Assembly: GCA_003221005.1 (NCBI GenBank)
Contig: QHTZ01000082.1
Span: 1-46,442, forward strand
Source: Gemmatimonadota bacterium
GTDB lineage: Bacteria; Gemmatimonadota; Gemmatimonadetes; Gemmatimonadales; GWC2-71-9
Length of the DNA stretch: 46,442 nt
Reading direction: 5' to 3'
A model generated the notes under the pieces. The model had not been told where the DNA came from, did no database searches, and saw only the letters and a list, made by a program, of their open reading frames with translations. The translations under genes were made by a program, and so were the position numbers. Below, in pieces: positions 1 to 46,442 of the stretch (position 1 is its first letter; each line of letters starts with the position of its first letter).

Positions 1-393
1 ACGGCGGTGCTGCACGCCGTGCGCGGCTCCGACGACCTCGAGCGGGACCGGCCGCACCTCGCCCGGGCGTTCCAAGACGCGGTCCTCGACGTGCTCGTGA
101 CCAAGCTCGAGCGCGCGATCCAGGCGACGGGCTATCGTACCGCGCTGCTCGGGGGCGGGGTGGCCTGCAGCCGCGCCCTCGCCGAGCTCGCCGCGCGGCG
201 ACTGGCGGGCAGCGCCCGCGTCGCCGTCGCGAGCCCTCGCCTAAACGCCGACAACGCCGCGATGATCGCGCGCGCCGGCTGGTACCGCCTCGGGCTGGGC
301 GAGCGCAGCGACTGGACACTCGACGCCCGTGCCGACCTGCCGCTCCCGGGACTGGAGCCGGCCACCCTTCCCGACCTCACCCCACACCCATGA
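1..393 (+). CDS. tsaD: tRNA N6-threonylcarbamoyladenosine transferase TsaD, C-terminal part (5'-truncated by window)
   Basis: Contains AFQDAVLDVL, GGGVACS and DNAAMIARAG, typical of the TsaD/Kae1 C-terminus. Stop overlaps the lgt start (ATGA). Confidence 0.9.
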   Translation, partial: TAVLHAVRGSDDLERDRPHLARAFQDAVLDVLVTKLERAIQATGYRTALLGGGVACSRALAELAARRLAGSARVAVASPRLNADNAAMIARAGWYRLGLGERSDWTLDARADLPLPGLEPATLPDLTPHP

Positions 394-1241
394 CCATCTA
401 TCCGTTCGTCCTGCACCTCGGACCCATCTCCCTCACCGGCTACGGCATCATGATGATGGTTGCGTTCCTGATGGCCGGGTGGGCGATCCAGCTCGAGCTG
501 CGGCAGCGCGGGCTGGGGGAGGATTACGCAGCCGACATCATCATCGCGGCGGTGATCGGGGGACTGGTCGGCGCGAAGCTGTGGTACGTGGTCGCGACGC
601 GCGACTGGGAGGCGTTCTTCCGGCGCGGCGGCTTCGTCTGGTATGGGGGCTTCCTGGGCGGGGTGGCGGCGGTGCTGCTGAATGGCTGGCGGCTGCGCGT
701 GCCGCCGCGCTACACGATGGAACTCGTCGCCGCGGCCCTGCCGCTCGGCTACGCCCTCGGGCGCGTGGGCTGCTTCGTCGTGAACGACGACTACGGAATC
801 CCGACGGCGCTACCCTGGGGAATGAAGTTCCCGCAGGGGCTCCCGCCCACGACAGTCGCCAACCTGAGCCAGATGCACGTGTCATTCCCCGCGGGCACGA
901 ACCCGCTCGAGGTCGTGGCGGTCCACCCGACGCAGCTGTACGAGACCACGCTGATGTTGCTGGCATTCGCGTGGCTGTGGAAGCTGCGCACGCACCGGCA
1001 CGCACTCGGCTGGCGCTTCGGGGTGTATCTCGTCGTCGCGGGCGTGGAGCGTTTCTTCGTCGAGATCGTGCGCGCGAAGGACGACCGCTTCTTCGGGCCG
1101 TTGTCCCTGGCGCAGGTGACGAGTGTGCTCGTGGTGATCGCGGGCGTGGTGGTGATGGTGCGACTCTCTGCGCCCGACCCCGTTCCCGTCCCAGTCCCGG
1201 CGCGGCTCACCCGCACCCCGGCGCCGGCGGTCGTAACTTAG
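390..1241 (+). CDS. lgt: Prolipoprotein diacylglyceryl transferase
   Basis: Multi-TM protein with YGIMM, GFVWYGG, LGRVGCF, HPTQLYE and RFFVEIVR Lgt motifs. Confidence 0.95.
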   Translation: MTIYPFVLHLGPISLTGYGIMMMVAFLMAGWAIQLELRQRGLGEDYAADIIIAAVIGGLVGAKLWYVVATRDWEAFFRRGGFVWYGGFLGGVAAVLLNGWRLRVPPRYTMELVAAALPLGYALGRVGCFVVNDDYGIPTALPWGMKFPQGLPPTTVANLSQMHVSFPAGTNPLEVVAVHPTQLYETTLMLLAFAWLWKLRTHRHALGWRFGVYLVVAGVERFFVEIVRAKDDRFFGPLSLAQVTSVLVVIAGVVVMVRLSAPDPVPVPVPARLTRTPAPAVVT

Positions 1242-1256
1242 GCCGGGGCGCGACGT

Positions 1257-3311
1257 TTAGGGGAACGACGGCCTGCGCTCGGCGGCCGCGATGAGCCGGC
1301 GGCGTTGCAGCCAGACAACGGCGAAGAGCAGGGCCGCTAGGAGAAGGCCCTGGAGCGCGAGCGACTCGACGGTGGGATAGATGCCCAGCACGGGGACGCG
1401 CGGCGCCCAATCGAGCACCGTGGTCCGCACCAAGCCCCCTTCCTGCAAATCCGCGATGCCCTTGCCCGCGAACACGAACGCCATGTAGTAGAGCATTGCG
1501 CTCGTGACGCCGAAGAATGGACGTAGCGGGATCTTCACCCCGAACCGATTGATGGCGAGGTAGATCACAACCAGGCCGATCGCCCCCGCCGCCACACCGG
1601 CCGCCACGGCCACCGTACCGCCCCCTCCCTGAGCTGAGCCGGCGGACGTCAGTAGCGCCTTGTAGAACAGGATCGTCTCGAAGCCTTCGCGGTATACGGC
1701 GAGGAAGGCCACCGACCCGAGCGCGAAGCTCGAGCCCGTGGAGAGCGCGTCCTCCATCCGCCCCTTCACGAACGCGTTCCACTTGGCCACTTCGATCTTC
1801 GAGAGCAGCCAGTAGCTCACGTAGAACAACACGGCCGTCGCGACGAGCATGGTGGCCCCTTCCAGGGCGTCGCGCTGTCCGGGAGTGATCTGAAATAGCA
1901 TCTCGATCACTGCGGCCGTCACCACGCTCGCGGCCACGGCGAGCCACGCTCCTTTCGCCACGTCGCGCCGCCGCTCCATCGCCCCCGCCCGCGCCAGGAA
2001 CGTCATGAGGGCGGCCACGATCAGGATCGCCTCGAATCCCTCCCGCAGCATGAGCACGAACGATTCGGTGAATAGGTTCGCGCTCGACGTTTGATCCGCT
2101 ACGAGGCGCTCGGCGCGCTCGAGCCCCGAGAGCAGCCGGGCCCGGCATGCCTGCAGCTCGTCCGGGGCGGCGCCCGCCGCCGCGCGGGCCCGGAACGTCG
2201 CGAACGCGTCCTCGAGCTCTCCCGCGAGCGCAGCGTTGTGCGCCCGTACGGCCGTCTCGACCTGCTCGAAGGTCAGATAGGCGTCGAACGCCATCTTGTC
2301 GGAGCGTCGCGCCACCGCCGAATCGATCTTGCTGCGGACCTCGGAGAACACCGCCGCGGTCGGCGACGGCCGGCCGTGCTGGCGCTCGGCGGTGGGGAGG
2401 ACTCGCAGGAACGCCACGATGGCGCGCACCGCCCCCGGGTCGAGCGTGCGCGCGAACCCGGGCATCGGCGTCCCGGGCCGCCCGTGGAGAATCAACTGCA
2501 CGAGATCGTCGTCCGAAAACCGCGCCTGCACCGCGAGATCAGCGAGCGCCGGCGGCCGCACCGACATCGTAGCAGCGAGCGGGCCGTCGCCCCGCCCGGT
2601 GGCGCCATGGCAGGAGGCGCACTGCGCCGCGTACCACCCCTCGCCCTCGCCGGCCATCCCCGGAGCGGCGCGCAGCGTCGCGATGTACGTGGTGAGCGCC
2701 CAGCGATCCTCGGGTGACAGCGCCTCGGCGTATTCGGGCATGCCGGTGCCTGCTACGCCGATCGCGATCTTGCGGTACATGTCCACGGGCGAGACCCCGG
2801 CAAGCCCCGCGGTGTCCCCGAGATCGGCCGGGGGTGGGCCCGTCAGCTGCTTGGACTTGGGACCATCGCCGCGCCCAGTCGCGCCGTGGCACTGGATGCA
2901 CTGCTCCCGATACACGACTTCGCCCCGCGCGAGCGATGGCGGCTGCAGCGGGAACGGCTCGAGCGCACCGCCCACCGCCGCCGCGATGCGCTGCACCAGG
3001 ATCGCAGCGCGATGCCCGACCGAGTCGGGGGGAGCGTGGCGGTCGATCATCGCCCGCAGCGCGCGCAGACCGGTGTCCGCTGCAGCGCGCACCGGTCGTG
3101 GCAGCGAAGGCACGTCGAGCAACGCGGCATCCAGGAACTGGCCGGCCTCCTCGACCTCCTGGGGGGCAACCACGCGGCCGCCGTTCGGCGCCACCCCGGC
3201 CGCGTACTCTTTCGCCGCCAGTGACGTCGCGGCGACCACCCGCCGCGCCACCACGACCGAATCCTCCCGCTGCGCCACCAGCGGGGTGACGCACCAGGTA
3301 CTCAACACCAA
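1257..3311 (-). CDS. Cytochrome c / FTR1 family iron (or lead) permease fusion; true start may be slightly upstream
   Basis: Two CxxCH motifs (CIQCHG, CASCHG) with distal Met (GMPEY, PMPGF). C-terminal FTR1 domain has two REGFE motifs. Confidence 0.9.
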   Translation of the reverse strand: MVLSTWCVTPLVAQREDSVVVARRVVAATSLAAKEYAAGVAPNGGRVVAPQEVEEAGQFLDAALLDVPSLPRPVRAAADTGLRALRAMIDRHAPPDSVGHRAAILVQRIAAAVGGALEPFPLQPPSLARGEVVYREQCIQCHGATGRGDGPKSKQLTGPPPADLGDTAGLAGVSPVDMYRKIAIGVAGTGMPEYAEALSPEDRWALTTYIATLRAAPGMAGEGEGWYAAQCASCHGATGRGDGPLAATMSVRPPALADLAVQARFSDDDLVQLILHGRPGTPMPGFARTLDPGAVRAIVAFLRVLPTAERQHGRPSPTAAVFSEVRSKIDSAVARRSDKMAFDAYLTFEQVETAVRAHNAALAGELEDAFATFRARAAAGAAPDELQACRARLLSGLERAERLVADQTSSANLFTESFVLMLREGFEAILIVAALMTFLARAGAMERRRDVAKGAWLAVAASVVTAAVIEMLFQITPGQRDALEGATMLVATAVLFYVSYWLLSKIEVAKWNAFVKGRMEDALSTGSSFALGSVAFLAVYREGFETILFYKALLTSAGSAQGGGGTVAVAAGVAAGAIGLVVIYLAINRFGVKIPLRPFFGVTSAMLYYMAFVFAGKGIADLQEGGLVRTTVLDWAPRVPVLGIYPTVESLALQGLLLAALLFAVVWLQRRRLIAAAERRPSFP

Positions 3312-3364
3312 GCCAAGGAACAGCTTAGGAGTGATGCGAAGGCTTCCGGGAAAGAAGGTCAGAA

Positions 3365-3393
3365 AAAGTAGAGTGAAACTGTCGGGAATTCAA
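3365..3393 (-). promoter_or_regulatory. Putative sigma70 promoter of the FTR1 gene
   Basis: Minus strand TTGAAT-17 nt-TACTTT in an AT-rich intergenic gap. Confidence 0.6.
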
Positions 3394-3403
3394 GCTGGCC
3401 GCC

Positions 3404-3790
3404 TCACTCCCCGACGAGCACCGCGACGGCCACTGCCGCCAGGTGGGTGTGCGACAGGGAGAGCAGCACGCGGCGCACCCGCAGCTCCGCCGCGCGGGCG
3501 GCGGCCGCGCCCGACAGGGCGACGTCAGGCCGCCCGTCGGCTCCCCGCGTGACCTCGATCTCGCGCCAGCCGATTCCCCGTGCCGCTTCGCTTCCCTGGA
3601 GCGCCTTGTACACCGCCTCCTTAGCGGCAAGCCGGACCGCGACGTGCGTCGCCGGATCGGGCCGGCTCTCGCAGTATGCGCGCTCTGCAGGGGTAAGCAG
3701 GCGCTCGAATACGCGCGCGCCCTTGTCGGCGATGATCGCGCTCACCCGCGGCACTTCCACCAGGTCCACGCCGACGCCAAGCGCATTCAC
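3404..3790 (-). CDS. acpS: Holo-[acyl-carrier-protein] synthase (start GTG 3790, alternatively 3802)
   Basis: GVGVDLVEV, RLAAKEAVYKAL, GRP and LSLSHT motifs in the C-terminal part of ORF 3404..4258. Confidence 0.92.
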   Translation of the reverse strand: MNALGVGVDLVEVPRVSAIIADKGARVFERLLTPAERAYCESRPDPATHVAVRLAAKEAVYKALQGSEAARGIGWREIEVTRGADGRPDVALSGAAAARAAELRVRRVLLSLSHTHLAAVAVAVLVGE

Positions 3791-3806
3791 GGCGGGGAGC
3801 ACAGGC

Positions 3807-4541
3807 TCAGAAGCCCAGCCGCACCGCGAGCCACAGCGGGGCGGCGATATAGCCCCCCAGCACGAGGCCCAGCCAGATGAGTGCGGCGGCGATCGGTGCC
3901 CACAGGAGGAGCAGCGGCCAGAGCGGCGGCCGCCAGCTCGCGACGGCGTCGATCTCGGGCGCCCAGCGCCGTGCTTCGAGGGCGAGCTCATCTTCGAGCG
4001 CGAGCCACGCCGCTTCGATGACCCGCGCCGTGGCGCGCAGCGCGTCCTGCCATTCGGCATGCGCCGCCTTGTCGAGGACACTGGCCTCGCGGGCGTGCGC
4101 CGCGGCCGCCGCGAGCGCGTCGAGCGCAGCCACGAACCGCTCCGCGCCGCTCCCGAGGCGGGCGACGATCGCGCGGCGCTCCCCGGCTGAGAGAATCCGA
4201 CGCCGCCACTCGCGGCGGGGCATCCGCACGCGCCGCGCGGCACGGACGATGCCATCATCGAGCGCCCGCGCTGCCCGCTCCGCGGTGCGCCGTACGGCGT
4301 GCTCCCATGCAGCGAGCCAGGCGCGCCGGCTCAGGGCTTCGAGCACCGCGTCGCGCTGTTCCCGCGCTGCGGCGCCGCGCGCCTCTCCCGCGAGCTCGAT
4401 GACGCGGGTCGCGAGCTCTTCGCGGATGTCGTCGACCGCGATCCACGGTTCCCCGACGCGCCGCGGCACGAGCAGCCGGCCCAGGAATGGGGCGAGCTCG
4501 GGGACGCGGAGCGGCATCGGGATTTTGAGGGGCGCGCTCAT
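3807..4541 (-). CDS. Hypothetical helical protein with C-terminal membrane anchor
   Basis: Ala/Arg-rich helical ORF ending in a hydrophobic hairpin. Start overlaps the upstream stop (ATGA). Confidence 0.75.
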   Translation of the reverse strand: MSAPLKIPMPLRVPELAPFLGRLLVPRRVGEPWIAVDDIREELATRVIELAGEARGAAAREQRDAVLEALSRRAWLAAWEHAVRRTAERAARALDDGIVRAARRVRMPRREWRRRILSAGERRAIVARLGSGAERFVAALDALAAAAAHAREASVLDKAAHAEWQDALRATARVIEAAWLALEDELALEARRWAPEIDAVASWRPPLWPLLLLWAPIAAALIWLGLVLGGYIAAPLWLAVRLGF

Positions 4542-5119
4542 CGGCGCCGGGCAACGCGGGCGGACTTGCCCGTGCGGGCCTCGTACTCCGCCGTGAAGTG
4601 TTTCAGGGATTCGGGAAGGAAGTCCGCCCGCGGCAAACCCGTCGCGACGATCCCGCGCTCGATGGCCCGTGGCCCGCCCTCGACCTCAAGCAGCACGTCC
4701 ATCGCCGGGTACCACTCGAGCCGCAATACCACGCCGGGCAGCCGATAGATCTCCACCGTACGGTCGATCTCGAGCGAGACGCGGAACCCGGCGTGCTCGA
4801 GGATCGCGAGCGTCGCATCCGGATCGGCGACGCGCGCCTCCAGCTCGGCGCGGTGGCGGTAGCCCCGGCGGGCGCTGTGCGGACCCTTCCAGCCGAGCAC
4901 GCCGTACGCTGGACTGCCGTCGGCGGGCCGGTACACCCGCAGCCGCAACACCTCGTCGCGTGCCTTGAGCCTGCCGCCCCGGTCGAGGCGGCGATCGAGC
5001 ATCGCCCCCGAGAACTCGAGGGTCGCCCCCGCCTGCGTCAGCGCCCGGCGCACGGCGGCGGGATCCGCGACTCGCGCTTTGACCTCCAGCTCGTCCGCGG
5101 CCGCGGGCAGTTTGCTCAC
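4538..5119 (-). CDS. CYTH-domain protein (class IV adenylate cyclase / triphosphate tunnel metalloenzyme family)
   Basis: N-terminal ExExK (ELEVK), LRLR and LLEVEG motifs. Confidence 0.85.
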   Translation of the reverse strand: MSKLPAAADELEVKARVADPAAVRRALTQAGATLEFSGAMLDRRLDRGGRLKARDEVLRLRVYRPADGSPAYGVLGWKGPHSARRGYRHRAELEARVADPDATLAILEHAGFRVSLEIDRTVEIYRLPGVVLRLEWYPAMDVLLEVEGGPRAIERGIVATGLPRADFLPESLKHFTAEYEARTGKSARVARRR

Positions 5120-5817
5120 GCCAGCAGCGCGTCGAGCACGGCGGCGGTGTCCGCAAGCGTCGCGAACACGTGTGTCGCGCCGGAGGCGCGGAGCGCCGCC
5201 ACATCGTAGTACCCGGTCGCCACAGCCAGCGACAAGGCACCGATGGGACGCCCGCAGGCTACGTCGGCAGGCGTGTCGCCCACGATCACGGCGTCGCCAC
5301 CCCCGAGCCGGCGCCCGGTGCGCGCGGCGGCCCGCTCCAGCGCGATCGCCGGCAGATCGGCACGGCGCCCCGAGTCGGACCCGTACGCCCCGACCGCGAA
5401 GCGCGCAGGATCGACCCCCGCCGCGCGCAGCTTGAGCGCTGCGCCGGACGCGAGGTTGCCGGTCAAGATTCCCACGAGCGCCCGTCCAGCCGCTTCATGC
5501 GGCTCGAGTCCCGCCAGTAGCTCGGCCACCCCGGGCAGGAGGCGCGCGGTGTGCGGCGACCGCTCGAGCTCCTGCGCCAGCAGGTCGATGTAGCGCCGGC
5601 ACACCGCGTCAGCCAGCGCGGCGTCGTCCGCCCGGGGATGGCCCGCCAGGGAAAGCAGGTCAGCCACGATCTGCGGGTCGGTCTTGCCGTCGAGGCGGTA
5701 GCTGTCGATCGGGCCTGCCGTCCCCGCAACGGTCTCGAGGGCGTGCTTGATCGCCCGCCGCCCGGCGCCGTCGGTCCAGAGCAGCGTGCCGTCGATGTCG
5801 AAGAGAATGAGTCGCAT
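5116..5817 (-). CDS. HAD family phosphatase
   Basis: LFDIDGTL motif I, LTGN motif II and IVGDTPADV motif IV. Confidence 0.92.
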   Translation of the reverse strand: MRLILFDIDGTLLWTDGAGRRAIKHALETVAGTAGPIDSYRLDGKTDPQIVADLLSLAGHPRADDAALADAVCRRYIDLLAQELERSPHTARLLPGVAELLAGLEPHEAAGRALVGILTGNLASGAALKLRAAGVDPARFAVGAYGSDSGRRADLPAIALERAAARTGRRLGGGDAVIVGDTPADVACGRPIGALSLAVATGYYDVAALRASGATHVFATLADTAAVLDALLA

Positions 5818-5836
5818 GGCGCAAAACTAATGGCGG

Positions 5837-6865
5837 TCAATGGGGAGGGCGTACCCGGCGCACACCCACGAGATTGGCACGCAGCCGACGGCCCGGCTCC
5901 GTGTCCGCGAGCAGGTCGTCCGACCCGACGCCGCCGCGCGCCAGTGCCGAGTGCACGATGCGGCCCGCGCCGGCCCACAACGCGACATGCGCGACGCGCC
6001 CTCCTTCGGCGAAGAACAGCAGGTCACCCGCCTCGTAGCCACTCCCGTCGCTCGCCGGCGGCACCTCGCGCCCGGCGAGAAACTGCAGGTCGCTGTCGCG
6101 CGGCAGCACCGTCCCCCGCACCGCGCAGGTCTCCTGCACCAGGCCCGAGCAGTCGATCCCCCAGTCGCTCCGGCCCCCCAATTGGTACGGCGCCCCGCCG
6201 TACCAGCGGAGCGCCCACTCGGGTGCGGCGAGGAACGTCGCCTCTGCCCGCCACTCCATCTCCGGGCGCACGGCGCCCGCCACGACATTCCAGAGCCGGC
6301 CGTCTGCCGTCTCCACGCGCCCGTCCAGCCGCAACGCGACCCGGGCACCGAGCGGCAACTGGAGGTGGGAGCCCTCGCAGCGCAGCTCCGCGCGCACCGC
6401 GCGCGCAGTAGCCCGGCCGGTCCAATCCTCGAGCCAGTCGACCGGGCCGGACGCGAGGTAGCCGGCGTGTGTCCACGCGTGATAGCCGTCCGTCGTCCGC
6501 ACTCGCAGCCACCCGCCGCGCCGTTCGAGCACCGCGAGCGCCTCGCCGTGCAGGGCGTCGCTGGCCCGCCCGGCGCTGATCGCGGGCGCCTCCACGAGCG
6601 GCGCGAGCGCGGCGGTCACCACGGCGCCAGGCTCGTCTCGTACCGCGGCCGCGGGAAGGGCTGCGACCTCGACCCCAAGGCCCGCCTCGGCAGCGAGGCG
6701 CTGTACCGCCGCCAGTGCTTCGCGACTCGTGGTCGCGCCCACGAGCTTGCGGCCCTCCCCCTCGCCGCCCTCCACCACGCTGACCTCGAACACACCGAGC
6801 CGGTGGTCGGGCACCCATTTCCGGCGCAGGTCGGACACCGTCCGCTCCAACCGGTCCGTCATCAC
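5837..6865 (-). CDS. SH3b-NlpC/P60 cysteine peptidase (YkfC-like gamma-D-glutamyl endopeptidase)
   Basis: SH3b-like WLRVRTTDGYHAW, PYQLGG, GIDCSGL, LPRDSDLQ, GDLLFF, HVAL. No signal peptide. Confidence 0.88.
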   Translation of the reverse strand: MMTDRLERTVSDLRRKWVPDHRLGVFEVSVVEGGEGEGRKLVGATTSREALAAVQRLAAEAGLGVEVAALPAAAVRDEPGAVVTAALAPLVEAPAISAGRASDALHGEALAVLERRGGWLRVRTTDGYHAWTHAGYLASGPVDWLEDWTGRATARAVRAELRCEGSHLQLPLGARVALRLDGRVETADGRLWNVVAGAVRPEMEWRAEATFLAAPEWALRWYGGAPYQLGGRSDWGIDCSGLVQETCAVRGTVLPRDSDLQFLAGREVPPASDGSGYEAGDLLFFAEGGRVAHVALWAGAGRIVHSALARGGVGSDDLLADTEPGRRLRANLVGVRRVRPPH

Positions 6866-7860
6866 CCCGCTCCGTCCCCGAGACCGGGGATGTCGCGCAT
6901 CCCGCGCGCCAGCCGCACCGCGCGCTCCACGGCAACCGGGACTGCCTGCGCTACGAGCGCCTCGGCCTGAACCGGCGTGGCCGGCGCCACCTGCGCCGTG
7001 CTCACCGCGAAGATGACGTCCCCGTCGAACAACGTGCCGTAGGGGACGATGCGCCGCGCCAGCGCGTCGCCGCCCGCGTGGGCCAACCCTTCGAGCTGGG
7101 GCCGGTCGAGTGCCGCGTTCGTCGCTACGACAGCGAGCGTGGTGTTTTGCCCTGCCCCCACCGCCACCGACGCCGCGACCGCGCCGAGGGGCGCGCCGCC
7201 GTCGCCGAGGTAGCGCAGCGCGTCCACCGGCTTGCCGTCAGGCCCGCGCGCCCCCGCGAGAATCTCACCGGCCGGGCCGAGCACGTTGCCGACCGAGTTG
7301 AGCACCACCAGCGCACCCACGACCACCTCCCCACCCTGCGCTGCCCATGTCCCCACGCCCCCCTTCATCGCGCGGCGCAGCCCCAGCGCCTTGCCGACGG
7401 TGGCGCCGGTGCCCGCCCCGACGGATCCCTCAGCGATATCCACGGTGGCGGCGTCGCACGCGCGGTAGCCGTCGTCCGGCATGGGCCACCGGTCGGCGCG
7501 CCCGCTTGGTCCCAGGTCGAAGTCAAAGATCACGGCGGTCGGCACGATCGGAACGGCGCCAGCCGCCCCCACGGGAAACCCGCGCTGTCGCTCCGCCAGC
7601 CAGCGCATCACGCCGTCCGCTGCGCCCAATCCGAACGCCGAGCCGCCGGTGAGGAGAATCGCGTCCACGTGGCCGACGACGTGCCGCGGATGGAGCGCGT
7701 CCAGCTCGCGCGTCCCGGTCGCGCGCCCGCGCACCGCCGCGGCGGCGCGCATGCCGCCCGCGGGGGCGAGCACCACAGTGCACCCCGTCGCGCGGACCGC
7801 GTCGGTCCAGTGGCCGACGGTGATTCCGGAAACCGCGGCGAGGTTGGACACAGGCGTCAT
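6862..7860 (-). CDS. P1/S58 family peptidase (DmpA-like aminopeptidase)
   Basis: TGCTVVL, GTRELDAL, LTGGSAFGL, GAGTGATVGK, NTTL autocleavage site and DGDVIFAVST. Confidence 0.9.
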   Translation of the reverse strand: MTPVSNLAAVSGITVGHWTDAVRATGCTVVLAPAGGMRAAAAVRGRATGTRELDALHPRHVVGHVDAILLTGGSAFGLGAADGVMRWLAERQRGFPVGAAGAVPIVPTAVIFDFDLGPSGRADRWPMPDDGYRACDAATVDIAEGSVGAGTGATVGKALGLRRAMKGGVGTWAAQGGEVVVGALVVLNSVGNVLGPAGEILAGARGPDGKPVDALRYLGDGGAPLGAVAASVAVGAGQNTTLAVVATNAALDRPQLEGLAHAGGDALARRIVPYGTLFDGDVIFAVSTAQVAPATPVQAEALVAQAVPVAVERAVRLARGMRDIPGLGDGAG

Positions 7861-7905
7861 GAGCTTGGCTTGCTCGGCTTGTGGCCGGCAGGTACGTTAG
7901 CGCGC

Positions 7906-8520
7906 ATGGCCAAGCCGGAGCCGCAGAGCGAGCCCACGAAAATCCTCGTCGTGGACGACGAGGACGGTATCCGGCAAGCGCTCGACCGGTTTCTCACACG
8001 GCTCGGCTACCGCGTGGTTCAGGCGGCAAACGCCGCCGAAGCGCTGGAGCGACAGGCGACCGAGACCCCCGAATTGATGCTCTCCGACATCCGGATGCCG
8101 AACATGACCGGGGTCGAGCTCGTGCCCAAGGCCCTCGCGCACGACCCGGACCTCGCGATCATCATGCTCACGGCGATCGACGAGCCCCGCACCGCGATCG
8201 AGTGCCTCAAGCTCGGCGCCTACGACTACCTCATCAAGCCTGTGGACCTGGACGAGCTGGAGCTATCGCTCCAGGGCGCGCTGCGCCAGCGCCAGCTGGA
8301 GGTCGAGCGGCGCGAGCTGGAGCAGTGGCTCGCCCGCGAAGTGGCGGTCCGCACCCGGGATCTCGAAGAGCACACGACGGCGATCGGTCAAGTCGCCCTG
8401 GACGCGCTCGCGGCCACCAACAGCTGGCCGGGAGAGCGGCAGGCGGTGGAGAAGCTGGCGGAAGCCCTGGGCAGCCCCGCCGACGAGATCGCCGCCGAGC
8501 TCCTCAAGCGCCGCGGCTAG
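7906..8520 (+). CDS. Response regulator: receiver domain plus short helical tail
   Basis: KILVVDDE, SDIRMPNMTG and GAYDYLIKP. ATG at 7906 lies within ORF 7078..8520. Confidence 0.88.
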   Translation: MAKPEPQSEPTKILVVDDEDGIRQALDRFLTRLGYRVVQAANAAEALERQATETPELMLSDIRMPNMTGVELVPKALAHDPDLAIIMLTAIDEPRTAIECLKLGAYDYLIKPVDLDELELSLQGALRQRQLEVERRELEQWLAREVAVRTRDLEEHTTAIGQVALDALAATNSWPGERQAVEKLAEALGSPADEIAAELLKRRG

Positions 8521-8699
8521 GCCTTCGGGGCGTGCGCTTTCGCCTCACACGCTTTGCAGCGTGTGATCCCCCGAAACGAACAAATCAGGCAGATGAACGT
8601 GCCGCATTCCGAGCAGGGGTATCCCTCCGAGGCGCGCTCTTCGTTGCCGCAGTAGCGGCAGGTCATCGCGTCGTGCTCCTTCAGCTCCGGCTTGTCCAT
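8517..8699 (-). CDS. 60-aa Cys-rich protein with four CxxC motifs (putative double zinc finger)
   Basis: CRYC, CSEC, CLIC, CKAC. GGAGG Shine-Dalgarno 5 nt upstream of the ATG. Confidence 0.8.
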   Translation of the reverse strand: MDKPELKEHDAMTCRYCGNEERASEGYPCSECGTFICLICSFRGITRCKACEAKAHAPKA

Positions 8700-8710
8700 A
8701 GGCGCCTCCG

Positions 8711-10057
8711 TCAGAGGTCGAGCCCGTACACCTTAATCTTATTGATCAGCGTCGCGCGCGAAATGCCGAGCTCCTGAGACGCCCGCGTGCGGTTGCCGCC
8801 GTGGGCACGCAGCGTGCGCTCGATGTGGTGGCGTTCGACCTCCGCCAGGGCCTGCGGGACGTGGCGCCGGTCGGTGGCCCCGGCTCCCTTGCGCAGGTCC
8901 GGGGGCAGGTGCTCGACGCCAATGGCCGCCGCGCCCTGGGCCATGATGAGGGCGCGCTCCAGCACGTTGCGCATCTCCCGCACGTTGCCGGGCCACGGCG
9001 CCGAAAGCAGGCGATCGAGCGCCTCCGTGGTGCAGCCCCCCGGGCACCCCGGGAGCTCGGCGTGCAGCGTAGCGAGAAGCTGCGTCACGAGCGCCAGGCG
9101 ATCCTCGCGAGAGCGCTCGCGCAGCGGCGGGACATGCAGCGGGAGCACGCTCAAGCGGTACAACAGATCTTCCCGAAAGCGCCCCGCTCTGACGTCGCTC
9201 ACCAGGTCCCGGTTGGTGGCGGCAATCAGCCGGACGTCGACCTTGATCTCGTGGCGCCCCCCCAAGCGGCGGAACGCCCTGGTCTCGAGCACCTTGAGGA
9301 GTTTGGGCTGCAGCTCGGGCGCCAGCTCGCCGATCTCATCCAGGAAGATGCTCCCGCCGTCGGCGAGCTCGAAGAGTCCCTGGCGGCGCTCCTTGGCGTC
9401 CGTGAAGGCACCGTTCTGGTGGCCGAACAGTTCGGAGTCGAGGAACGTCGCCGACAGCCTGCCGCAGTTCACCTCGACGAACGGCCCAGCGGCGCGAGGG
9501 CTCAGCTGGTGGATCAGGCGCGCCAACCAGCCCTTCCCGGTGCCGCTCTCGCCGGTCATGAGCACCGTGCTGCGCTCGCTCGCCGCCAGGAGCTCGATCT
9601 GCCGGGCTAGCTCTCTCATGGTCGAGGAGGCGCCGAGCGTCTCGAGACCGTCGCTCAGTCGGCCGCGCGCCCGCAGCAGGGCATTGTGTCGCGACAGCCG
9701 CACCTTCTCCCCCACGCGCGCAGTCGCGGCGGCCAGGTGGCTCATGTCCACCGGCTTGGCGAGGAAGGTTTCCGCGCCGAGCTGCATGGCGCGCACCGCC
9801 GTCTCGGTATCTCCCTGCCCCGTCAGCAGGATGACCGAGCCGCCGCTCGAGCGCAGGCGCTCCAGCACCTCCAGCCCACTCCGGTCGGGAAGGTGCAGGT
9901 CGAGGATCACCACGTCGGGACGCTCCCGCTCGAACGTCTCGAGGCCGCTGTCGCCCGTGGCCTCGCGGTGCACCTCATATCCGAGGCGCTCGAAGTAGTC
10001 ACCCACGGCGCGCAGCACGTCGCAGTCGTCGTCGACCAGAAGCAAGGTGTCAGACAT
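8711..10057 (-). CDS. NtrC/AtoC-type sigma54-dependent response regulator (REC-AAA+-Fis HTH)
   Basis: LLVDDD receiver, GESGTGK, GAFTDA, FLDEIGE, WPGNVREM and GNRTRASQELGISRATL. Confidence 0.93.
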   Translation of the reverse strand: MSDTLLLVDDDCDVLRAVGDYFERLGYEVHREATGDSGLETFERERPDVVILDLHLPDRSGLEVLERLRSSGGSVILLTGQGDTETAVRAMQLGAETFLAKPVDMSHLAAATARVGEKVRLSRHNALLRARGRLSDGLETLGASSTMRELARQIELLAASERSTVLMTGESGTGKGWLARLIHQLSPRAAGPFVEVNCGRLSATFLDSELFGHQNGAFTDAKERRQGLFELADGGSIFLDEIGELAPELQPKLLKVLETRAFRRLGGRHEIKVDVRLIAATNRDLVSDVRAGRFREDLLYRLSVLPLHVPPLRERSREDRLALVTQLLATLHAELPGCPGGCTTEALDRLLSAPWPGNVREMRNVLERALIMAQGAAAIGVEHLPPDLRKGAGATDRRHVPQALAEVERHHIERTLRAHGGNRTRASQELGISRATLINKIKVYGLDL

Positions 10058-10997
10058 GCGTCGCGCTCCGCCGGGGGAGGGGGACCTTGGCGGCATCGAC
10101 CAGCACGGAGAGGGCCCCGGGCAAGAGCCGCGCTGCGAACGGTGTGACGCCAGCCACCTCGCCGTCGAGCTGCACCTGACGCGGGCCCCCGTCCACCGTC
10201 TCCACCGCCACCGAACGCCCCCGCGCGAACCACACGCGCCGGCGCGCGACGCCCGAGCCGTTCGCCGAGCCGCGCACCAGCTCCCAGAACGCGAGCACGC
10301 TCTCCAGCGCACCATCGGCATCGAGCGCCATCACGTCCAACCAGCCATCGTCAGGGGCGATGTCGTTGTGCAGGCGCAGGAACGGCGGAATCAGCTCGCC
10401 GCAGTTGGCGATGAGCACCATCGCCGCGCGCCGCTCGTATACCGTCCCGTCAACGGTCACCCGGTGGACGGCGTTGCGCACGCCGGGCAGGGCGGCGAGC
10501 GCCCGCGCCACATAGGCGCCCATCTTCCAGCGCCGCTTCGAGACGCCGGGCGTGTTCGCCATGAGCCGGGCGTCGAAACCGGCGCCGCTGCACACCGCGA
10601 AGTAGTGAGCGCCGTCCGAGCGCTCCACCTCGCCCAGGTCCAGGGACTTCGGCTTCCCGCGCAGGATGACCCGGGCAGCCGCGGCCGGCCCGCTCGGCAG
10701 ACGCAGGTTGCCCGCGAGCAGGTTGCCGGTCCCTCCCGGGACGATCCCCAGCGGGATGTCGCTGCCGACCACGCCCCCCGCCACCTGCATCGCCGTGCCA
10801 TCCCCTCCGTAGCTCACGAGCACGTCCACGCCCCGCTCGCGCGCCTCGCGCGCGAAGCGCCGAGCATCGCCGGGCTTGGCGGTGGCCTGTACTTCCACGG
10901 TCCAGCCGCCGGCGTGCAGGGTGTCGCGGATGGCGCCGACCGCGCGCGCATCGGTGCGCGCCGCGGCGGGGTTGGTGATCACCAGGGCCCGGGTCAT
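10050..10997 (-). CDS. Diacylglycerol kinase catalytic-domain family lipid kinase (YegS/DagK-like)
   Basis: ITNPAA, GGDGT, PGGTGNLLA, GAGFDA and QLDGE. Confidence 0.92.
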   Translation of the reverse strand: MTRALVITNPAAARTDARAVGAIRDTLHAGGWTVEVQATAKPGDARRFAREARERGVDVLVSYGGDGTAMQVAGGVVGSDIPLGIVPGGTGNLLAGNLRLPSGPAAAARVILRGKPKSLDLGEVERSDGAHYFAVCSGAGFDARLMANTPGVSKRRWKMGAYVARALAALPGVRNAVHRVTVDGTVYERRAAMVLIANCGELIPPFLRLHNDIAPDDGWLDVMALDADGALESVLAFWELVRGSANGSGVARRRVWFARGRSVAVETVDGGPRQVQLDGEVAGVTPFAARLLPGALSVLVDAAKVPLPRRSATHV

Positions 10998-10998
10998 G

Positions 10999-13900
10999 TC
11001 AGTAGCGCCGCTCCCAGATGAGATCGAAGCCCACCTGCCGCGGCACGGTGATGCTCTGCGCCTCCCCCAGGGGGTCCGCCGTGCAGCTGCGGACCGGCTC
11101 GAAGCTCGCCTCCGTGCGGAACTCCGGGCTCATGCGGAACTGGAGACTCACCCCGATTGTGTTTCCCACCGCGACCGGCCGGCCCTGGCAGAACCCCGCG
11201 TTCACCACCAGGAACGTCTTGCGACCCAGCTGCCGCCCGACGGCGAGCTGCACGCCGGAAAGCGGGTCGCTCGGCGCGCCGGGGCGGATCTCCACGTAGT
11301 CGAGCGGGATGCCGAGGTCCGAGACGAGCGTGCGCTCGAGCTCCCCCGAGACGATCGACGCCGCGCTCTGAAGCAGGGCGCGCTGGTCGGCGAGGCCGCC
11401 TTGCTGGCTGCTCAGCTCGAAACTCGGCTTACCAAAGAGGAGGTACGAGATGACCTCGGTCTGCGACAGGTCCTGGTGTTCCGCCGCGAGCGTCACCCGA
11501 GGCACCGACAGCGTGCCCGTGATGTGAGCGACGATGGTGATGTCCTCAGGATTGCGCTGCGACGGCGTGGGCACCGGATGCACGGTGTGTTTCGCCTCGA
11601 TGTTCAACTCGGCGTCGAGGTCTGGCGTCCCGAAGTATTTCACCGTCCCCTGCGACACCACGAATTCTCGGGTCACGCCGAGCTTGAGCCGGTAGACGCC
11701 GCGCGGAGCCTGAAGCGTGCCGGAGAGCAGATAGGCCTTCTGCTGCTTGCTGAGCGTCACGGTGCCGGTGAGCTGGATGTTGGCTTCACCCGAGCGCAGC
11801 CAGACGTCGCTCCCCATGTCGAGGTCCAGGTCCCGGATGCGGAGGCTGTCCAGAAACACGCTTTGGAACTCGGGGCCGAGGCCTTGCTGCTGGATGAGCG
11901 ATGCGAGCGAAGTGTCGGCCAGCTCGCTCAGGCTCACGATGCGCTTCTCGATCAGGTCCGCGAAGTACAGCACACCAGACGTCACGGTCGCGTGCCCGGT
12001 CAGCGTCGCGCCGAACACGGGTCCGGAGAGCGACAGCCGACCGCTGGCGGTGACGGTCACGTCGCCCTTGAGGTCGAGCGCCTTGAAGTGATCCGCGTTG
12101 ATCGTGAGCGCCAGCACGGGATGCGTCAGCTGCTCGAGCCGCACGAATCCCGACACGTCCATCCGGCCGTTGTCGCTCTGCGCGGACAGCGTACGCACGG
12201 CGATCGTGTCCCCCGAGAGGGCCAACTCGCCCGCCACGTGCTCGTACCGCACGTTAAGCGCGGGGATCGTGGCGGCCGCCCCAGCGATCTTGAGGCTCCC
12301 TTCCAGGCGCGGATCCCGCCAGGTGCCCGCGACGCCCACGTCCGCCGAGAACACGCCCTGCACCTGCCGCAGGAGGGGGGTGACCGCTTCCAGCACCGAG
12401 AGGTCCACGGAGTCCGCCTGAGCGCGCACGGAAAGGGTGTCCGGCAGCTGGCGCTGGGCGACGGGGGCGAGCGCGAGGTCGAGCGGCAGGCGCGCCGTGA
12501 CGTTGAGGACCTGCTGGCCCCCACGCCAGAGATGCAGCCCCGCGTCGAGCCGGCGCCCCCGGTACTCGAAGTTCCCATCCATGTAGGGCATGCGGAATTC
12601 GCCGAGGGACCCGTTGGACACCGCCAGCGAGCCGTCGTATTCGGGCTCCGCGCGCGTGCCGGCGAGGCCGACGGTCGCCGTCACGGTGCCCGCGACGCCG
12701 CTCGTATCCTGCTCGAGCAGGGCGTACACGCCCGCCAGCGGGAACCCTTCTATCTGGAGGTGCGCGTCGGCGCGTCCGCGGGTCGGCAGGTCGCCCTTCA
12801 GAACCAGGCGTCCCGAGTCCCGCACGCTGTGCAGCGCGGCGCCGGCGACCCGGATCACCGAGTCGTTCACCGTGACCTGGGTCGGTGCCTCCAGAAACCA
12901 CACCCCGCCGGGCAGCAGCACGGCGAGCGAATCCACGGCGACGGTCACCGTCGAGGGATCGCCTGGCCCGGCCGCGCGCCGCGCGAAGCGGCCCCCCGCG
13001 AGAACCGCGCCGAGGTCGCCGACCCGCGAGCGTGCAAACCACGTCAGCGAGTCGCGCGTCCCGCGCAGCGCGCCGGACGCCGCACCGAAGCCGTACGTAC
13101 CGAACCGCAGCGAGTCGAGCGTCGCGTCGAGCCGGAACGCAGGGACGGGGCCGGGCTGGTACGCACCGTGCAGGCGGCCCGAGGGAATCTCCCAGTCGCG
13201 CCAGCGCACGCGCTCGGCGTTGGCGCGCGCCTCCACGGCCACCGAATCGAACGCACCCTCCAGGGTGAGCAGGACGCGCGCCGAGCCCTTGAGCGAGCGC
13301 CCGCGCCCCACGGTCGCGGTGTCGCGCCCAACGACCCAGGCCACGAGCGAGTCGAGCGAGTTGAGGCTGTCGGCGTCGAAATCGAGCGAGAGCACGCCCC
13401 CGGCCGGGCGCCGCCACCCGAGGGCACCGGCCCCGGTCGTGATGAGCCCCGACTGCGCCACGCGCAGCGAGTCGACGTACAGCCGACCGTCCGCAAAGCG
13501 CACCGCGGCGCGGCCGCTGTCGAACGCCGTCCCGGCAAGCACCGACGGGGCAAGCGCCGCGGTCAGCGCGCCCTCCGGGGCCGCGGCGCTGTCCCACGCG
13601 GCGCCGCCCGTGACCGTGACGTTCAGGCGCGAGCCGGGCAGCCCGCGGACCCACGTCGAGAGGTCGAGGTCCCGCGTGGCGAGCGTGAGATGACGCGCTC
13701 CGGTGCGCTGGTCGAGCAGCGTGAAGATGCCGTCGACCCTTGCCGCTCCCGCCCCTGCAGCGGACGTGAGCTCGGCGTGGGTCTCGAGAGCGGCGGCCGT
13801 GCCGGCGAGCCGCACTGGGCCCTTGACGGCGCCGCGCAGCCGGAGGCCGGGGAAGCTGCCGCTCAGCCCGTCGAAGGAGAGCGAATCGGCGTTCACGTCG

Positions 13901-15393
13901 GCGAAGAACCCGACCGTGTCGGTGCGCGTGTCGAGCCCGACCGTGCCGCGAATCACGCTCGCCGGGCGCGCGCCGTCGCGCTGCGCGAGGGTGCCCGCGA
14001 ACCGGGCGTTGTGCAGCGGCCCCGTGAGCGTACCGGCCCCGGTCAGCTCCCCGCGCAGCGTGACGGCGGGCGCCAGCCGGCGGACCGTGCCGAGATTCAC
14101 GGCCGCCGCCTCCACGGTGAACGGCTGGAAGTGGATGCCGTCCGCCGCGACCAGGTTCACCTCGCCCTTGCCACGGATGCGCGACACGGGCCAACCGGGG
14201 ACGAGCGAGTCTCGAAACGTCCAGTCCAGGTCCAGGGCGAGCGCTTTGACCTGGCCATCGGCGGTGGTATGCCCGGTGAGCCGCCCGTAGAAGGGAAGCG
14301 CCTCGACGAGGCCGCGCGGGAAATCGAGGTCGAAATCGGTCGCCACGAGATCGGCACCTCGTACCGCGACGAGACCGGAATCGGCCGCGGTCACCACGGT
14401 GAGCCGGCCGGCGAGCGCGCCGCCGGCGTACCGCACGTCGAGCGGATCGAGCTGCACTTCGAGGAGGCGGCTGCCGTGCGACCGGAGTCGCACGCCGCCC
14501 CGGTACACCGCGCTTCCCGGAAAGCGAGCGGTCACGAAGCGCGCGTCCTCGAGCGTGGCGGAGTCGGCGCGCAGCGCGAGGTCGTAGAGGAGGGTGCCCC
14601 GGGGCCAGCGCACCCGCCCGCGCGCGGACAGCCGCGAGGCCGGAAGCTGCACGCGCGGCAGGTCGGCCTCGAGCGAATCGCCGACGATGGTGATCTGCCC
14701 CGCGGCGTCGCGCACCTCGACGCGGGGATCCGTGCTGGCCATCGCGAGCTTCGTGATGTCGATCCGGATCCCGCGGTCCTGCGGGGACGAGACGCGTAGC
14801 GCCGAGAGGCGTGCGTTCACATGTTCGAAGCGCCGCACGCGGCGCCGGCCCTGGCTCTCGAGGGGGTCGATCTCGGGGCCGGGCGCCGCTGGCTCGCCGG
14901 TCTCCTGCAATCGCAGCGTGACGGTGCCCTCCTCGATGCGCACGTTGCGGAACAGGATCAAGGTTGCGGGCCCGTGCGGACCGGTGCTGGGGCGCCCGAG
15001 CCGCAGGAACTCTTCAACGTTGAGACGGCCCCCGGGGTGCTGGACGACGTTGATCGTCGGCTCGCGCAGCTCGAGCTCGAGGAGGAGCACGCGGCCGGCC
15101 GCGAAGTCGAACGGATTGTAGCTCGCGTCCACACGCGGGAGCGCGGCCACCAGCGTTGTGTCCGGGTCGAACAGCTTGACGTCCCGCAGCGTGACGCCCG
15201 TGAGGAGGGGCCCCCGGATGTCCCCGATCTCCACCGAGCCGTCCACCACCTGGCCCAGCTCGCTCGTCGCGACCCGGCCCAGCAGGCGGCGCCCGGCGCC
15301 CGTGCCAACCAGGGCGCTGAGCGCCCCGAGGAACGAGGCGAGCAGCCCCGCCACGAGCCACAGCGCCGCCGCGAGCGAGTGGCGGACCATCAA
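10999..15393 (-). CDS. tamB: Translocation and assembly module TamB (AsmA-like) protein
   Basis: 1464 aa with N-terminal anchor and beta-rich repeats. DUF490-like C-terminus (PDLDAELNIEA, EVISYLLFG). Directly downstream of an Omp85 gene. Confidence 0.85.
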   Translation of the reverse strand: MMVRHSLAAALWLVAGLLASFLGALSALVGTGAGRRLLGRVATSELGQVVDGSVEIGDIRGPLLTGVTLRDVKLFDPDTTLVAALPRVDASYNPFDFAAGRVLLLELELREPTINVVQHPGGRLNVEEFLRLGRPSTGPHGPATLILFRNVRIEEGTVTLRLQETGEPAAPGPEIDPLESQGRRRVRRFEHVNARLSALRVSSPQDRGIRIDITKLAMASTDPRVEVRDAAGQITIVGDSLEADLPRVQLPASRLSARGRVRWPRGTLLYDLALRADSATLEDARFVTARFPGSAVYRGGVRLRSHGSRLLEVQLDPLDVRYAGGALAGRLTVVTAADSGLVAVRGADLVATDFDLDFPRGLVEALPFYGRLTGHTTADGQVKALALDLDWTFRDSLVPGWPVSRIRGKGEVNLVAADGIHFQPFTVEAAAVNLGTVRRLAPAVTLRGELTGAGTLTGPLHNARFAGTLAQRDGARPASVIRGTVGLDTRTDTVGFFADVNADSLSFDGLSGSFPGLRLRGAVKGPVRLAGTAAALETHAELTSAAGAGAARVDGIFTLLDQRTGARHLTLATRDLDLSTWVRGLPGSRLNVTVTGGAAWDSAAAPEGALTAALAPSVLAGTAFDSGRAAVRFADGRLYVDSLRVAQSGLITTGAGALGWRRPAGGVLSLDFDADSLNSLDSLVAWVVGRDTATVGRGRSLKGSARVLLTLEGAFDSVAVEARANAERVRWRDWEIPSGRLHGAYQPGPVPAFRLDATLDSLRFGTYGFGAASGALRGTRDSLTWFARSRVGDLGAVLAGGRFARRAAGPGDPSTVTVAVDSLAVLLPGGVWFLEAPTQVTVNDSVIRVAGAALHSVRDSGRLVLKGDLPTRGRADAHLQIEGFPLAGVYALLEQDTSGVAGTVTATVGLAGTRAEPEYDGSLAVSNGSLGEFRMPYMDGNFEYRGRRLDAGLHLWRGGQQVLNVTARLPLDLALAPVAQRQLPDTLSVRAQADSVDLSVLEAVTPLLRQVQGVFSADVGVAGTWRDPRLEGSLKIAGAAATIPALNVRYEHVAGELALSGDTIAVRTLSAQSDNGRMDVSGFVRLEQLTHPVLALTINADHFKALDLKGDVTVTASGRLSLSGPVFGATLTGHATVTSGVLYFADLIEKRIVSLSELADTSLASLIQQQGLGPEFQSVFLDSLRIRDLDLDMGSDVWLRSGEANIQLTGTVTLSKQQKAYLLSGTLQAPRGVYRLKLGVTREFVVSQGTVKYFGTPDLDAELNIEAKHTVHPVPTPSQRNPEDITIVAHITGTLSVPRVTLAAEHQDLSQTEVISYLLFGKPSFELSSQQGGLADQRALLQSAASIVSGELERTLVSDLGIPLDYVEIRPGAPSDPLSGVQLAVGRQLGRKTFLVVNAGFCQGRPVAVGNTIGVSLQFRMSPEFRTEASFEPVRSCTADPLGEAQSITVPRQVGFDLIWERRY

Positions 15394-17498
15394 AAGGCCT
15401 GCCCCACGGCGAACTGGACGATGACCCGCCGCCAGAACGTCGCCGGCCGCGGGGGTTGATAGGTCGCGTTTTGCACCAGCGTGAGGTTGTTCTGCTTATC
15501 CTGGAAGTAGACCGGTCCCGGCTCCGCGGCGTAGCCGTTGTAGGCCGCGTCGATGCGAACGGGTCCCAGCGGAGTGGCGAACCGGAGCCCCGCGCCCGGG
15601 GTCACGCGGATGTCGTGCAGGCTGGTCTGATCAACGCGCGCCCACACCTGGCCGACGTCCACGAACATTGCAACCCGCATCCGGTCGGGAAACACCGGCG
15701 TGGCGAAGCGGAGCTCGGCGTTGAGGACGAAGAGCGCATTCCCCCCGGTCGGCGCCGTCTGGACGTCGAAGAACGTCCTCTCGGTTCCGTTCACGACGAC
15801 GCTGTCGCTGACGTAGACTCGGGGGCCCAGCTCGTTACGGGCGTAGCCGCGCACCGAGTTCGGGCCGCCGCCGTAGAACCGCTGGTCCGGCGGCACGAAT
15901 TGCACACTCTGTGTGTCAACGGTGACATTCCGGAGGGGAACGATCGCACCCGTCCGAACCCGCCAGGCCAGGACCCCTCGCCGGCCGATGGGATGGTACC
16001 GCGAGACCTCGAGCTCCCCGCGGTTGAACTCGTACAGGGTGTCGGAGCCCACGACGCGGGATGCGTGCATCAGGCCAACGGTCACCAGGCTTCCGCGGGT
16101 GGGATCCAGCACCGAATTGACCTGGTTGCGCACCCCCGAGACCGTTACGGCGGCGAACCGGCGAGAGCTCGTGAGCAGCGCCTGGTCGTTCGCATCGCAC
16201 ACCCGGAACACACTGCATAGCACCGCAGCGTCGGCGGTCGTGCGACCCACGGAGAAGCCATACCCGATCGTCACCGGGATGTTGCGGCGCGCGTTGATGG
16301 TGACGGCGGGATTCACGCCGACATCCTGACGCGTGTACGTCTTGAACTCGGACCGGCGCTCCGCGAACACGCCGAGGCGCGCCGTGTGGCGCGGCGAGAA
16401 GAACGTGGGCTGTCGCAGCGTCAACCCGACCGTGTAGTTGAGAGTGTCCGACGTCGAGTCCGCCTGGAGCGACTGGCACACGTTGTCCCTGAGGCCCACG
16501 TCGGTCGGTCTGCCGACCCCGAGCTTCGAGACGCTCCCCGTCAGGTCGAGCGCGCGCGCCCCGCCGAAGAAATCGTATGCCGTCCAGCCGCCCTGCACCC
16601 GGAAGCAGTCGATCGTGCCGAACCCCATTCCCCCAAGGATCCGATGCCCGGCCCCCTCCACCACCCGCACCACGACGCGCACGAGCGTGTCGCCGGGTGC
16701 CGTGGGCGGCAGCGAGTCGGCCAACAGCACGTTGGCCGAGCGAAACACGCCGATGTCGTAGAGGTCGCGCTGGCTCAGGTACAGCCGGTCTTGTCTGAAC
16801 AGGTCGCCCGGTTTCACCGACAACATGCGCCACACCGTGGCGGTGTCCACGCGGCTCAGGCCCTGGATCACGACGTCGCGAATCCAGATACGTGGCCCTG
16901 TGATCACCTCCAGAGTCGCCGCCGCCGTGAGCGCCGCGTCGTCCTCGTCGAAGTTCCGCAGCACGGTGCCGTATGGATAGCCGACGTTCCTGAGCTGGGC
17001 GACGATGGTATCAGCCGACACCTGAAACGACAACCGGTTGAACGGATCCCCCACCCGGAGCGGCAGGTCCCTCTTCAGTTGTGACAGGTTGAAGATCGGC
17101 TCGGCGCCGATGATGTCGAGCCGCAGCAGCCGCACCGGGTCGCCCTCATGAATGCGAAACTTGATGAAGGCGTCGCGGGGCGTGCGACGCACGACGGTGT
17201 CGACCACCGCGTTCACGTAGCCGCTCTGCCGGTACAGGAGCAACAGGCGCAGCACGTCGCGGCGGAACTCGACCTCGCTGAGGTAGCGCCGCTCACCGAG
17301 ATGGGTCCAGCGCAACCACCATGTCCTGGCGAAGAAGCTCGACTGCGACGTCGCGATCGCGGTGCTCAGGGTGTAGTCGTCGATGGCGTGATTACCCTCG
17401 AAGGCGAGACTGCGTACCACTCGCTGCTCCTGCTGCTGGGCGGCGAGGGAAGCCGCCGCGGACACGGCGACCAACACGGCAAACAGACCGGCACGCAA
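15390..17498 (-). CDS. Omp85 family outer membrane protein (TamA/BamA-like)
   Basis: Signal peptide, POTRA-like repeats, RFYGGGPNSVRGY, TPLGPVRIDAAY and terminal FAVGQAF. Confidence 0.92.
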   Translation of the reverse strand: MRAGLFAVLVAVSAAASLAAQQQEQRVVRSLAFEGNHAIDDYTLSTAIATSQSSFFARTWWLRWTHLGERRYLSEVEFRRDVLRLLLLYRQSGYVNAVVDTVVRRTPRDAFIKFRIHEGDPVRLLRLDIIGAEPIFNLSQLKRDLPLRVGDPFNRLSFQVSADTIVAQLRNVGYPYGTVLRNFDEDDAALTAAATLEVITGPRIWIRDVVIQGLSRVDTATVWRMLSVKPGDLFRQDRLYLSQRDLYDIGVFRSANVLLADSLPPTAPGDTLVRVVVRVVEGAGHRILGGMGFGTIDCFRVQGGWTAYDFFGGARALDLTGSVSKLGVGRPTDVGLRDNVCQSLQADSTSDTLNYTVGLTLRQPTFFSPRHTARLGVFAERRSEFKTYTRQDVGVNPAVTINARRNIPVTIGYGFSVGRTTADAAVLCSVFRVCDANDQALLTSSRRFAAVTVSGVRNQVNSVLDPTRGSLVTVGLMHASRVVGSDTLYEFNRGELEVSRYHPIGRRGVLAWRVRTGAIVPLRNVTVDTQSVQFVPPDQRFYGGGPNSVRGYARNELGPRVYVSDSVVVNGTERTFFDVQTAPTGGNALFVLNAELRFATPVFPDRMRVAMFVDVGQVWARVDQTSLHDIRVTPGAGLRFATPLGPVRIDAAYNGYAAEPGPVYFQDKQNNLTLVQNATYQPPRPATFWRRVIVQFAVGQAF

Positions 17499-17582
17499 TG
17501 GACGAGGTCGGGCGGCTCCCGTACGTTGGCTCGCCCGTCAGGGAGTGTCAACCTTTTCGACACCTGAAAACGGGATTAGTGC

Positions 17583-18605
17583 CTAGTCTTCGCTCTGCCC
17601 GAACAGGGCCATGTTGCTGGAGTGCCCCGGGGCGACCTTGGCCGCGGGGTTGATGAAGTGCACGGCGTGGTTCACCGCGATGCTCGCCTCGGCGACCCCG
17701 GTCGCGATCAGCTTGAGCTTCCCCGGATAGGTGGTGATGTCCCCGGCGGCGAAGATGCCGGGGATGTTCGTCTCCATCGTCGAGGCCACCTTGATGTCGC
17801 CCTTGTCGATGTCGAGCCCCCACTCAGCGATGGCGCCGAGCGAAGAGAGGAACCCGAGCTGCGGAATCACGGCGTCCACGGCGACGTGCTCCTCTTGCTT
17901 CGTCTTGCTGTTGTGGATCGTCACCCCCTCCACCCAGTCGCCGCCATGGATGGCCTTGACCTCCCAGAAGGTGCGCAACTCCATCTTCCCGGCCGCGCAC
18001 AAGGCCTGCACCTGCGCGACGGTCGCGTGGTGCGCGCGGAAGCCGTCCCGCCGGTGGATCATCAGGATCCAGTGCGCCACTCCCTGGAGGTTGACGGCCC
18101 AGTCGAACGCGGAGTCGCCCCCGCCGACCAGCAGCACCCGCTTGCCGGCGAACGACTGGGGATCGAGCACCCGGTCGAAAACGCCGCGGCCGTACCACCG
18201 GTCCACGTCCTTGAGCGGCAGCTTGCGCGGCGTGAACGCGCCGATCCCGCCCGCGATGATGACCGTCAGGGAGGGATACTCGTCCCGGTCGGTGACCACG
18301 ATGAAACGTGGCCGGCCGTTGTCCGACTCGCGCCGCAATCCCAGCACTTTCTCCCCCAGATGCAGCGGCGCCTTGAACTGGAGCGCTTGCTCGGCCATTC
18401 CCTTCACCAGGTCCTTGGCGAGGACCTTGGGGAATCCCGCGACGTCGAAGATGTACTTCTCCGGGTAGAGGGCGGTGAGCTGCCCTCCCACTTGATCGAG
18501 GTTGTCGATCAGCCGGCAGGACGCGCCGCGCATGCCGGCGTAGAACGCGCCGAACAGGCCGGTGGGGCCGGCGCCGATGAGGGTGATATCTTTGACGTCT
18601 TGCAT
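17583..18605 (-). CDS. Ferredoxin--NADP+ reductase, thioredoxin-reductase-like (YumC type)
   Basis: IGAGPTGL, GGQLTALYPEKYIFDVAGFP, GGGDSAFDW, GKLKLIATG and PGHSS. No CxxC. Confidence 0.92.
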   Translation of the reverse strand: MQDVKDITLIGAGPTGLFGAFYAGMRGASCRLIDNLDQVGGQLTALYPEKYIFDVAGFPKVLAKDLVKGMAEQALQFKAPLHLGEKVLGLRRESDNGRPRFIVVTDRDEYPSLTVIIAGGIGAFTPRKLPLKDVDRWYGRGVFDRVLDPQSFAGKRVLLVGGGDSAFDWAVNLQGVAHWILMIHRRDGFRAHHATVAQVQALCAAGKMELRTFWEVKAIHGGDWVEGVTIHNSKTKQEEHVAVDAVIPQLGFLSSLGAIAEWGLDIDKGDIKVASTMETNIPGIFAAGDITTYPGKLKLIATGVAEASIAVNHAVHFINPAAKVAPGHSSNMALFGQSED

Positions 18606-18620
18606 GGGGGCGAATCTGAC

Positions 18621-18650
18621 AGGGGGCGGTAAGGGACGGTAGGGGGGAGG
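18621..18650 (+). repeat. Single-arm 10-nt tandem repeat (GGGGCGGTAA-like)
   Basis: GGGGCGGTAA GGGACGGTAG GGGG, the same unit as the element inside glcF. Confidence 0.5.
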
Positions 18651-18662
18651 AGCGTAGAGGTA

Positions 18663-19211
18663 GTGGCGCGGATCTACACGCGAACCGGCGACGCCGGCGA
18701 GACGGGGCTGTTCGGGGGGGAGCGCGTTCCCAAAGACGATCCCCGGGTCGCGGCCTACGGGGACGTGGATGAGCTCAACGCCGCCCTCGGCCTCGCGCTC
18801 GCGCTCGAACCGCAGGAGCAGTCGCGCGACCTGCTCGAGCGGGTCCAGCGGGACCTGTTCACGGTGGGTGCCGAGCTCGCGACCCCCGATCGGGCGCGCC
18901 TCGCGAAGGCCCTACCCGGCGAGCCGATCGGAGACCCGGAGATCGCGGCGCTCGAGCGCGCGATCGACGCGCACGAGGCGCAGCTCACCGCCCTCAGCAA
19001 CTTCATCCTCCCCGGCGGAACGCCGAAGGCGGCGGCGCTGCACCTGGCCCGCACGGTGTGCCGCCGCGCCGAACGCGCCGTGGTCCCGCTGGCGCGAGAC
19101 GGCGCCGCGCCGCCAGCCGTGGTGCGTTACCTGAACCGCCTCTCGGACCTGCTGTTCCTGCTCGCCCGCGCGGCGAACGCGGCGGCCGGCCGCTCCGACG
19201 TCAGGTGGTGA
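18663..19211 (+). CDS. pduO: ATP:cob(I)alamin adenosyltransferase, PduO type
   Basis: RIYTRTGDAGET, AYGDVDELN, FILPGG, RTVCRRAER and YLNRLSDLLF. GTG start at or next to 18663. Confidence 0.93.
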   Translation: MARIYTRTGDAGETGLFGGERVPKDDPRVAAYGDVDELNAALGLALALEPQEQSRDLLERVQRDLFTVGAELATPDRARLAKALPGEPIGDPEIAALERAIDAHEAQLTALSNFILPGGTPKAAALHLARTVCRRAERAVVPLARDGAAPPAVVRYLNRLSDLLFLLARAANAAAGRSDVRW

Positions 19212-20314
19212 CGATCCGCGTCCCGCTGCGCGAAGACCGCGACGCGTCGTACGACATCGTGATCGGCCGCGGCCTTCTGGCGGAGCTGCCGCGATTCCTG
19301 CGGGCGGCCGCTCCCGCGGTCGCGTACGCGGTGGTCAGCGATTCGCACGTAGCGGAGCTCTACGGCGCGCCCCTGGTCGCCCGGCTGGTGGAGGGTGGGT
19401 TGCCCGCGCGTCTGTTCGTCTTTCCGGCCGGGGAGTGGAACAAATCGCGGGAGACCTGGGCGACGCTGTCGGACCAGATGCTCGGCGCACAGCTCGGACG
19501 CGATTGCGCTGTGGTCGCGCTCGGCGGCGGCGTCGTCGGCGACGTCGCCGGGTTCGTCGCCGCCACGTATCTCCGCGGTGTCCCCTACGTGCAGGTGCCC
19601 ACTACGCTGCTCGCCATGATCGATTCGTCGATCGGCGGGAAAACCGGCGTGGACGTGCCGAGCGGCAAGAACCTCCTGGGCGCCTTCCACCAGCCGCGCC
19701 TCGTGGTCGCCGACCTCGAGGTCCTCGGCTCGCTCCCGCCCGTACAGCTCGCCGCCGGAATGGCGGAGGCGGTGAAGCACGGCGTCATCGCCGACGCCGA
19801 CTATTTCGGTTTTCTCGAGACGGCGCACGCCGCCGTGCTCGCACGCGACCCGGGCGCGCTCGAGCGCGCTGTCACCCGCTCGGTCGAGATCAAAGCCGAG
19901 GTGGTCGCGGCCGACGAGCGTGAAGCGGGGCGCCGCGCCATCCTCAACTTCGGCCACACGGTCGGTCACGCCATCGAGGCGACGTCCCGATTCGACGTGC
20001 TGCACGGCGAGGCCGTGGCGATCGGGATGGCGTGCGAGGCACGCCTGGCGGAAGCGCTCACCATCGCGGCGCCGGGCACGGCGCAGCGCGTCCGCCGGCT
20101 GCTCGAGCGGTGCGGGCTGCCGCTGGAGCGTCCCGCGGGTGCCTCGGTGGACGAGCTGCTCCGCGTCATGCAAGTCGACAAGAAGGCGCGCTCGGGGACA
20201 GTGCGGTTCTCGCTGCCGCGGGCCATTGGCGTGATGCATGGCGACGCGGGCGCAGGGTGGACAGTGACCGCGCCGGAGCAGCTGGTGCGGGAAACCCTCG
20301 CGGCCGCCGACTAA
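19208..20314 (+). CDS. aroB: 3-dehydroquinate synthase
   Basis: LGGGVVGDVAGF, VPTTLLAMIDSSIGGKTG, KNLLGAFHQP, LNFGHTVGHAIE and HGEAVAIGM. GTG overlaps the pduO stop. Confidence 0.96.
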   Translation: MTIRVPLREDRDASYDIVIGRGLLAELPRFLRAAAPAVAYAVVSDSHVAELYGAPLVARLVEGGLPARLFVFPAGEWNKSRETWATLSDQMLGAQLGRDCAVVALGGGVVGDVAGFVAATYLRGVPYVQVPTTLLAMIDSSIGGKTGVDVPSGKNLLGAFHQPRLVVADLEVLGSLPPVQLAAGMAEAVKHGVIADADYFGFLETAHAAVLARDPGALERAVTRSVEIKAEVVAADEREAGRRAILNFGHTVGHAIEATSRFDVLHGEAVAIGMACEARLAEALTIAAPGTAQRVRRLLERCGLPLERPAGASVDELLRVMQVDKKARSGTVRFSLPRAIGVMHGDAGAGWTVTAPEQLVRETLAAAD

Positions 20315-20333
20315 TCACATGCCGTCCAACAAC

Positions 20334-20463
20334 TTCCCCACACGGTTCCCACGTCTCCACAGCCGCGCGGTCCCGATCCTTGCGACAAAGTTGTCCACAG
20401 TGTCTGTGGATAGTGGAAAAACGATGGAATCACACCTGCGAGAACACTTTGTGATGTTGATAA
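20334..20463. promoter_or_regulatory. Cluster of DnaA-box-like 9-mers (candidate oriC or DnaA-regulated promoter)
   Basis: TTCCCCACA 20334, GTCTCCACA 20353, TTGTCCACA 20391, and on the reverse strand CTATCCACA 20405-20413, TTTTCCACT 20412-20420, TTATCAACA 20455-20463. Each has 1-2 mismatches to TTATCCACA. Confidence 0.65.
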
Positions 20464-20473
20464 GTGTGCAGAT

Positions 20474-20502
20474 TTGCACCATTTACAAGTGGTTCCTATA
20501 TT
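20474..20502 (+). promoter_or_regulatory. Putative sigma70 promoter of the sigma factor gene
   Basis: TTGCAC-17 nt-TATATT. Confidence 0.65.
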
Positions 20503-20589
20503 GGCGCCGTTGAAATTTGGTCCGTTGGCGGGAGCATCCGGCCCGTCTCCATCCACAACGTGAGCCGTACACCTGTGGGAGTCCCTCGA

Positions 20590-21483
20590 ATGGCCCGGTC
20601 GAGTGGAGGCAAGCCCAAGGCGTTTTTTCGAGCCAATCCATCCGGAGCGTTCGACCAGTACCTGCAAGACATCCAGAAGCTGCCGCTGATCAAAGACCCG
20701 AATGAAGAGCGCCGCCTCGCGCGCCGGGTCCAGCGGGGCGACGAGAAGGCCGCCGAGCGGCTCGTCACCGCCAACCTCCGATTCGTCATCTCCTACGTCA
20801 AGAAGTACCAGGGGCACGGCCTCGACCTCTCCGAGCTGGTTGCTATCGGCAACGAGGGGTTGCTCAAGGCGGTGAAGAAGTTCGACCCCGACCAGGGCGT
20901 GAAATTCATCTCATACGCGGTATGGTGGGTGCGGCAGGCCGTCTTGAAGGCGCTCGCCGAGCAGACGCGCAGCGTCCGCATCCCTCTGAATCAGAACTCG
21001 CAGCTGATTCGCATGAGCCGCACCGAGACCTACCTGTCCCAGGAGTTGGGGCGCGAACCCACCGACAACGAGATCGCCCGAGCGCTCCAGGACACGGTAG
21101 AGAACGTGCGCACGGCGCGCCGCATGACGGCCGCCGAGCTGTCGCTCGATGCGCCGGTGGACCGCAGCGATCGCGATGCCGCCACGCTGGGCGAGCGGTT
21201 CGCCGGGCAGGAGGGCGGGGAGATCGAGGAGAAAACCGACGGCCGCCTGATGCGCGAGTTCATCGACCGCATCTTCCAGAAGTACCTGACGCCGCGCGAG
21301 CGCAAGATCCTGTACCTCTATTACGGCCTCGAGGAGGGGAGCGAGGCGATGACGCTCGAAAAGATCGGAGCGCTGATGGGCGTCACGCGGGAGCGGATCA
21401 GGCAAATACGGGAGCGGGCGTTCGAGAAGTTGCGCGAATCCCCAGACGGAAAGGCACTGAAAGGGTTCTGGAGAGCAGCGTGA
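20590..21483 (+). CDS. RNA polymerase sigma70 factor, RpoD/SigA family, short form lacking region 1.1
   Basis: QYLQDI (1.2), LVTANLRFV, KFISYAVWWVRQA, RSVRIP and TLEKIGALMGVTRERIRQI (4.2). Confidence 0.93.
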   Translation: MARSSGGKPKAFFRANPSGAFDQYLQDIQKLPLIKDPNEERRLARRVQRGDEKAAERLVTANLRFVISYVKKYQGHGLDLSELVAIGNEGLLKAVKKFDPDQGVKFISYAVWWVRQAVLKALAEQTRSVRIPLNQNSQLIRMSRTETYLSQELGREPTDNEIARALQDTVENVRTARRMTAAELSLDAPVDRSDRDAATLGERFAGQEGGEIEEKTDGRLMREFIDRIFQKYLTPRERKILYLYYGLEEGSEAMTLEKIGALMGVTRERIRQIRERAFEKLRESPDGKALKGFWRAA

Positions 21484-21488
21484 CGAGC

Positions 21489-21600
21489 AGACGGGTAGAC
21501 GGGTAGACGGGTAGCGGTTGCTAGGACGAAGTGGTCAGGAGAGCCTTCTCCTGACCACTTTTTGCTGCTCACTCCTACCCGTCTACCCGTCTATCCGTCT
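21489..21600. repeat. Inverted pair of 8-nt tandem repeats enclosing a terminator
   Basis: (AGACGGGT)3 at 21489-21512 and ACCCGTCT ACCCGTCT ATCCGTCT at 21577-21600. Confidence 0.9.
21529..21563 (+). terminator. Intrinsic terminator of the sigma factor gene
   Basis: Perfect 14-bp stem AAGTGGTCAGGAGA/TCTCCTGACCACTT with a GCCT loop, ending in a T-run. Confidence 0.8.
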
Positions 21601-21612
21601 ATACTATTTTCT

Positions 21613-22302
21613 ATGGCTCGCGAGTTGCCGATGTTTCCGCTGCCGATCGTCCTGTTCCCTGGCACTCCCCAGCCGCTTCATATCTTCGAGCCGCGCTACC
21701 GCCAACTGGTCGCCGATTGCCTCGCCGGCGACCGCCGCTTCGGCGTCGCCTACGTCGCCCCCAGGGACGAGCACGCGGGGGAGCCGGCGCCCAACGCCGG
21801 GGATGTCGGCTGCGTCGCGGTCATCCGGACGGCGCACGAGCTGCCCGATGGGCGCTCGAACATCCTCACGGAGGGCGAGCGCCGGTTCGTGCTGCTCGAC
21901 TGGTGCGCGAGCGAGCGCCTGTACCGGCGCGCGCGAGTGGAGGAGTTCGACGACGATCCCATCGACCCCGCTGCAGCGGGCACGCTGGCGGCGGACGTCC
22001 GGGCGGAGTGCGAGCGCTTGACCGCCGCCCTGAACACGCTGACCAGCCGCGACTTCGAGGAGCCGGCCGCGCTGCCTGCCGATCCGACCGCGCTCTCGTT
22101 TCGCGTGGCCGGTGCGCTCGAGCTCGAGCCCGAGGCGAAGCGGGCGTTGCAGGCCGGGCGGAGCACTACGGCGCGCCTGCGCCAGCTAGCGGCACTGCTC
22201 AAGCCGCTCGCGGAGGACGCCACGCGCCGCGCCGTCGTGCGGGAGCGCGCGAAGCGGAACGGCCGCGGCGGCGCCCACTCGGAGATCGAGCGCGCCTCGT
22301 GA
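21613..22302 (+). CDS. Stand-alone LON peptidase substrate-binding domain protein
   Basis: LPMFPLPIVLFPG, PLHIFEPRYRQLV and LPDGRSNI. Confidence 0.9.
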   Translation: MARELPMFPLPIVLFPGTPQPLHIFEPRYRQLVADCLAGDRRFGVAYVAPRDEHAGEPAPNAGDVGCVAVIRTAHELPDGRSNILTEGERRFVLLDWCASERLYRRARVEEFDDDPIDPAAAGTLAADVRAECERLTAALNTLTSRDFEEPAALPADPTALSFRVAGALELEPEAKRALQAGRSTTARLRQLAALLKPLAEDATRRAVVRERAKRNGRGGAHSEIERAS

Positions 22303-23822
22303 TCGACCACGCGCTGGTGGAGGCCCTGACGCAGATCGTCGGCGAGCGGCACGTGCGCACCGCCGGCGCGGAGCGCGCCACCTACGCGAAGGACGGTCTG
22401 ACCGTACACCGACGCCTCCCCGCGGTCGTGGTCCTCCCCGGCAGCCGGGACGAGGTGATCGCTGTCGTGCGTCTACTCGCCGTACACGGGGTGCCGTTCG
22501 TGCCCAGGGGCGCGGGCACCGGGCTCTCGGGCGGGGCGCTCGCCGACCAGGATGCCGTGCTCCTCGTGCTGACCCGGCTCAACCGCATCCTCAAGGTCGA
22601 TCCGCGGAACCGCGTCGCCACGGTCGAGCCGGGCGTCGTCAACGTCAAGCTCTCGGTGGCGGCCGCCCCGCATGGCCTGCTGTACGCTCCCGATCCATCG
22701 AGCCAGAGCGCCTGCACCATCGGCGGCAACGTGGCGGAAAACGCGGGTGGTCCCCATTGCCTCAAGTACGGCGTCACCGCGACCCACGTGCTCGCGCTCG
22801 AGGTCGTGCTGGCGGACGGGCAGGTGATACAGCTCGGGAGCCCCGGCGGCGAGGCCTGGGGGCCCGACCTCGTCGGCCTGTTCGTCGGATCCGAGGGCAA
22901 CTTCGGGGTCGCCACGCGGATCACCGTCCGCCTGCTCCCTGTGCCGCGCGCCGTGCGGACGCTGCTCGCCGACTTCCCGGCGCTGCGGACGGCGGGCGAG
23001 GCCGTCTCCGCGGTGATCGCGAGCGGCATCGTGCCCGCCGCGCTCGAAATGATGGATCACTCCTGCATCCAGGCCGTGGAAGATTCGGTGTACGCGGCGG
23101 GGTACCCGCGCGACGCCGCTGCCGTGCTGCTCGTCGAGCTCGACGGACGCGTCGACGATTCCGTCGCCGCGGACGCGGCCAGCGTCGAAGCCATTCTCAA
23201 GGACCACGGGGCGCGCTCGGTGCGGACCGCGGTGGACGCGCGCGAGCGGGAGCGGCTGTGGCAGGGCCGCAAGAAAGCGTTTGGCGCGATGGGTCGCCTG
23301 TCGCGCGACCTCGTCGTCCAAGACGCGGTGGTGCCGCGGTCGTCGCTCCCCGACGTGCTCGAGGCGATCGGTCGGATCGGCGAGCGCTACGGCCTGACCG
23401 TGAGTAACGTGTTCCACGCCGGGGACGGAAACCTGCACCCCAACATCTCGTTCGACGGCCGCATCCCCGGCCTGCGGGCGCGGGTGGATGCTGCGAGCGG
23501 TGAGATGATGGCCGCGTGCATCGTGGCGGGGGGCACCATCACCGGGGAGCACGGCATTGGGCTCGACAAGCTGCGCTACATGCCCCTCATCTTCGACGGC
23601 GACTCGCTCACCGCGATGCGCGGCGTGCGACGCGTCTTCGATCCCGCGGAGCGGGTCAACCCGGGGAAGGTGGTGCCCGTGCACGCGTGCCGGGAGTGGG
23701 CGGGAGTGCGGAATGCGGAGTTCCAAGCGCGGAACGCGGAAGTGGGAACGCGGAGCGCGTCGCGAGGAGACGGCGTGAGCAGTTCCGCGCTCCGCGTTCC
23801 GAGTTCCGCGGTGGGATCATGA
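22299..23822 (+). CDS. glcD: Glycolate oxidase FAD subunit GlcD-like, with repeat-derived C-terminal tail
   Basis: PRGAGTGLSGG, PDPSSQ, IGGNVAENAGGPHCLKYG, GSEG, HAGDGNLHP, GEHGIG and NPGK. Confidence 0.9.
   Translation: MIDHALVEALTQIVGERHVRTAGAERATYAKDGLTVHRRLPAVVVLPGSRDEVIAVVRLLAVHGVPFVPRGAGTGLSGGALADQDAVLLVLTRLNRILKVDPRNRVATVEPGVVNVKLSVAAAPHGLLYAPDPSSQSACTIGGNVAENAGGPHCLKYGVTATHVLALEVVLADGQVIQLGSPGGEAWGPDLVGLFVGSEGNFGVATRITVRLLPVPRAVRTLLADFPALRTAGEAVSAVIASGIVPAALEMMDHSCIQAVEDSVYAAGYPRDAAAVLLVELDGRVDDSVAADAASVEAILKDHGARSVRTAVDARERERLWQGRKKAFGAMGRLSRDLVVQDAVVPRSSLPDVLEAIGRIGERYGLTVSNVFHAGDGNLHPNISFDGRIPGLRARVDAASGEMMAACIVAGGTITGEHGIGLDKLRYMPLIFDGDSLTAMRGVRRVFDPAERVNPGKVVPVHACREWAGVRNAEFQARNAEVGTRSASRGDGVSSSALRVPSSAVGS
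23702..23810. repeat. Inverted 7-nt tandem repeats (GCGGAAC/GTTCCGC family) inside the glcD 3' end
   Basis: GCGGAAT GCGGAGT ... GCGGAAC GCGGAAGT GGGAAC GCGGAGC, then GTTCCGC GCTCCGC GTTCCGA GTTCCGC. Confidence 0.85.
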
Positions 23823-25042
23823 AGATCGTCGAACGGGTGAAGGCGCTGCTAGGCCGCGACGCCGTGCTCGAGGATACGGGGGCGCCGGACGGCCTGCCGC
23901 GCGTGGCCCCTGCCTCGCCGGACGCGGTGGCGCTGCTGCTCGGCACCGCGCGCGAAGAAGGCTGGCGCGTCCGCGTCGAAGGCGCGGGCACGTGGATGCC
24001 TGCCGACGCCGCCGCCGACCTGGCGCTCACCACCCGGCGCCTCGACCGCGTCCCGTCGATCCAGCCGCAGGACCTCGCCGCCACTGCCGAAGCCGGCATC
24101 GGGTGCGACCAGCTGCGCCAGCAGCTCGCCGACCGCGGCGCCTGGCTCGCGCTCGATCCTCCCGGACTCGCCGGCCGCACGCTCGGATCGGTCGTGGCCA
24201 CGGCGACCGCCGGACCGCTGCGCCACGGGTTCGGCGCGGTGCGCGACCATCTCGTCGGCGTCACGTTCGTGACCGGCGATGGCCGCCTCGTTCAGAGCGG
24301 CGGCCGGGTGATGAAAAACGTGGCGGGCTACGACCTCACCAAGCTGCAGGCGGGCGGCTTCGGCGCATTCGGCGTCATCGTGCTCGTGCACCTGCGCCTG
24401 CGCGCGCTTCCGCGGGTGGATCAGACGCTCGTCCTCGAGGGATCGCGCGAGGACCTGTCGCGGGTGGCCGACGACATCACGGCCGCCGGCCTCACCCTGG
24501 CGGCGCTGGAGTTGTTTTCACCAGCCCTCGCCCGCCGCGATCGCTGGGTCCTCGCGGTGCGTCTCGCGGGCTCCGCCGCCCTCGTCGGGGCCGAGGAAGC
24601 CGGGTTGCGGTCGGCGACCGGGGGCCAGTTCTCGGCGCTGCGTGCCGACGAGGCGCACGCGTTCTGGATGCGAGCGGCGGAGGCGTTCGCCACGCGACCG
24701 GTCACCTTCCGCGTCGGCGGGCTCCCCGACTCGAGCGATGACCTGCTCGACCTCATCCAGCATCAGGTAGGTGACGAGTGGGTATCGGCGAGCCCCGGCG
24801 CCGGCACCCTGCGCTGGACGGGCGAGACGACCGTCGACCGGCTGCGGCGGCTGCGTCGCACGCTCGCCGCTCAGGAGGTCCCCCTCACGGTGGAACGCGC
24901 CGCCTGGCCGCTGCGCCGCGCCGTGGGCCACTTCGGCGCCTACCGCGAAGGCGTGGGCCCCCTCGTCGCGGGGTTGCGGCACACCTTCGATCCCGGAAAC
25001 GCGATCGCGGTCGCGGTCGAAAGCGAGGACCGTGCCGGTTGA
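23819..25042 (+). CDS. glcE: Glycolate oxidase subunit GlcE-like
   Basis: GGRVMKNVAGYDLTKL signature. Lies between glcD and glcF. Confidence 0.88.
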   Translation: MKIVERVKALLGRDAVLEDTGAPDGLPRVAPASPDAVALLLGTAREEGWRVRVEGAGTWMPADAAADLALTTRRLDRVPSIQPQDLAATAEAGIGCDQLRQQLADRGAWLALDPPGLAGRTLGSVVATATAGPLRHGFGAVRDHLVGVTFVTGDGRLVQSGGRVMKNVAGYDLTKLQAGGFGAFGVIVLVHLRLRALPRVDQTLVLEGSREDLSRVADDITAAGLTLAALELFSPALARRDRWVLAVRLAGSAALVGAEEAGLRSATGGQFSALRADEAHAFWMRAAEAFATRPVTFRVGGLPDSSDDLLDLIQHQVGDEWVSASPGAGTLRWTGETTVDRLRRLRRTLAAQEVPLTVERAAWPLRRAVGHFGAYREGVGPLVAGLRHTFDPGNAIAVAVESEDRAG

Positions 25043-26324
25043 CGCCGTCGCGGAGGCGCGCGGCGGATTCGCAGCGCTCGACTCCTGCGTCCATTGCGGC
25101 TTCTGTCTCCAGGCGTGCCCCACGTTCCTCGCAACGGGCGACGAGGCCGACAGCCCGCGCGGCCGCATCGAGCTCATGCGTGCCCTCGAGCGCGGGGAGC
25201 TCACGGCCGACGACCCCTACGTGGTCGAGCACCTCGATCGCTGCCTCGGCTGTCGCGGCTGCGAGCCGGTGTGCCCCTCGGGCGTGGGCTACGGCCACGG
25301 CCTCGAAGCGGCGCGGGAGCTGATCGCGGCCGCGCGGCCCCTCCCCTGGCTCGCACGCGCGGCGCTCGCCGCCTTGACCACGCCCGGGCTCTCGGGGTTG
25401 GTGTACGCGCTCGCCCGTGCGCTGCGCGTCACGGGGATCCCGGGCTGGCTGGCGGGATGGGGGCGGGTGGGGTTTGCGATGGGAATGCTGGCGAGTACGG
25501 CGCCGACGGGCGGTAAGCGGCGGAATGGGGCGGTACGGGGCGGTAGGAGTCACGCCGCGCCGACCGCCTCTGACCGCCCGTTACCGCCCCTTACCGCCCT
25601 GCTGTTCCGCGGCTGCATCATGGACGGCCTCTTCTCCCATGTGCACGATGCCACGGTCCGCGCCCTCACGGTGAATGGCTACGAGGTCACGGATGTCCCC
25701 GGGCAGGTGTGCTGCGGGGCATTACACGTGCACGCGGGGCTGCGAGACGCCGCCCGGGCGTTGGCGCGCCGCAACCTCAGCGCGTTCGGTGAGGGGGACG
25801 AGCCGATCGTCGTCAACAGCGCCGGCTGCGGAGCGCTGCTGAAACAGTATGGAGACCTGCTCGACCTTACCCCCGCAGCGAGCGCTGGGGCAAGGTTCGC
25901 CGCCCGCGTCCGCGATGTCACAGAGCTCCTGGCCGCGCGCGGCCCAGTGCCGGGCGCACCGCTGGACACGCGGGTGGCGTACGATCCCCCCTGCCACCTG
26001 CTTCACGCCCAGCGCATCGCGGAGCCACCGCTCCAGATGTTCCGCGCCATTCCGGTGCTCCAGCTGGTCGCGACGCCGGACGCCGCGCAGTGTTGTGGCA
26101 GCGCCGGGTTGTTCACGCTGGTGCAGCCCGGCATGTCCCGCGCGGTGCTGGCGCCCAAGGTCGCGTCGCTGCGCGAGGCGGCCCCGCAGGTGGTCGCGAC
26201 CGGCAACCCCGGCTGCCTGATGCAGCTCGGTGCGGGACTGCGGGCGGCGCGCATCCCTGCGCGCACGCGACATCCGGTCGAGCTGCTCGACGACTCGTAT
26301 CGGGCGGCAGGCTACTATGCCTGA
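25032..26324 (+). CDS. glcF: Glycolate oxidase iron-sulfur subunit GlcF-like
   Basis: CVHCGFCLQACP, SPRGRI, CLGCRGCEPVCPSGV and two CCG domains. Confidence 0.9.
   Translation: MPVDAVAEARGGFAALDSCVHCGFCLQACPTFLATGDEADSPRGRIELMRALERGELTADDPYVVEHLDRCLGCRGCEPVCPSGVGYGHGLEAARELIAAARPLPWLARAALAALTTPGLSGLVYALARALRVTGIPGWLAGWGRVGFAMGMLASTAPTGGKRRNGAVRGGRSHAAPTASDRPLPPLTALLFRGCIMDGLFSHVHDATVRALTVNGYEVTDVPGQVCCGALHVHAGLRDAARALARRNLSAFGEGDEPIVVNSAGCGALLKQYGDLLDLTPAASAGARFAARVRDVTELLAARGPVPGAPLDTRVAYDPPCHLLHAQRIAEPPLQMFRAIPVLQLVATPDAAQCCGSAGLFTLVQPGMSRAVLAPKVASLREAAPQVVATGNPGCLMQLGAGLRAARIPARTRHPVELLDDSYRAAGYYA
25508..25599. repeat. Inverted 10-nt tandem repeats in frame within glcF
   Basis: Four GGGGCGGTA-like units followed by four TTACCGCCCC-like units, period 10. 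Confidence 0.85.
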
Positions 26325-27342
26325 CGGCCTCAAGCGCCTCGATCCGCAGGAGGTGACCCCGGTCCTCTTCACGGCGCTCCAGACGGGAGCCGTAATCGGG
26401 CCGGCGGACGTGGGCGTGCTGGCCGTATCGGGTCCCGGCGCGGTGCAGTGTATCCAGGGGCTCCTCACGAACGACATCGAGAAGCCGGGCGACGATGCGT
26501 TCGTCTACGGCGCGCTGCTCACGCCGAAGGGCATGATCGTGGTGGACGGGTGGGCGGCGCGGCAGGGAACGACGGTGACTTTTACCGTTCCGGCGGAGGC
26601 GAGGGAGCGCGCGCTGGCCATCTTCATGCGCGCGCTGCCGCCGCGGCTCGCGCAGCCCCGCGACCAGTCGCCTGAGGTCGCGGTATTCCGGCTTGCGGGG
26701 CCGCAGGCGCTGGTGGTCGCGCAAACCGCGGGACTCGTCCTACCGTCGGCACCGGGACGCGTCACGCGCCCCGCGGCAGGCGCGCCGGCGTGGGCGGTGG
26801 CGCGCGCCAGCGAGCAGGCGCCGTTCACGCTCCAGATCACCGCGCCCGCGTCGGAGGCCGCCCGCGTGACCGAGCGCCTCACCGCGGCAGGCGCACTCGC
26901 CGCCGGCGCCGCGGCGCTCGAATGCGCTCGCATCCTGGCGGGATGGCCGCGGCTCGGCGCCGAAGTGGACGACAAGACGATCCCGCAGGAGGTGCGCTTC
27001 GACGAGCTGAACGGCGTGTCCTATACGAAGGGCTGCTACACGGGGCAGGAAACGGTGTCGCGGCTGCACTTTCGCGGCCACGTGAATCGCTACCTGCGCG
27101 GTCTGCTGTTCGATGCCGAGCCCGCGGACGGCAGTACCGGCGTCGTCCACCTGGATCGCGAGGCGGGTCGCGTGACGAGCGTGATGTGGGCGCCCGAGCC
27201 CCGGATCGCGGGCGGCGGGCGGTGGGTCGGGCTCGCGATCCTCCGCCGGGAGGTCGGGCCCGGCGCCATCGTACGCGCTGGCGGGCGCGACGCGCGCGTC
27301 GTCGAGCTGCCATTCGCGACGCCGTTCATTGCTCCCGCCTGA
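26317..27342 (+). CDS. ygfZ: YgfZ/GcvT-like folate-binding Fe-S maturation protein
   Basis: QGLLTND, LTPKG and the signature KGCYTGQE. Confidence 0.88.
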   Translation: MPDGLKRLDPQEVTPVLFTALQTGAVIGPADVGVLAVSGPGAVQCIQGLLTNDIEKPGDDAFVYGALLTPKGMIVVDGWAARQGTTVTFTVPAEARERALAIFMRALPPRLAQPRDQSPEVAVFRLAGPQALVVAQTAGLVLPSAPGRVTRPAAGAPAWAVARASEQAPFTLQITAPASEAARVTERLTAAGALAAGAAALECARILAGWPRLGAEVDDKTIPQEVRFDELNGVSYTKGCYTGQETVSRLHFRGHVNRYLRGLLFDAEPADGSTGVVHLDREAGRVTSVMWAPEPRIAGGGRWVGLAILRREVGPGAIVRAGGRDARVVELPFATPFIAPA

Positions 27343-27346
27343 GGGG

Positions 27347-27381
27347 AAACGAAAAGCCCGGGGCAGCTGGCGGTCCCGGGC
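27347..27381 (-). terminator. Putative intrinsic terminator for the small lipoprotein gene (convergent with ygfZ)
   Basis: GCCCGGGGC/GTCCCGGGC stem followed on the minus strand by TTTTCGTTT. Confidence 0.6.
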
Positions 27382-27408
27382 ATCGTCTGCGCCACAAACG
27401 GCGCGCGC

Positions 27409-27603
27409 TTACGACTTTTTCTTCGTGGCGGGCGCCGCGGGCGGCGTCATCTTCTTGGACGTGTCCATCATCATGTGCTTCGATGTGTCGCCCATCATCA
27501 TCATTTGATGCGATGTGTCGGCGGTCGAGGCGGCGGGCTTCTGCTCGCCCTTCGAACACCCGGCCAGAGCAACGACGGCCATGACGAATGCGATGCGCTT
27601 CAT
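27409..27603 (-). CDS. 64-aa Met/His-rich lipoprotein
   Basis: MKRIAFVMAVVALAGC lipobox, GAGG SD, own promoter and terminator. It is the C-terminal part of listed ORF 27409..28950. Confidence 0.85.
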   Translation of the reverse strand: MKRIAFVMAVVALAGCSKGEQKPAASTADTSHQMMMMGDTSKHMMMDTSKKMTPPAAPATKKKS

Positions 27604-27658
27604 GCGGACGACCTCACGATAAGAGAATGCTCGTTGCAGCGGGGTGTGCGCGCGGCAT

Positions 27659-27686
27659 AAGCTAGCGGTGACCCCTTCGGAGTCAA
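27659..27686 (-). promoter_or_regulatory. Putative sigma70 promoter of the lipoprotein gene
   Basis: Minus strand TTGACT-16 nt-TAGCTT. Confidence 0.5.
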
Positions 27687-27766
27687 GACCGCGCCACATC
27701 AGCGTATATTCGGGGCCTCGCCCGATGGCTCGTGACCAGGGCACGGGCGCCACAGGGAGGCCCACC

Positions 27767-27823
27767 ATGCCGGAGACAGGCGGTTTCGGGCTGGGACACC
27801 GTCGCGCCAGCCGAGGGAGATGA
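27767..27823 (+). CDS. Candidate 18-aa leader ORF (MPETGGFGLGHRRASRGR)
   Basis: GGGAGG 6 nt upstream of the ATG. Its stop overlaps the next start as ATGA. Confidence 0.35.
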   Translation: MPETGGFGLGHRRASRGR

Positions 27824-30780
27824 CGGACCGGCGCAGCTTCCTGGGCTGGCTCGCTTCCGTGTCCACCGCCGTCGGGCGGTCCGGCCGTCGCGCGAGGAGC
27901 GCACCGGTTCTCACCGTCGACGCGCGGCCCACCGCGCTGTTCCAGCAGCCTGACGGGCACAACAACCTCATACGGCTCACCGTCACCGGGCTCGACGCGC
28001 CGGCGGGGCGGGCGCGAGTCACCGATCGCCGCGGGACGCTCGTAGGCACGGCCGGCCTGCTGCCGGCGGAGAGCGGCACCGTGTTCACGGGCGAGGTCTG
28101 GGTCCCTCTCGCCGGCCCGGCGGAATTTCAGATCGAAGTGCAGGTGGGGAAGCAGCGGGTGGGCCGCCAGCGCGTGCGCCTCGCGCCCCCGCGTCGCTGG
28201 ACCCTGTACTGGCTCTCCGCGAATCACACCCAGATCGGGTACACCGATCTGCAGGAGCGTTGCCTCGAGATCCACCGCGAGAATCTCGACGCCGCGCTCG
28301 ACCGTCTCGCCGCGCATCCCGACTACCGCTGGACAGCGGAGTGCGCCTACCAGGTGATCTCCTACGTGGAGAACCGGCCGCCGGCCGCCGGCGACGCGTT
28401 GCTCCGGGCGATCCGCGACGGCAAAGTGGGCTTCCAGGCGTTGTTCGCGAACGTCCTGACGGGGCTGCTCGACCACGAGACGTACGCGCGCCTCGCGTGG
28501 CCCGCGGGGCTGCTCGCGCGCGAGCATGGCCTGGGCTTCGCGAGCGCCCAGCTCACCGCCGTGCCTGGTCAGCCCCTCACCTTTCCCCTCGTGCTCGCGG
28601 CGAGCGGTGTGCGTTATCTCGCCACGGGCCCGAATCCAGAGCGCGCCCTCCCGCTGCTGCCTCCTGATGAGGCCGCGCGCCACCACCTCACCGGGGAGTG
28701 GACGACGTATCCGCAGCTTTACTGGTGGGAGGGCCCCGACGGCAGTCGCGTGCTGCACTGGCGGGGACTGGACTACGGGGACGCCCTGCGCTTCGGCTTT
28801 GATCAGGGACCGGACGTGATGGCGCACCGGCTGTCCGACTGGCTGCTCTCCAGCCCCGTCTTGGTTTCTCCCGCGTATCCGTACGACGTCGCGCTGTTGT
28901 ACGGGGCGCAGCGCGACAACCAAGTGATGGACGAGCAGCTGATCGGCCACATGGAGGACTTCAATCGGCGGTTCGCATTCCCGCGGATCGTACCGGGGCG
29001 CGCCGAGGATTTCTTTCGCGCGGTGGAGCAGCGGTACGGCCGTGTTCTCCCCGTGCGGCGCGGCGACACCGGCCTCTACTGGGAGGACGGGGCAGCCTCG
29101 ACCGCGGCCGAGCTGGCGCGGTTCCGGAGCACTCAGCTCGCGGCCCGGGCGGCCGAGCTGCTGGGACTATGGGACGATCGCACGGAGCCGCCGGACGCGG
29201 CGCAGCGCGTCCGCGAGCGTGCGGCGCTGCGCCGGGCCGCCTGGCGCGACCTGCTGCTGTTCGCCGAGCACACGTGGGGAGCAGACGTCAGCGTCTCCGA
29301 CCCCGACTCGCGGCAGACTGTGGCGCAATGGGCGTATAAGCGGCGCTTTCTGGAGAGCGGGGCAGCGGCGGTCGCGCAGGAGCTCGTGGACGGCCTGCTG
29401 CGACTCGGCACGAGCACGGCTGCCGGGACTGGCCGCGTGGTGTTCAACGCGTCTTCCTGGCCGCGCAGCGACGTGGTGCACATCCCCGACGGTGCCGGCA
29501 GGCGCCTCACGTACGCCGACCGCGAGCTTCCCGGCGTGGACCTCCCCGACGGCTCCTCCCTGGTGGTGGTGCGAGACGTCCCCGCGCTCGGGTACCTGCG
29601 CCTCAGCGAGACCGACCGGCCGCCCAACCCTGCTGTAGACGAAGGCTCGGCGCTCGAGGCTCAGGCGGGTGGCTTCCACGTGGTCCTGGACGCGCAGAGC
29701 GGCGCGGTCCGCTCGCTCACGGGGCCCGACGGCAAGGATCGCGTCAACCCGAAGGTCTGGGCAGGCGTGAATCAGATGGTGCGCGTCACGGGCGGCCCGC
29801 GTACAGCGCTCTGGACCGGGTGGCCCCGCGACGACCTCGCGACCCCGCCGGACCTGCGCATGGCGCAAGCAGAGCTCATTGCCGCACGGCGCGAGCGTCT
29901 GCCGGGAATCGGCGTGCGCCTAGTGGCCCAGCGGCGGCTCGAGGGCTTCACGAGCCTCACTTCAGTCGTAACGCTGTACGACGAGCTGCCGTGGGTGGAC
30001 CTCGAGAACCGGCTGACGAAGACGCCGACCTTGGAAAAGGAAGCGGTGTACGTCGCCTTTCCCTTCGCGCTCGCCCGGCCCACCGTCGAGATCGAGGTGC
30101 CGCTCGGCCGGATGACGGTGGAGCGCGACCAGCAGCCCGGGAGCTGTCGTGACTGGTACTGCCACACGCACTGGGTGTGGCTGCACGAAGCAGCGGACGG
30201 CGTCCTGTGGAGCGGGCCGGACACGCCCCTGTGCACGCTCGGTGACGTGTTCCGCGGAGCGTGGCACCGGCGGATCGAGCCCGACGGGACGCTGTTCGCG
30301 TATGCGATGCACAACTACTGGCACACGAACTTCGCCGCGCGGCAGGGCGGCGAGGCGAGCTTCCGCTTCCGGTTGTCGCTGCTCGCGCCCGGGGGCGACG
30401 CGGCGGAGCCAGTGCGACGCGGGTGGGCGGCGGCCGACCCGCTGTACGTGAGCGCCCGGTTCACCAACGCCGTCGCAGGGCCGCTCATCGACAAGGACAG
30501 CGCGCTGTTCCTCGCCGACCGCGGCGCGCTGGTCGTGGGCGCCAAGCGCGCCGACGACGGTGAGGGGGCGATCGTGAAGCTGCTCGACGTCGCGGGGACG
30601 AGGCGTCCCGTCGGTGTATGGCCGGCGGCGTACCGCTTTGCGCAGGCCCGCCGCGTGGATTTGGTAGAACACAATGGGGACCCGCTCACGGTCGCGAGCG
30701 ACGGAAGTACGGCGCTCGACCTCGCGGCGTGGGGGGTCGCCGCGGCCCGGCTCTTTACACGGCGTGACCCCGTCCATTAA
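27820..30780 (+). CDS. Glycoside hydrolase family 38-like protein with Tat-like signal; catalytic residues appear altered
   Basis: DRRSFL twin-Arg, HTQIGYTD, YWWEGPDGSRVL, YWEDG, EHTWG, NYWHTNFAARQGG and a C-terminal beta domain. Confidence 0.8.
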   Translation: MTDRRSFLGWLASVSTAVGRSGRRARSAPVLTVDARPTALFQQPDGHNNLIRLTVTGLDAPAGRARVTDRRGTLVGTAGLLPAESGTVFTGEVWVPLAGPAEFQIEVQVGKQRVGRQRVRLAPPRRWTLYWLSANHTQIGYTDLQERCLEIHRENLDAALDRLAAHPDYRWTAECAYQVISYVENRPPAAGDALLRAIRDGKVGFQALFANVLTGLLDHETYARLAWPAGLLAREHGLGFASAQLTAVPGQPLTFPLVLAASGVRYLATGPNPERALPLLPPDEAARHHLTGEWTTYPQLYWWEGPDGSRVLHWRGLDYGDALRFGFDQGPDVMAHRLSDWLLSSPVLVSPAYPYDVALLYGAQRDNQVMDEQLIGHMEDFNRRFAFPRIVPGRAEDFFRAVEQRYGRVLPVRRGDTGLYWEDGAASTAAELARFRSTQLAARAAELLGLWDDRTEPPDAAQRVRERAALRRAAWRDLLLFAEHTWGADVSVSDPDSRQTVAQWAYKRRFLESGAAAVAQELVDGLLRLGTSTAAGTGRVVFNASSWPRSDVVHIPDGAGRRLTYADRELPGVDLPDGSSLVVVRDVPALGYLRLSETDRPPNPAVDEGSALEAQAGGFHVVLDAQSGAVRSLTGPDGKDRVNPKVWAGVNQMVRVTGGPRTALWTGWPRDDLATPPDLRMAQAELIAARRERLPGIGVRLVAQRRLEGFTSLTSVVTLYDELPWVDLENRLTKTPTLEKEAVYVAFPFALARPTVEIEVPLGRMTVERDQQPGSCRDWYCHTHWVWLHEAADGVLWSGPDTPLCTLGDVFRGAWHRRIEPDGTLFAYAMHNYWHTNFAARQGGEASFRFRLSLLAPGGDAAEPVRRGWAAADPLYVSARFTNAVAGPLIDKDSALFLADRGALVVGAKRADDGEGAIVKLLDVAGTRRPVGVWPAAYRFAQARRVDLVEHNGDPLTVASDGSTALDLAAWGVAAARLFTRRDPVH

Positions 30781-30789
30781 TCTCGACCC

Positions 30790-32271
30790 ATGACGAAAGC
30801 CACTACCCTTGGCGAATTGAAGCAGACGGAGTGGGCCAGCCCCGCACGCCTGCGTCGCACCGTGAAGGACGAGCTGCGCGACAACCTGGTCTGCCTGCTC
30901 GAGAACGGGTCACCCCTGTTCCCGGGCATCGTGGGCTACGAGGACACCGTCATCCCGCAGCTCGTGACCGCCGTCCTGTCGCGGCACAACTTCATCCTGC
31001 TCGGCCTGCGCGGGCAGGCGAAGAGCCGCATCCTCCGGGCGCTCGTGCTGCTGCTCGACGAGGAGATTCCCATCCTGGCGGGGAGCGAGGTCAACGACGA
31101 CCCGTTCCGCCCGATCTCGAAGTACGGCCGCGAGCTGCTGGCCGAGCGGGGCGACGAGGCGCCGATCGCGTGGCTGCCGCGCGATTCACGGTACGTCGAG
31201 AAGCTCGCGACCCCCGACGTGACGATCGCCGACATCATCGGCGACGTGGACCCGATCAAGGCGGCCCGGGGCGGGCACCTGCTGTCGGACGAGCTCACGA
31301 TGCACTTCGGCCTGCTGCCCCGGGCGAACCGCGGGGTGTTCGCCATCAACGAGCTGCCCGACCTCGCCGGCAAGATCCAGGTCGGCCTGTTCAACGTCAT
31401 GCAGGAGGGGGACGTCCAGATCAAAGGCTACCCCGTCCGCCTGAACCTCGACGTGGCGCTCGTGTTCACCGCCAACCCGGAGGACTACACCGCGCGCGGC
31501 AAGATCATCACGCCCTTGAAGGACCGCCTCGGCTCGGAGATCGTGACGCATTACCCCCACACGGTCGAGCTCGGCGCCACGATCACCCAGCAGGAAGCGT
31601 GGCTCGACCGGCACGGCCGGCCGGTGCGCGTGCCGGACTTCATCGCCGAGCTGGTCGAGCGTGTGGCGTTCGAGGCGCGGGAGGACAAGCGCGTCGACCG
31701 GCGCAGCGGGGTGTCGCAGCGCCTGCCGATCTCGCTGCTCGAAAACGTGGTGTCCAACGCCGAGCGGCGCGCCCTCCGCACGAAGGAGAAGGTGGTAGTC
31801 CCCCGCGTCTCGGACGTGTACGCCGCGCTCCCGGCGATCACCGGCAAGCTGGAGCTCGAGTACGAAGGCGAGCTCCAGGGGTCGGAGGTCATCGCCAAGG
31901 ATCTGATCCGGCGGGCGGCGGGGAAGACGTTCGAAGCGCGGGTCGGCGGGGCGAACGTCGACGACATCGTGCACTGGTTCGACGAGGGCGGCGCCCTCAA
32001 GATCTCCGTGGACGAGCGCGCCGAGACCTGCCTCAAGGGGTTCAGCGTAGTCCCGGGCCTGCTCGATCTCGTGGATCAGGTGGGACTCGCCGCGAAAAAG
32101 GATCCGCCCACCATGGTGTCCGCGTGCGAGCTGGTGCTCGAGGGGCTCGTCGCCGAGAAGCGCATCTCGCGGACCGAGGAGCTGGGGTACGTGCGGGTGC
32201 GCGCGGAGCCGAAAGGGCCCGGGTACGGGAAGACGGGCGGTGGAGGCACCGGGCCGAATCTGTTTTCTTGA
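30790..32271 (+). CDS. Magnesium-chelatase/MoxR-like AAA+ ATPase
   Basis: GLRGQAKS Walker A variant, [20 protein letters not shown] and [19 protein letters not shown]. Confidence 0.88.
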
Positions 32272-32324
32272 GACATCAGACGTCAGACGTCAGGGCTCTC
32301 TGATGTCTGACGTCTGACGTCTCA
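32269..32324. repeat. Near-perfect palindrome of 7-nt tandem repeats (TCAGACG family)
   Basis: TGAGACATCAGACGTCAGACGTCAG-6 nt-CTGATGTCTGACGTCTGACGTCTCA, starting at the ATPase stop codon. Confidence 0.92.
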
Positions 32325-32363
32325 GGCAGTATCTTCTCCCACCGTCCCCCCTTCGGAGTCCCC

Positions 32364-33284
32364 ATGGAAAAGCTCGTCGCCGGCGCGGTCCTGCTGGTTG
32401 TCGCGTTCGGCGTGCTCATCGCCGCCGCCGCCTTCAAGGCACAGCGACCCGGCCCCTTCGTGTCGCTGCTGCGCATCGGCGGCTACGCCGTCGCCCTCGT
32501 GGGCGTGTTCCTGCTGCTCGGCTCCGCGATGGTGGTGATCGATCCGGGTGAAGTCGGCGTGCGGCACGCGTTCGGCTACGTGGCTCCGTCACCGCTCCTC
32601 TCCGGCATCCGGTTCGTGCCGCCCTGGTCGTCCATCGAGCGGTTCTCGACGCGCGAAGAGCAGTGGCCCACGCGCGGCGAGCAGATCGAGGCGATCGAGG
32701 CGCTCTCGAGCGAGCAAATGGGGATGCACGTCGAGGTCTCGATCCGCTGGCAGATCGACCCGATGCAAGCGCCCAAGATCTTCACCGAGATCGGCAACGA
32801 AGACCAGATCCGCGGCGCGGTGCTGAACGCGATCCGCAAGGGCGTGCGCGACGGCATGGTAGAGTTCTCGATCAACGACATCTCGAAGCGCACCCGGATC
32901 GCGAACACCATGGAGGGGCTCGTAGACTCGGCGCTCGTGACGACGCCACGCGCGGGGGGCGGCAACTTCCGCATCGCGACCGTCACCGCGTTCTTCCTGC
33001 GGGATCTCCAGCCCCCCGCTCAGGTCGTCCAGGCGATCAACAACAAGATCGCGCAGGAGCAGCAGATCGAAACCGAGCGGCACCGCGTGGAAGTCGCGCG
33101 GCTCCAGACCGAGCAGCAGCGGCTCTTGAACCAGACCCTGTCCCCCGAAGCGCTCACCAAGCAATGGATCGAGGTGCTGCACGACATGAGGAACTCCAGC
33201 AACCTCATCATCTTCGTGCCGACCGAGGGGGGCCTGCCCTTGCTCAACATCGGAGACCTGCGCAAGAACCTGAGACAGCCCTGA
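32364..33284 (+). CDS. SPFH/band 7 (prohibitin-like) membrane protein
   Basis: Two N-terminal TM segments, VIDPGEVGVR, and a coiled coil QAINNKIAQEQQIE. Confidence 0.85.
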   Translation: MEKLVAGAVLLVVAFGVLIAAAAFKAQRPGPFVSLLRIGGYAVALVGVFLLLGSAMVVIDPGEVGVRHAFGYVAPSPLLSGIRFVPPWSSIERFSTREEQWPTRGEQIEAIEALSSEQMGMHVEVSIRWQIDPMQAPKIFTEIGNEDQIRGAVLNAIRKGVRDGMVEFSINDISKRTRIANTMEGLVDSALVTTPRAGGGNFRIATVTAFFLRDLQPPAQVVQAINNKIAQEQQIETERHRVEVARLQTEQQRLLNQTLSPEALTKQWIEVLHDMRNSSNLIIFVPTEGGLPLLNIGDLRKNLRQP

Positions 33285-33919
33285 TGGCGTCCCCGGTCAT
33301 CACCATCACCCGCCAGTACGCCTCCGGGGGATCCGAGATCGCCCGGCTGGTGGCGGAGGCGCTCGGGTGGGAGGTGATCGACAACGAGTTCGTGGAGGAG
33401 GTGGCGCGGCGCGCGGGGCTCCCGGCCGATGAGGTGGCGCAGCGCGACGAGCGCGCGCCGGGGCTGCTCGAGCGCCTGGCCCGCACCCTGGCGGTCGGAT
33501 CCCCCGAGATGTTCCTGGCGGCCGTCACGGCGCCGCCGGTCGAGCGGGACGAGGCGACGATCGTGAAGGTGACGGAGCGGGTGATCGCCGAGGCCGCGGC
33601 GCACGGGCGGATCGTGCTGGTCGGGCGGGGCGCGCAGGCGGTGCTCGCGCAGCGGCCCGACGCGCTGCACGTGTACGTCGTGGCCTCCAAGCCGTGGCGG
33701 ATGCAGCTGGCAGTGGAGCGCCTCGGCGTGCCGGCCGCGACCGTGGACAAGGCCGTGGACGAGATCGACCACCGGCGCGACCAGTACGTGAAGACCTACT
33801 ACGGGCGCGCCCGGCACGACGTGGTGAACTACGACCTGGTGGTGAACGCGGAGCGGCTGGGAATCGAAGGGGCGGCGGCGGCGATCGTGGGGGAGGCGAG
33901 ACGGAGAGGCTGGAAATGA
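33284..33919 (+). CDS. Cytidylate kinase-like family protein
   Basis: VITITRQYASGGSEIA, VLVGRGAQ, DHRRDQYVKTYY and YDLVVN. Confidence 0.88.
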   Translation: MASPVITITRQYASGGSEIARLVAEALGWEVIDNEFVEEVARRAGLPADEVAQRDERAPGLLERLARTLAVGSPEMFLAAVTAPPVERDEATIVKVTERVIAEAAAHGRIVLVGRGAQAVLAQRPDALHVYVVASKPWRMQLAVERLGVPAATVDKAVDEIDHRRDQYVKTYYGRARHDVVNYDLVVNAERLGIEGAAAAIVGEARRRGWK

Positions 33920-33978
33920 ACGGGGAACGCGGAACATCGTCTGTCATGCCCCGTTCCGCGTTCCCACTTCCGCGTTCA
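33917..33978. repeat. Inverted 7-nt tandem repeats (GCGGAAC family) between convergent genes
   Basis: TGAACGGGGAACGCGGAAC ... GTTCCGCGTTCCCACTTCCGCGTTCA. Both ends coincide with stop codons. Confidence 0.85.
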
Positions 33979-35195
33979 CGCTTTTCGCAGCTCCGGTGCC
34001 CGCCACGCCGCGAGCGCTACCGCGATCAGGCACCCCGCGCCGCCGACGCCGATCGCGAACGGCGCGCTCGTGTGCTCCGCGAGGAGGCCCGCTAGGAACG
34101 CCCCCAGCGGCGCCATGCCGACGAACACGAAGGCGTAGAACGCCATCACCCGCCCGCGCAGCTCGTCGGGGACGAGGGTCTGGAGCATGGTGTTGGCGAG
34201 CGCGGTGGTCACGATCATGGCGCAGCCGGCGAGCGCCAGCAGCAGCAGCGCCGTCGCGAAGCTGCGCGCCGCCGCAAACGCGACCAGCAGGGCCGCGAAC
34301 GCCGCGCCGCCGTTCAGGAGGGTCGAGCCCTTGCGCACACCGCGGCCGCGCAGGGCCAGAGCCAAGGCGCCGAGCATGGCGCCGATCCCCACCCCCGCCA
34401 TCAGGATTCCGTAGCCCCGGGCATCGGTGTGCAGCACGTCGCGCGCGACCACTGGCATCAGCACCAGGAACGGAAAGCCGAACACGCTGAACACCGCCAC
34501 CAGGACGACGAGCGCGAGCACGCGGGCATCGCTGCGGATGAAGCGCACGCCCACGCGGAAGCCCTCCCACGCCGTGGCGGCGGCGGGCCGCGGCGCGAAC
34601 GGCGCGAGCCGCATCGCCAGCAGGCTAGCGATGACGGCGATATAGCTCACGCCGTTCAGGAAGAAGCACATCCCTACCCCCGCCGCGCCGATCAGCACGC
34701 CCGCTACGGCGGGGCCGGCGATGCGCGCCGCGTTGAACATCGAAGAGTTGAGGGCAATGGCGTTCATCAGGTCGTCCTTGCCGACCAGCTCCACGATGAA
34801 TGCCTGGCGGCCGGGGATATCGAAGGCGTTCACCACGCCGAACCCCACGGCGAGCGCCATCACCTGCCACGTCGCGATCGATCTTGTCCACACGAGCAGC
34901 GCCAGCGCGAGCGCCTCCAGCATCTGCAGGAGCTGCGTCCACACAATGAGCCGGCGCTTGTCCACGCGATCTACCACGACACCGGCGTACAGGGCGAACA
35001 CGAGCACGCCGAGCGAGCGCAGCGCCTGGTTCAAGCCGACGGCGAATGGGAGTTGGTGATCTCAAGCACCAGCCAGCCGAGGGCGACCGACTGCATCCAC
35101 GTTCCAATGAGGGAAACGCCCTGACCGAAGAAGAACAGCCGGAAGTTGCGGTGGGCGAGCGCCCCGAGTCGCGATGCACCGGCGGCTTCCGTCAT
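33976..35195 (-). pseudogene. MFS transporter (MFS_3/DUF894-like) interrupted by a 1-nt frameshift near 35048-35050 (pseudogene or sequencing error)
   Basis: N-terminus [23 protein letters not shown] is in one frame and the remainder (DRVDKRRL, FDIPGRQAF, LRGRVMA) in another. Adding one C to CCC restores [10 protein letters not shown]. Confidence 0.85.
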
Positions 35196-35239
35196 TGCGG
35201 GAAAGCTCGCCGCGCCCCGATATTGGGGGTAGGGCACCG

Positions 35240-36538
35240 ATGAAATACACGACATACAGCCGCTACCTCCCCGAGCTGGCCGACACGATCAATCTCCAGG
35301 GCCTGCTCGACCAGCTCGCCGACTTCCTGCTGCAATCGGGCTTCGCCGGAGGCGCGTACTCGCACCCCTTCTGGGGCGAGTTCGGGGAGGACGATGCCGA
35401 CCGCTCGCTCGATGCCCTGCGCCAGGCGATCCTCCAAGCGCTGATGGAGTCGGGCCAGCTCACGCCCGAGATGCTCAAGCTGCTGCGCGGCGAATCGAGC
35501 GGCGATGCCGAGCGCGATGCCGATCTCCAGCGCCAGCTCTCCGAGCTGCTGGACAAGATCGTCCAGCGCCTGATCGAGGACGGCTACCTGAACGTCTCCG
35601 AGGCGCCCAAGATGCCGGCCGGGCAACAGCCGCTGCTCGGCCCCGGGGGGATGGCGAAGGAGGCCGCCCAGCAGGTGCAGTTCAACCTCACCGAGAAGGG
35701 CATCGACTTCCTCGGCTACCGCACCCTGAAGCACCTGCTTGGCAGCATCGGGAAGTCGAGCTTCGGCGCGCACGAGACCGAGCACCTCGCGACCGGGATC
35801 GAGGCCGAAGCGGCGAGCAAGCCTTACGAATACGGCGACACGCTCAACCTCGACGTCAACGCGACCCTGACGCACGCCCTGGAGCGCGAGGGACTCGGGG
35901 TCCCCATCAATCTCGAGTACGAGGACCTGCAGGTGCACCAGGCCGAGTACCGCTCGTCGTCGGCCACGGTGCTGATGCTCGACTGCTCGCACTCGATGAT
36001 CCTGTACGGCGAGGACCGGTTCACGCCGGCGAAGAAGGTGGCGCTCGCGCTCACGCACCTGATCCGCACCCAGTTCCCGGGCGACACGCTGCGCGTGGTG
36101 CTGTTCCACGACACGGCCGAGGAAATCCCGCTCGCCCAGCTGGCGCGCGCCCAGGTCGGGCCGTACCACACCAACACCGCCGAAGGCCTCAAACTGTCGC
36201 GCCGCATGCTGATGTCGCAGCGCAAGGACATGCGCCAGATCATCATGATTACGGACGGCAAGCCGTCGGCGCTCACCCTCCCCGACGGCCGCATCTACGT
36301 GAACTCGATGGGGCTCGACCCGCAGATCCTCCAGGCCACCTATCGCGAAGTCGCCCTGTGCCGCCGCAACGGCATCCTGATCAACACGTTCATGCTGGCG
36401 CGGGACCGCAGCCTGGTGGAGTTCGTGAAGAAGGTGAGCGCGATCTGCCGCGGCAAGGCCTACTTCACGAACACGATGACGCTCGGCCAGTTCATCCTGA
36501 TGGACTTCATGCGCAGGAAGACGCGGCGGGTGAGCTAG
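35240..36538 (+). CDS. vWA domain-containing protein, probable partner of the AAA+ ATPase
   Basis: MIDAS motif [13 protein letters not shown] and [11 protein letters not shown] at 35240. Confidence 0.9.
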
Positions 36539-36599
36539 CCCGCGCAACGCTCCCTCCCGGGCGTACGTATTCCCTCTCGATCCCGACCTCGCCCCCTGG

Positions 36600-36626
36600 C
36601 CCCCTCTCCGCGATGCGGAGAGGGGG
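36600..36626. repeat. REP-like perfect hairpin
   Basis: CCCCCTCTCCGC-GAT-GCGGAGAGGGGG, with no U-tract. Confidence 0.75.
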
Positions 36627-36672
36627 AACGAAGGTGCGGTCTGTCGCGGACCTTCACACGGAGGAAGCTCAG

Positions 36673-37098
36673 ATGCGCACAATGCTCTGCTCCCTGATCG
36701 CGGCCCTCGGCATCGCCGCCACAGCCCCCGCGCAGCAACCGGCCCCACCCGCCGGTCCCCCGGGGATGATGGGCGGGGACTCGGCTGAGTTCGAATGGCT
36801 CGGGCTCACGGCCGACCAGCGCGCCAAGATCAAGGCGATCCGCGACCAGCTGCAGCAGCAGAACGCCCCGCTCCGCGAGCAGGTGCGCCAGATCACGGGC
36901 GGCCGCTCCTTCCGCGACCTGTCGCCTGCCGCGCGCGATTCCTTGCTCCCCAAGCTCCAGCCAATCCGGGACCAGATGATGGAAAACGGCCGCAAGGCGC
37001 ACGAGCAGATCGAAGCACTGCTCACGCCGGAACAGCGGAAGAAGCTGGCGCAGCACATGCGCGAGCACGGGATGCGGGGCGGGCCGCCGCCAGACTGA
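36673..37098 (+). CDS. Spy/CpxP family periplasmic chaperone
   Basis: Signal peptide, two LTxxQ motifs (LTADQR, LTPEQR) and a GGAGG SD. Confidence 0.85.
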   Translation: MRTMLCSLIAALGIAATAPAQQPAPPAGPPGMMGGDSAEFEWLGLTADQRAKIKAIRDQLQQQNAPLREQVRQITGGRSFRDLSPAARDSLLPKLQPIRDQMMENGRKAHEQIEALLTPEQRKKLAQHMREHGMRGGPPPD

Positions 37099-37156
37099 CC
37101 GCATCGCGCCCCGCCAGCTCGTATCTCGGGGGTGACGGACTCGTTAAATTCCTGTA

Positions 37157-40100
37157 GTGAGCGAGTTCGTCTTCGGTACCCACAATGCGGCGTTCGTGCA
37201 GGTGATGTACGAGCAGTACCTGCGCGATCCGCAGTCGGTCGGGGAAGAGTGGCGTAACCTCTTTGACAACGGTCGGGTCGCCGACCTGCCGGTAATCCCG
37301 ACGAGCCGGGAAGAAGTGCTGCGGGACGAGGGACGAGGGACGAGGGACGGGTCGGTCGTCACCGAGCCCGGGACCACCCGTCCCCCGTCCCCCGTCCCAC
37401 CTCCCCAGGGCCTCACGCCGATAACCGGCCCCGCAGCTCGCCTCGCCCAAAACATGACGGACTCTCTGTCCGTCCCCACGGCGACGTCGTTCCGCGACAT
37501 CGCCGCAGACGTGCTCGACGCGCAGCGGCGGCTGCTGAACGGCGCCCTGGCTGCCCGCGGGCTCAAGATCTCCTACACGCACCTCATCGGCTACGCCCTC
37601 GTACAGGCGGCGCGCGGCTTCCCGGTGATGACCCACGCCTTCCAGGAAGTCGAGGGCAAGCCGCACCGCTTCGATCCGCAGGCGGTGCATCTCGGTCTCG
37701 CCGTGGACGTCGAGAAGAAGGACGGCAGCCGCGCGCTCGTCGTCCCCGTGATCAAGCACGCCGAAGGGATGGATTTCGCGCAATTCCGCGCGGCCTACGA
37801 GACCCTGGTCGAGAAGGCTCGCGCCAACAAGCTGCTCCCCGACGACTTCGCCGGCGCGACCATCACGCTCACCAACCCCGGCACCCTCGGCACTTTCGCG
37901 TCGGTGCCGCGCCTCATGAAGGGTCAGGGCTCGATCATCGCGACCGGTACGATCCGCCAGATCGGCCCCGCGAAGGTCATGACGCTCACGAGCACCTACG
38001 ACCACCGCATCATCCAGGGCGCGGAGTCGGGGATGTTCCTGCGCAGAGTCGAGGGGCTGCTGCAAGGGGAGGACGAGTTCTACGGCTCGATTCTGGAGAG
38101 CCTAGGGTTGCAGGGACGTGGGACGCGGGACGTGGGACGGGTGGCGACGGTAACAGCTCCACCGACCCCGTCCCCCGTCCCCCGTCCCTCGTCCCTCGAC
38201 GATCTCAAGCACGTAGCAGCAGCCATGGCGCTCGTGAAAGCGATCCGCCATTTCGGGCACATGGCGGCGCGGCTCGACCCGCTCGGCTCCGCGCCCCCCG
38301 GCGACCCGGCGCTCGATCCCGGTCCGCTCGGCCTGACGCCCGAAATCATGGCGCGGATCCCGGCGGAGATCCTGCGCATCTACGTGCCGGGGGTCACCCT
38401 CGCCGACGCGTATCCGGAGCTGTTGCGCACCTACTGCGGCACGATCTCTTACGAGGTCGAGCACATCGGCAGCCACCAGGAGCGCCTCTGGTTGCGCCAC
38501 GTGATCGAGTCGGGGGAGCACCGCACGCCGCTCACGCCGGACGAGCGGCGCGAGTTGCTTGCGCGGCTGACGGCGGTGGAAACGCTCGAGCGCTTCCTGC
38601 ACCGTACCTATCTCGGGCAGAAGCGTTTTTCGATCGAGGGACTCGACATCCTCGTGCCGATGCTCGACCTCACGATCGAGCTCGCGGGCGCGGGCGGCGC
38701 CCGTCGCGTCGTGCTCGGCATGGCGCACCGCGGGCGCCTCAACGTGCTCGCCCACGTGGTAGGGCTCCCCTACGAGACGATCTTCGCCGAGTTCGAGGGA
38801 GGTAGGCACGTGGAAGAGACCCTCACCCCCGAGGGCGGCACCGGCGACGTGAAGTACCACCACGGCGCGGACGGAGTGTACCAGACGGCCGATGGCAAGC
38901 CGGTCAACGTCACCCTGTCGCCGAACCCGAGCCATCTGGAGGCGGTGAATCCGGTGGTCGAGGGCCGGGCCCGCGCCAACCAGACGAACCGCCGCGGCAA
39001 GGAGGCGTTCTCCGATGCCTCAGTCGCCCTCCCCGTGCTGATCCACGGCGACGCCTCGTTCGCGGCACAGGGCGTCGTGGCGGAGACGTTCAACCTCGCG
39101 CGGCTCAAGGGCTACACTACGGGCGGTACGATCCATCTCATCGCGAACAATCAGCTCGGCTTCACGACCGACGCCAAGCAGGCGCGCTCGACCGACTACG
39201 CGAGCGATCTCGCGAAGGGGTTCGACGTTCCCATCATCCATGTGAACGCGGACGATCCCGAGGCGTGCCTCGCGGCGGTGCGCCTGGCGCTCCGGTACCG
39301 GGCGGAGTTCAAGGGCGACGTGGTGATCGACGTCGTGGGGTACCGCCGCTACGGCCACAACGAGGGGGACGAGCCGGCGTACACGCAGCCGCTCATGTAC
39401 GAGAGGATCAAGGAGACGCCGACCGTGCGGCAGCGCTACGCCGAGCAGCTCGTCGCCGCCGGCGTGGTGGACGCGGCGCAGGTCGAGGCAGAGCCCCAGC
39501 AGTTCTACCAGCGGCTGAGCGAGATCCAGCAGTCCCTCAAGGCCCATCTCTCCGAGGACACGAAGGGCGAAGAGCCGCAGCGCATCTCGGGTGTGCAGCA
39601 GCTGGTCTCGGAGCCGGACACGCGGACGGCGCCGCAGCTCCTCACCAGCCTGAACCAGCAGCTGCTCGCGGTGCCCGACGGATTCACCGTGAACCCCAAG
39701 CTCCAGAGGCAGCTCGAGCGCCGGCGTGAGGCATTGACGCAGGGCGAGATCGACTGGGCGCACGCCGAGGCGCTGGCGTTCGCGTCGCTGTTGCAGGAGG
39801 GGATCTCGATCCGCCTCACCGGACAGGACACCGAGCGCGGCACCTTCAGCCAGCGCCACCTCGTGCTGCACGACATCCGCACCGGTCAGGGCTACGCGCC
39901 GATGCAGAACCTCGCCGGCGCGCGCGCGCCGTTCGAGCTGTACAACAGTCCGCTGTCCGAGTTCGCATGCCTCGGCTTCGAGTACGGGTACGCGGTGGCG
40001 GCGCCCGACGCGCTAGTGTTGTGGGAGGCGCAGTACGGCGATTTCACCAACGAAGCCGAAGTGATCATCGACCAGTTCCTCATCGCCGGGCTCGCGAAAT

Positions 40101-40780
40101 GGGGCCAGACCTCGCGGCTGGTGCTGCTCCTGCCCCACGGGTACGAGGGCCAGGGACCCGAGCACTCGAGCGCCCGCATCGAGCGGTTCCTCGCCTTGGG
40201 CGCCGACGGGAACATCCGGATCGCCAACTGCTCCACGCCGGCGCAATACTTCCATCTGCTGCGCCGCCAGGCGCGCCACACCGAGATCCGGCCGCTCGTG
40301 CTGTTCACGCCCAAGAGCCTGCTGCGGCTGCCGCAGGCGGCGTCCAAGCTCGAGGAGCTGACGGCGGGCGCGTTCCATGCTGTGCTGGACGACGCCGCGG
40401 CGGCGGAGCGGCGTGACGCCGTGCGCCGCCTCGTGCTGTGCAGCGGCAAGGTGTACTACGATCTCCTGCTGGCGCCGGCGCGTGCCAGCGCGACCACCGT
40501 GGCGGTCGGCCGCGTCGAGCTGATGTATCCCTTCCCCGAGGCGGAGCTCGCCGAGCTGGTGCGGCGGTACCCCAACCTCACAGAGATCGTGTGGGTGCAG
40601 GAGGAGCCGCGCAACATGGGTCCGCAGAAGTTCATGTTGCCGCAGCTGCGCGAGCTCGTCCCCGCGAGCATCGAGCTACGCCACATCGCGCGGCCCGAGC
40701 GCTCGAGCCCGGCCGAGGGGTACCCCGCAGCGCACCAGGCCGAGCAGGCGCGGATCGTGGCGGAGGCGTTCGCGACCTGA
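37157..40780 (+). CDS. sucA: Multifunctional 2-oxoglutarate dehydrogenase/decarboxylase (Kgd/OdhA-type E2o-like + E1o fusion)
   Basis: Acyltransferase-like domain (TLTNPG, YDHRIIQGAESG) followed by KRFSIEG, GMAHRGRLN, GDVKYH, HGDASFAAQG, GHNEGDEP and LPHGYEGQGPEHSSAR. Confidence 0.95.
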   Translation: MSEFVFGTHNAAFVQVMYEQYLRDPQSVGEEWRNLFDNGRVADLPVIPTSREEVLRDEGRGTRDGSVVTEPGTTRPPSPVPPPQGLTPITGPAARLAQNMTDSLSVPTATSFRDIAADVLDAQRRLLNGALAARGLKISYTHLIGYALVQAARGFPVMTHAFQEVEGKPHRFDPQAVHLGLAVDVEKKDGSRALVVPVIKHAEGMDFAQFRAAYETLVEKARANKLLPDDFAGATITLTNPGTLGTFASVPRLMKGQGSIIATGTIRQIGPAKVMTLTSTYDHRIIQGAESGMFLRRVEGLLQGEDEFYGSILESLGLQGRGTRDVGRVATVTAPPTPSPVPRPSSLDDLKHVAAAMALVKAIRHFGHMAARLDPLGSAPPGDPALDPGPLGLTPEIMARIPAEILRIYVPGVTLADAYPELLRTYCGTISYEVEHIGSHQERLWLRHVIESGEHRTPLTPDERRELLARLTAVETLERFLHRTYLGQKRFSIEGLDILVPMLDLTIELAGAGGARRVVLGMAHRGRLNVLAHVVGLPYETIFAEFEGGRHVEETLTPEGGTGDVKYHHGADGVYQTADGKPVNVTLSPNPSHLEAVNPVVEGRARANQTNRRGKEAFSDASVALPVLIHGDASFAAQGVVAETFNLARLKGYTTGGTIHLIANNQLGFTTDAKQARSTDYASDLAKGFDVPIIHVNADDPEACLAAVRLALRYRAEFKGDVVIDVVGYRRYGHNEGDEPAYTQPLMYERIKETPTVRQRYAEQLVAAGVVDAAQVEAEPQQFYQRLSEIQQSLKAHLSEDTKGEEPQRISGVQQLVSEPDTRTAPQLLTSLNQQLLAVPDGFTVNPKLQRQLERRREALTQGEIDWAHAEALAFASLLQEGISIRLTGQDTERGTFSQRHLVLHDIRTGQGYAPMQNLAGARAPFELYNSPLSEFACLGFEYGYAVAAPDALVLWEAQYGDFTNEAEVIIDQFLIAGLAKWGQTSRLVLLLPHGYEGQGPEHSSARIERFLALGADGNIRIANCSTPAQYFHLLRRQARHTEIRPLVLFTPKSLLRLPQAASKLEELTAGAFHAVLDDAAAAERRDAVRRLVLCSGKVYYDLLLAPARASATTVAVGRVELMYPFPEAELAELVRRYPNLTEIVWVQEEPRNMGPQKFMLPQLRELVPASIELRHIARPERSSPAEGYPAAHQAEQARIVAEAFAT
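37323..37398. repeat. Inverted 7-nt tandem repeats in frame in sucA linker 1
   Basis: (GGGACGA)3GGGACGG ... (CCGTCCC)3. Confidence 0.9.
38113..38195. repeat. Inverted 7-nt tandem repeats in frame in sucA linker 2
   Basis: GGGACGT GGGACGC GGGACGT GGGACGG ... (CCGTCCC)3 TCGTCCC. Confidence 0.9.
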
Positions 40781-41343
40781 CGCCCTACGCCATCGCCCGG
40801 TTCGCCGTCTTCGCCGTCTTCTGCCTGTCGCTCGTCGTCGCGCTGGCGGGCTGGTTGGTGCGCACGCGGCGTGTCTCGCCGTTCAGCGCGCTCGGCCGCA
40901 CACTGCGCTCGCTGAGCGAGCCGTTCACTGGATCGATCGAGCGCCGCCTGACGCGGGCCGGGGGCAATCCCGTGCACGCGGGATGGTGGCTCGTGATCGG
41001 CGTCGCGGTGACAGGTGTGCTGCTCCTGTCGCTGCTCGAGTGGCTCACGCGCGTGGCGGCCGAGGTGTTCGGAGCGGCCGCGGGCGGCCCTCGTAGTCTG
41101 CTGCGCCTCGGCGTGGCGCTCGCGTACGACATCCTGGTCGTCGCCCTGCTGGTGCGGGTCATCGGCTCCTGGCTCGGGATGTTCCGCTACTCCCGCTGGA
41201 TGCGCCCGGCCTACGCCCTCACCGACTGGCTGGTGGGCCCGATCAGCCGCGTCCTACCCCAGATGGGAATGTTCGACTGGAGCCCGCTCGCGGCGTGGCT
41301 CGTCCTCTGGGTGCTGCGGCAATTGCTCTTCTCCGTGATCTGA
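40777..41343 (+). CDS. yggT: YggT family membrane protein (two YGGT-like halves); start uncertain, possibly CTG at 40777
   Basis: LVRVIGSW, LTDWLVGPISRVLP and FDWSPLAA. Followed by yggU. Confidence 0.82.
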   Translation: MTPYAIARFAVFAVFCLSLVVALAGWLVRTRRVSPFSALGRTLRSLSEPFTGSIERRLTRAGGNPVHAGWWLVIGVAVTGVLLLSLLEWLTRVAAEVFGAAAGGPRSLLRLGVALAYDILVVALLVRVIGSWLGMFRYSRWMRPAYALTDWLVGPISRVLPQMGMFDWSPLAAWLVLWVLRQLLFSVI

Positions 41344-41345
41344 CG

Positions 41346-41615
41346 ATGGCGACGATCTCGCTCCACGTCGTCCCCCGCGCCCGCGCCACGGCAGTGGCGG
41401 GGAAGCACGGTGACGCGGTGCGAATCCGGATCGCGGCGCCACCGGTGAACGGCGCGGCGAACGCCGAGCTGGTGCGCTACCTGGCGGCGCGGCTGGGCGT
41501 CGCAACCGGCCGGATCACGATCGTGGCCGGAGCCGGCGGGCGCCGCAAGACCGTGGCGGTGGAAGGCATGGAACGGGAGCGCATCGAGCGAGCGCTGCTC
41601 GAGGACGCGCCGTGA
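41346..41615 (+). CDS. yggU: DUF167/YggU family protein
   Basis: HVVPRA, IAAPPVNGAANAELVRYLA and GAGGRRK. Confidence 0.9.
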   Translation: MATISLHVVPRARATAVAGKHGDAVRIRIAAPPVNGAANAELVRYLAARLGVATGRITIVAGAGGRRKTVAVEGMERERIERALLEDAP

Positions 41616-41764
41616 GACTTCTCAAGACGCTCGTCAACCTCGTCGTCGCGACCCTCGTCGGTGCGCTCGGCGACAAGCTGTTCGGCGCATGGGGCATGGT
41701 GCTCGGCTTCATCGCGGGCGGCCTCGCCGCCTGGTGGGTGGCGCGGCGAATGTTCGACAGCTAG
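41612..41764 (+). CDS. 50-aa small two-helix membrane protein (not in ORF track)
   Basis: GTG overlaps the yggU stop and has a GAGGA SD. Translation: MRLLKTLVNLVVATLVGALGDKLFGAWGMVLGFIAGGLAAWWVARRMFDS. Confidence 0.75.
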   Translation: MRLLKTLVNLVVATLVGALGDKLFGAWGMVLGFIAGGLAAWWVARRMFDS

Positions 41765-41836
41765 ACGTCAGACATCAGACGTCAGACGTCAGAGGCGGGC
41801 CTGCTGATGTCTGAAGTCTGATGTCTGACGTCCGAT
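41762..41836. repeat. Inverted 7-nt tandem repeats (TCAGACG family) overlapping the cydB 3' end
   Basis: TAGACGTCAGACATCAGACGTCAGACGTCAG ... CTGATGTCTGAAGTCTGATGTCTGACGTCCGATGT. Confidence 0.9.
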
Positions 41837-42837
41837 GTTCTCTTGAACACTCGAAACAACAAATACAGCGACGGGAACAGCACGATCGCGCCGAGCACCA
41901 GTGCGCCGAGGGCGAGGCGCAGCGTGGCGTCGGGGGCGGCGACGTCGGCGATCGCGAGGTCGGGTGGGAGGATGTCGGGGTACTGGCTGAGCGGCCACCC
42001 CCAGAAGATCAGCGTCACCTGGCCCGCGGCGGCGATGCGGGCGATGCGATAGTGCCGCCGCGATAACGCGCCGAGCGCCGTGACCGCGGCGACGCCGGTG
42101 AGGAGATGCAGCGGCAGGGCCCAGGGCGCAAAGACCAGGTCATCCAGGAGGCTGGGAGCGCCGCCGCGCGCGAGGAGCAGCACTGCGACGGCCGCGAAGA
42201 ACAGCGCCACTCCGGCGCCGAGCGCCCGGCGGCGGAAGTCCTCCCGCAGCGGCTGGTCCTCCGTTTCGAGCGTCAGATAGACGGCCGCGAGAAACGCGAA
42301 CGCCACGAGCGCAAACACCCCGACCGAGAGCGCAAACGGCGCGAGCCACGGCGCGACGTAGATGGAGTAGAACCCGTCCCCCGTCCCTCGTCCCCCGTCC
42401 CCGATCGCGCCCGACGCGATCGCTCCTACGGCGGTCCCGAGCAGCAGCGGCGTGATGAGGCTCGCGCTCGCGAACAGTCGCCCCCACCGGCGCTGCACCG
42501 CGTCGCGCTGCCCGCCGTAGCTACGAAACGCGAACGCGGAACCGCGCAGCACGATCCCGATCAGCACCAGCGAGAACGGGATGTGCAGCCGGATACCGAG
42601 CTCGGCGAATGCCGCCGGAAAGCAGGTGAACAGCAGGACGATCGCGAGGATGAGCCAGACGTGGTTCGCCTCCCACACGGGACCGATCGCGTGCGCGACG
42701 AGCTCGCGTTGCTGTGTCTTACGCGGACCGCTCGCGAGCAGGTCCCAAACGCCGCCGCCGAAATCTGCGCCCGCGAGCAATACGTAGGCGTTTAGCGCTA
42801 CGACGATGATGCCGGCGAGCAGGTCGGCGAGCGTCAC
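41782..42837 (-). CDS. cydB: Cytochrome bd oxidase subunit II
   Basis: GADFGGG, IGPVWEANHVWL and LRGSAFAFR. GTG overlaps the cydA stop. Confidence 0.92.
   Translation of the reverse strand: MTLADLLAGIIVVALNAYVLLAGADFGGGVWDLLASGPRKTQQRELVAHAIGPVWEANHVWLILAIVLLFTCFPAAFAELGIRLHIPFSLVLIGIVLRGSAFAFRSYGGQRDAVQRRWGRLFASASLITPLLLGTAVGAIASGAIGDGGRGTGDGFYSIYVAPWLAPFALSVGVFALVAFAFLAAVYLTLETEDQPLREDFRRRALGAGVALFFAAVAVLLLARGGAPSLLDDLVFAPWALPLHLLTGVAAVTALGALSRRHYRIARIAAAGQVTLIFWGWPLSQYPDILPPDLAIADVAAPDATLRLALGALVLGAIVLFPSLYLLFRVFKRTSDVRHQTSDISRPASDV
42374..42401 (-). repeat. Single-arm 7-nt tandem repeat in frame in a cydB loop
   Basis: Four GGGACGR units on the minus strand, encoding GDGGRGTGDG. Confidence 0.8.
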
Positions 42838-44135
42838 CCGTCCCCCGCGTGCGTCACGAACGTCCACACCTCCTCCGGCACCTTCGGACTGCGCACGATG
42901 TGACGATAGAGGAGCCACGCCACGATCACGCCGAGAAAACAGTACAGCAGCGTGAATACGACGAGCGGCACCATGAGCCCGGGCATCGGCGTCACCGCAT
43001 CCCGCGTCCGCAGTACGCCATAGATCGCCCACGGCTGGCGCCCCAGCTCCGTCGCGATCCACCCGGCCTCGGTCGCGATGAACCCCATGGGTGTAGCGAG
43101 CGCGACCGCGCGCATGAGCCACCGATGCTCGGCCAGGGCTTCACGTCTCTCGTTTCCCGTTTCCCGCTTCCCGGTCTTGATCGCAACCCATCCTGCCCAA
43201 AGCGCCACGCCCGCCATGTAGCTCCCCAGTGCGACCATCAACTGAAACGACCAGTGCACCGCGGGGACGTTCGGCCAGTCCTCGCGCGGCACGGCGTCCA
43301 GTCCCTTCACGACGGCGTTCGGGTCGTGGAAGGCGAGCAGCGAGAGGCCGTAGGGGATCCGGATCGCGTAGCGCGTCACCCGCGCCTCTACGTCGGGCCA
43401 GCCGCCGAGCACGAGTGGCGCGCCGGCCTCGGTGTGGAACACCGCCTCCATCGCGGCGAGCTTGGCGGGCTGATTGCGCGCCACCTGGCGGGCCGCGAAA
43501 TCGCCCGCGAGCGGCTGCAGCACGGCGGCCGGCCCGCCCACGAGCAGCGCGATCGTCAGGGCGCGGCGGTGGAAGGCGTTGGTCGGATCTTTCAGCAGCA
43601 GGAATGCGTGGATGCCGGCGACGGCGAACCCCGTGGCCGCATACGCCGCGAGCGTCATATGAATCGTCTGTGACAGCGCCGCGGGGTTCAGCATGGCGGC
43701 GATGGGGTCCACCTGCACCACCGCGCCGCGTACCAGCGTGAACCCCGCCGGGGTGTTCATCCACGCATTCGCGATCACGACGAAGATCCCCGACGCCGCC
43801 CCGCTCACCGCCACGAGCAGCCCGGCCGCGAGGTGGGCGCGGGGGCGGATGCGCTCCCAGCCGTACAGGTAAATGCCGAGGAAGATCGCCCCGGGCCACA
43901 AGAGCCCCAGCTCGAACGACAGCACCGTCCCGGACACCGCACCCACGGCGAACAGGATCGCCGTTCCCTTGGCCCAGCGCTGTGCCAGCTCGAGGTAGAT
44001 CTCGTCTCGCGTGATGAGCCAGCGCCGCTCCGCCACGACCATGAGCAGCGGCATCCCGATCCCGACGAGCGCGAAGATGATGTGGAACGCGAGGGAGATT
44101 CCCATCTGCGAGCGAGCGGCGAGGAGGTCGGACAT
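42834..44135 (-). CDS. cydA: Cytochrome bd oxidase subunit I, short Q-loop, with an apparent in-frame internal deletion
   Basis: AFHIIF, ANAWMNTP, QPAKLAAME, FQLM and EAGWIATELGRQPW. The segment between LLWPG and AIFLG is missing. Confidence 0.9.
   Translation of the reverse strand: MSDLLAARSQMGISLAFHIIFALVGIGMPLLMVVAERRWLITRDEIYLELAQRWAKGTAILFAVGAVSGTVLSFELGLLWPGAIFLGIYLYGWERIRPRAHLAAGLLVAVSGAASGIFVVIANAWMNTPAGFTLVRGAVVQVDPIAAMLNPAALSQTIHMTLAAYAATGFAVAGIHAFLLLKDPTNAFHRRALTIALLVGGPAAVLQPLAGDFAARQVARNQPAKLAAMEAVFHTEAGAPLVLGGWPDVEARVTRYAIRIPYGLSLLAFHDPNAVVKGLDAVPREDWPNVPAVHWSFQLMVALGSYMAGVALWAGWVAIKTGKRETGNERREALAEHRWLMRAVALATPMGFIATEAGWIATELGRQPWAIYGVLRTRDAVTPMPGLMVPLVVFTLLYCFLGVIVAWLLYRHIVRSPKVPEEVWTFVTHAGDG
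43144..43173 (-). repeat. Single-arm 7-nt tandem repeat in frame in a cydA loop
   Basis: Minus strand GGGAAGC GGGAAAC GGGAAAC GAGAGAC, encoding GKRETGNERR. Confidence 0.75.
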
Positions 44136-44212
44136 GGGCTACAACATAAAGGCGTGGTGCGCGCCTTTCAGTCCTTGCATCGGATCGCTAAGTTATAGAC
44201 CGACATCGGTTC

Positions 44213-44264
44213 TCCGTGGCGATTTGCGGCGTATTGCGGCCACGTAAAACAATCCGCTAAAAGG
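44213..44264 (+). ncRNA. SAM-II (SAM_alpha) riboswitch aptamer
   Basis: P1 CGTGGC(44215-20)/GCCACG(44239-44), GATTTG, ATTG/CAAT pairing and 3' GCTAAA(44256-61). Lies upstream of a methionine synthesis gene. Confidence 0.88.
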
Positions 44265-44268
44265 CCGG

Positions 44269-44307
44269 CCCGTTGCGGCTTTCTGCGCTGTGACGGGATT
44301 TCGTTTT
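44269..44307 (+). terminator. Putative terminator / expression platform of the riboswitch
   Basis: CCCGTTGCGGC/GCTGTGACGGG 11-bp stem with three G-U pairs, then ATTTCGTTTT. Confidence 0.6.
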
Positions 44308-44309
44308 GT

Positions 44310-44337
44310 GGGAAACGGGAAAGGGGAAACGGGAAAG
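44310..44337 (+). repeat. Single-arm 7-nt tandem repeat abutting the yitJ start codon
   Basis: GGGAAAC GGGAAAG GGGAAAC GGGAAAG, then GTG. Confidence 0.85.
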
Positions 44338-46170
44338 GTGCCGACGCTCCGCCAGCTTCTCGACGACGGCAAGGTGCACGTCCTCGACGGAGCCATGGGC
44401 ACGATGCTGTACTCGAAGGGCTTCTTCCTGAACGTCTGTTACGACGAGCTAAACCTGAAGCAGCCGAAGCTCGTCCAGGAAGTGCACGAGGCGTACGTGC
44501 GCGCCGGCGCCGAGATCCTCGAGACGAACACGTTCGGGGCGAATCCCGCGAAGCTCGCGAGCTACGGTCTCGCGGCGGAGACCGAGCGGATCAACCAGGC
44601 GGCGGCCGAGCTCGCCCGTAAGGCGGCGGCGGGCCGGGCCAGCGTCGTCGGCGCGATCGGGCCGTTGGGGCTGCGCATCGAGCCGTTCGGCCCGACCTCG
44701 CGCGAAGAGGCGTTCGCCTTCTTCCAGCGCCAGGCGAAGGGTCTCCTCGCAGGCGGCGTGGACGGATTCATCCTCGAGACGTTCTCCGACGTGGACGAGC
44801 TGCACGAGGGGCTGCGCGCGGTGCGCAGCCTGTCGGATCTTCCCGTCATCGCACAGATGACGATCGGCGACGACGGCCTCACCCATTACGGCACCGCTCC
44901 CGAGATCTTTACGAAACAGCTCGCCGAGTGGGGGGCGGATGTCATCGGGGTAAACTGTTCTGTGGGACCGGCGGGCGTGCTCGAGGCGGTCGAGAAGATG
45001 GTCAAGGTCACCGACCGCCCGATCTCCGCCGTGCCGAACGCAGGGCTGCCGAAGGACGTCGGCGACCGGAAGATTTACCTCGCTTCCCCCGAGTACATGG
45101 CGAGCTACGCGCGCCGCATGATCGAGGCGGGGGCGCGCATCGTGGGCGGGTGTTGCGGGACGACGCCCGAGCACATCAAGAAGATCCGCGACTACGTGGC
45201 GAGCGTGGTGCCGCGCCATCAGCCGGTGGTCGTATCGCGCGATGTGGTGGCCGCTCCCGCTGGCGTCGAGGCGGTGCCGCTCGCCGAGCGCTCGCGCTTC
45301 GGTACCAAGCTCGCGCGGCGCGAGCTCGTGACGAGCGTCGAGATCGTCCCGCCCAAGGGAGTGGATCCCGCGCCCATGTTCGCGCAGTGCCGGGCGCTCA
45401 AGGCGGCGGGGGTGGACGCCGTGAACGTCCCCGACGGGCCGCGGGCCCAGAGCCGCATGGGAGCCCTGCTGTCGTCGGTCATCATCGAGCGGGAGGTGGG
45501 GATCGAGACGGTCACGCACTACTCGTGTCGCGACCGGAATCTCCTCGGCATGCTCTCCGACGTGCTCGGCGCCTCGGCCGCGGGGCTGCGCAACATCCTC
45601 ATCATCACGGGCGATCCGCCGAAGATGGGGCCGTATCCGGACGCGACCGCCGTATTCGACATTGACGCGATCGGGCTCACGAACCTCGTCTACCGCCTCA
45701 ACCACGGGCTCGACCCCGGGGGGAATCCGATCGGCAAGCCGACACAATTCGCGATCGGCGTGGGGGTGAATCCCGCCGCGACCGATCTCGACCGCGAGCT
45801 GTCGCGCTTCGCCTGGAAGGTGGACGCGGGCGCCGACTTCGCGGTCACGCAGCCGGTGTTCGACATCGCGCAGCTCGAGAGCTTCCTCAATCGTGTGGAG
45901 CAGTTCCACATCCCGATCGTGGCGGGGATCTGGCCGCTCTTGTCACTCAGGAACGCCGAGTTCCTCGCGAACGAGGTGCCAGGCGTCTCCGTCCCCGATA
46001 CGGTGCTCGCGCGGATGCGGAAGGCGAGCGACGGTGGCAAGGATTCAGCGCTCGCCGAGGGTGTGAAGATCGCGCGCGAGATGTTCGCCCTCGTGAAACG
46101 GGATGTGCAGGGGATCCAGGTGAGCGCGCCGTTCGGGAAGGTGGAGGTGGCGCTGGAGGTGTTCAAGTAG
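44338..46170 (+). CDS. yitJ: Bifunctional homocysteine S-methyltransferase / 5,10-methylenetetrahydrofolate reductase
   Basis: LDGAMGTML, ETNTFGAN, GVNCSVGP, PNAGLP and GGCCGTTPEHI, then MTHFR motifs CRDRN, ITGDPP and TQPVFD. Confidence 0.93.
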   Translation: MPTLRQLLDDGKVHVLDGAMGTMLYSKGFFLNVCYDELNLKQPKLVQEVHEAYVRAGAEILETNTFGANPAKLASYGLAAETERINQAAAELARKAAAGRASVVGAIGPLGLRIEPFGPTSREEAFAFFQRQAKGLLAGGVDGFILETFSDVDELHEGLRAVRSLSDLPVIAQMTIGDDGLTHYGTAPEIFTKQLAEWGADVIGVNCSVGPAGVLEAVEKMVKVTDRPISAVPNAGLPKDVGDRKIYLASPEYMASYARRMIEAGARIVGGCCGTTPEHIKKIRDYVASVVPRHQPVVVSRDVVAAPAGVEAVPLAERSRFGTKLARRELVTSVEIVPPKGVDPAPMFAQCRALKAAGVDAVNVPDGPRAQSRMGALLSSVIIEREVGIETVTHYSCRDRNLLGMLSDVLGASAAGLRNILIITGDPPKMGPYPDATAVFDIDAIGLTNLVYRLNHGLDPGGNPIGKPTQFAIGVGVNPAATDLDRELSRFAWKVDAGADFAVTQPVFDIAQLESFLNRVEQFHIPIVAGIWPLLSLRNAEFLANEVPGVSVPDTVLARMRKASDGGKDSALAEGVKIAREMFALVKRDVQGIQVSAPFGKVEVALEVFK

Positions 46171-46180
46171 GAGGTCGTGA

Positions 46181-46442
46181 GTGGGTAAGCAGCGGTTGGA
46201 AGCGTTCAGCGACGGCGTCATCGCGATCATCATCACCGTCATGGTGCTGGAAATGAAGGTGCCGCAAGGAGCGGACCGCGCGGCCCTCCGGCCGCTTATT
46301 CCCGTGCTTCTGAGCTACGTGCTGAGCTTCGTCTTTCTCGGGATCTACTGGAGCAATCACCATCACCTGCTCCAGGCGGTGCGCCATGTCAACGGCCGGG
46401 TCCTGTGGGCGAACCTCCACCTCTTGTTCTGGCTGTCGTTGA
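46181..46442 (+). CDS. TMEM175/DUF1211 family potassium channel, 3'-truncated by window (not in ORF track)
   Basis: GGAGG SD and GTG start. Contains RLEAFSDGVIAIIITVMVLE, SYVLSF, YWSNHH and WANLHLLFWLSL. Confidence 0.92.
   Translation, partial: MGKQRLEAFSDGVIAIIITVMVLEMKVPQGADRAALRPLIPVLLSYVLSFVFLGIYWSNHHHLLQAVRHVNGRVLWANLHLLFWLSL

Follow-up and report, generated by a model that had tools for sequence, protein, structure and literature searches.

Sequon enrichment in exported proteins suggests envelope protein O-glycosylation in Gemmatimonadota

Introduction

General protein O-glycosylation in Bacteroidota uses the acceptor motif D-S/T-A/I/L/V/M/T, in which E and G are disallowed and S is favoured over T. 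The carriers named in the cited part of PMC12871550 include Bacteroides fragilis, Tannerella forsythia, Flavobacterium johnsoniae and others. The same part of this 2025 source holds the system to be unique to Bacteroidota, with motif enrichment 'mainly' in that phylum, and lists the sequon-reading transferase, the core-glycan flippase and the ligase as yet to be found. The section of PMC8729774 on the transferase likewise describes it as not yet known. YfhO is the predicted Bacteroidota transferase, as a prediction only (bioRxiv 10.64898/2026.07.27.740950). Other envelope traits of Bacteroidota are reported from most FCB phyla too, according to the cited part of PMC12611786. Gemmatimonadota and Bacteroidota both lie within the NCBI FCB group. 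In a literature search we found no report of this sequon enrichment or glycosylation for Gemmatimonadota, and no glycopeptide, glycan or lectin data for the organism or the phylum.

Bacillus subtilis CsbB/YfhO and Streptococcus mutans Pgf carry out lipid-linked-sugar glycosylation by a YfhO-family GT-C together with a GT2. Campylobacter PglB is also a general system acting on exported proteins through a short sequon in which an acidic residue lies upstream of the acceptor, but it is N-linked, reads D/E-X-N-X-S/T and belongs to the STT3 family. The PglL/PilO O-oligosaccharyltransferases of Neisseria and Burkholderia are periplasmic, depend on a lipid carrier and have many exported targets, as we propose below; unlike the motif described here, they follow no strict sequon (cited part of PMC12871550).

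Here we analyse a 46,442-nucleotide stretch of DNA (the window) from a Gemmatimonadota bacterium (GCA_003221005.1 QHTZ01000082.1:1-46442) together with its genome and relatives. The exported proteins of this bacterium contain about twice as many of these sequons as expected by chance, which suggests envelope protein glycosylation in a second phylum.

Results

Sequon-rich envelope proteins in the window

The TamB and Omp85 genes are on the same strand and overlap by 4 bases. They have the features of a TamB/TamA module, with a C-terminal TamB (DUF490) domain and a neighbouring Omp85 protein with POTRA repeats. Both proteins are rich in sequons relative to the mean of 500 shuffles preserving each protein's own composition (Table 1), and the count in TamB is the highest of all proteins in the genome. 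The excess extends to an FTR1 iron permease fused to cytochrome c domains and to an LTXXQ protein, and two cytoplasmic proteins serve as contrast. All six hand counts in an earlier note on this DNA proved exact, its family names TamB, Omp85, FTR1 and Spy agree with Pfam, and 4/4 of the sequons that it assigned to the periplasmic part of FTR1 precede the permease domain. The 141-aa form of Spy that it described corresponds to a later in-frame start of the LTXXQ protein.

Table 1. Proteins of the window, with sequon counts against the shuffled expectation
Protein	Position	Strand	Features	Sequons, observed vs expected	Sequon sites (aa)
TamB-family protein	10999..15393	-	1464 aa; N-terminal membrane anchor; Pfam TamB 139 bits	20 vs 5.8 +/- 2.3 (z 6.3)	78, 239, 277, 395, 492, 503, 601, 641, 675, 681, 691, 716, 760, 781, 821, 844, 985, 994, 1062, 1182
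Omp85/TamA-like outer-membrane protein	15390..17498	-	702 aa; signal peptide; Pfam Omp85 146 bits and POTRA repeats	9 vs 2.5 (z 4.35)	100, 163, 218, 261, 270 (POTRA-bearing N-terminal part, upstream of Omp85 domain match); 347, 351, 486, 565 (within Omp85 domain match, aa 343-654)
FTR1 iron permease fused to cytochrome c domains	1257..3311	-	684 aa; Pfam FTR1, Cytochrome_CBB3, Cytochrom_C	4 vs 1.4	17, 96, 166, 330 (all N-terminal of permease domain, aa 418-626)
LTXXQ (Spy/CpxP-like) periplasmic protein	36634..37098	+	154 aa; Pfam LTXXQ; signal peptide predicted (heuristic rule)	2 vs 0.24	49, 102
SucA (2-oxoglutarate dehydrogenase E1)	37157..40780	+	1207 aa; cytoplasmic contrast	1 vs 2.5	
AAA ATPase	30790..32271	+	493 aa; cytoplasmic contrast	1 vs 1.1	

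Genome-wide enrichment and residue specificity

The genome was searched with a home-made gene caller (2616 genes), and signal peptides were assigned by a home-made heuristic rule. Signal-peptide proteins (n=363) contain 713 sequons where 332.5 are expected, an observed/expected ratio (O/E) of 2.14 with a bootstrap 95% interval of 1.91-2.37, while cytoplasmic proteins (n=986) contain 566 against 627.2 (O/E 0.90, 0.82-0.98). The proteome-wide comparison that the earlier note had called for thus bears out its contrast between exported and cytoplasmic proteins. The excess is widely spread: expectation is exceeded in 59% of signal-peptide proteins and in 31% of cytoplasmic proteins, and removal of the ten richest proteins leaves O/E at 1.96. 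Both Sec-type (O/E 2.20, n=256) and lipoprotein-type signals (2.02, n=107) are enriched. O/E also climbs with the signal-peptide score, from 1.45-1.52 at scores 3-5 to 2.05-2.22 at scores of at least 5. Twin-arginine candidates reach 1.61 with 24 matches, most of them unconvincing under a pattern that is too loose. In the loops of multi-pass membrane proteins, O/E is 1.37-1.48 inside and 1.26-1.52 outside, with a weak topology predictor and a positive control that has no power.

Each motif position was then varied in a set of 379 signal-peptide and 1099 cytoplasmic proteins. At position 1, D alone of the 20 residues is enriched (2.17), with E at 0.84, N at 0.93 and all others at 0.79-1.19. Position 2 prefers S (2.79) over T (1.61), followed by P at 1.34. 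At position 3, L (2.49), T (2.43), V (2.19), I (2.00) and A (1.95) are enriched; M (0.94, 9 cases) and the residues G, P, D, E, K, N and F (0.41-0.70) are not, the excluded G and P standing at 0.70 and 0.58. The reversed motif is flat (344 observed, 347 expected). The pattern matches the published Bacteroidota sequon residue by residue, except for M at position 3.

The likeness to Bacteroidota therefore comprises the same tripeptide, confinement to exported proteins and a similar degree of enrichment (2.14 here, 1.96 in a Bacteroidota control). D is not exchangeable for E, S is preferred, position +1 takes a hydrophobic residue or Thr, and the carriers include TamB and Omp85-type envelope proteins. 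Unlike the Bacteroidota system, the putative one described here is in another phylum, is patchy in its spread and does not favour Met at +1.

Control genomes and spread within the phylum

Every comparison genome was run through one pipeline with signal-peptide and cytoplasmic sets. The Bacteroidota control, Taibaiella, gives 195/99.4 for signal-peptide proteins and a cytoplasmic O/E of 0.94. The five non-FCB genomes together span 0.63-1.02 for signal-peptide proteins: the proteobacterial Steroidobacteraceae (68.7% G+C) 0.63 (8/12.7) and Hyphomonadaceae 0.73 (4/5.5), E. coli 0.74 (7/9.5), the acidobacterial Vicinamibacterales (66.8% G+C) 0.77 (38/49.3) and Chlamydiia 1.02 (11/10.8). Proteins of the same fold behave similarly. 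E. coli TamB has 4 sequons (4.0 expected) and TamA 1 (1.95), and the acidobacterial TamB proteins have 3 (4.55) and 9 (12.8), while one Taibaiella TamB has 23 (6.2). The earlier note had raised a beta-turn bias, which predicts equal enrichment in TamB of non-glycosylating taxa; instead, E. coli and acidobacterial TamB/TamA lie at or below expectation.

SucA finds its best matches in Gemmatimonadaceae/Gemmatimonadota genomes at 73-75% identity. This places the genome in Gemmatimonadota and agrees with the earlier impression that the lineage is not one of Bacteroidota. Within the phylum, the Gemmatimonadales relative G003 is enriched (O/E 2.23, 116/52.0). Genomes G005 (1.01, 50/49.7) and G088 (0.71, 24/33.8) are not enriched and G008 is weakly so (1.25, 38/30.3). 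In G012, from another class, the signal-peptide value of 1.96-1.97 is accompanied by a raised cytoplasmic value of 1.58-1.59. As enrichment is missing or weak in two or three lineages, the trait is patchy and not phylum-wide. A scan of G005 and G088 for an alternative X-[ST]-hydrophobic sequon gave none that stands out.

Conservation of sequon sites

In 28 TamB orthologues from the same family, 586 sequons are found where 160.6 are expected in sum, with individual ratios of 2.8-4.6. Nine order-level genomes give summed values of 219/64.0 for TamB and 66/20.5 for Omp85. Each TamB site is matched by a sequon no more than 2 columns away in, on average, 72% of 25 same-family orthologues. In an alignment of 35 sequences, there are 16 columns at which half or more of them have a sequon. 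The sequon D is retained in 79% of orthologues, compared with 46% for other D residues (overall identity 46%). Omp85 sites 163, 261 and 270 recur in 7/9 order-level orthologues. Judged from these alignments, individual TamB sequon sites appear to be under purifying selection across relatives. Taibaiella TamB sequons coincide with Gemmatimonadota sequon columns in 7/23 cases (1.8-2.5 expected) and in a second comparison in 4/8 (0.7-1.1 expected), both at 17% identity, where the aligner may create overlap.

Candidate machinery

The genome encodes a YfhO-family GT-C of 776 aa with 10 helices (Pfam 53 bits, above cut-off). As in the YfhO/GT2 systems, it is paired with a GT2, a 243-aa protein of polyprenyl-phosphate-sugar-synthase type whose gene overlaps the YfhO gene. 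The best NCBIfam matches of the GT2 are of AglJ/PpgS/Dol-P-hexose type (polyprenyl/dolichyl-phosphate sugar synthases), all far below cut-off. The C-terminus of YfhO has a match, likewise below cut-off, to PgfM1 from the protein glycosylation system of Streptococcus mutans. The YfhO/GT2 systems include a flippase, and none was identified here. The protein is 21-25% identical to Taibaiella YfhO, and a sequence search for relatives of solved structure returned none at E up to 1.

YfhO was considered as a marker of the trait and rejected, with orthologues in every Gemmatimonadota genome checked, enriched or not. Full-length YfhO-like orthologues are also present in G005, G008, G088, G070 and G073, lineages without enrichment. 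In 5/5 tested genomes that appeared to lack YfhO by Pfam, our own protein as query recovered full-length orthologues (32-50% identity), and the apparent absences are therefore an artefact of Pfam sensitivity. Since enriched and non-enriched genomes alike have orthologues, the YfhO gene does not explain the trait.

Four Wzy_C ligase-like proteins are encoded in the genome, a point of likeness to the PglL/PilO systems. Three of them, all except the one on contig C64, were used as queries against 15 genomes. Those on C9 and C12 had no match among the 15. The protein on C97 (C97:32763-34142) has good matches in G003, G076 and G037 and weak ones in G012, G022 and G001, with no match in the enriched G078 and G032, nor in seven other non-enriched genomes. 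This distribution is suggestive at most. The protein was set aside as a candidate ligase: it follows enrichment only partly, and the genes around it resemble those for polysaccharides. In the Bacteroides-type locus, wzx and glycosyltransferases come after metG. Here (G000:C52:24153-25700), predicted exported proteins follow the gene, and neither wzx nor glycosyltransferases adjoin it (metG adjacency only). These comparisons linked no gene to the sequon enrichment.

Discussion

The earlier note proposed that this lineage may have an equivalent of the Bacteroidota glycosylation system. Enrichment, specificity and controls support the proposal, and from them we infer glycan attachment. The bacterium, its family and the order Gemmatimonadales probably possess general protein O-glycosylation with the Bacteroidota acceptor rule, involving a putative glycan, attachment site and transferase. 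The observed basis is the sequon excess, its restriction to exported proteins, the match to the known sequon, its absence from the non-FCB controls and the conservation of sites. Plausible components, namely the YfhO-type GT-C with its overlapping GT2 and the four Wzy_C proteins, and the placement of both phyla in the FCB group also speak for this reading. In the mechanism that we propose, proteins would first cross the inner membrane by export, and a membrane-bound transferase would then move a lipid-carried sugar or glycan onto Ser/Thr of D-S/T-(A/I/L/V/T). Sequons would be gained and retained in exported proteins, TamB and Omp85 among them, and not in cytoplasmic ones; they may build up in the former because the modification is useful.

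It is unlikely, though worth weighing, that the tripeptide is selected in the exported proteins for a reason other than glycosylation, such as another Ser/Thr modification, a tag read by a periplasmic chaperone, protease or sorting factor, or a structural habit peculiar to these lineages, with Asp capping the start of beta strands. No sugar is shown by any of the sequence evidence, the machinery genes examined do not track the trait, and the loop test, with its weak predictor and powerless positive control, gave no periplasmic bias. At many TamB sites, D-S-L precedes alternating hydrophobics, as where a beta strand begins; however, E. coli and Acidobacteriota proteins of the same fold have no such habit. 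The enrichment is also spread over many families, and its pattern at all three positions is that of a sequon with an established function in a neighbouring phylum (cited part of PMC12871550).

Still less probable is that sequon glycosylation is real but evolved independently or was acquired laterally, rather than descending from a shared FCB ancestor, for example as a YfhO/PMT-like GT-C adding a single sugar from the polyprenyl-phosphate donor of the adjacent GT2. The patchy distribution, the overlap of YfhO with a GT2 resembling polyprenyl/dolichyl-phosphate sugar synthases and the PgfM1 resemblance (all sub-cut-off), and the low identity to Taibaiella YfhO are in its favour. A homologous transferase is the simpler account of an identical three-position specificity, and Taibaiella TamB sequons share Gemmatimonadota columns above chance, possibly with help from the aligner. 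The YfhO-based variant is further weakened by YfhO-like genes where enrichment is absent.

An artefact arising from composition, gene calling or the prediction of signal peptides in this 69% G+C genome is largely refuted and very improbable. The tools are home-made, and proteins so rich in Ala/Leu/Arg are prone to false signal-peptide calls (658/2616 genes pass the loosest threshold). Against this, the expectation is drawn from the composition of the individual protein, the same code gives flat values for this genome's cytoplasmic proteins and for high-G+C controls, enrichment increases with score stringency and the named proteins are Pfam-confirmed.

For general O-glycosylation in Gemmatimonadales, a tentative evolutionary reading is that the D-S/T-hydrophobic system did not originate in Bacteroidota but is an envelope trait reaching further back in the FCB superphylum. 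It would have been retained in Gemmatimonadales, with single sites conserved at family and order level, while several lineages of Gemmatimonadota lost it. Phylogenetic profiling could then find the transferase sought for more than 15 years in Bacteroidota. Close Gemmatimonadota lineages with and without enrichment offer a comparative-genomic route to the missing enzymes, and YfhO, the current in-silico candidate, already fails to track the trait in the phylum. Finding this sequon signature in a second, distant phylum would revise the view of where and when the system arose. Gemmatimonas species are cultivable and not host-associated, and Gemmatimonadales would add test organisms of this kind. 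In these bacteria of soil and fresh water, TamB, Omp85 and hundreds more envelope proteins may carry glycans, which would bear on their annotation and on structural work.

Sequon excess in exported proteins of the window and its genome

The tripeptide D-[S/T]-[A/I/L/M/V/T], the acceptor sequon of the Bacteroidota general O-glycosylation system, is overrepresented in exported proteins of the window. An earlier note had counted it by hand in TamB, Omp85, FTR1, Spy, SucA and the AAA ATPase, and all six counts proved exact on recount. TamB is the protein with the most sequons in the whole genome. The 684-aa FTR1 protein combines the iron permease with at least two cytochrome c domains (Pfam FTR1, Cytochrome_CBB3, Cytochrom_C), and all four of its sequons are N-terminal to the permease domain.

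Features and sequon counts (expected counts for window proteins are the mean of 500 shuffles)
Feature	Position	Strand	Basis	Observed	Expected	z
FTR1 fused to cytochrome c domains	1257-3311	-	Pfam	4	1.4	2.39
TamB	10999-15393	-	Pfam	20	5.8	6.3
Omp85 with POTRA	15390-17498	-	Pfam	9	2.5	4.35
986-aa protein	27820-30780	+	weak GH38 N-domain match only	1	2.8	
VWA-domain protein	35240-36538	+		4	1.2	
LTXXQ/Spy-like protein	36634-37098	+	Pfam	2	0.24	3.87
SucA				1	2.5	-0.96
AAA ATPase				1	1.1	-0.13
metG and the exported-protein genes after it, same genome	G000:C52:24153-33766					
YfhO-family GT-C, same genome	G000:C116:2484-4814		Pfam, 53 bits			

Two further window proteins can be mentioned. No signal peptide was found in the VWA-domain protein near the AAA ATPase, and its sequon excess reflects either a misjudged localisation or chance. 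The 986-aa protein carries an N-terminal twin-arginine-type signal (…DRRSFLG…) and is not sequon-rich. Outside the window, the genome's few convincing Tat-like proteins are likewise not sequon-rich, in tiny numbers; the genome's twin-arginine substrate search was too noisy for use.

The window corresponds to bases 1-46442 of contig C120 in a genome of 2.79 Mb (141 contigs, 69% G+C) that is rated 93.9% complete and 0.35% contaminated. Genes were predicted with a purpose-written caller, which scores frames by codon log-likelihood after training on long frames with high GC3 (2616 genes, coding density 91.5%), and signal peptides and transmembrane helices with a purpose-written heuristic classifier. 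As both tools are home-made, every comparison genome was put through identical code. Genes touching contig ends were excluded from the census. Proteins entered the signal-peptide set if their signal peptide scored high and they had no additional membrane helix, and the cytoplasmic set if they had neither signal nor helix.

The 363 signal-peptide proteins contain 713 sequons vs 332.5 expected from their own composition (O/E 2.14, bootstrap 95% interval 1.91-2.37), while the 986 cytoplasmic proteins contain 566 vs 627.2 (0.90, 0.82-0.98). The contrast that the earlier note had drawn from a handful of proteins extends to the proteome. When the ten proteins richest in sequons are dropped, the signal-peptide O/E is still 1.96, and 59% of this set exceed their own expectation vs 31% of the cytoplasmic set. 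Enrichment rises with a stricter signal-peptide score and is found whether the signal is of Sec type (2.20) or lipoprotein type (2.02). Intermediate values are seen for multi-pass membrane proteins (1.35) and ambiguous proteins (1.39). A crude positive-inside split of multi-pass loops gave no periplasmic sequon preference, but this test was powerless in the positive control too.

All three positions match the Bacteroidota sequon

When all 20 residues are scanned at position 1 (X-[ST]-[AILMVT]), D alone is enriched (2.17; E 0.84, N 0.93, the rest 0.79-1.19). Position 2 favours S (2.79) and T (1.61), with remaining residues at most 1.34. Enriched at position 3 are A (1.95), I (2.00), L (2.49), T (2.43) and V (2.19); M is at 0.94, on 9 cases only, S at 1.04 and W at 1.24, and values of 0.31-0.70 are found for G, P, D, E, K, N, F, Y, H and C. 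Reversing the motif abolishes the excess (344 vs 347), and cytoplasmic proteins show no enrichment for any scanned position pattern. According to a 2025 review, Asp is nearly obligatory in Bacteroidota, Ser is slightly preferred, L/I/V/T/A/S follow the modified residue, and B. fragilis tolerates neither Glu nor Gly (PMC12871550). The enriched pattern is the Bacteroidota sequon as given there. The scans of Taibaiella and of G003, a Gemmatimonadales relative, return the same D / S,T / hydrophobic pattern, which is not seen in the Vicinamibacterales scan.

Control genomes and fold-matched proteins

Sequon O/E (observed/expected) in control genomes
Genome	Role	Signal-peptide	Cytoplasmic	Single proteins
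Taibaiella koreensis, 400 kb	Bacteroidota, positive	1.96 (195/99.4)	0.94	TamB 23/6.2 (z 7.0); second paralogue 8/6.3
G003, 400 kb	Gemmatimonadales relative	2.23 (116/52.0)	0.98	TamB 22/8.4; Omp85 5/1.55
Vicinamibacterales (Acidobacteriota, 66.8% G+C)	negative	0.77 (38/49.3)	0.74	TamB-family 3/4.55; 9/12.8
Steroidobacteraceae	negative	0.63 (8/12.7)	0.61	
Hyphomonadaceae	negative	0.73 (4/5.5)	0.68	
E. coli K-12, 50 kb	negative	0.74 (7/9.5)	0.88	TamB 4/4.0; TamA 1/1.95
Chlamydiia	negative	1.02 (11/10.8)	0.89	

Pooled, signal-peptide proteins of the five negative controls contain 68 sequons vs 87.8 expected. The earlier note had considered that TamB of non-glycosylating taxa might be equally enriched; the E. 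coli and acidobacterial TamB proteins do not exceed expectation, so the TamB fold as such does not account for the excess. Taibaiella koreensis (genome G001, stretches L151 and L152) has two TamB paralogues, of which just one is sequon-rich.

The earlier note's impression that the lineage is not Bacteroidota is borne out: the best SucA matches in a species-representative collection come from Gemmatimonadaceae and Gemmatimonadota genomes (73-75% identity), followed by other Gemmatimonadales (59-66%). Yet NCBI taxonomy places Gemmatimonadota and Bacteroidota in the same superphylum, the FCB group.

Distribution and site conservation

Searching 80 Gemmatimonadota genomes for TamB yielded loci for 29 same-family relatives, and the TamB frame was recovered in 28 of them (none from locus L214). 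Each of the 28 has an O/E of 2.8-4.6; without the unpublished genome G066 (locus L205) their sum is 566 vs 154.7.

Sequons in TamB and Omp85 of relatives (observed/expected; summed for the same family, the same order, and f6 and f7)
Relationship	Genomes	TamB	Omp85
Same family	28	586/160.6	
Same order	9	219/64.0	66/20.5
Same class, family f4	1	16/4.8	8/1.6
Same class, family f5	1	12/5.5	5/2.1
Same class, families f6 and f7	5	42/27.0	18/10.4
Other class, family f8	2	9/4.0; 12/4.2	1/1.2; 0/1.4
Other class, family f9	1	3/4.0	2/1.15
Other class, family f10	1	5/4.2	2/1.65

If TamB and Omp85 are left out, the pooled stretches from same-order genomes retain 19 sequons vs 8.1 (5 signal-peptide proteins) and those from f6/f7 have 9 vs 9.2 (7 signal-peptide proteins). 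Proteome-level values for relatives come from about 120-400 kb sampled per genome. Signal-peptide proteins are not enriched in the Gemmatimonadota genome G005 (335 kb; 1.01, 50/49.7) or in G088 of family f7 (120 kb; 0.71, 24/33.8), and weakly enriched in the Longimicrobiales genome G008 (140 kb; 1.25, 38/30.3). G012 of family f8 (120 kb) reaches 1.97 (58/29.4), but is only possibly positive because its cytoplasmic set is raised as well (1.58-1.59). The cytoplasmic sequons of G012 (stretches L235 and L242-L246) number 34 vs 21.3-21.6 and include those of enolase- and IlvC-like proteins; D-[ST]-L by itself reaches a 3.6-fold enrichment in its signal-peptide proteins. The trait is firmly present in the window's family and order, likely in f4 and f5, and absent or weak in several other Gemmatimonadota lineages.

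The TamB alignment comprised 35 sequences, namely the window's protein with 25 same-family and 9 same-order orthologues, and each carries 17-30 sequons. For the 20 sequons of the window's TamB, a sequon lies within two columns in 72% of same-family orthologues on average, at an overall identity of 46%. These orthologues share the Asp of the sequons in 79% of cases, whereas the figure is 46% for the protein's 75 other Asp residues. Sixteen columns hold a sequon in at least half of the sequences, and the sites at residues 239 and 641 are kept in all nine order-level orthologues, at about 30% identity. Omp85 sites 163, 261 and 270 are conserved likewise. This site conservation in both proteins indicates that the tripeptides themselves are under purifying selection. 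Once the two Taibaiella TamB paralogues are included, their sequons coincide with Gemmatimonadota sequon columns in excess of expectation (7 of 23 vs 1.8-2.5 expected; 4 of 8 vs 0.7-1.1). This overlap carries little weight, as at 17% identity the aligner may pull D-S-L triplets together.

Candidate machinery

According to the review (PMC12871550) and PMC8729774, no transferase, ligase or core flippase is known for Bacteroidota. A 2026 preprint predicts YfhO, in silico, as the transferase and describes Porphyromonas gingivalis as being without it (bioRxiv 10.64898/2026.07.27.740950); an O-glycoproteome is described for this species in PMC8729774. The window's genome encodes one YfhO-family protein (776 aa, 10 helices), whose C-terminus matches PgfM1 below cut-off. 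It lies in an apparent operon with a methyltransferase, an LPG_synthase_TM-type membrane protein and an overlapping 243-aa GT2, for which the best NCBIfam matches are polyprenyl/dolichyl-phosphate sugar synthases, all below cut-off. The arrangement resembles that of lipid-linked-sugar glycosylation systems.

The YfhO presence/absence pattern obtained with Pfam was misleading. With the genome's own YfhO as query, full-length orthologues (32-50% identity) were found in all five genomes that seemed to lack it (G087, G060, G088, G070 and G073), and absences called by the Pfam model in Gemmatimonadota are unreliable. Orthologues occur in the non-enriched G088, G070 and G073, and also in G005 and G008. 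YfhO does not track the trait, and since it occurs in enriched and non-enriched genomes, the data neither support nor exclude it as the enzyme.

There are four Wzy_C (ligase/PglL-like) proteins in the genome; searches with three of them gave one with orthologues in some enriched relatives, an imperfect match to the trait. The metG-wzx-glycosyltransferase layout of Bacteroides was not found at the genome's own metG. Downstream of this metG are predicted exported proteins, among them two neighbours of 1113 aa and 559 aa whose likeness to SusC/SusD lies solely in their size and order.

Discussion

The evidence is most simply explained if Gemmatimonadales O-glycosylate exported proteins at the Bacteroidota sequon, which is the probable reading. 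The main rival is that the same tripeptide is selected in exported proteins for another reason. Glycosylation is favoured because the selection is confined to exported proteins and reproduces a known sequon exactly at its three positions, its strength equals that of the Bacteroidota control, neither the five non-FCB controls nor the same folds elsewhere show the signal, and the sequons are conserved site by site.

Our literature search turned up no study of Gemmatimonadota protein glycosylation; published figures may show the signal unremarked. Other "Bacteroidota" envelope features are reported across most FCB phyla in PMC12611786, which makes it plausible that the system was inherited from a common FCB ancestor, with acquisition as the alternative. 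Gemmatimonadota would be, as predicted in silico, a new phylum for a known kind of system.

Follow-up and report, generated by a model that had tools for sequence, protein, structure and literature searches.

Short tandem-unit arrays at gene ends and in reading frames of a soil Gemmatimonadales genome: abundance, turnover and possible origin

How do short arrays of tandem units, many of them facing a complementary partner, come to lie both at the ends of genes and inside reading frames? The question is raised by a stretch of 46,442 nt (contig QHTZ01000082.1, assembly GCA_003221005.1), which we call the window. A first-pass annotation had reported about twelve such elements, eight two-armed and four one-armed, and had seen in them a candidate for an undescribed system. 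All 12 were confirmed in place by TRF and direct reading; the element at 33917..33978 and the array at 18622..18652 were recognized by direct reading, the latter having no TRF call. No strand is assigned to the two-armed copies, all eight of which fold as long hairpins (z -3.6 to -15.6 versus mononucleotide shuffles).

Seven elements are translated, as had been claimed. Two two-armed GGGACGN elements are in frame in linkers of sucA/kgd, one at 37323..37406 (approximately residues 56-84) after an N-terminal motif and ahead of the E2-like domain, the other at 38113..38195 (approximately residues 319-347) in the stretch that joins the E2-like to the E1 domain. At the first site, relatives have facing heptamer arrays with other units; at the second, facing arrays in at least nine spellings were seen by eye in about 18 of the 21 closest orthologues and in none of 14 more distant ones. 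glcF has, between its Fer4 and CCG domains, an in-frame two-armed 10-mer (GGGGCGGTAA, 3.8 units per arm, 25508..25599); G005, a related genome, has a two-armed 10-mer there too, but its unit is GACGGAAAGA. The two-armed GCGGAAC heptamer at 23728..23810 forms, in translation, the C-terminal tail of glcD. In the 701-codon frame the FAD-oxidase_C domain reaches residue 652, and the glcD stop overlaps the glcE ATG (23819-23822); in G005 this site has the unit family of the window and an unrelated spacer. On the minus strand, a one-armed GGGACGG array of 4.3 units (42373..42402) is in frame in a loop of cydB, where it encodes GDGGRGTGDG, and one of GGGAAAC/GGGAAGC (4.9 units, 43140..43173) is in frame in cydA; in both cases the mRNA carries the G-rich strand. 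The cydB site holds a 31-nt array with identical boundaries and genome-specific units in six of seven genomes of the genus and none in G004, a 100% complete congener; in distant genera the loop is three residues shorter. The cydA site in G005 comprises at least 10 units of GGGAAGC/GGGAGGC. The seventh translated element, a two-armed CAGACGT (41762..41838, z -11.6), lies between convergent genes: the TAG stop (41762-41764) of a 50-aa ORF on the plus strand serves as its first unit, and cydB on the minus strand continues through one arm and the loop to a stop at 41782-41784 in the other arm, a tail missing from orthologues in relatives, which end earlier. The two elements of sucA/kgd and one each of glcF, cydB and cydA have Pfam domains before and after them, while in glcD and cydB reading continues through an element into a C-terminal tail. 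The proposal that the elements create new protein segments was borne out.

The remaining elements lie at gene ends. A two-armed TCAGACG hairpin (32269..32322, also delimited as 32271-32322, z -8.8) has as its altered first unit the TGA stop (32269-32271) of the ORF 30790-32271; its loop shows a 3-nt insertion at 32298 in contigs from three runs. A two-armed GCGGAAC element (33917..33978 including stops; arrays 33920-33975) takes up the entire space that separates the stops of two convergent genes, one cytidylate-kinase-like (plus strand) and one for an MFS transporter (minus strand), and the stop at each end (33917-33919, 33976-33978) is the first unit of an arm. Elements starting exactly on a stop codon had been described, and this holds here at both ends, at 32269-32271 and at 41762-41764. 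The two-armed 8-mer at 21489..21601 (AGACGGGT, 3.2 units, and its complement, 3.4 units; MFE -87.3, z -15.6) begins 5 nt past the stop of a sigma-70 gene, encloses between its arms a terminator-like hairpin with a T5 run and extends with its 3' arm into a TATACT box ahead of the next ATG. Two one-armed arrays are on the plus strand: a degenerate one of three units of about 10 nt (GGGGCGGTAA family, 18622..18652) in the divergent spacer ahead of a cobalamin adenosyltransferase gene, and one of GGGAAAC/GGGAAAG (3.9 units, 44310..44336) at the 5' end of a MetH-like gene. The start codon of the latter gene is uncertain, so that the array may be in the leader or in the N-terminus; the first Pfam domain begins at residue 31 of the frame from 44290.

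Twelve elements in 46 kb exceed the 4.3 expected (p = 0.0016). The absence of elements from the first 18 kb, also remarked upon earlier, is not significant (Poisson p = 0.18); that part contains one weak 8-mer row (12762-12787), which is aperiodic in G005 and looks like chance. Genome-wide, the enrichment over shuffled controls is clear: in the 2.8-Mb soil Gemmatimonadales genome, arrays with periods of 7, 8 and 10 number 181, 92 and 37, 310 altogether, versus 1-2, 2-3 and 3 (about six) in three triplet-shuffled genomes. An assembly artefact is contradicted by independent soil-metagenome contigs that span elements, e.g. X2 at 37321-37720 and X4 at 32164-32681. The arrays are about four units long, with the same mode of four for 7-, 8- and 10-mers, and lengths do not follow a geometric distribution; there are 64 strict GGGRNNN runs with three units, 80 with four and 3 with five. 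At least 15 recurrent unit families of three period lengths coexist in this one genome, and a few families recur at dozens of loci. The six units of the window are all present but not all unrelated, as had been thought: GGGACGN and GGGAAAC share one GGGANRN network, conserved at positions 1-4 and 6 and variable at 5 and 7. GGG phasing is found in 111 of the 181 heptamer arrays.

Among 257 elements, 63 are facing pairs and 194 (about three quarters) one-armed. Read 5' to 3', the G-rich strand of an array points away from the gene end closest to it, so that a facing pair gives a hairpin whose purine-rich arm comes first whichever strand is read. This order is seen in all 63 pairs and in 21 of 24 weak partners of seemingly single arrays. 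Arms resemble each other at the family level only (median identity 0.89, no perfect pair among the 63), and the order of unit variants agrees between arms no better than after permutation (0.867 in both cases, p = 0.82). Fold-back copying, which had been suggested as a source and which predicts mirror-image arms, is not supported by these data. Every spacer is unique, BLAST finding no spacer-to-spacer match between elements, and for this reason the elements are not transposons. With gene context assigned by a GC3 and ORF heuristic in place of a gene caller, 26 of 34 two-armed elements begin between -2 and +8 nt of a supported stop, and often the stop itself makes an altered first unit that differs from the others by a single letter. 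One-armed arrays adjoining a stop have the G-rich strand on the sense strand (21 versus 7), whereas those 13-60 nt away are C-rich (21 versus 3; Fisher p = 6e-6 for the contrast). By a crude GC3 test, 48 of the 257 elements, about one fifth, are in frame inside ORFs, in linkers, loops and protein tails. For the three one-armed heptamer copies of the window, the G-rich strand had been said to be on the mRNA; among one-armed copies within ORFs this is a tendency (24 versus 10), not a rule.

Orthologous loci, compared with the caveat that related genomes are non-independent observations, indicate that sites are inherited vertically across the genus or family. Turnover at persistent sites was followed in the two sucA linkers (35 orthologues), the cydB loop and the rpoD 3' site, to which the element at 21489..21601 belongs (81 loci). 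At the last, the inner hairpin is kept, while the outer AGACGNNN arms may be missing or have up to about 10 units, and loci with more copies in one arm tend to have more in the other (r = 0.73). Stop codons as well as a -10-like box form part of the outer units, and array-less loci also have TAGACG after the stop. The unit at a site follows the dominant unit family of its genome, so that arrays at separate loci change in concert. Both sucA sites and the cydB loop have GGGACGN in G000, the genome holding the window, and GGGAAGC in G005, which are the dominant GGG families of the respective genomes; G016 uses GGGATTS genome-wide and at the second sucA site. Four phased GGGA units match 87 times in G000 (control 2) and never in G004, a 144-kb sample of which has no array of period 7, 8 or 10 versus about 16 expected. 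Orthologue comparison had been expected to expose empty sites and target duplications. The former were found in G005 at 32271 (30 nt versus 74 nt), 33920 (34 nt versus 81 nt), 44310 and 18622, the last an orthologous spacer without the array; a target duplication was not seen at 32271. The cydB array replaced loop sequence with a net gain of 9 nt only, rather than inserting cleanly.

The reading that we favour, to which we give about an even chance, is that the arrays are a class of tandem repeats homogenised by copying from one array to another, with selection merely filtering the sites. Non-reciprocal copying would keep the arrays regular. It would probably proceed by template switching or by gene conversion over short tracts, in DNA prone to form structures that is being replicated or repaired; a point against it is that arrays of 28-40 nt would be barely long enough for homologous recombination. 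Since the unit families occur jointly in array-rich genomes and are jointly missing from G004, the copying would depend on some genome-level factor. Selection would then only filter the tolerated places, i.e. positions past stops, between convergent genes and in in-frame linkers, loops and tails, where an array would be read as a Gly/Arg/Asp-rich and then a Pro/Ser-rich peptide. The single generative mechanism envisaged in the first-pass annotation survives in that the shared architecture and the all-or-none families probably reflect one genome-level process; fold-back synthesis and the enzymes screened find no support. RAYT, reverse transcriptase, Ku, SbcD and CsrA all fail to track array density. 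RAYT was found in 13 of 31 genomes without correlation to the arrays: it was not found in array-rich G005, G023 and G020 but found in array-free G007, G012, G027 and G029, labels that rest mainly on one pattern and its reverse. RVT_1 was found in 4 of 31 genomes and not in the study genome. No strain-level relative was found, the best match having 85% protein identity, and no direct copying event was observed among the contigs compared, which break at arrays. A dedicated cellular function may exist, but these data do not need one and the tests run gave it no support. Copying alone does not explain the sharp four-unit limit or the correlation between arms; a structural or functional constraint could underlie both, and the long persistence of sites could reflect function instead of tolerance.

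Such a function is a possibility, if a rather doubtful one, for the 3' ends of genes, where a post-stop hairpin might be a two-way terminator or insulator, or a REP-like protector of mRNA 3' ends, with selection on the stem matching the arms. The elements adjoin stop codons, form very stable hairpins, exactly fill the convergent gaps at 33917-33978 and 41762-41838 and are kept across genera; at the rpoD site both arms lengthen in step, and the element there encloses its own terminator-like hairpin with a T run. However, of the 63 pairs only 3 have a T run past the 3' arm on one strand and only 2 on the opposite strand, so that canonical terminators are unsupported as a general reading, and T4 or A4 occurs in only 2 of 31 long spacers. 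Selection for RNA hairpins is not visible either: G-U mismatches number 21 on sense and 21 on antisense RNA. Moreover, three quarters of the elements are one-armed, 48 lie within ORFs and a congener has lost them all.

We consider it unlikely that the arrays are G-quadruplex elements, as proposed for Xanthomonas, in DNA or RNA. The number of four units would then be maintained by the need for four G-tracts in an intramolecular quadruplex, and the GGG phasing, the halt of strict runs at four units (80 versus 3 at five) and the pattern of conserved and variable positions, which is that of Xanthomonas GGGANTN, agree with this idea, as does the in vitro formation that Rehm et al. demonstrated for their units (PMC4692102). 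Yet only 87 of 310 arrays have a canonical G3 motif, 157 have GG tracts only and 66, e.g. TCAGACG, have neither; arrays without the motif, 8-mers and 10-mers share the mode of four, and in pairs the facing C-rich arm would compete through duplex formation. As a general cause, G-quadruplexes are not supported.

Less likely still are binding sites of global DNA- or RNA-binding proteins with which the units co-evolve, a proposal that Aklujkar et al. made for their paired sites (PMC2700814). The fixed unit number, an operator-like paired symmetry and genome-specific families fit, but at least 15 families with three periods in one genome do not, nor does a location in ORFs and at 3' ends instead of promoters; a candidate protein is not known, and CsrA, which would bind GGA, was not found in the genus and was found in only 6 of 31 genomes. 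A purely in-place origin by local replication slippage, with neither inter-locus exchange nor a special factor, is very improbable: the stops and -10-like box in the rpoD units, the TAGACG in array-less loci and copy numbers from 1 to about 10 among orthologues speak for it, the recurrence of a few families at dozens of loci, the joint switch of three loci between G000 and G005, the non-geometric lengths and the all-or-none difference between congeners against it. Non-autonomous MITE- or REPIN-like elements moved by RAYT or another transposase are largely refuted, since the dispersal, the empty or filled orthologous sites, the REPIN-like palindromic shape and two Y1_Tnp genes in the study genome are outweighed by unique spacers, the lack of a target duplication at 32271, the replaced cydB loop and the mismatched distribution of RAYT.

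Several known repeats are comparable. The STRR of heterocystous cyanobacteria are likewise dispersed tandem heptamers with several unit families per genome, but the usual description is of one-armed arrays in the intergenic DNA of AT-richer genomes. Rickettsia palindromic elements are also palindromic repeats in frame in tolerant parts of proteins; unlike arrays of tandem units, they are mobile as entire sequences of about 100-150 bp. With REP and REPIN sequences (Bertels and Rainey 2011, PMC3116915) the elements share dispersal, lineage-specific extragenic hairpins after genes, vertical inheritance and intragenomic evolution; unlike REPINs, described there as whole-sequence copies moved by RAYT, they have only the short unit in common, their spacers are unique and RAYT does not track them. 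The repeat class itself is already described, in Geobacter (PMC2700814) and in Xanthomonas and Nostoc (PMC4692102), and the claim of an undescribed system falls, as both papers, in the parts available, report an equal architecture. In Geobacter metallireducens, Aklujkar et al. 2009 found multicopy sites of four 8-mers, three 9-mers or five 7-mers, paired on opposite strands at variable distance as here, which they read as regulatory RNA elements or global-regulator binding sites (PMC2700814). Some of those pairs accompany IS elements with constant spacing, an arrangement not seen here, and comparative turnover data are provided here but not in the available part of that paper. Rehm et al. 2015 described G-rich heptamers, (GGGANTN)n in Xanthomonas campestris and X. 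axonopodis and GGGGA(C/T)T in Nostoc PCC 7120 (PMC4692102). The Xanthomonas repeats, according to the same source, are like ours conserved at positions 1-4 and 6, form facing pairs that are always convergent (70-75 per genome), are mostly intergenic near the end of the upstream ORF with an intragenic minority, and keep their gene context between species while length and sequence vary. In Xanthomonas, 7-11% partly overlap ORFs, whereas here about one fifth lie in frame within genes for core enzymes. Concerted turnover and stop codons inside the first unit are seen here, and the available part of PMC4692102 mentions neither. The genome studied here further differs from Xanthomonas in its many unit families, among them 8- and 10-mers and units without G tracts, in the concerted change of units between congeners and in having one congener free of arrays.

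All 12 places between positions 18621 and 44337 of the window for which the first-pass annotation had proposed elements hold tandem arrays of period 7, 8, or 10, as found by TRF, with the exception of the degenerate decamer array at 18622–18652, and read directly in each case. Direct reading also agreed with its division into eight two-armed elements (a purine-rich array, a spacer, and a complementary array) and four one-armed ones, which consist of a single array. The spacers of the two-armed elements are 5–60 nt long, and long hairpins are predicted for all eight copies, with z-scores between -3.6 and -15.6 in comparison with shuffled sequences. According to Pfam, the host genes encode a sigma-70 factor, GlcD, GlcE, GlcF, a Kgd-type SucA with a fused E2-like domain, CydA, CydB, and a MetH-like protein. 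Pfam domains and reading frames bear out that seven elements are translated: Those in sucA (two), glcF, cydB, and cydA are flanked on either side by recognised domains, and the frames of glcD and cydB continue through an element into C-terminal tails. Right behind the translated repeat, ATGA at positions 23819–23822 comprises both the stop of glcD and the overlapping start of glcE; the repeat thus sits within a translationally coupled junction. The stops of a cytidylate-kinase-like gene and of an MFS gene converging on it are separated by element 33917–33978 and nothing else; element 41762–41838 includes the stop of cydB and opens with the TAG of an ORF of 50 aa. This hydrophobic ORF (41612–41764) is conserved and converges on cydB; the part that codes for its C-terminus can be recognised in relatives, and it would escape the usual length cut-offs. 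For the 986-aa ORF at 27820–30780, no Pfam family scored above threshold; Glyco_hydro_38N alone was matched, and faintly. At position 32298, within the loop of the TCAGACG hairpin, a 3-nt insertion (ATG) is present in contigs from three independent soil runs, and a fourth soil run has a 1-nt insertion at 32295. A row of 8-mers at 12762–12787 was discarded as chance.

The arrays are real and abundant in this genome. In the 2.79-Mb assembly (141 contigs, 69% G+C), TRF detected 433 arrays having at least three copies and a score of at least 38; 181 are of period 7, 92 of period 8, and 37 of period 10. Three control genomes, shuffled by triplets inside 600-nt blocks, gave totals of 26–30 arrays, with 1–2, 2–3, and 3 for periods 7, 8, and 10, respectively. 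Recurrent units are GGGGGAC (33), GCGGAAT (25), CGGACGGT (17), GGGGGAA (17), GGGAAAC (16), GCGGGAT (15), and GGGGCGGTAA (10). The window contains 12 elements, whereas 4.3 are expected (p = 0.0016). The first 18 kb are indeed free of elements, as had been remarked, but this absence lacks significance (p = 0.18) and is unremarkable.

The mode is four copies at each period (117 of 181 7-mer, 71 of 92 8-mer, and 25 of 37 10-mer arrays). Strict GGGRNNN runs comprise three units in 64 cases, four in 80, and five in 3, a distribution unlike the smooth tail expected from slippage, one of the generative mechanisms that had been suggested. Growth by doubling is not apparent either, as ABAB unit patterns were not enriched (3 observed, 3.2 expected); TRF trims the ends of arrays, which probably accounts for an apparent excess of ABCA patterns. 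Among the heptamer arrays, 111 of 181 are GGG-phased with the logo GGGANRN. Of the 407 units in 102 GGG-phased arrays, 85% carry A at position 4 and 93% carry G or A at position 6; positions 5 and 7 vary both within arrays and between them. The orientation is fixed: In 63 of 63 adjacent inverted pairs the purine-rich arm is the 5' one, and the weaker partners found beside "single" arrays keep this order in 21 of 24 cases. A spacer-to-spacer BLAST of the 63 two-armed elements gave no matches, only the short units being recurrent; a second genomic match was seen by BLAST for four spacers.

Gene context was determined by means of a crude GC3-based ORF heuristic instead of a gene caller; by this test, 209 of 257 elements are located outside ORFs and 48 lie in frame inside them. 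A supported stop codon lies close to the start of most two-armed elements (-2 to +8 nt in 26 of 34), and often the stop codon is a one-letter variant of the first unit. One-armed arrays at a stop have the G-rich strand as sense strand (21 vs 7), whereas those located 13–60 nt downstream of a stop are C-rich (21 vs 3; Fisher p = 6e-6 for this contrast). This switch of strand with distance argues that single arrays keep the layout of half a pair. For one-armed arrays in ORFs, the G-rich strand is on the mRNA in 24 cases and the C-rich one in 10.

Orthologous loci of relatives were compared. For sucA, the N-terminal part was taken from the 35 loci, out of 91, that cover it; locus L005 of genome G003 was left out, as the frame taken was not sucA. 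By eye, about 18 orthologues out of the closest 21 have facing heptamer arrays at the second linker, spelled in at least nine ways; the 14 more distant orthologues all lack them there and have ordinary Pro/Ala-rich linkers. The first linker gave the same pattern. At this linker, the GGGATGC-type arms of two metagenome contigs (loci L163 and L164) are near-identical, and their spacers have the same length (19–20 nt) and unrelated sequences; to judge from the sequences, it looks as if the loop had been replaced and the arms retained. A comparison of the glcD sites of the window and of the same-genus genome G005 presents this picture as well. In a comparison of the window (37157–40780) with loci L020–L030, SucA of family f1 belongs to the Kgd/OdhA type and has an E2-like acyltransferase domain fused to its N-terminus; in families f2 and f3 the matches begin near residue 335, so that the fused domain is missing there. 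In six of seven same-genus genomes, the cydB loop contains an array of 31 nt whose boundaries are identical and whose units are specific to each genome. In distant genera this loop is Gly-rich and only three residues shorter, which argues that the array overwrote the loop, with a net gain of 9 nt, rather than being cleanly inserted.

The 3' site of rpoD was compared in 81 loci. An inner terminator-like hairpin is conserved, and the outer arms, built of AGACGNNN octamers, range from none to about 10 units; the copy number of one arm correlates with that of the other (r = 0.73). A TATACT or TATAGT box is located about 7 nt before the ATG of the following gene in the window (21596–21615) and in most of the loci L031–L110, a distance which suggests a leaderless transcript; in the window, the 3' arm of the repeat extends into the TATACT box.

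One contig of G005 is syntenic with the whole window. The sites at 18622, 32271, 33920, and 44310 are empty in G005, so that the empty orthologous sites sought for the elements do exist. The glcD site has the same unit and an unrelated spacer, and the glcF site retains period 10 with a different unit. The cydA array, which is in frame, has at least 10 units in G005 (C7:117744–117816) compared to 4.9 in the window (43140–43173), and is a rare case of an array well over four units. Thus, the sucA, cydB, cydA, glcD, glcF, and rpoD sites share their gene context with relatives, while length and sequence vary. Among metagenomes searched for strain-level relatives of sucA, the best match had 85% protein identity; therefore, a recent gain or loss is not datable. 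Contigs from four soil runs are short and end at arrays. Some join arms of different elements (37352 to 38166, 23754 to 33952) with sides of only 19–28 letters; most likely, these joints stem from other loci with the same unit family and are consequently not evidence of deletion.

Unit sequences change in concert within a genome. The two sucA sites and the cydB loop are spelled with GGGACGN in the window's genome and with GGGAAGC in G005; these units are the dominant GGG families of the respective genomes. Likewise, GGGATTS is found both genome-wide and at the second sucA site in G016. A pattern of four phased GGGA units matched 87 times in the window's genome, compared to 2 times for the reversed control, and gave 245 matches in G017, 181 in G023, and 73 in G005. 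The reversed GGGA type is that of family f3, with 134 matches in G020. In samples, array density reached 440 per Mb in G017 and 240 per Mb in G020. The pattern scan gave no match in G004, G007, G011, G012, G021, G027, and G029. G004 belongs to the same genus as the window's genome, is 100% complete, and is the sole array-free genome of this genus; a 144-kb sample of it contained no array of period 7, 8, or 10, with about 16 expected, and its sucA and cydB sites resemble decayed or ordinary sequence.

In our reading, the mechanism tests leave non-reciprocal copying among arrays, which would require a factor at the level of the genome; selection would then decide at which places arrays survive. 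Such copying does not account for the limit of four units, for the fixed orientation, or for the joint growth of both arms. Quadruplexes may fit the GGG families; by motif count, however, a G3-type motif is present in only 87 of 310 arrays, 157 have GG tracts only, and 66 have neither, and all three groups centre on four units. As a general identity of the hairpins, intrinsic (Rho-independent) terminators were not supported, since a U tract rarely follows: A run of at least four T comes after the 3' arm in 3 of the 63 elements, and on the opposite strand in 2. The rpoD element, with a terminator-like hairpin within its spacer, is an exception. Selection for pairing at the level of RNA was not indicated, as the sense RNA has no G-U bias (21 vs 21). 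Fold-back copying, which had been proposed as a source of the elements, predicts mirror-image arms. The facing arms have a median identity of 0.89, none of the 63 pairs is perfect, and fold-back is contradicted by the absence of a mirrored order of unit variants between arms (0.867 observed, 0.867 permuted, p = 0.82).

The suggested co-occurrence with mobile-element enzymes was not seen for RAYT or RVT_1. RAYT (PF01797) was found in 13 of 31 genomes without correlation with arrays: It was not found in the array-rich G005, G023, and G020 but was found in the array-free G007, G012, G027, and G029. Transposition is contradicted by this finding and by the unique spacers, and a REPIN/RAYT system by the lack of a repeated whole palindrome among the 63 elements as well; against a MITE stand the unique spacers and the loop sequence displaced by the cydB array. 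A target duplication, looked for at the filled-versus-empty site 32271, was not found. Reverse transcriptases, searched for with the RVT_1 model (PF00078) only, were found in 4 of 31 genomes and were not found in the array-bearing G000 (the window's genome), G005, G017, and G023; templated repeat addition of a retroelement- or telomerase-like kind is not supported by this model search. Ku (24 of 31 genomes), SbcD-like genes (31 of 31), and CsrA (6 of 31, none of this genus) do not track arrays, and PIF1 gave a single weak match across the 31 genomes, in G004. The arrays are not a transposon and are at most a candidate regulator.

A short RecQ-core helicase is a lead towards a possible genome-level activity behind the arrays. 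RecQ-family matches above the curated cut-off are present in 29 of 31 genomes, the exceptions being G004 and the incomplete G008. In the window's genome, a truncated RecQ-core helicase of 412 aa (C119:8648–9886; locus L258:3649–4887) has DEAD, Helicase_C, and a partial RecQ zinc-binding domain, and neither RQC nor HRDC. The short gene adjoins an aminotransferase gene in the window's genome and in four array-bearing congeners; in G004 (C84, locus L263) this neighbour is present and the helicase is absent. Full-length relatives of the short protein coincide with array-rich genomes in 14 of 16 cases, compared to 4 of 15 for the remainder; shared ancestry confounds this contrast, and counter-examples exist either way (G024; G013, G014, G023). 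We consider it rather improbable that four-unit arrays are written or maintained at fixed sites by some switchable activity at the level of the genome, through which gene ends and core-enzyme linkers would be rewritten time and again; if this were true, loss of the activity would explain why G004 is devoid of any unit family and has only decayed remnants at its sucA sites.

The arrays shape gene boundaries, as repeat units form stop codons and proteins acquire C-terminal tails. Moreover, they repeatedly replace linker peptides of essential enzymes (Kgd, cytochrome bd, GlcD, GlcF) without being lethal, which makes them a steady source of new disordered protein segments. In practical terms, short-read assemblies are broken by arrays, and gene callers are misled at gene ends. 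Three features make origin and function testable through phylogenetic profiling and through genetics of Xanthomonas or cultured relatives: the limit of four units, the fixed orientation, and an all-or-none pattern among congeners.

A full-text literature search found no paper on such repeats in Gemmatimonadota. Nevertheless, the idea of an undescribed system had to be given up: The arrays belong to a known, poorly understood kind of bacterial repeat (Rehm et al. 2015; Aklujkar et al. 2009). In Geobacter metallireducens, four GGGACCG heptamers are reported at 49 inter- or intragenic places, and paired sites consist of four 8-mers, three 9-mers, or five 7-mers (Aklujkar et al. 2009, PMC2700814). 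For Xanthomonas, the account of Rehm et al. (2015, PMC4692102) lists 183–186 (GGGANTN)n arrays per genome with a mode of four units and 70–75 convergent pairs; 89–93% are intergenic, about 28 nt from the upstream ORF, the gene context is the same in 83% between two species, and that account gives no known function. The class described there resembles the arrays presented here in the GGGA-N-x-N heptamer with conserved positions 1–4 and 6, which here applies to 111 of 181 heptamer arrays only, and in the preference for four units. In both cases, opposite-strand pairs are always convergent, most arrays are intergenic near the end of an upstream ORF with a minority being intragenic, and related species keep the gene context while length and sequence vary. 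The same array architecture is found in four phyla.
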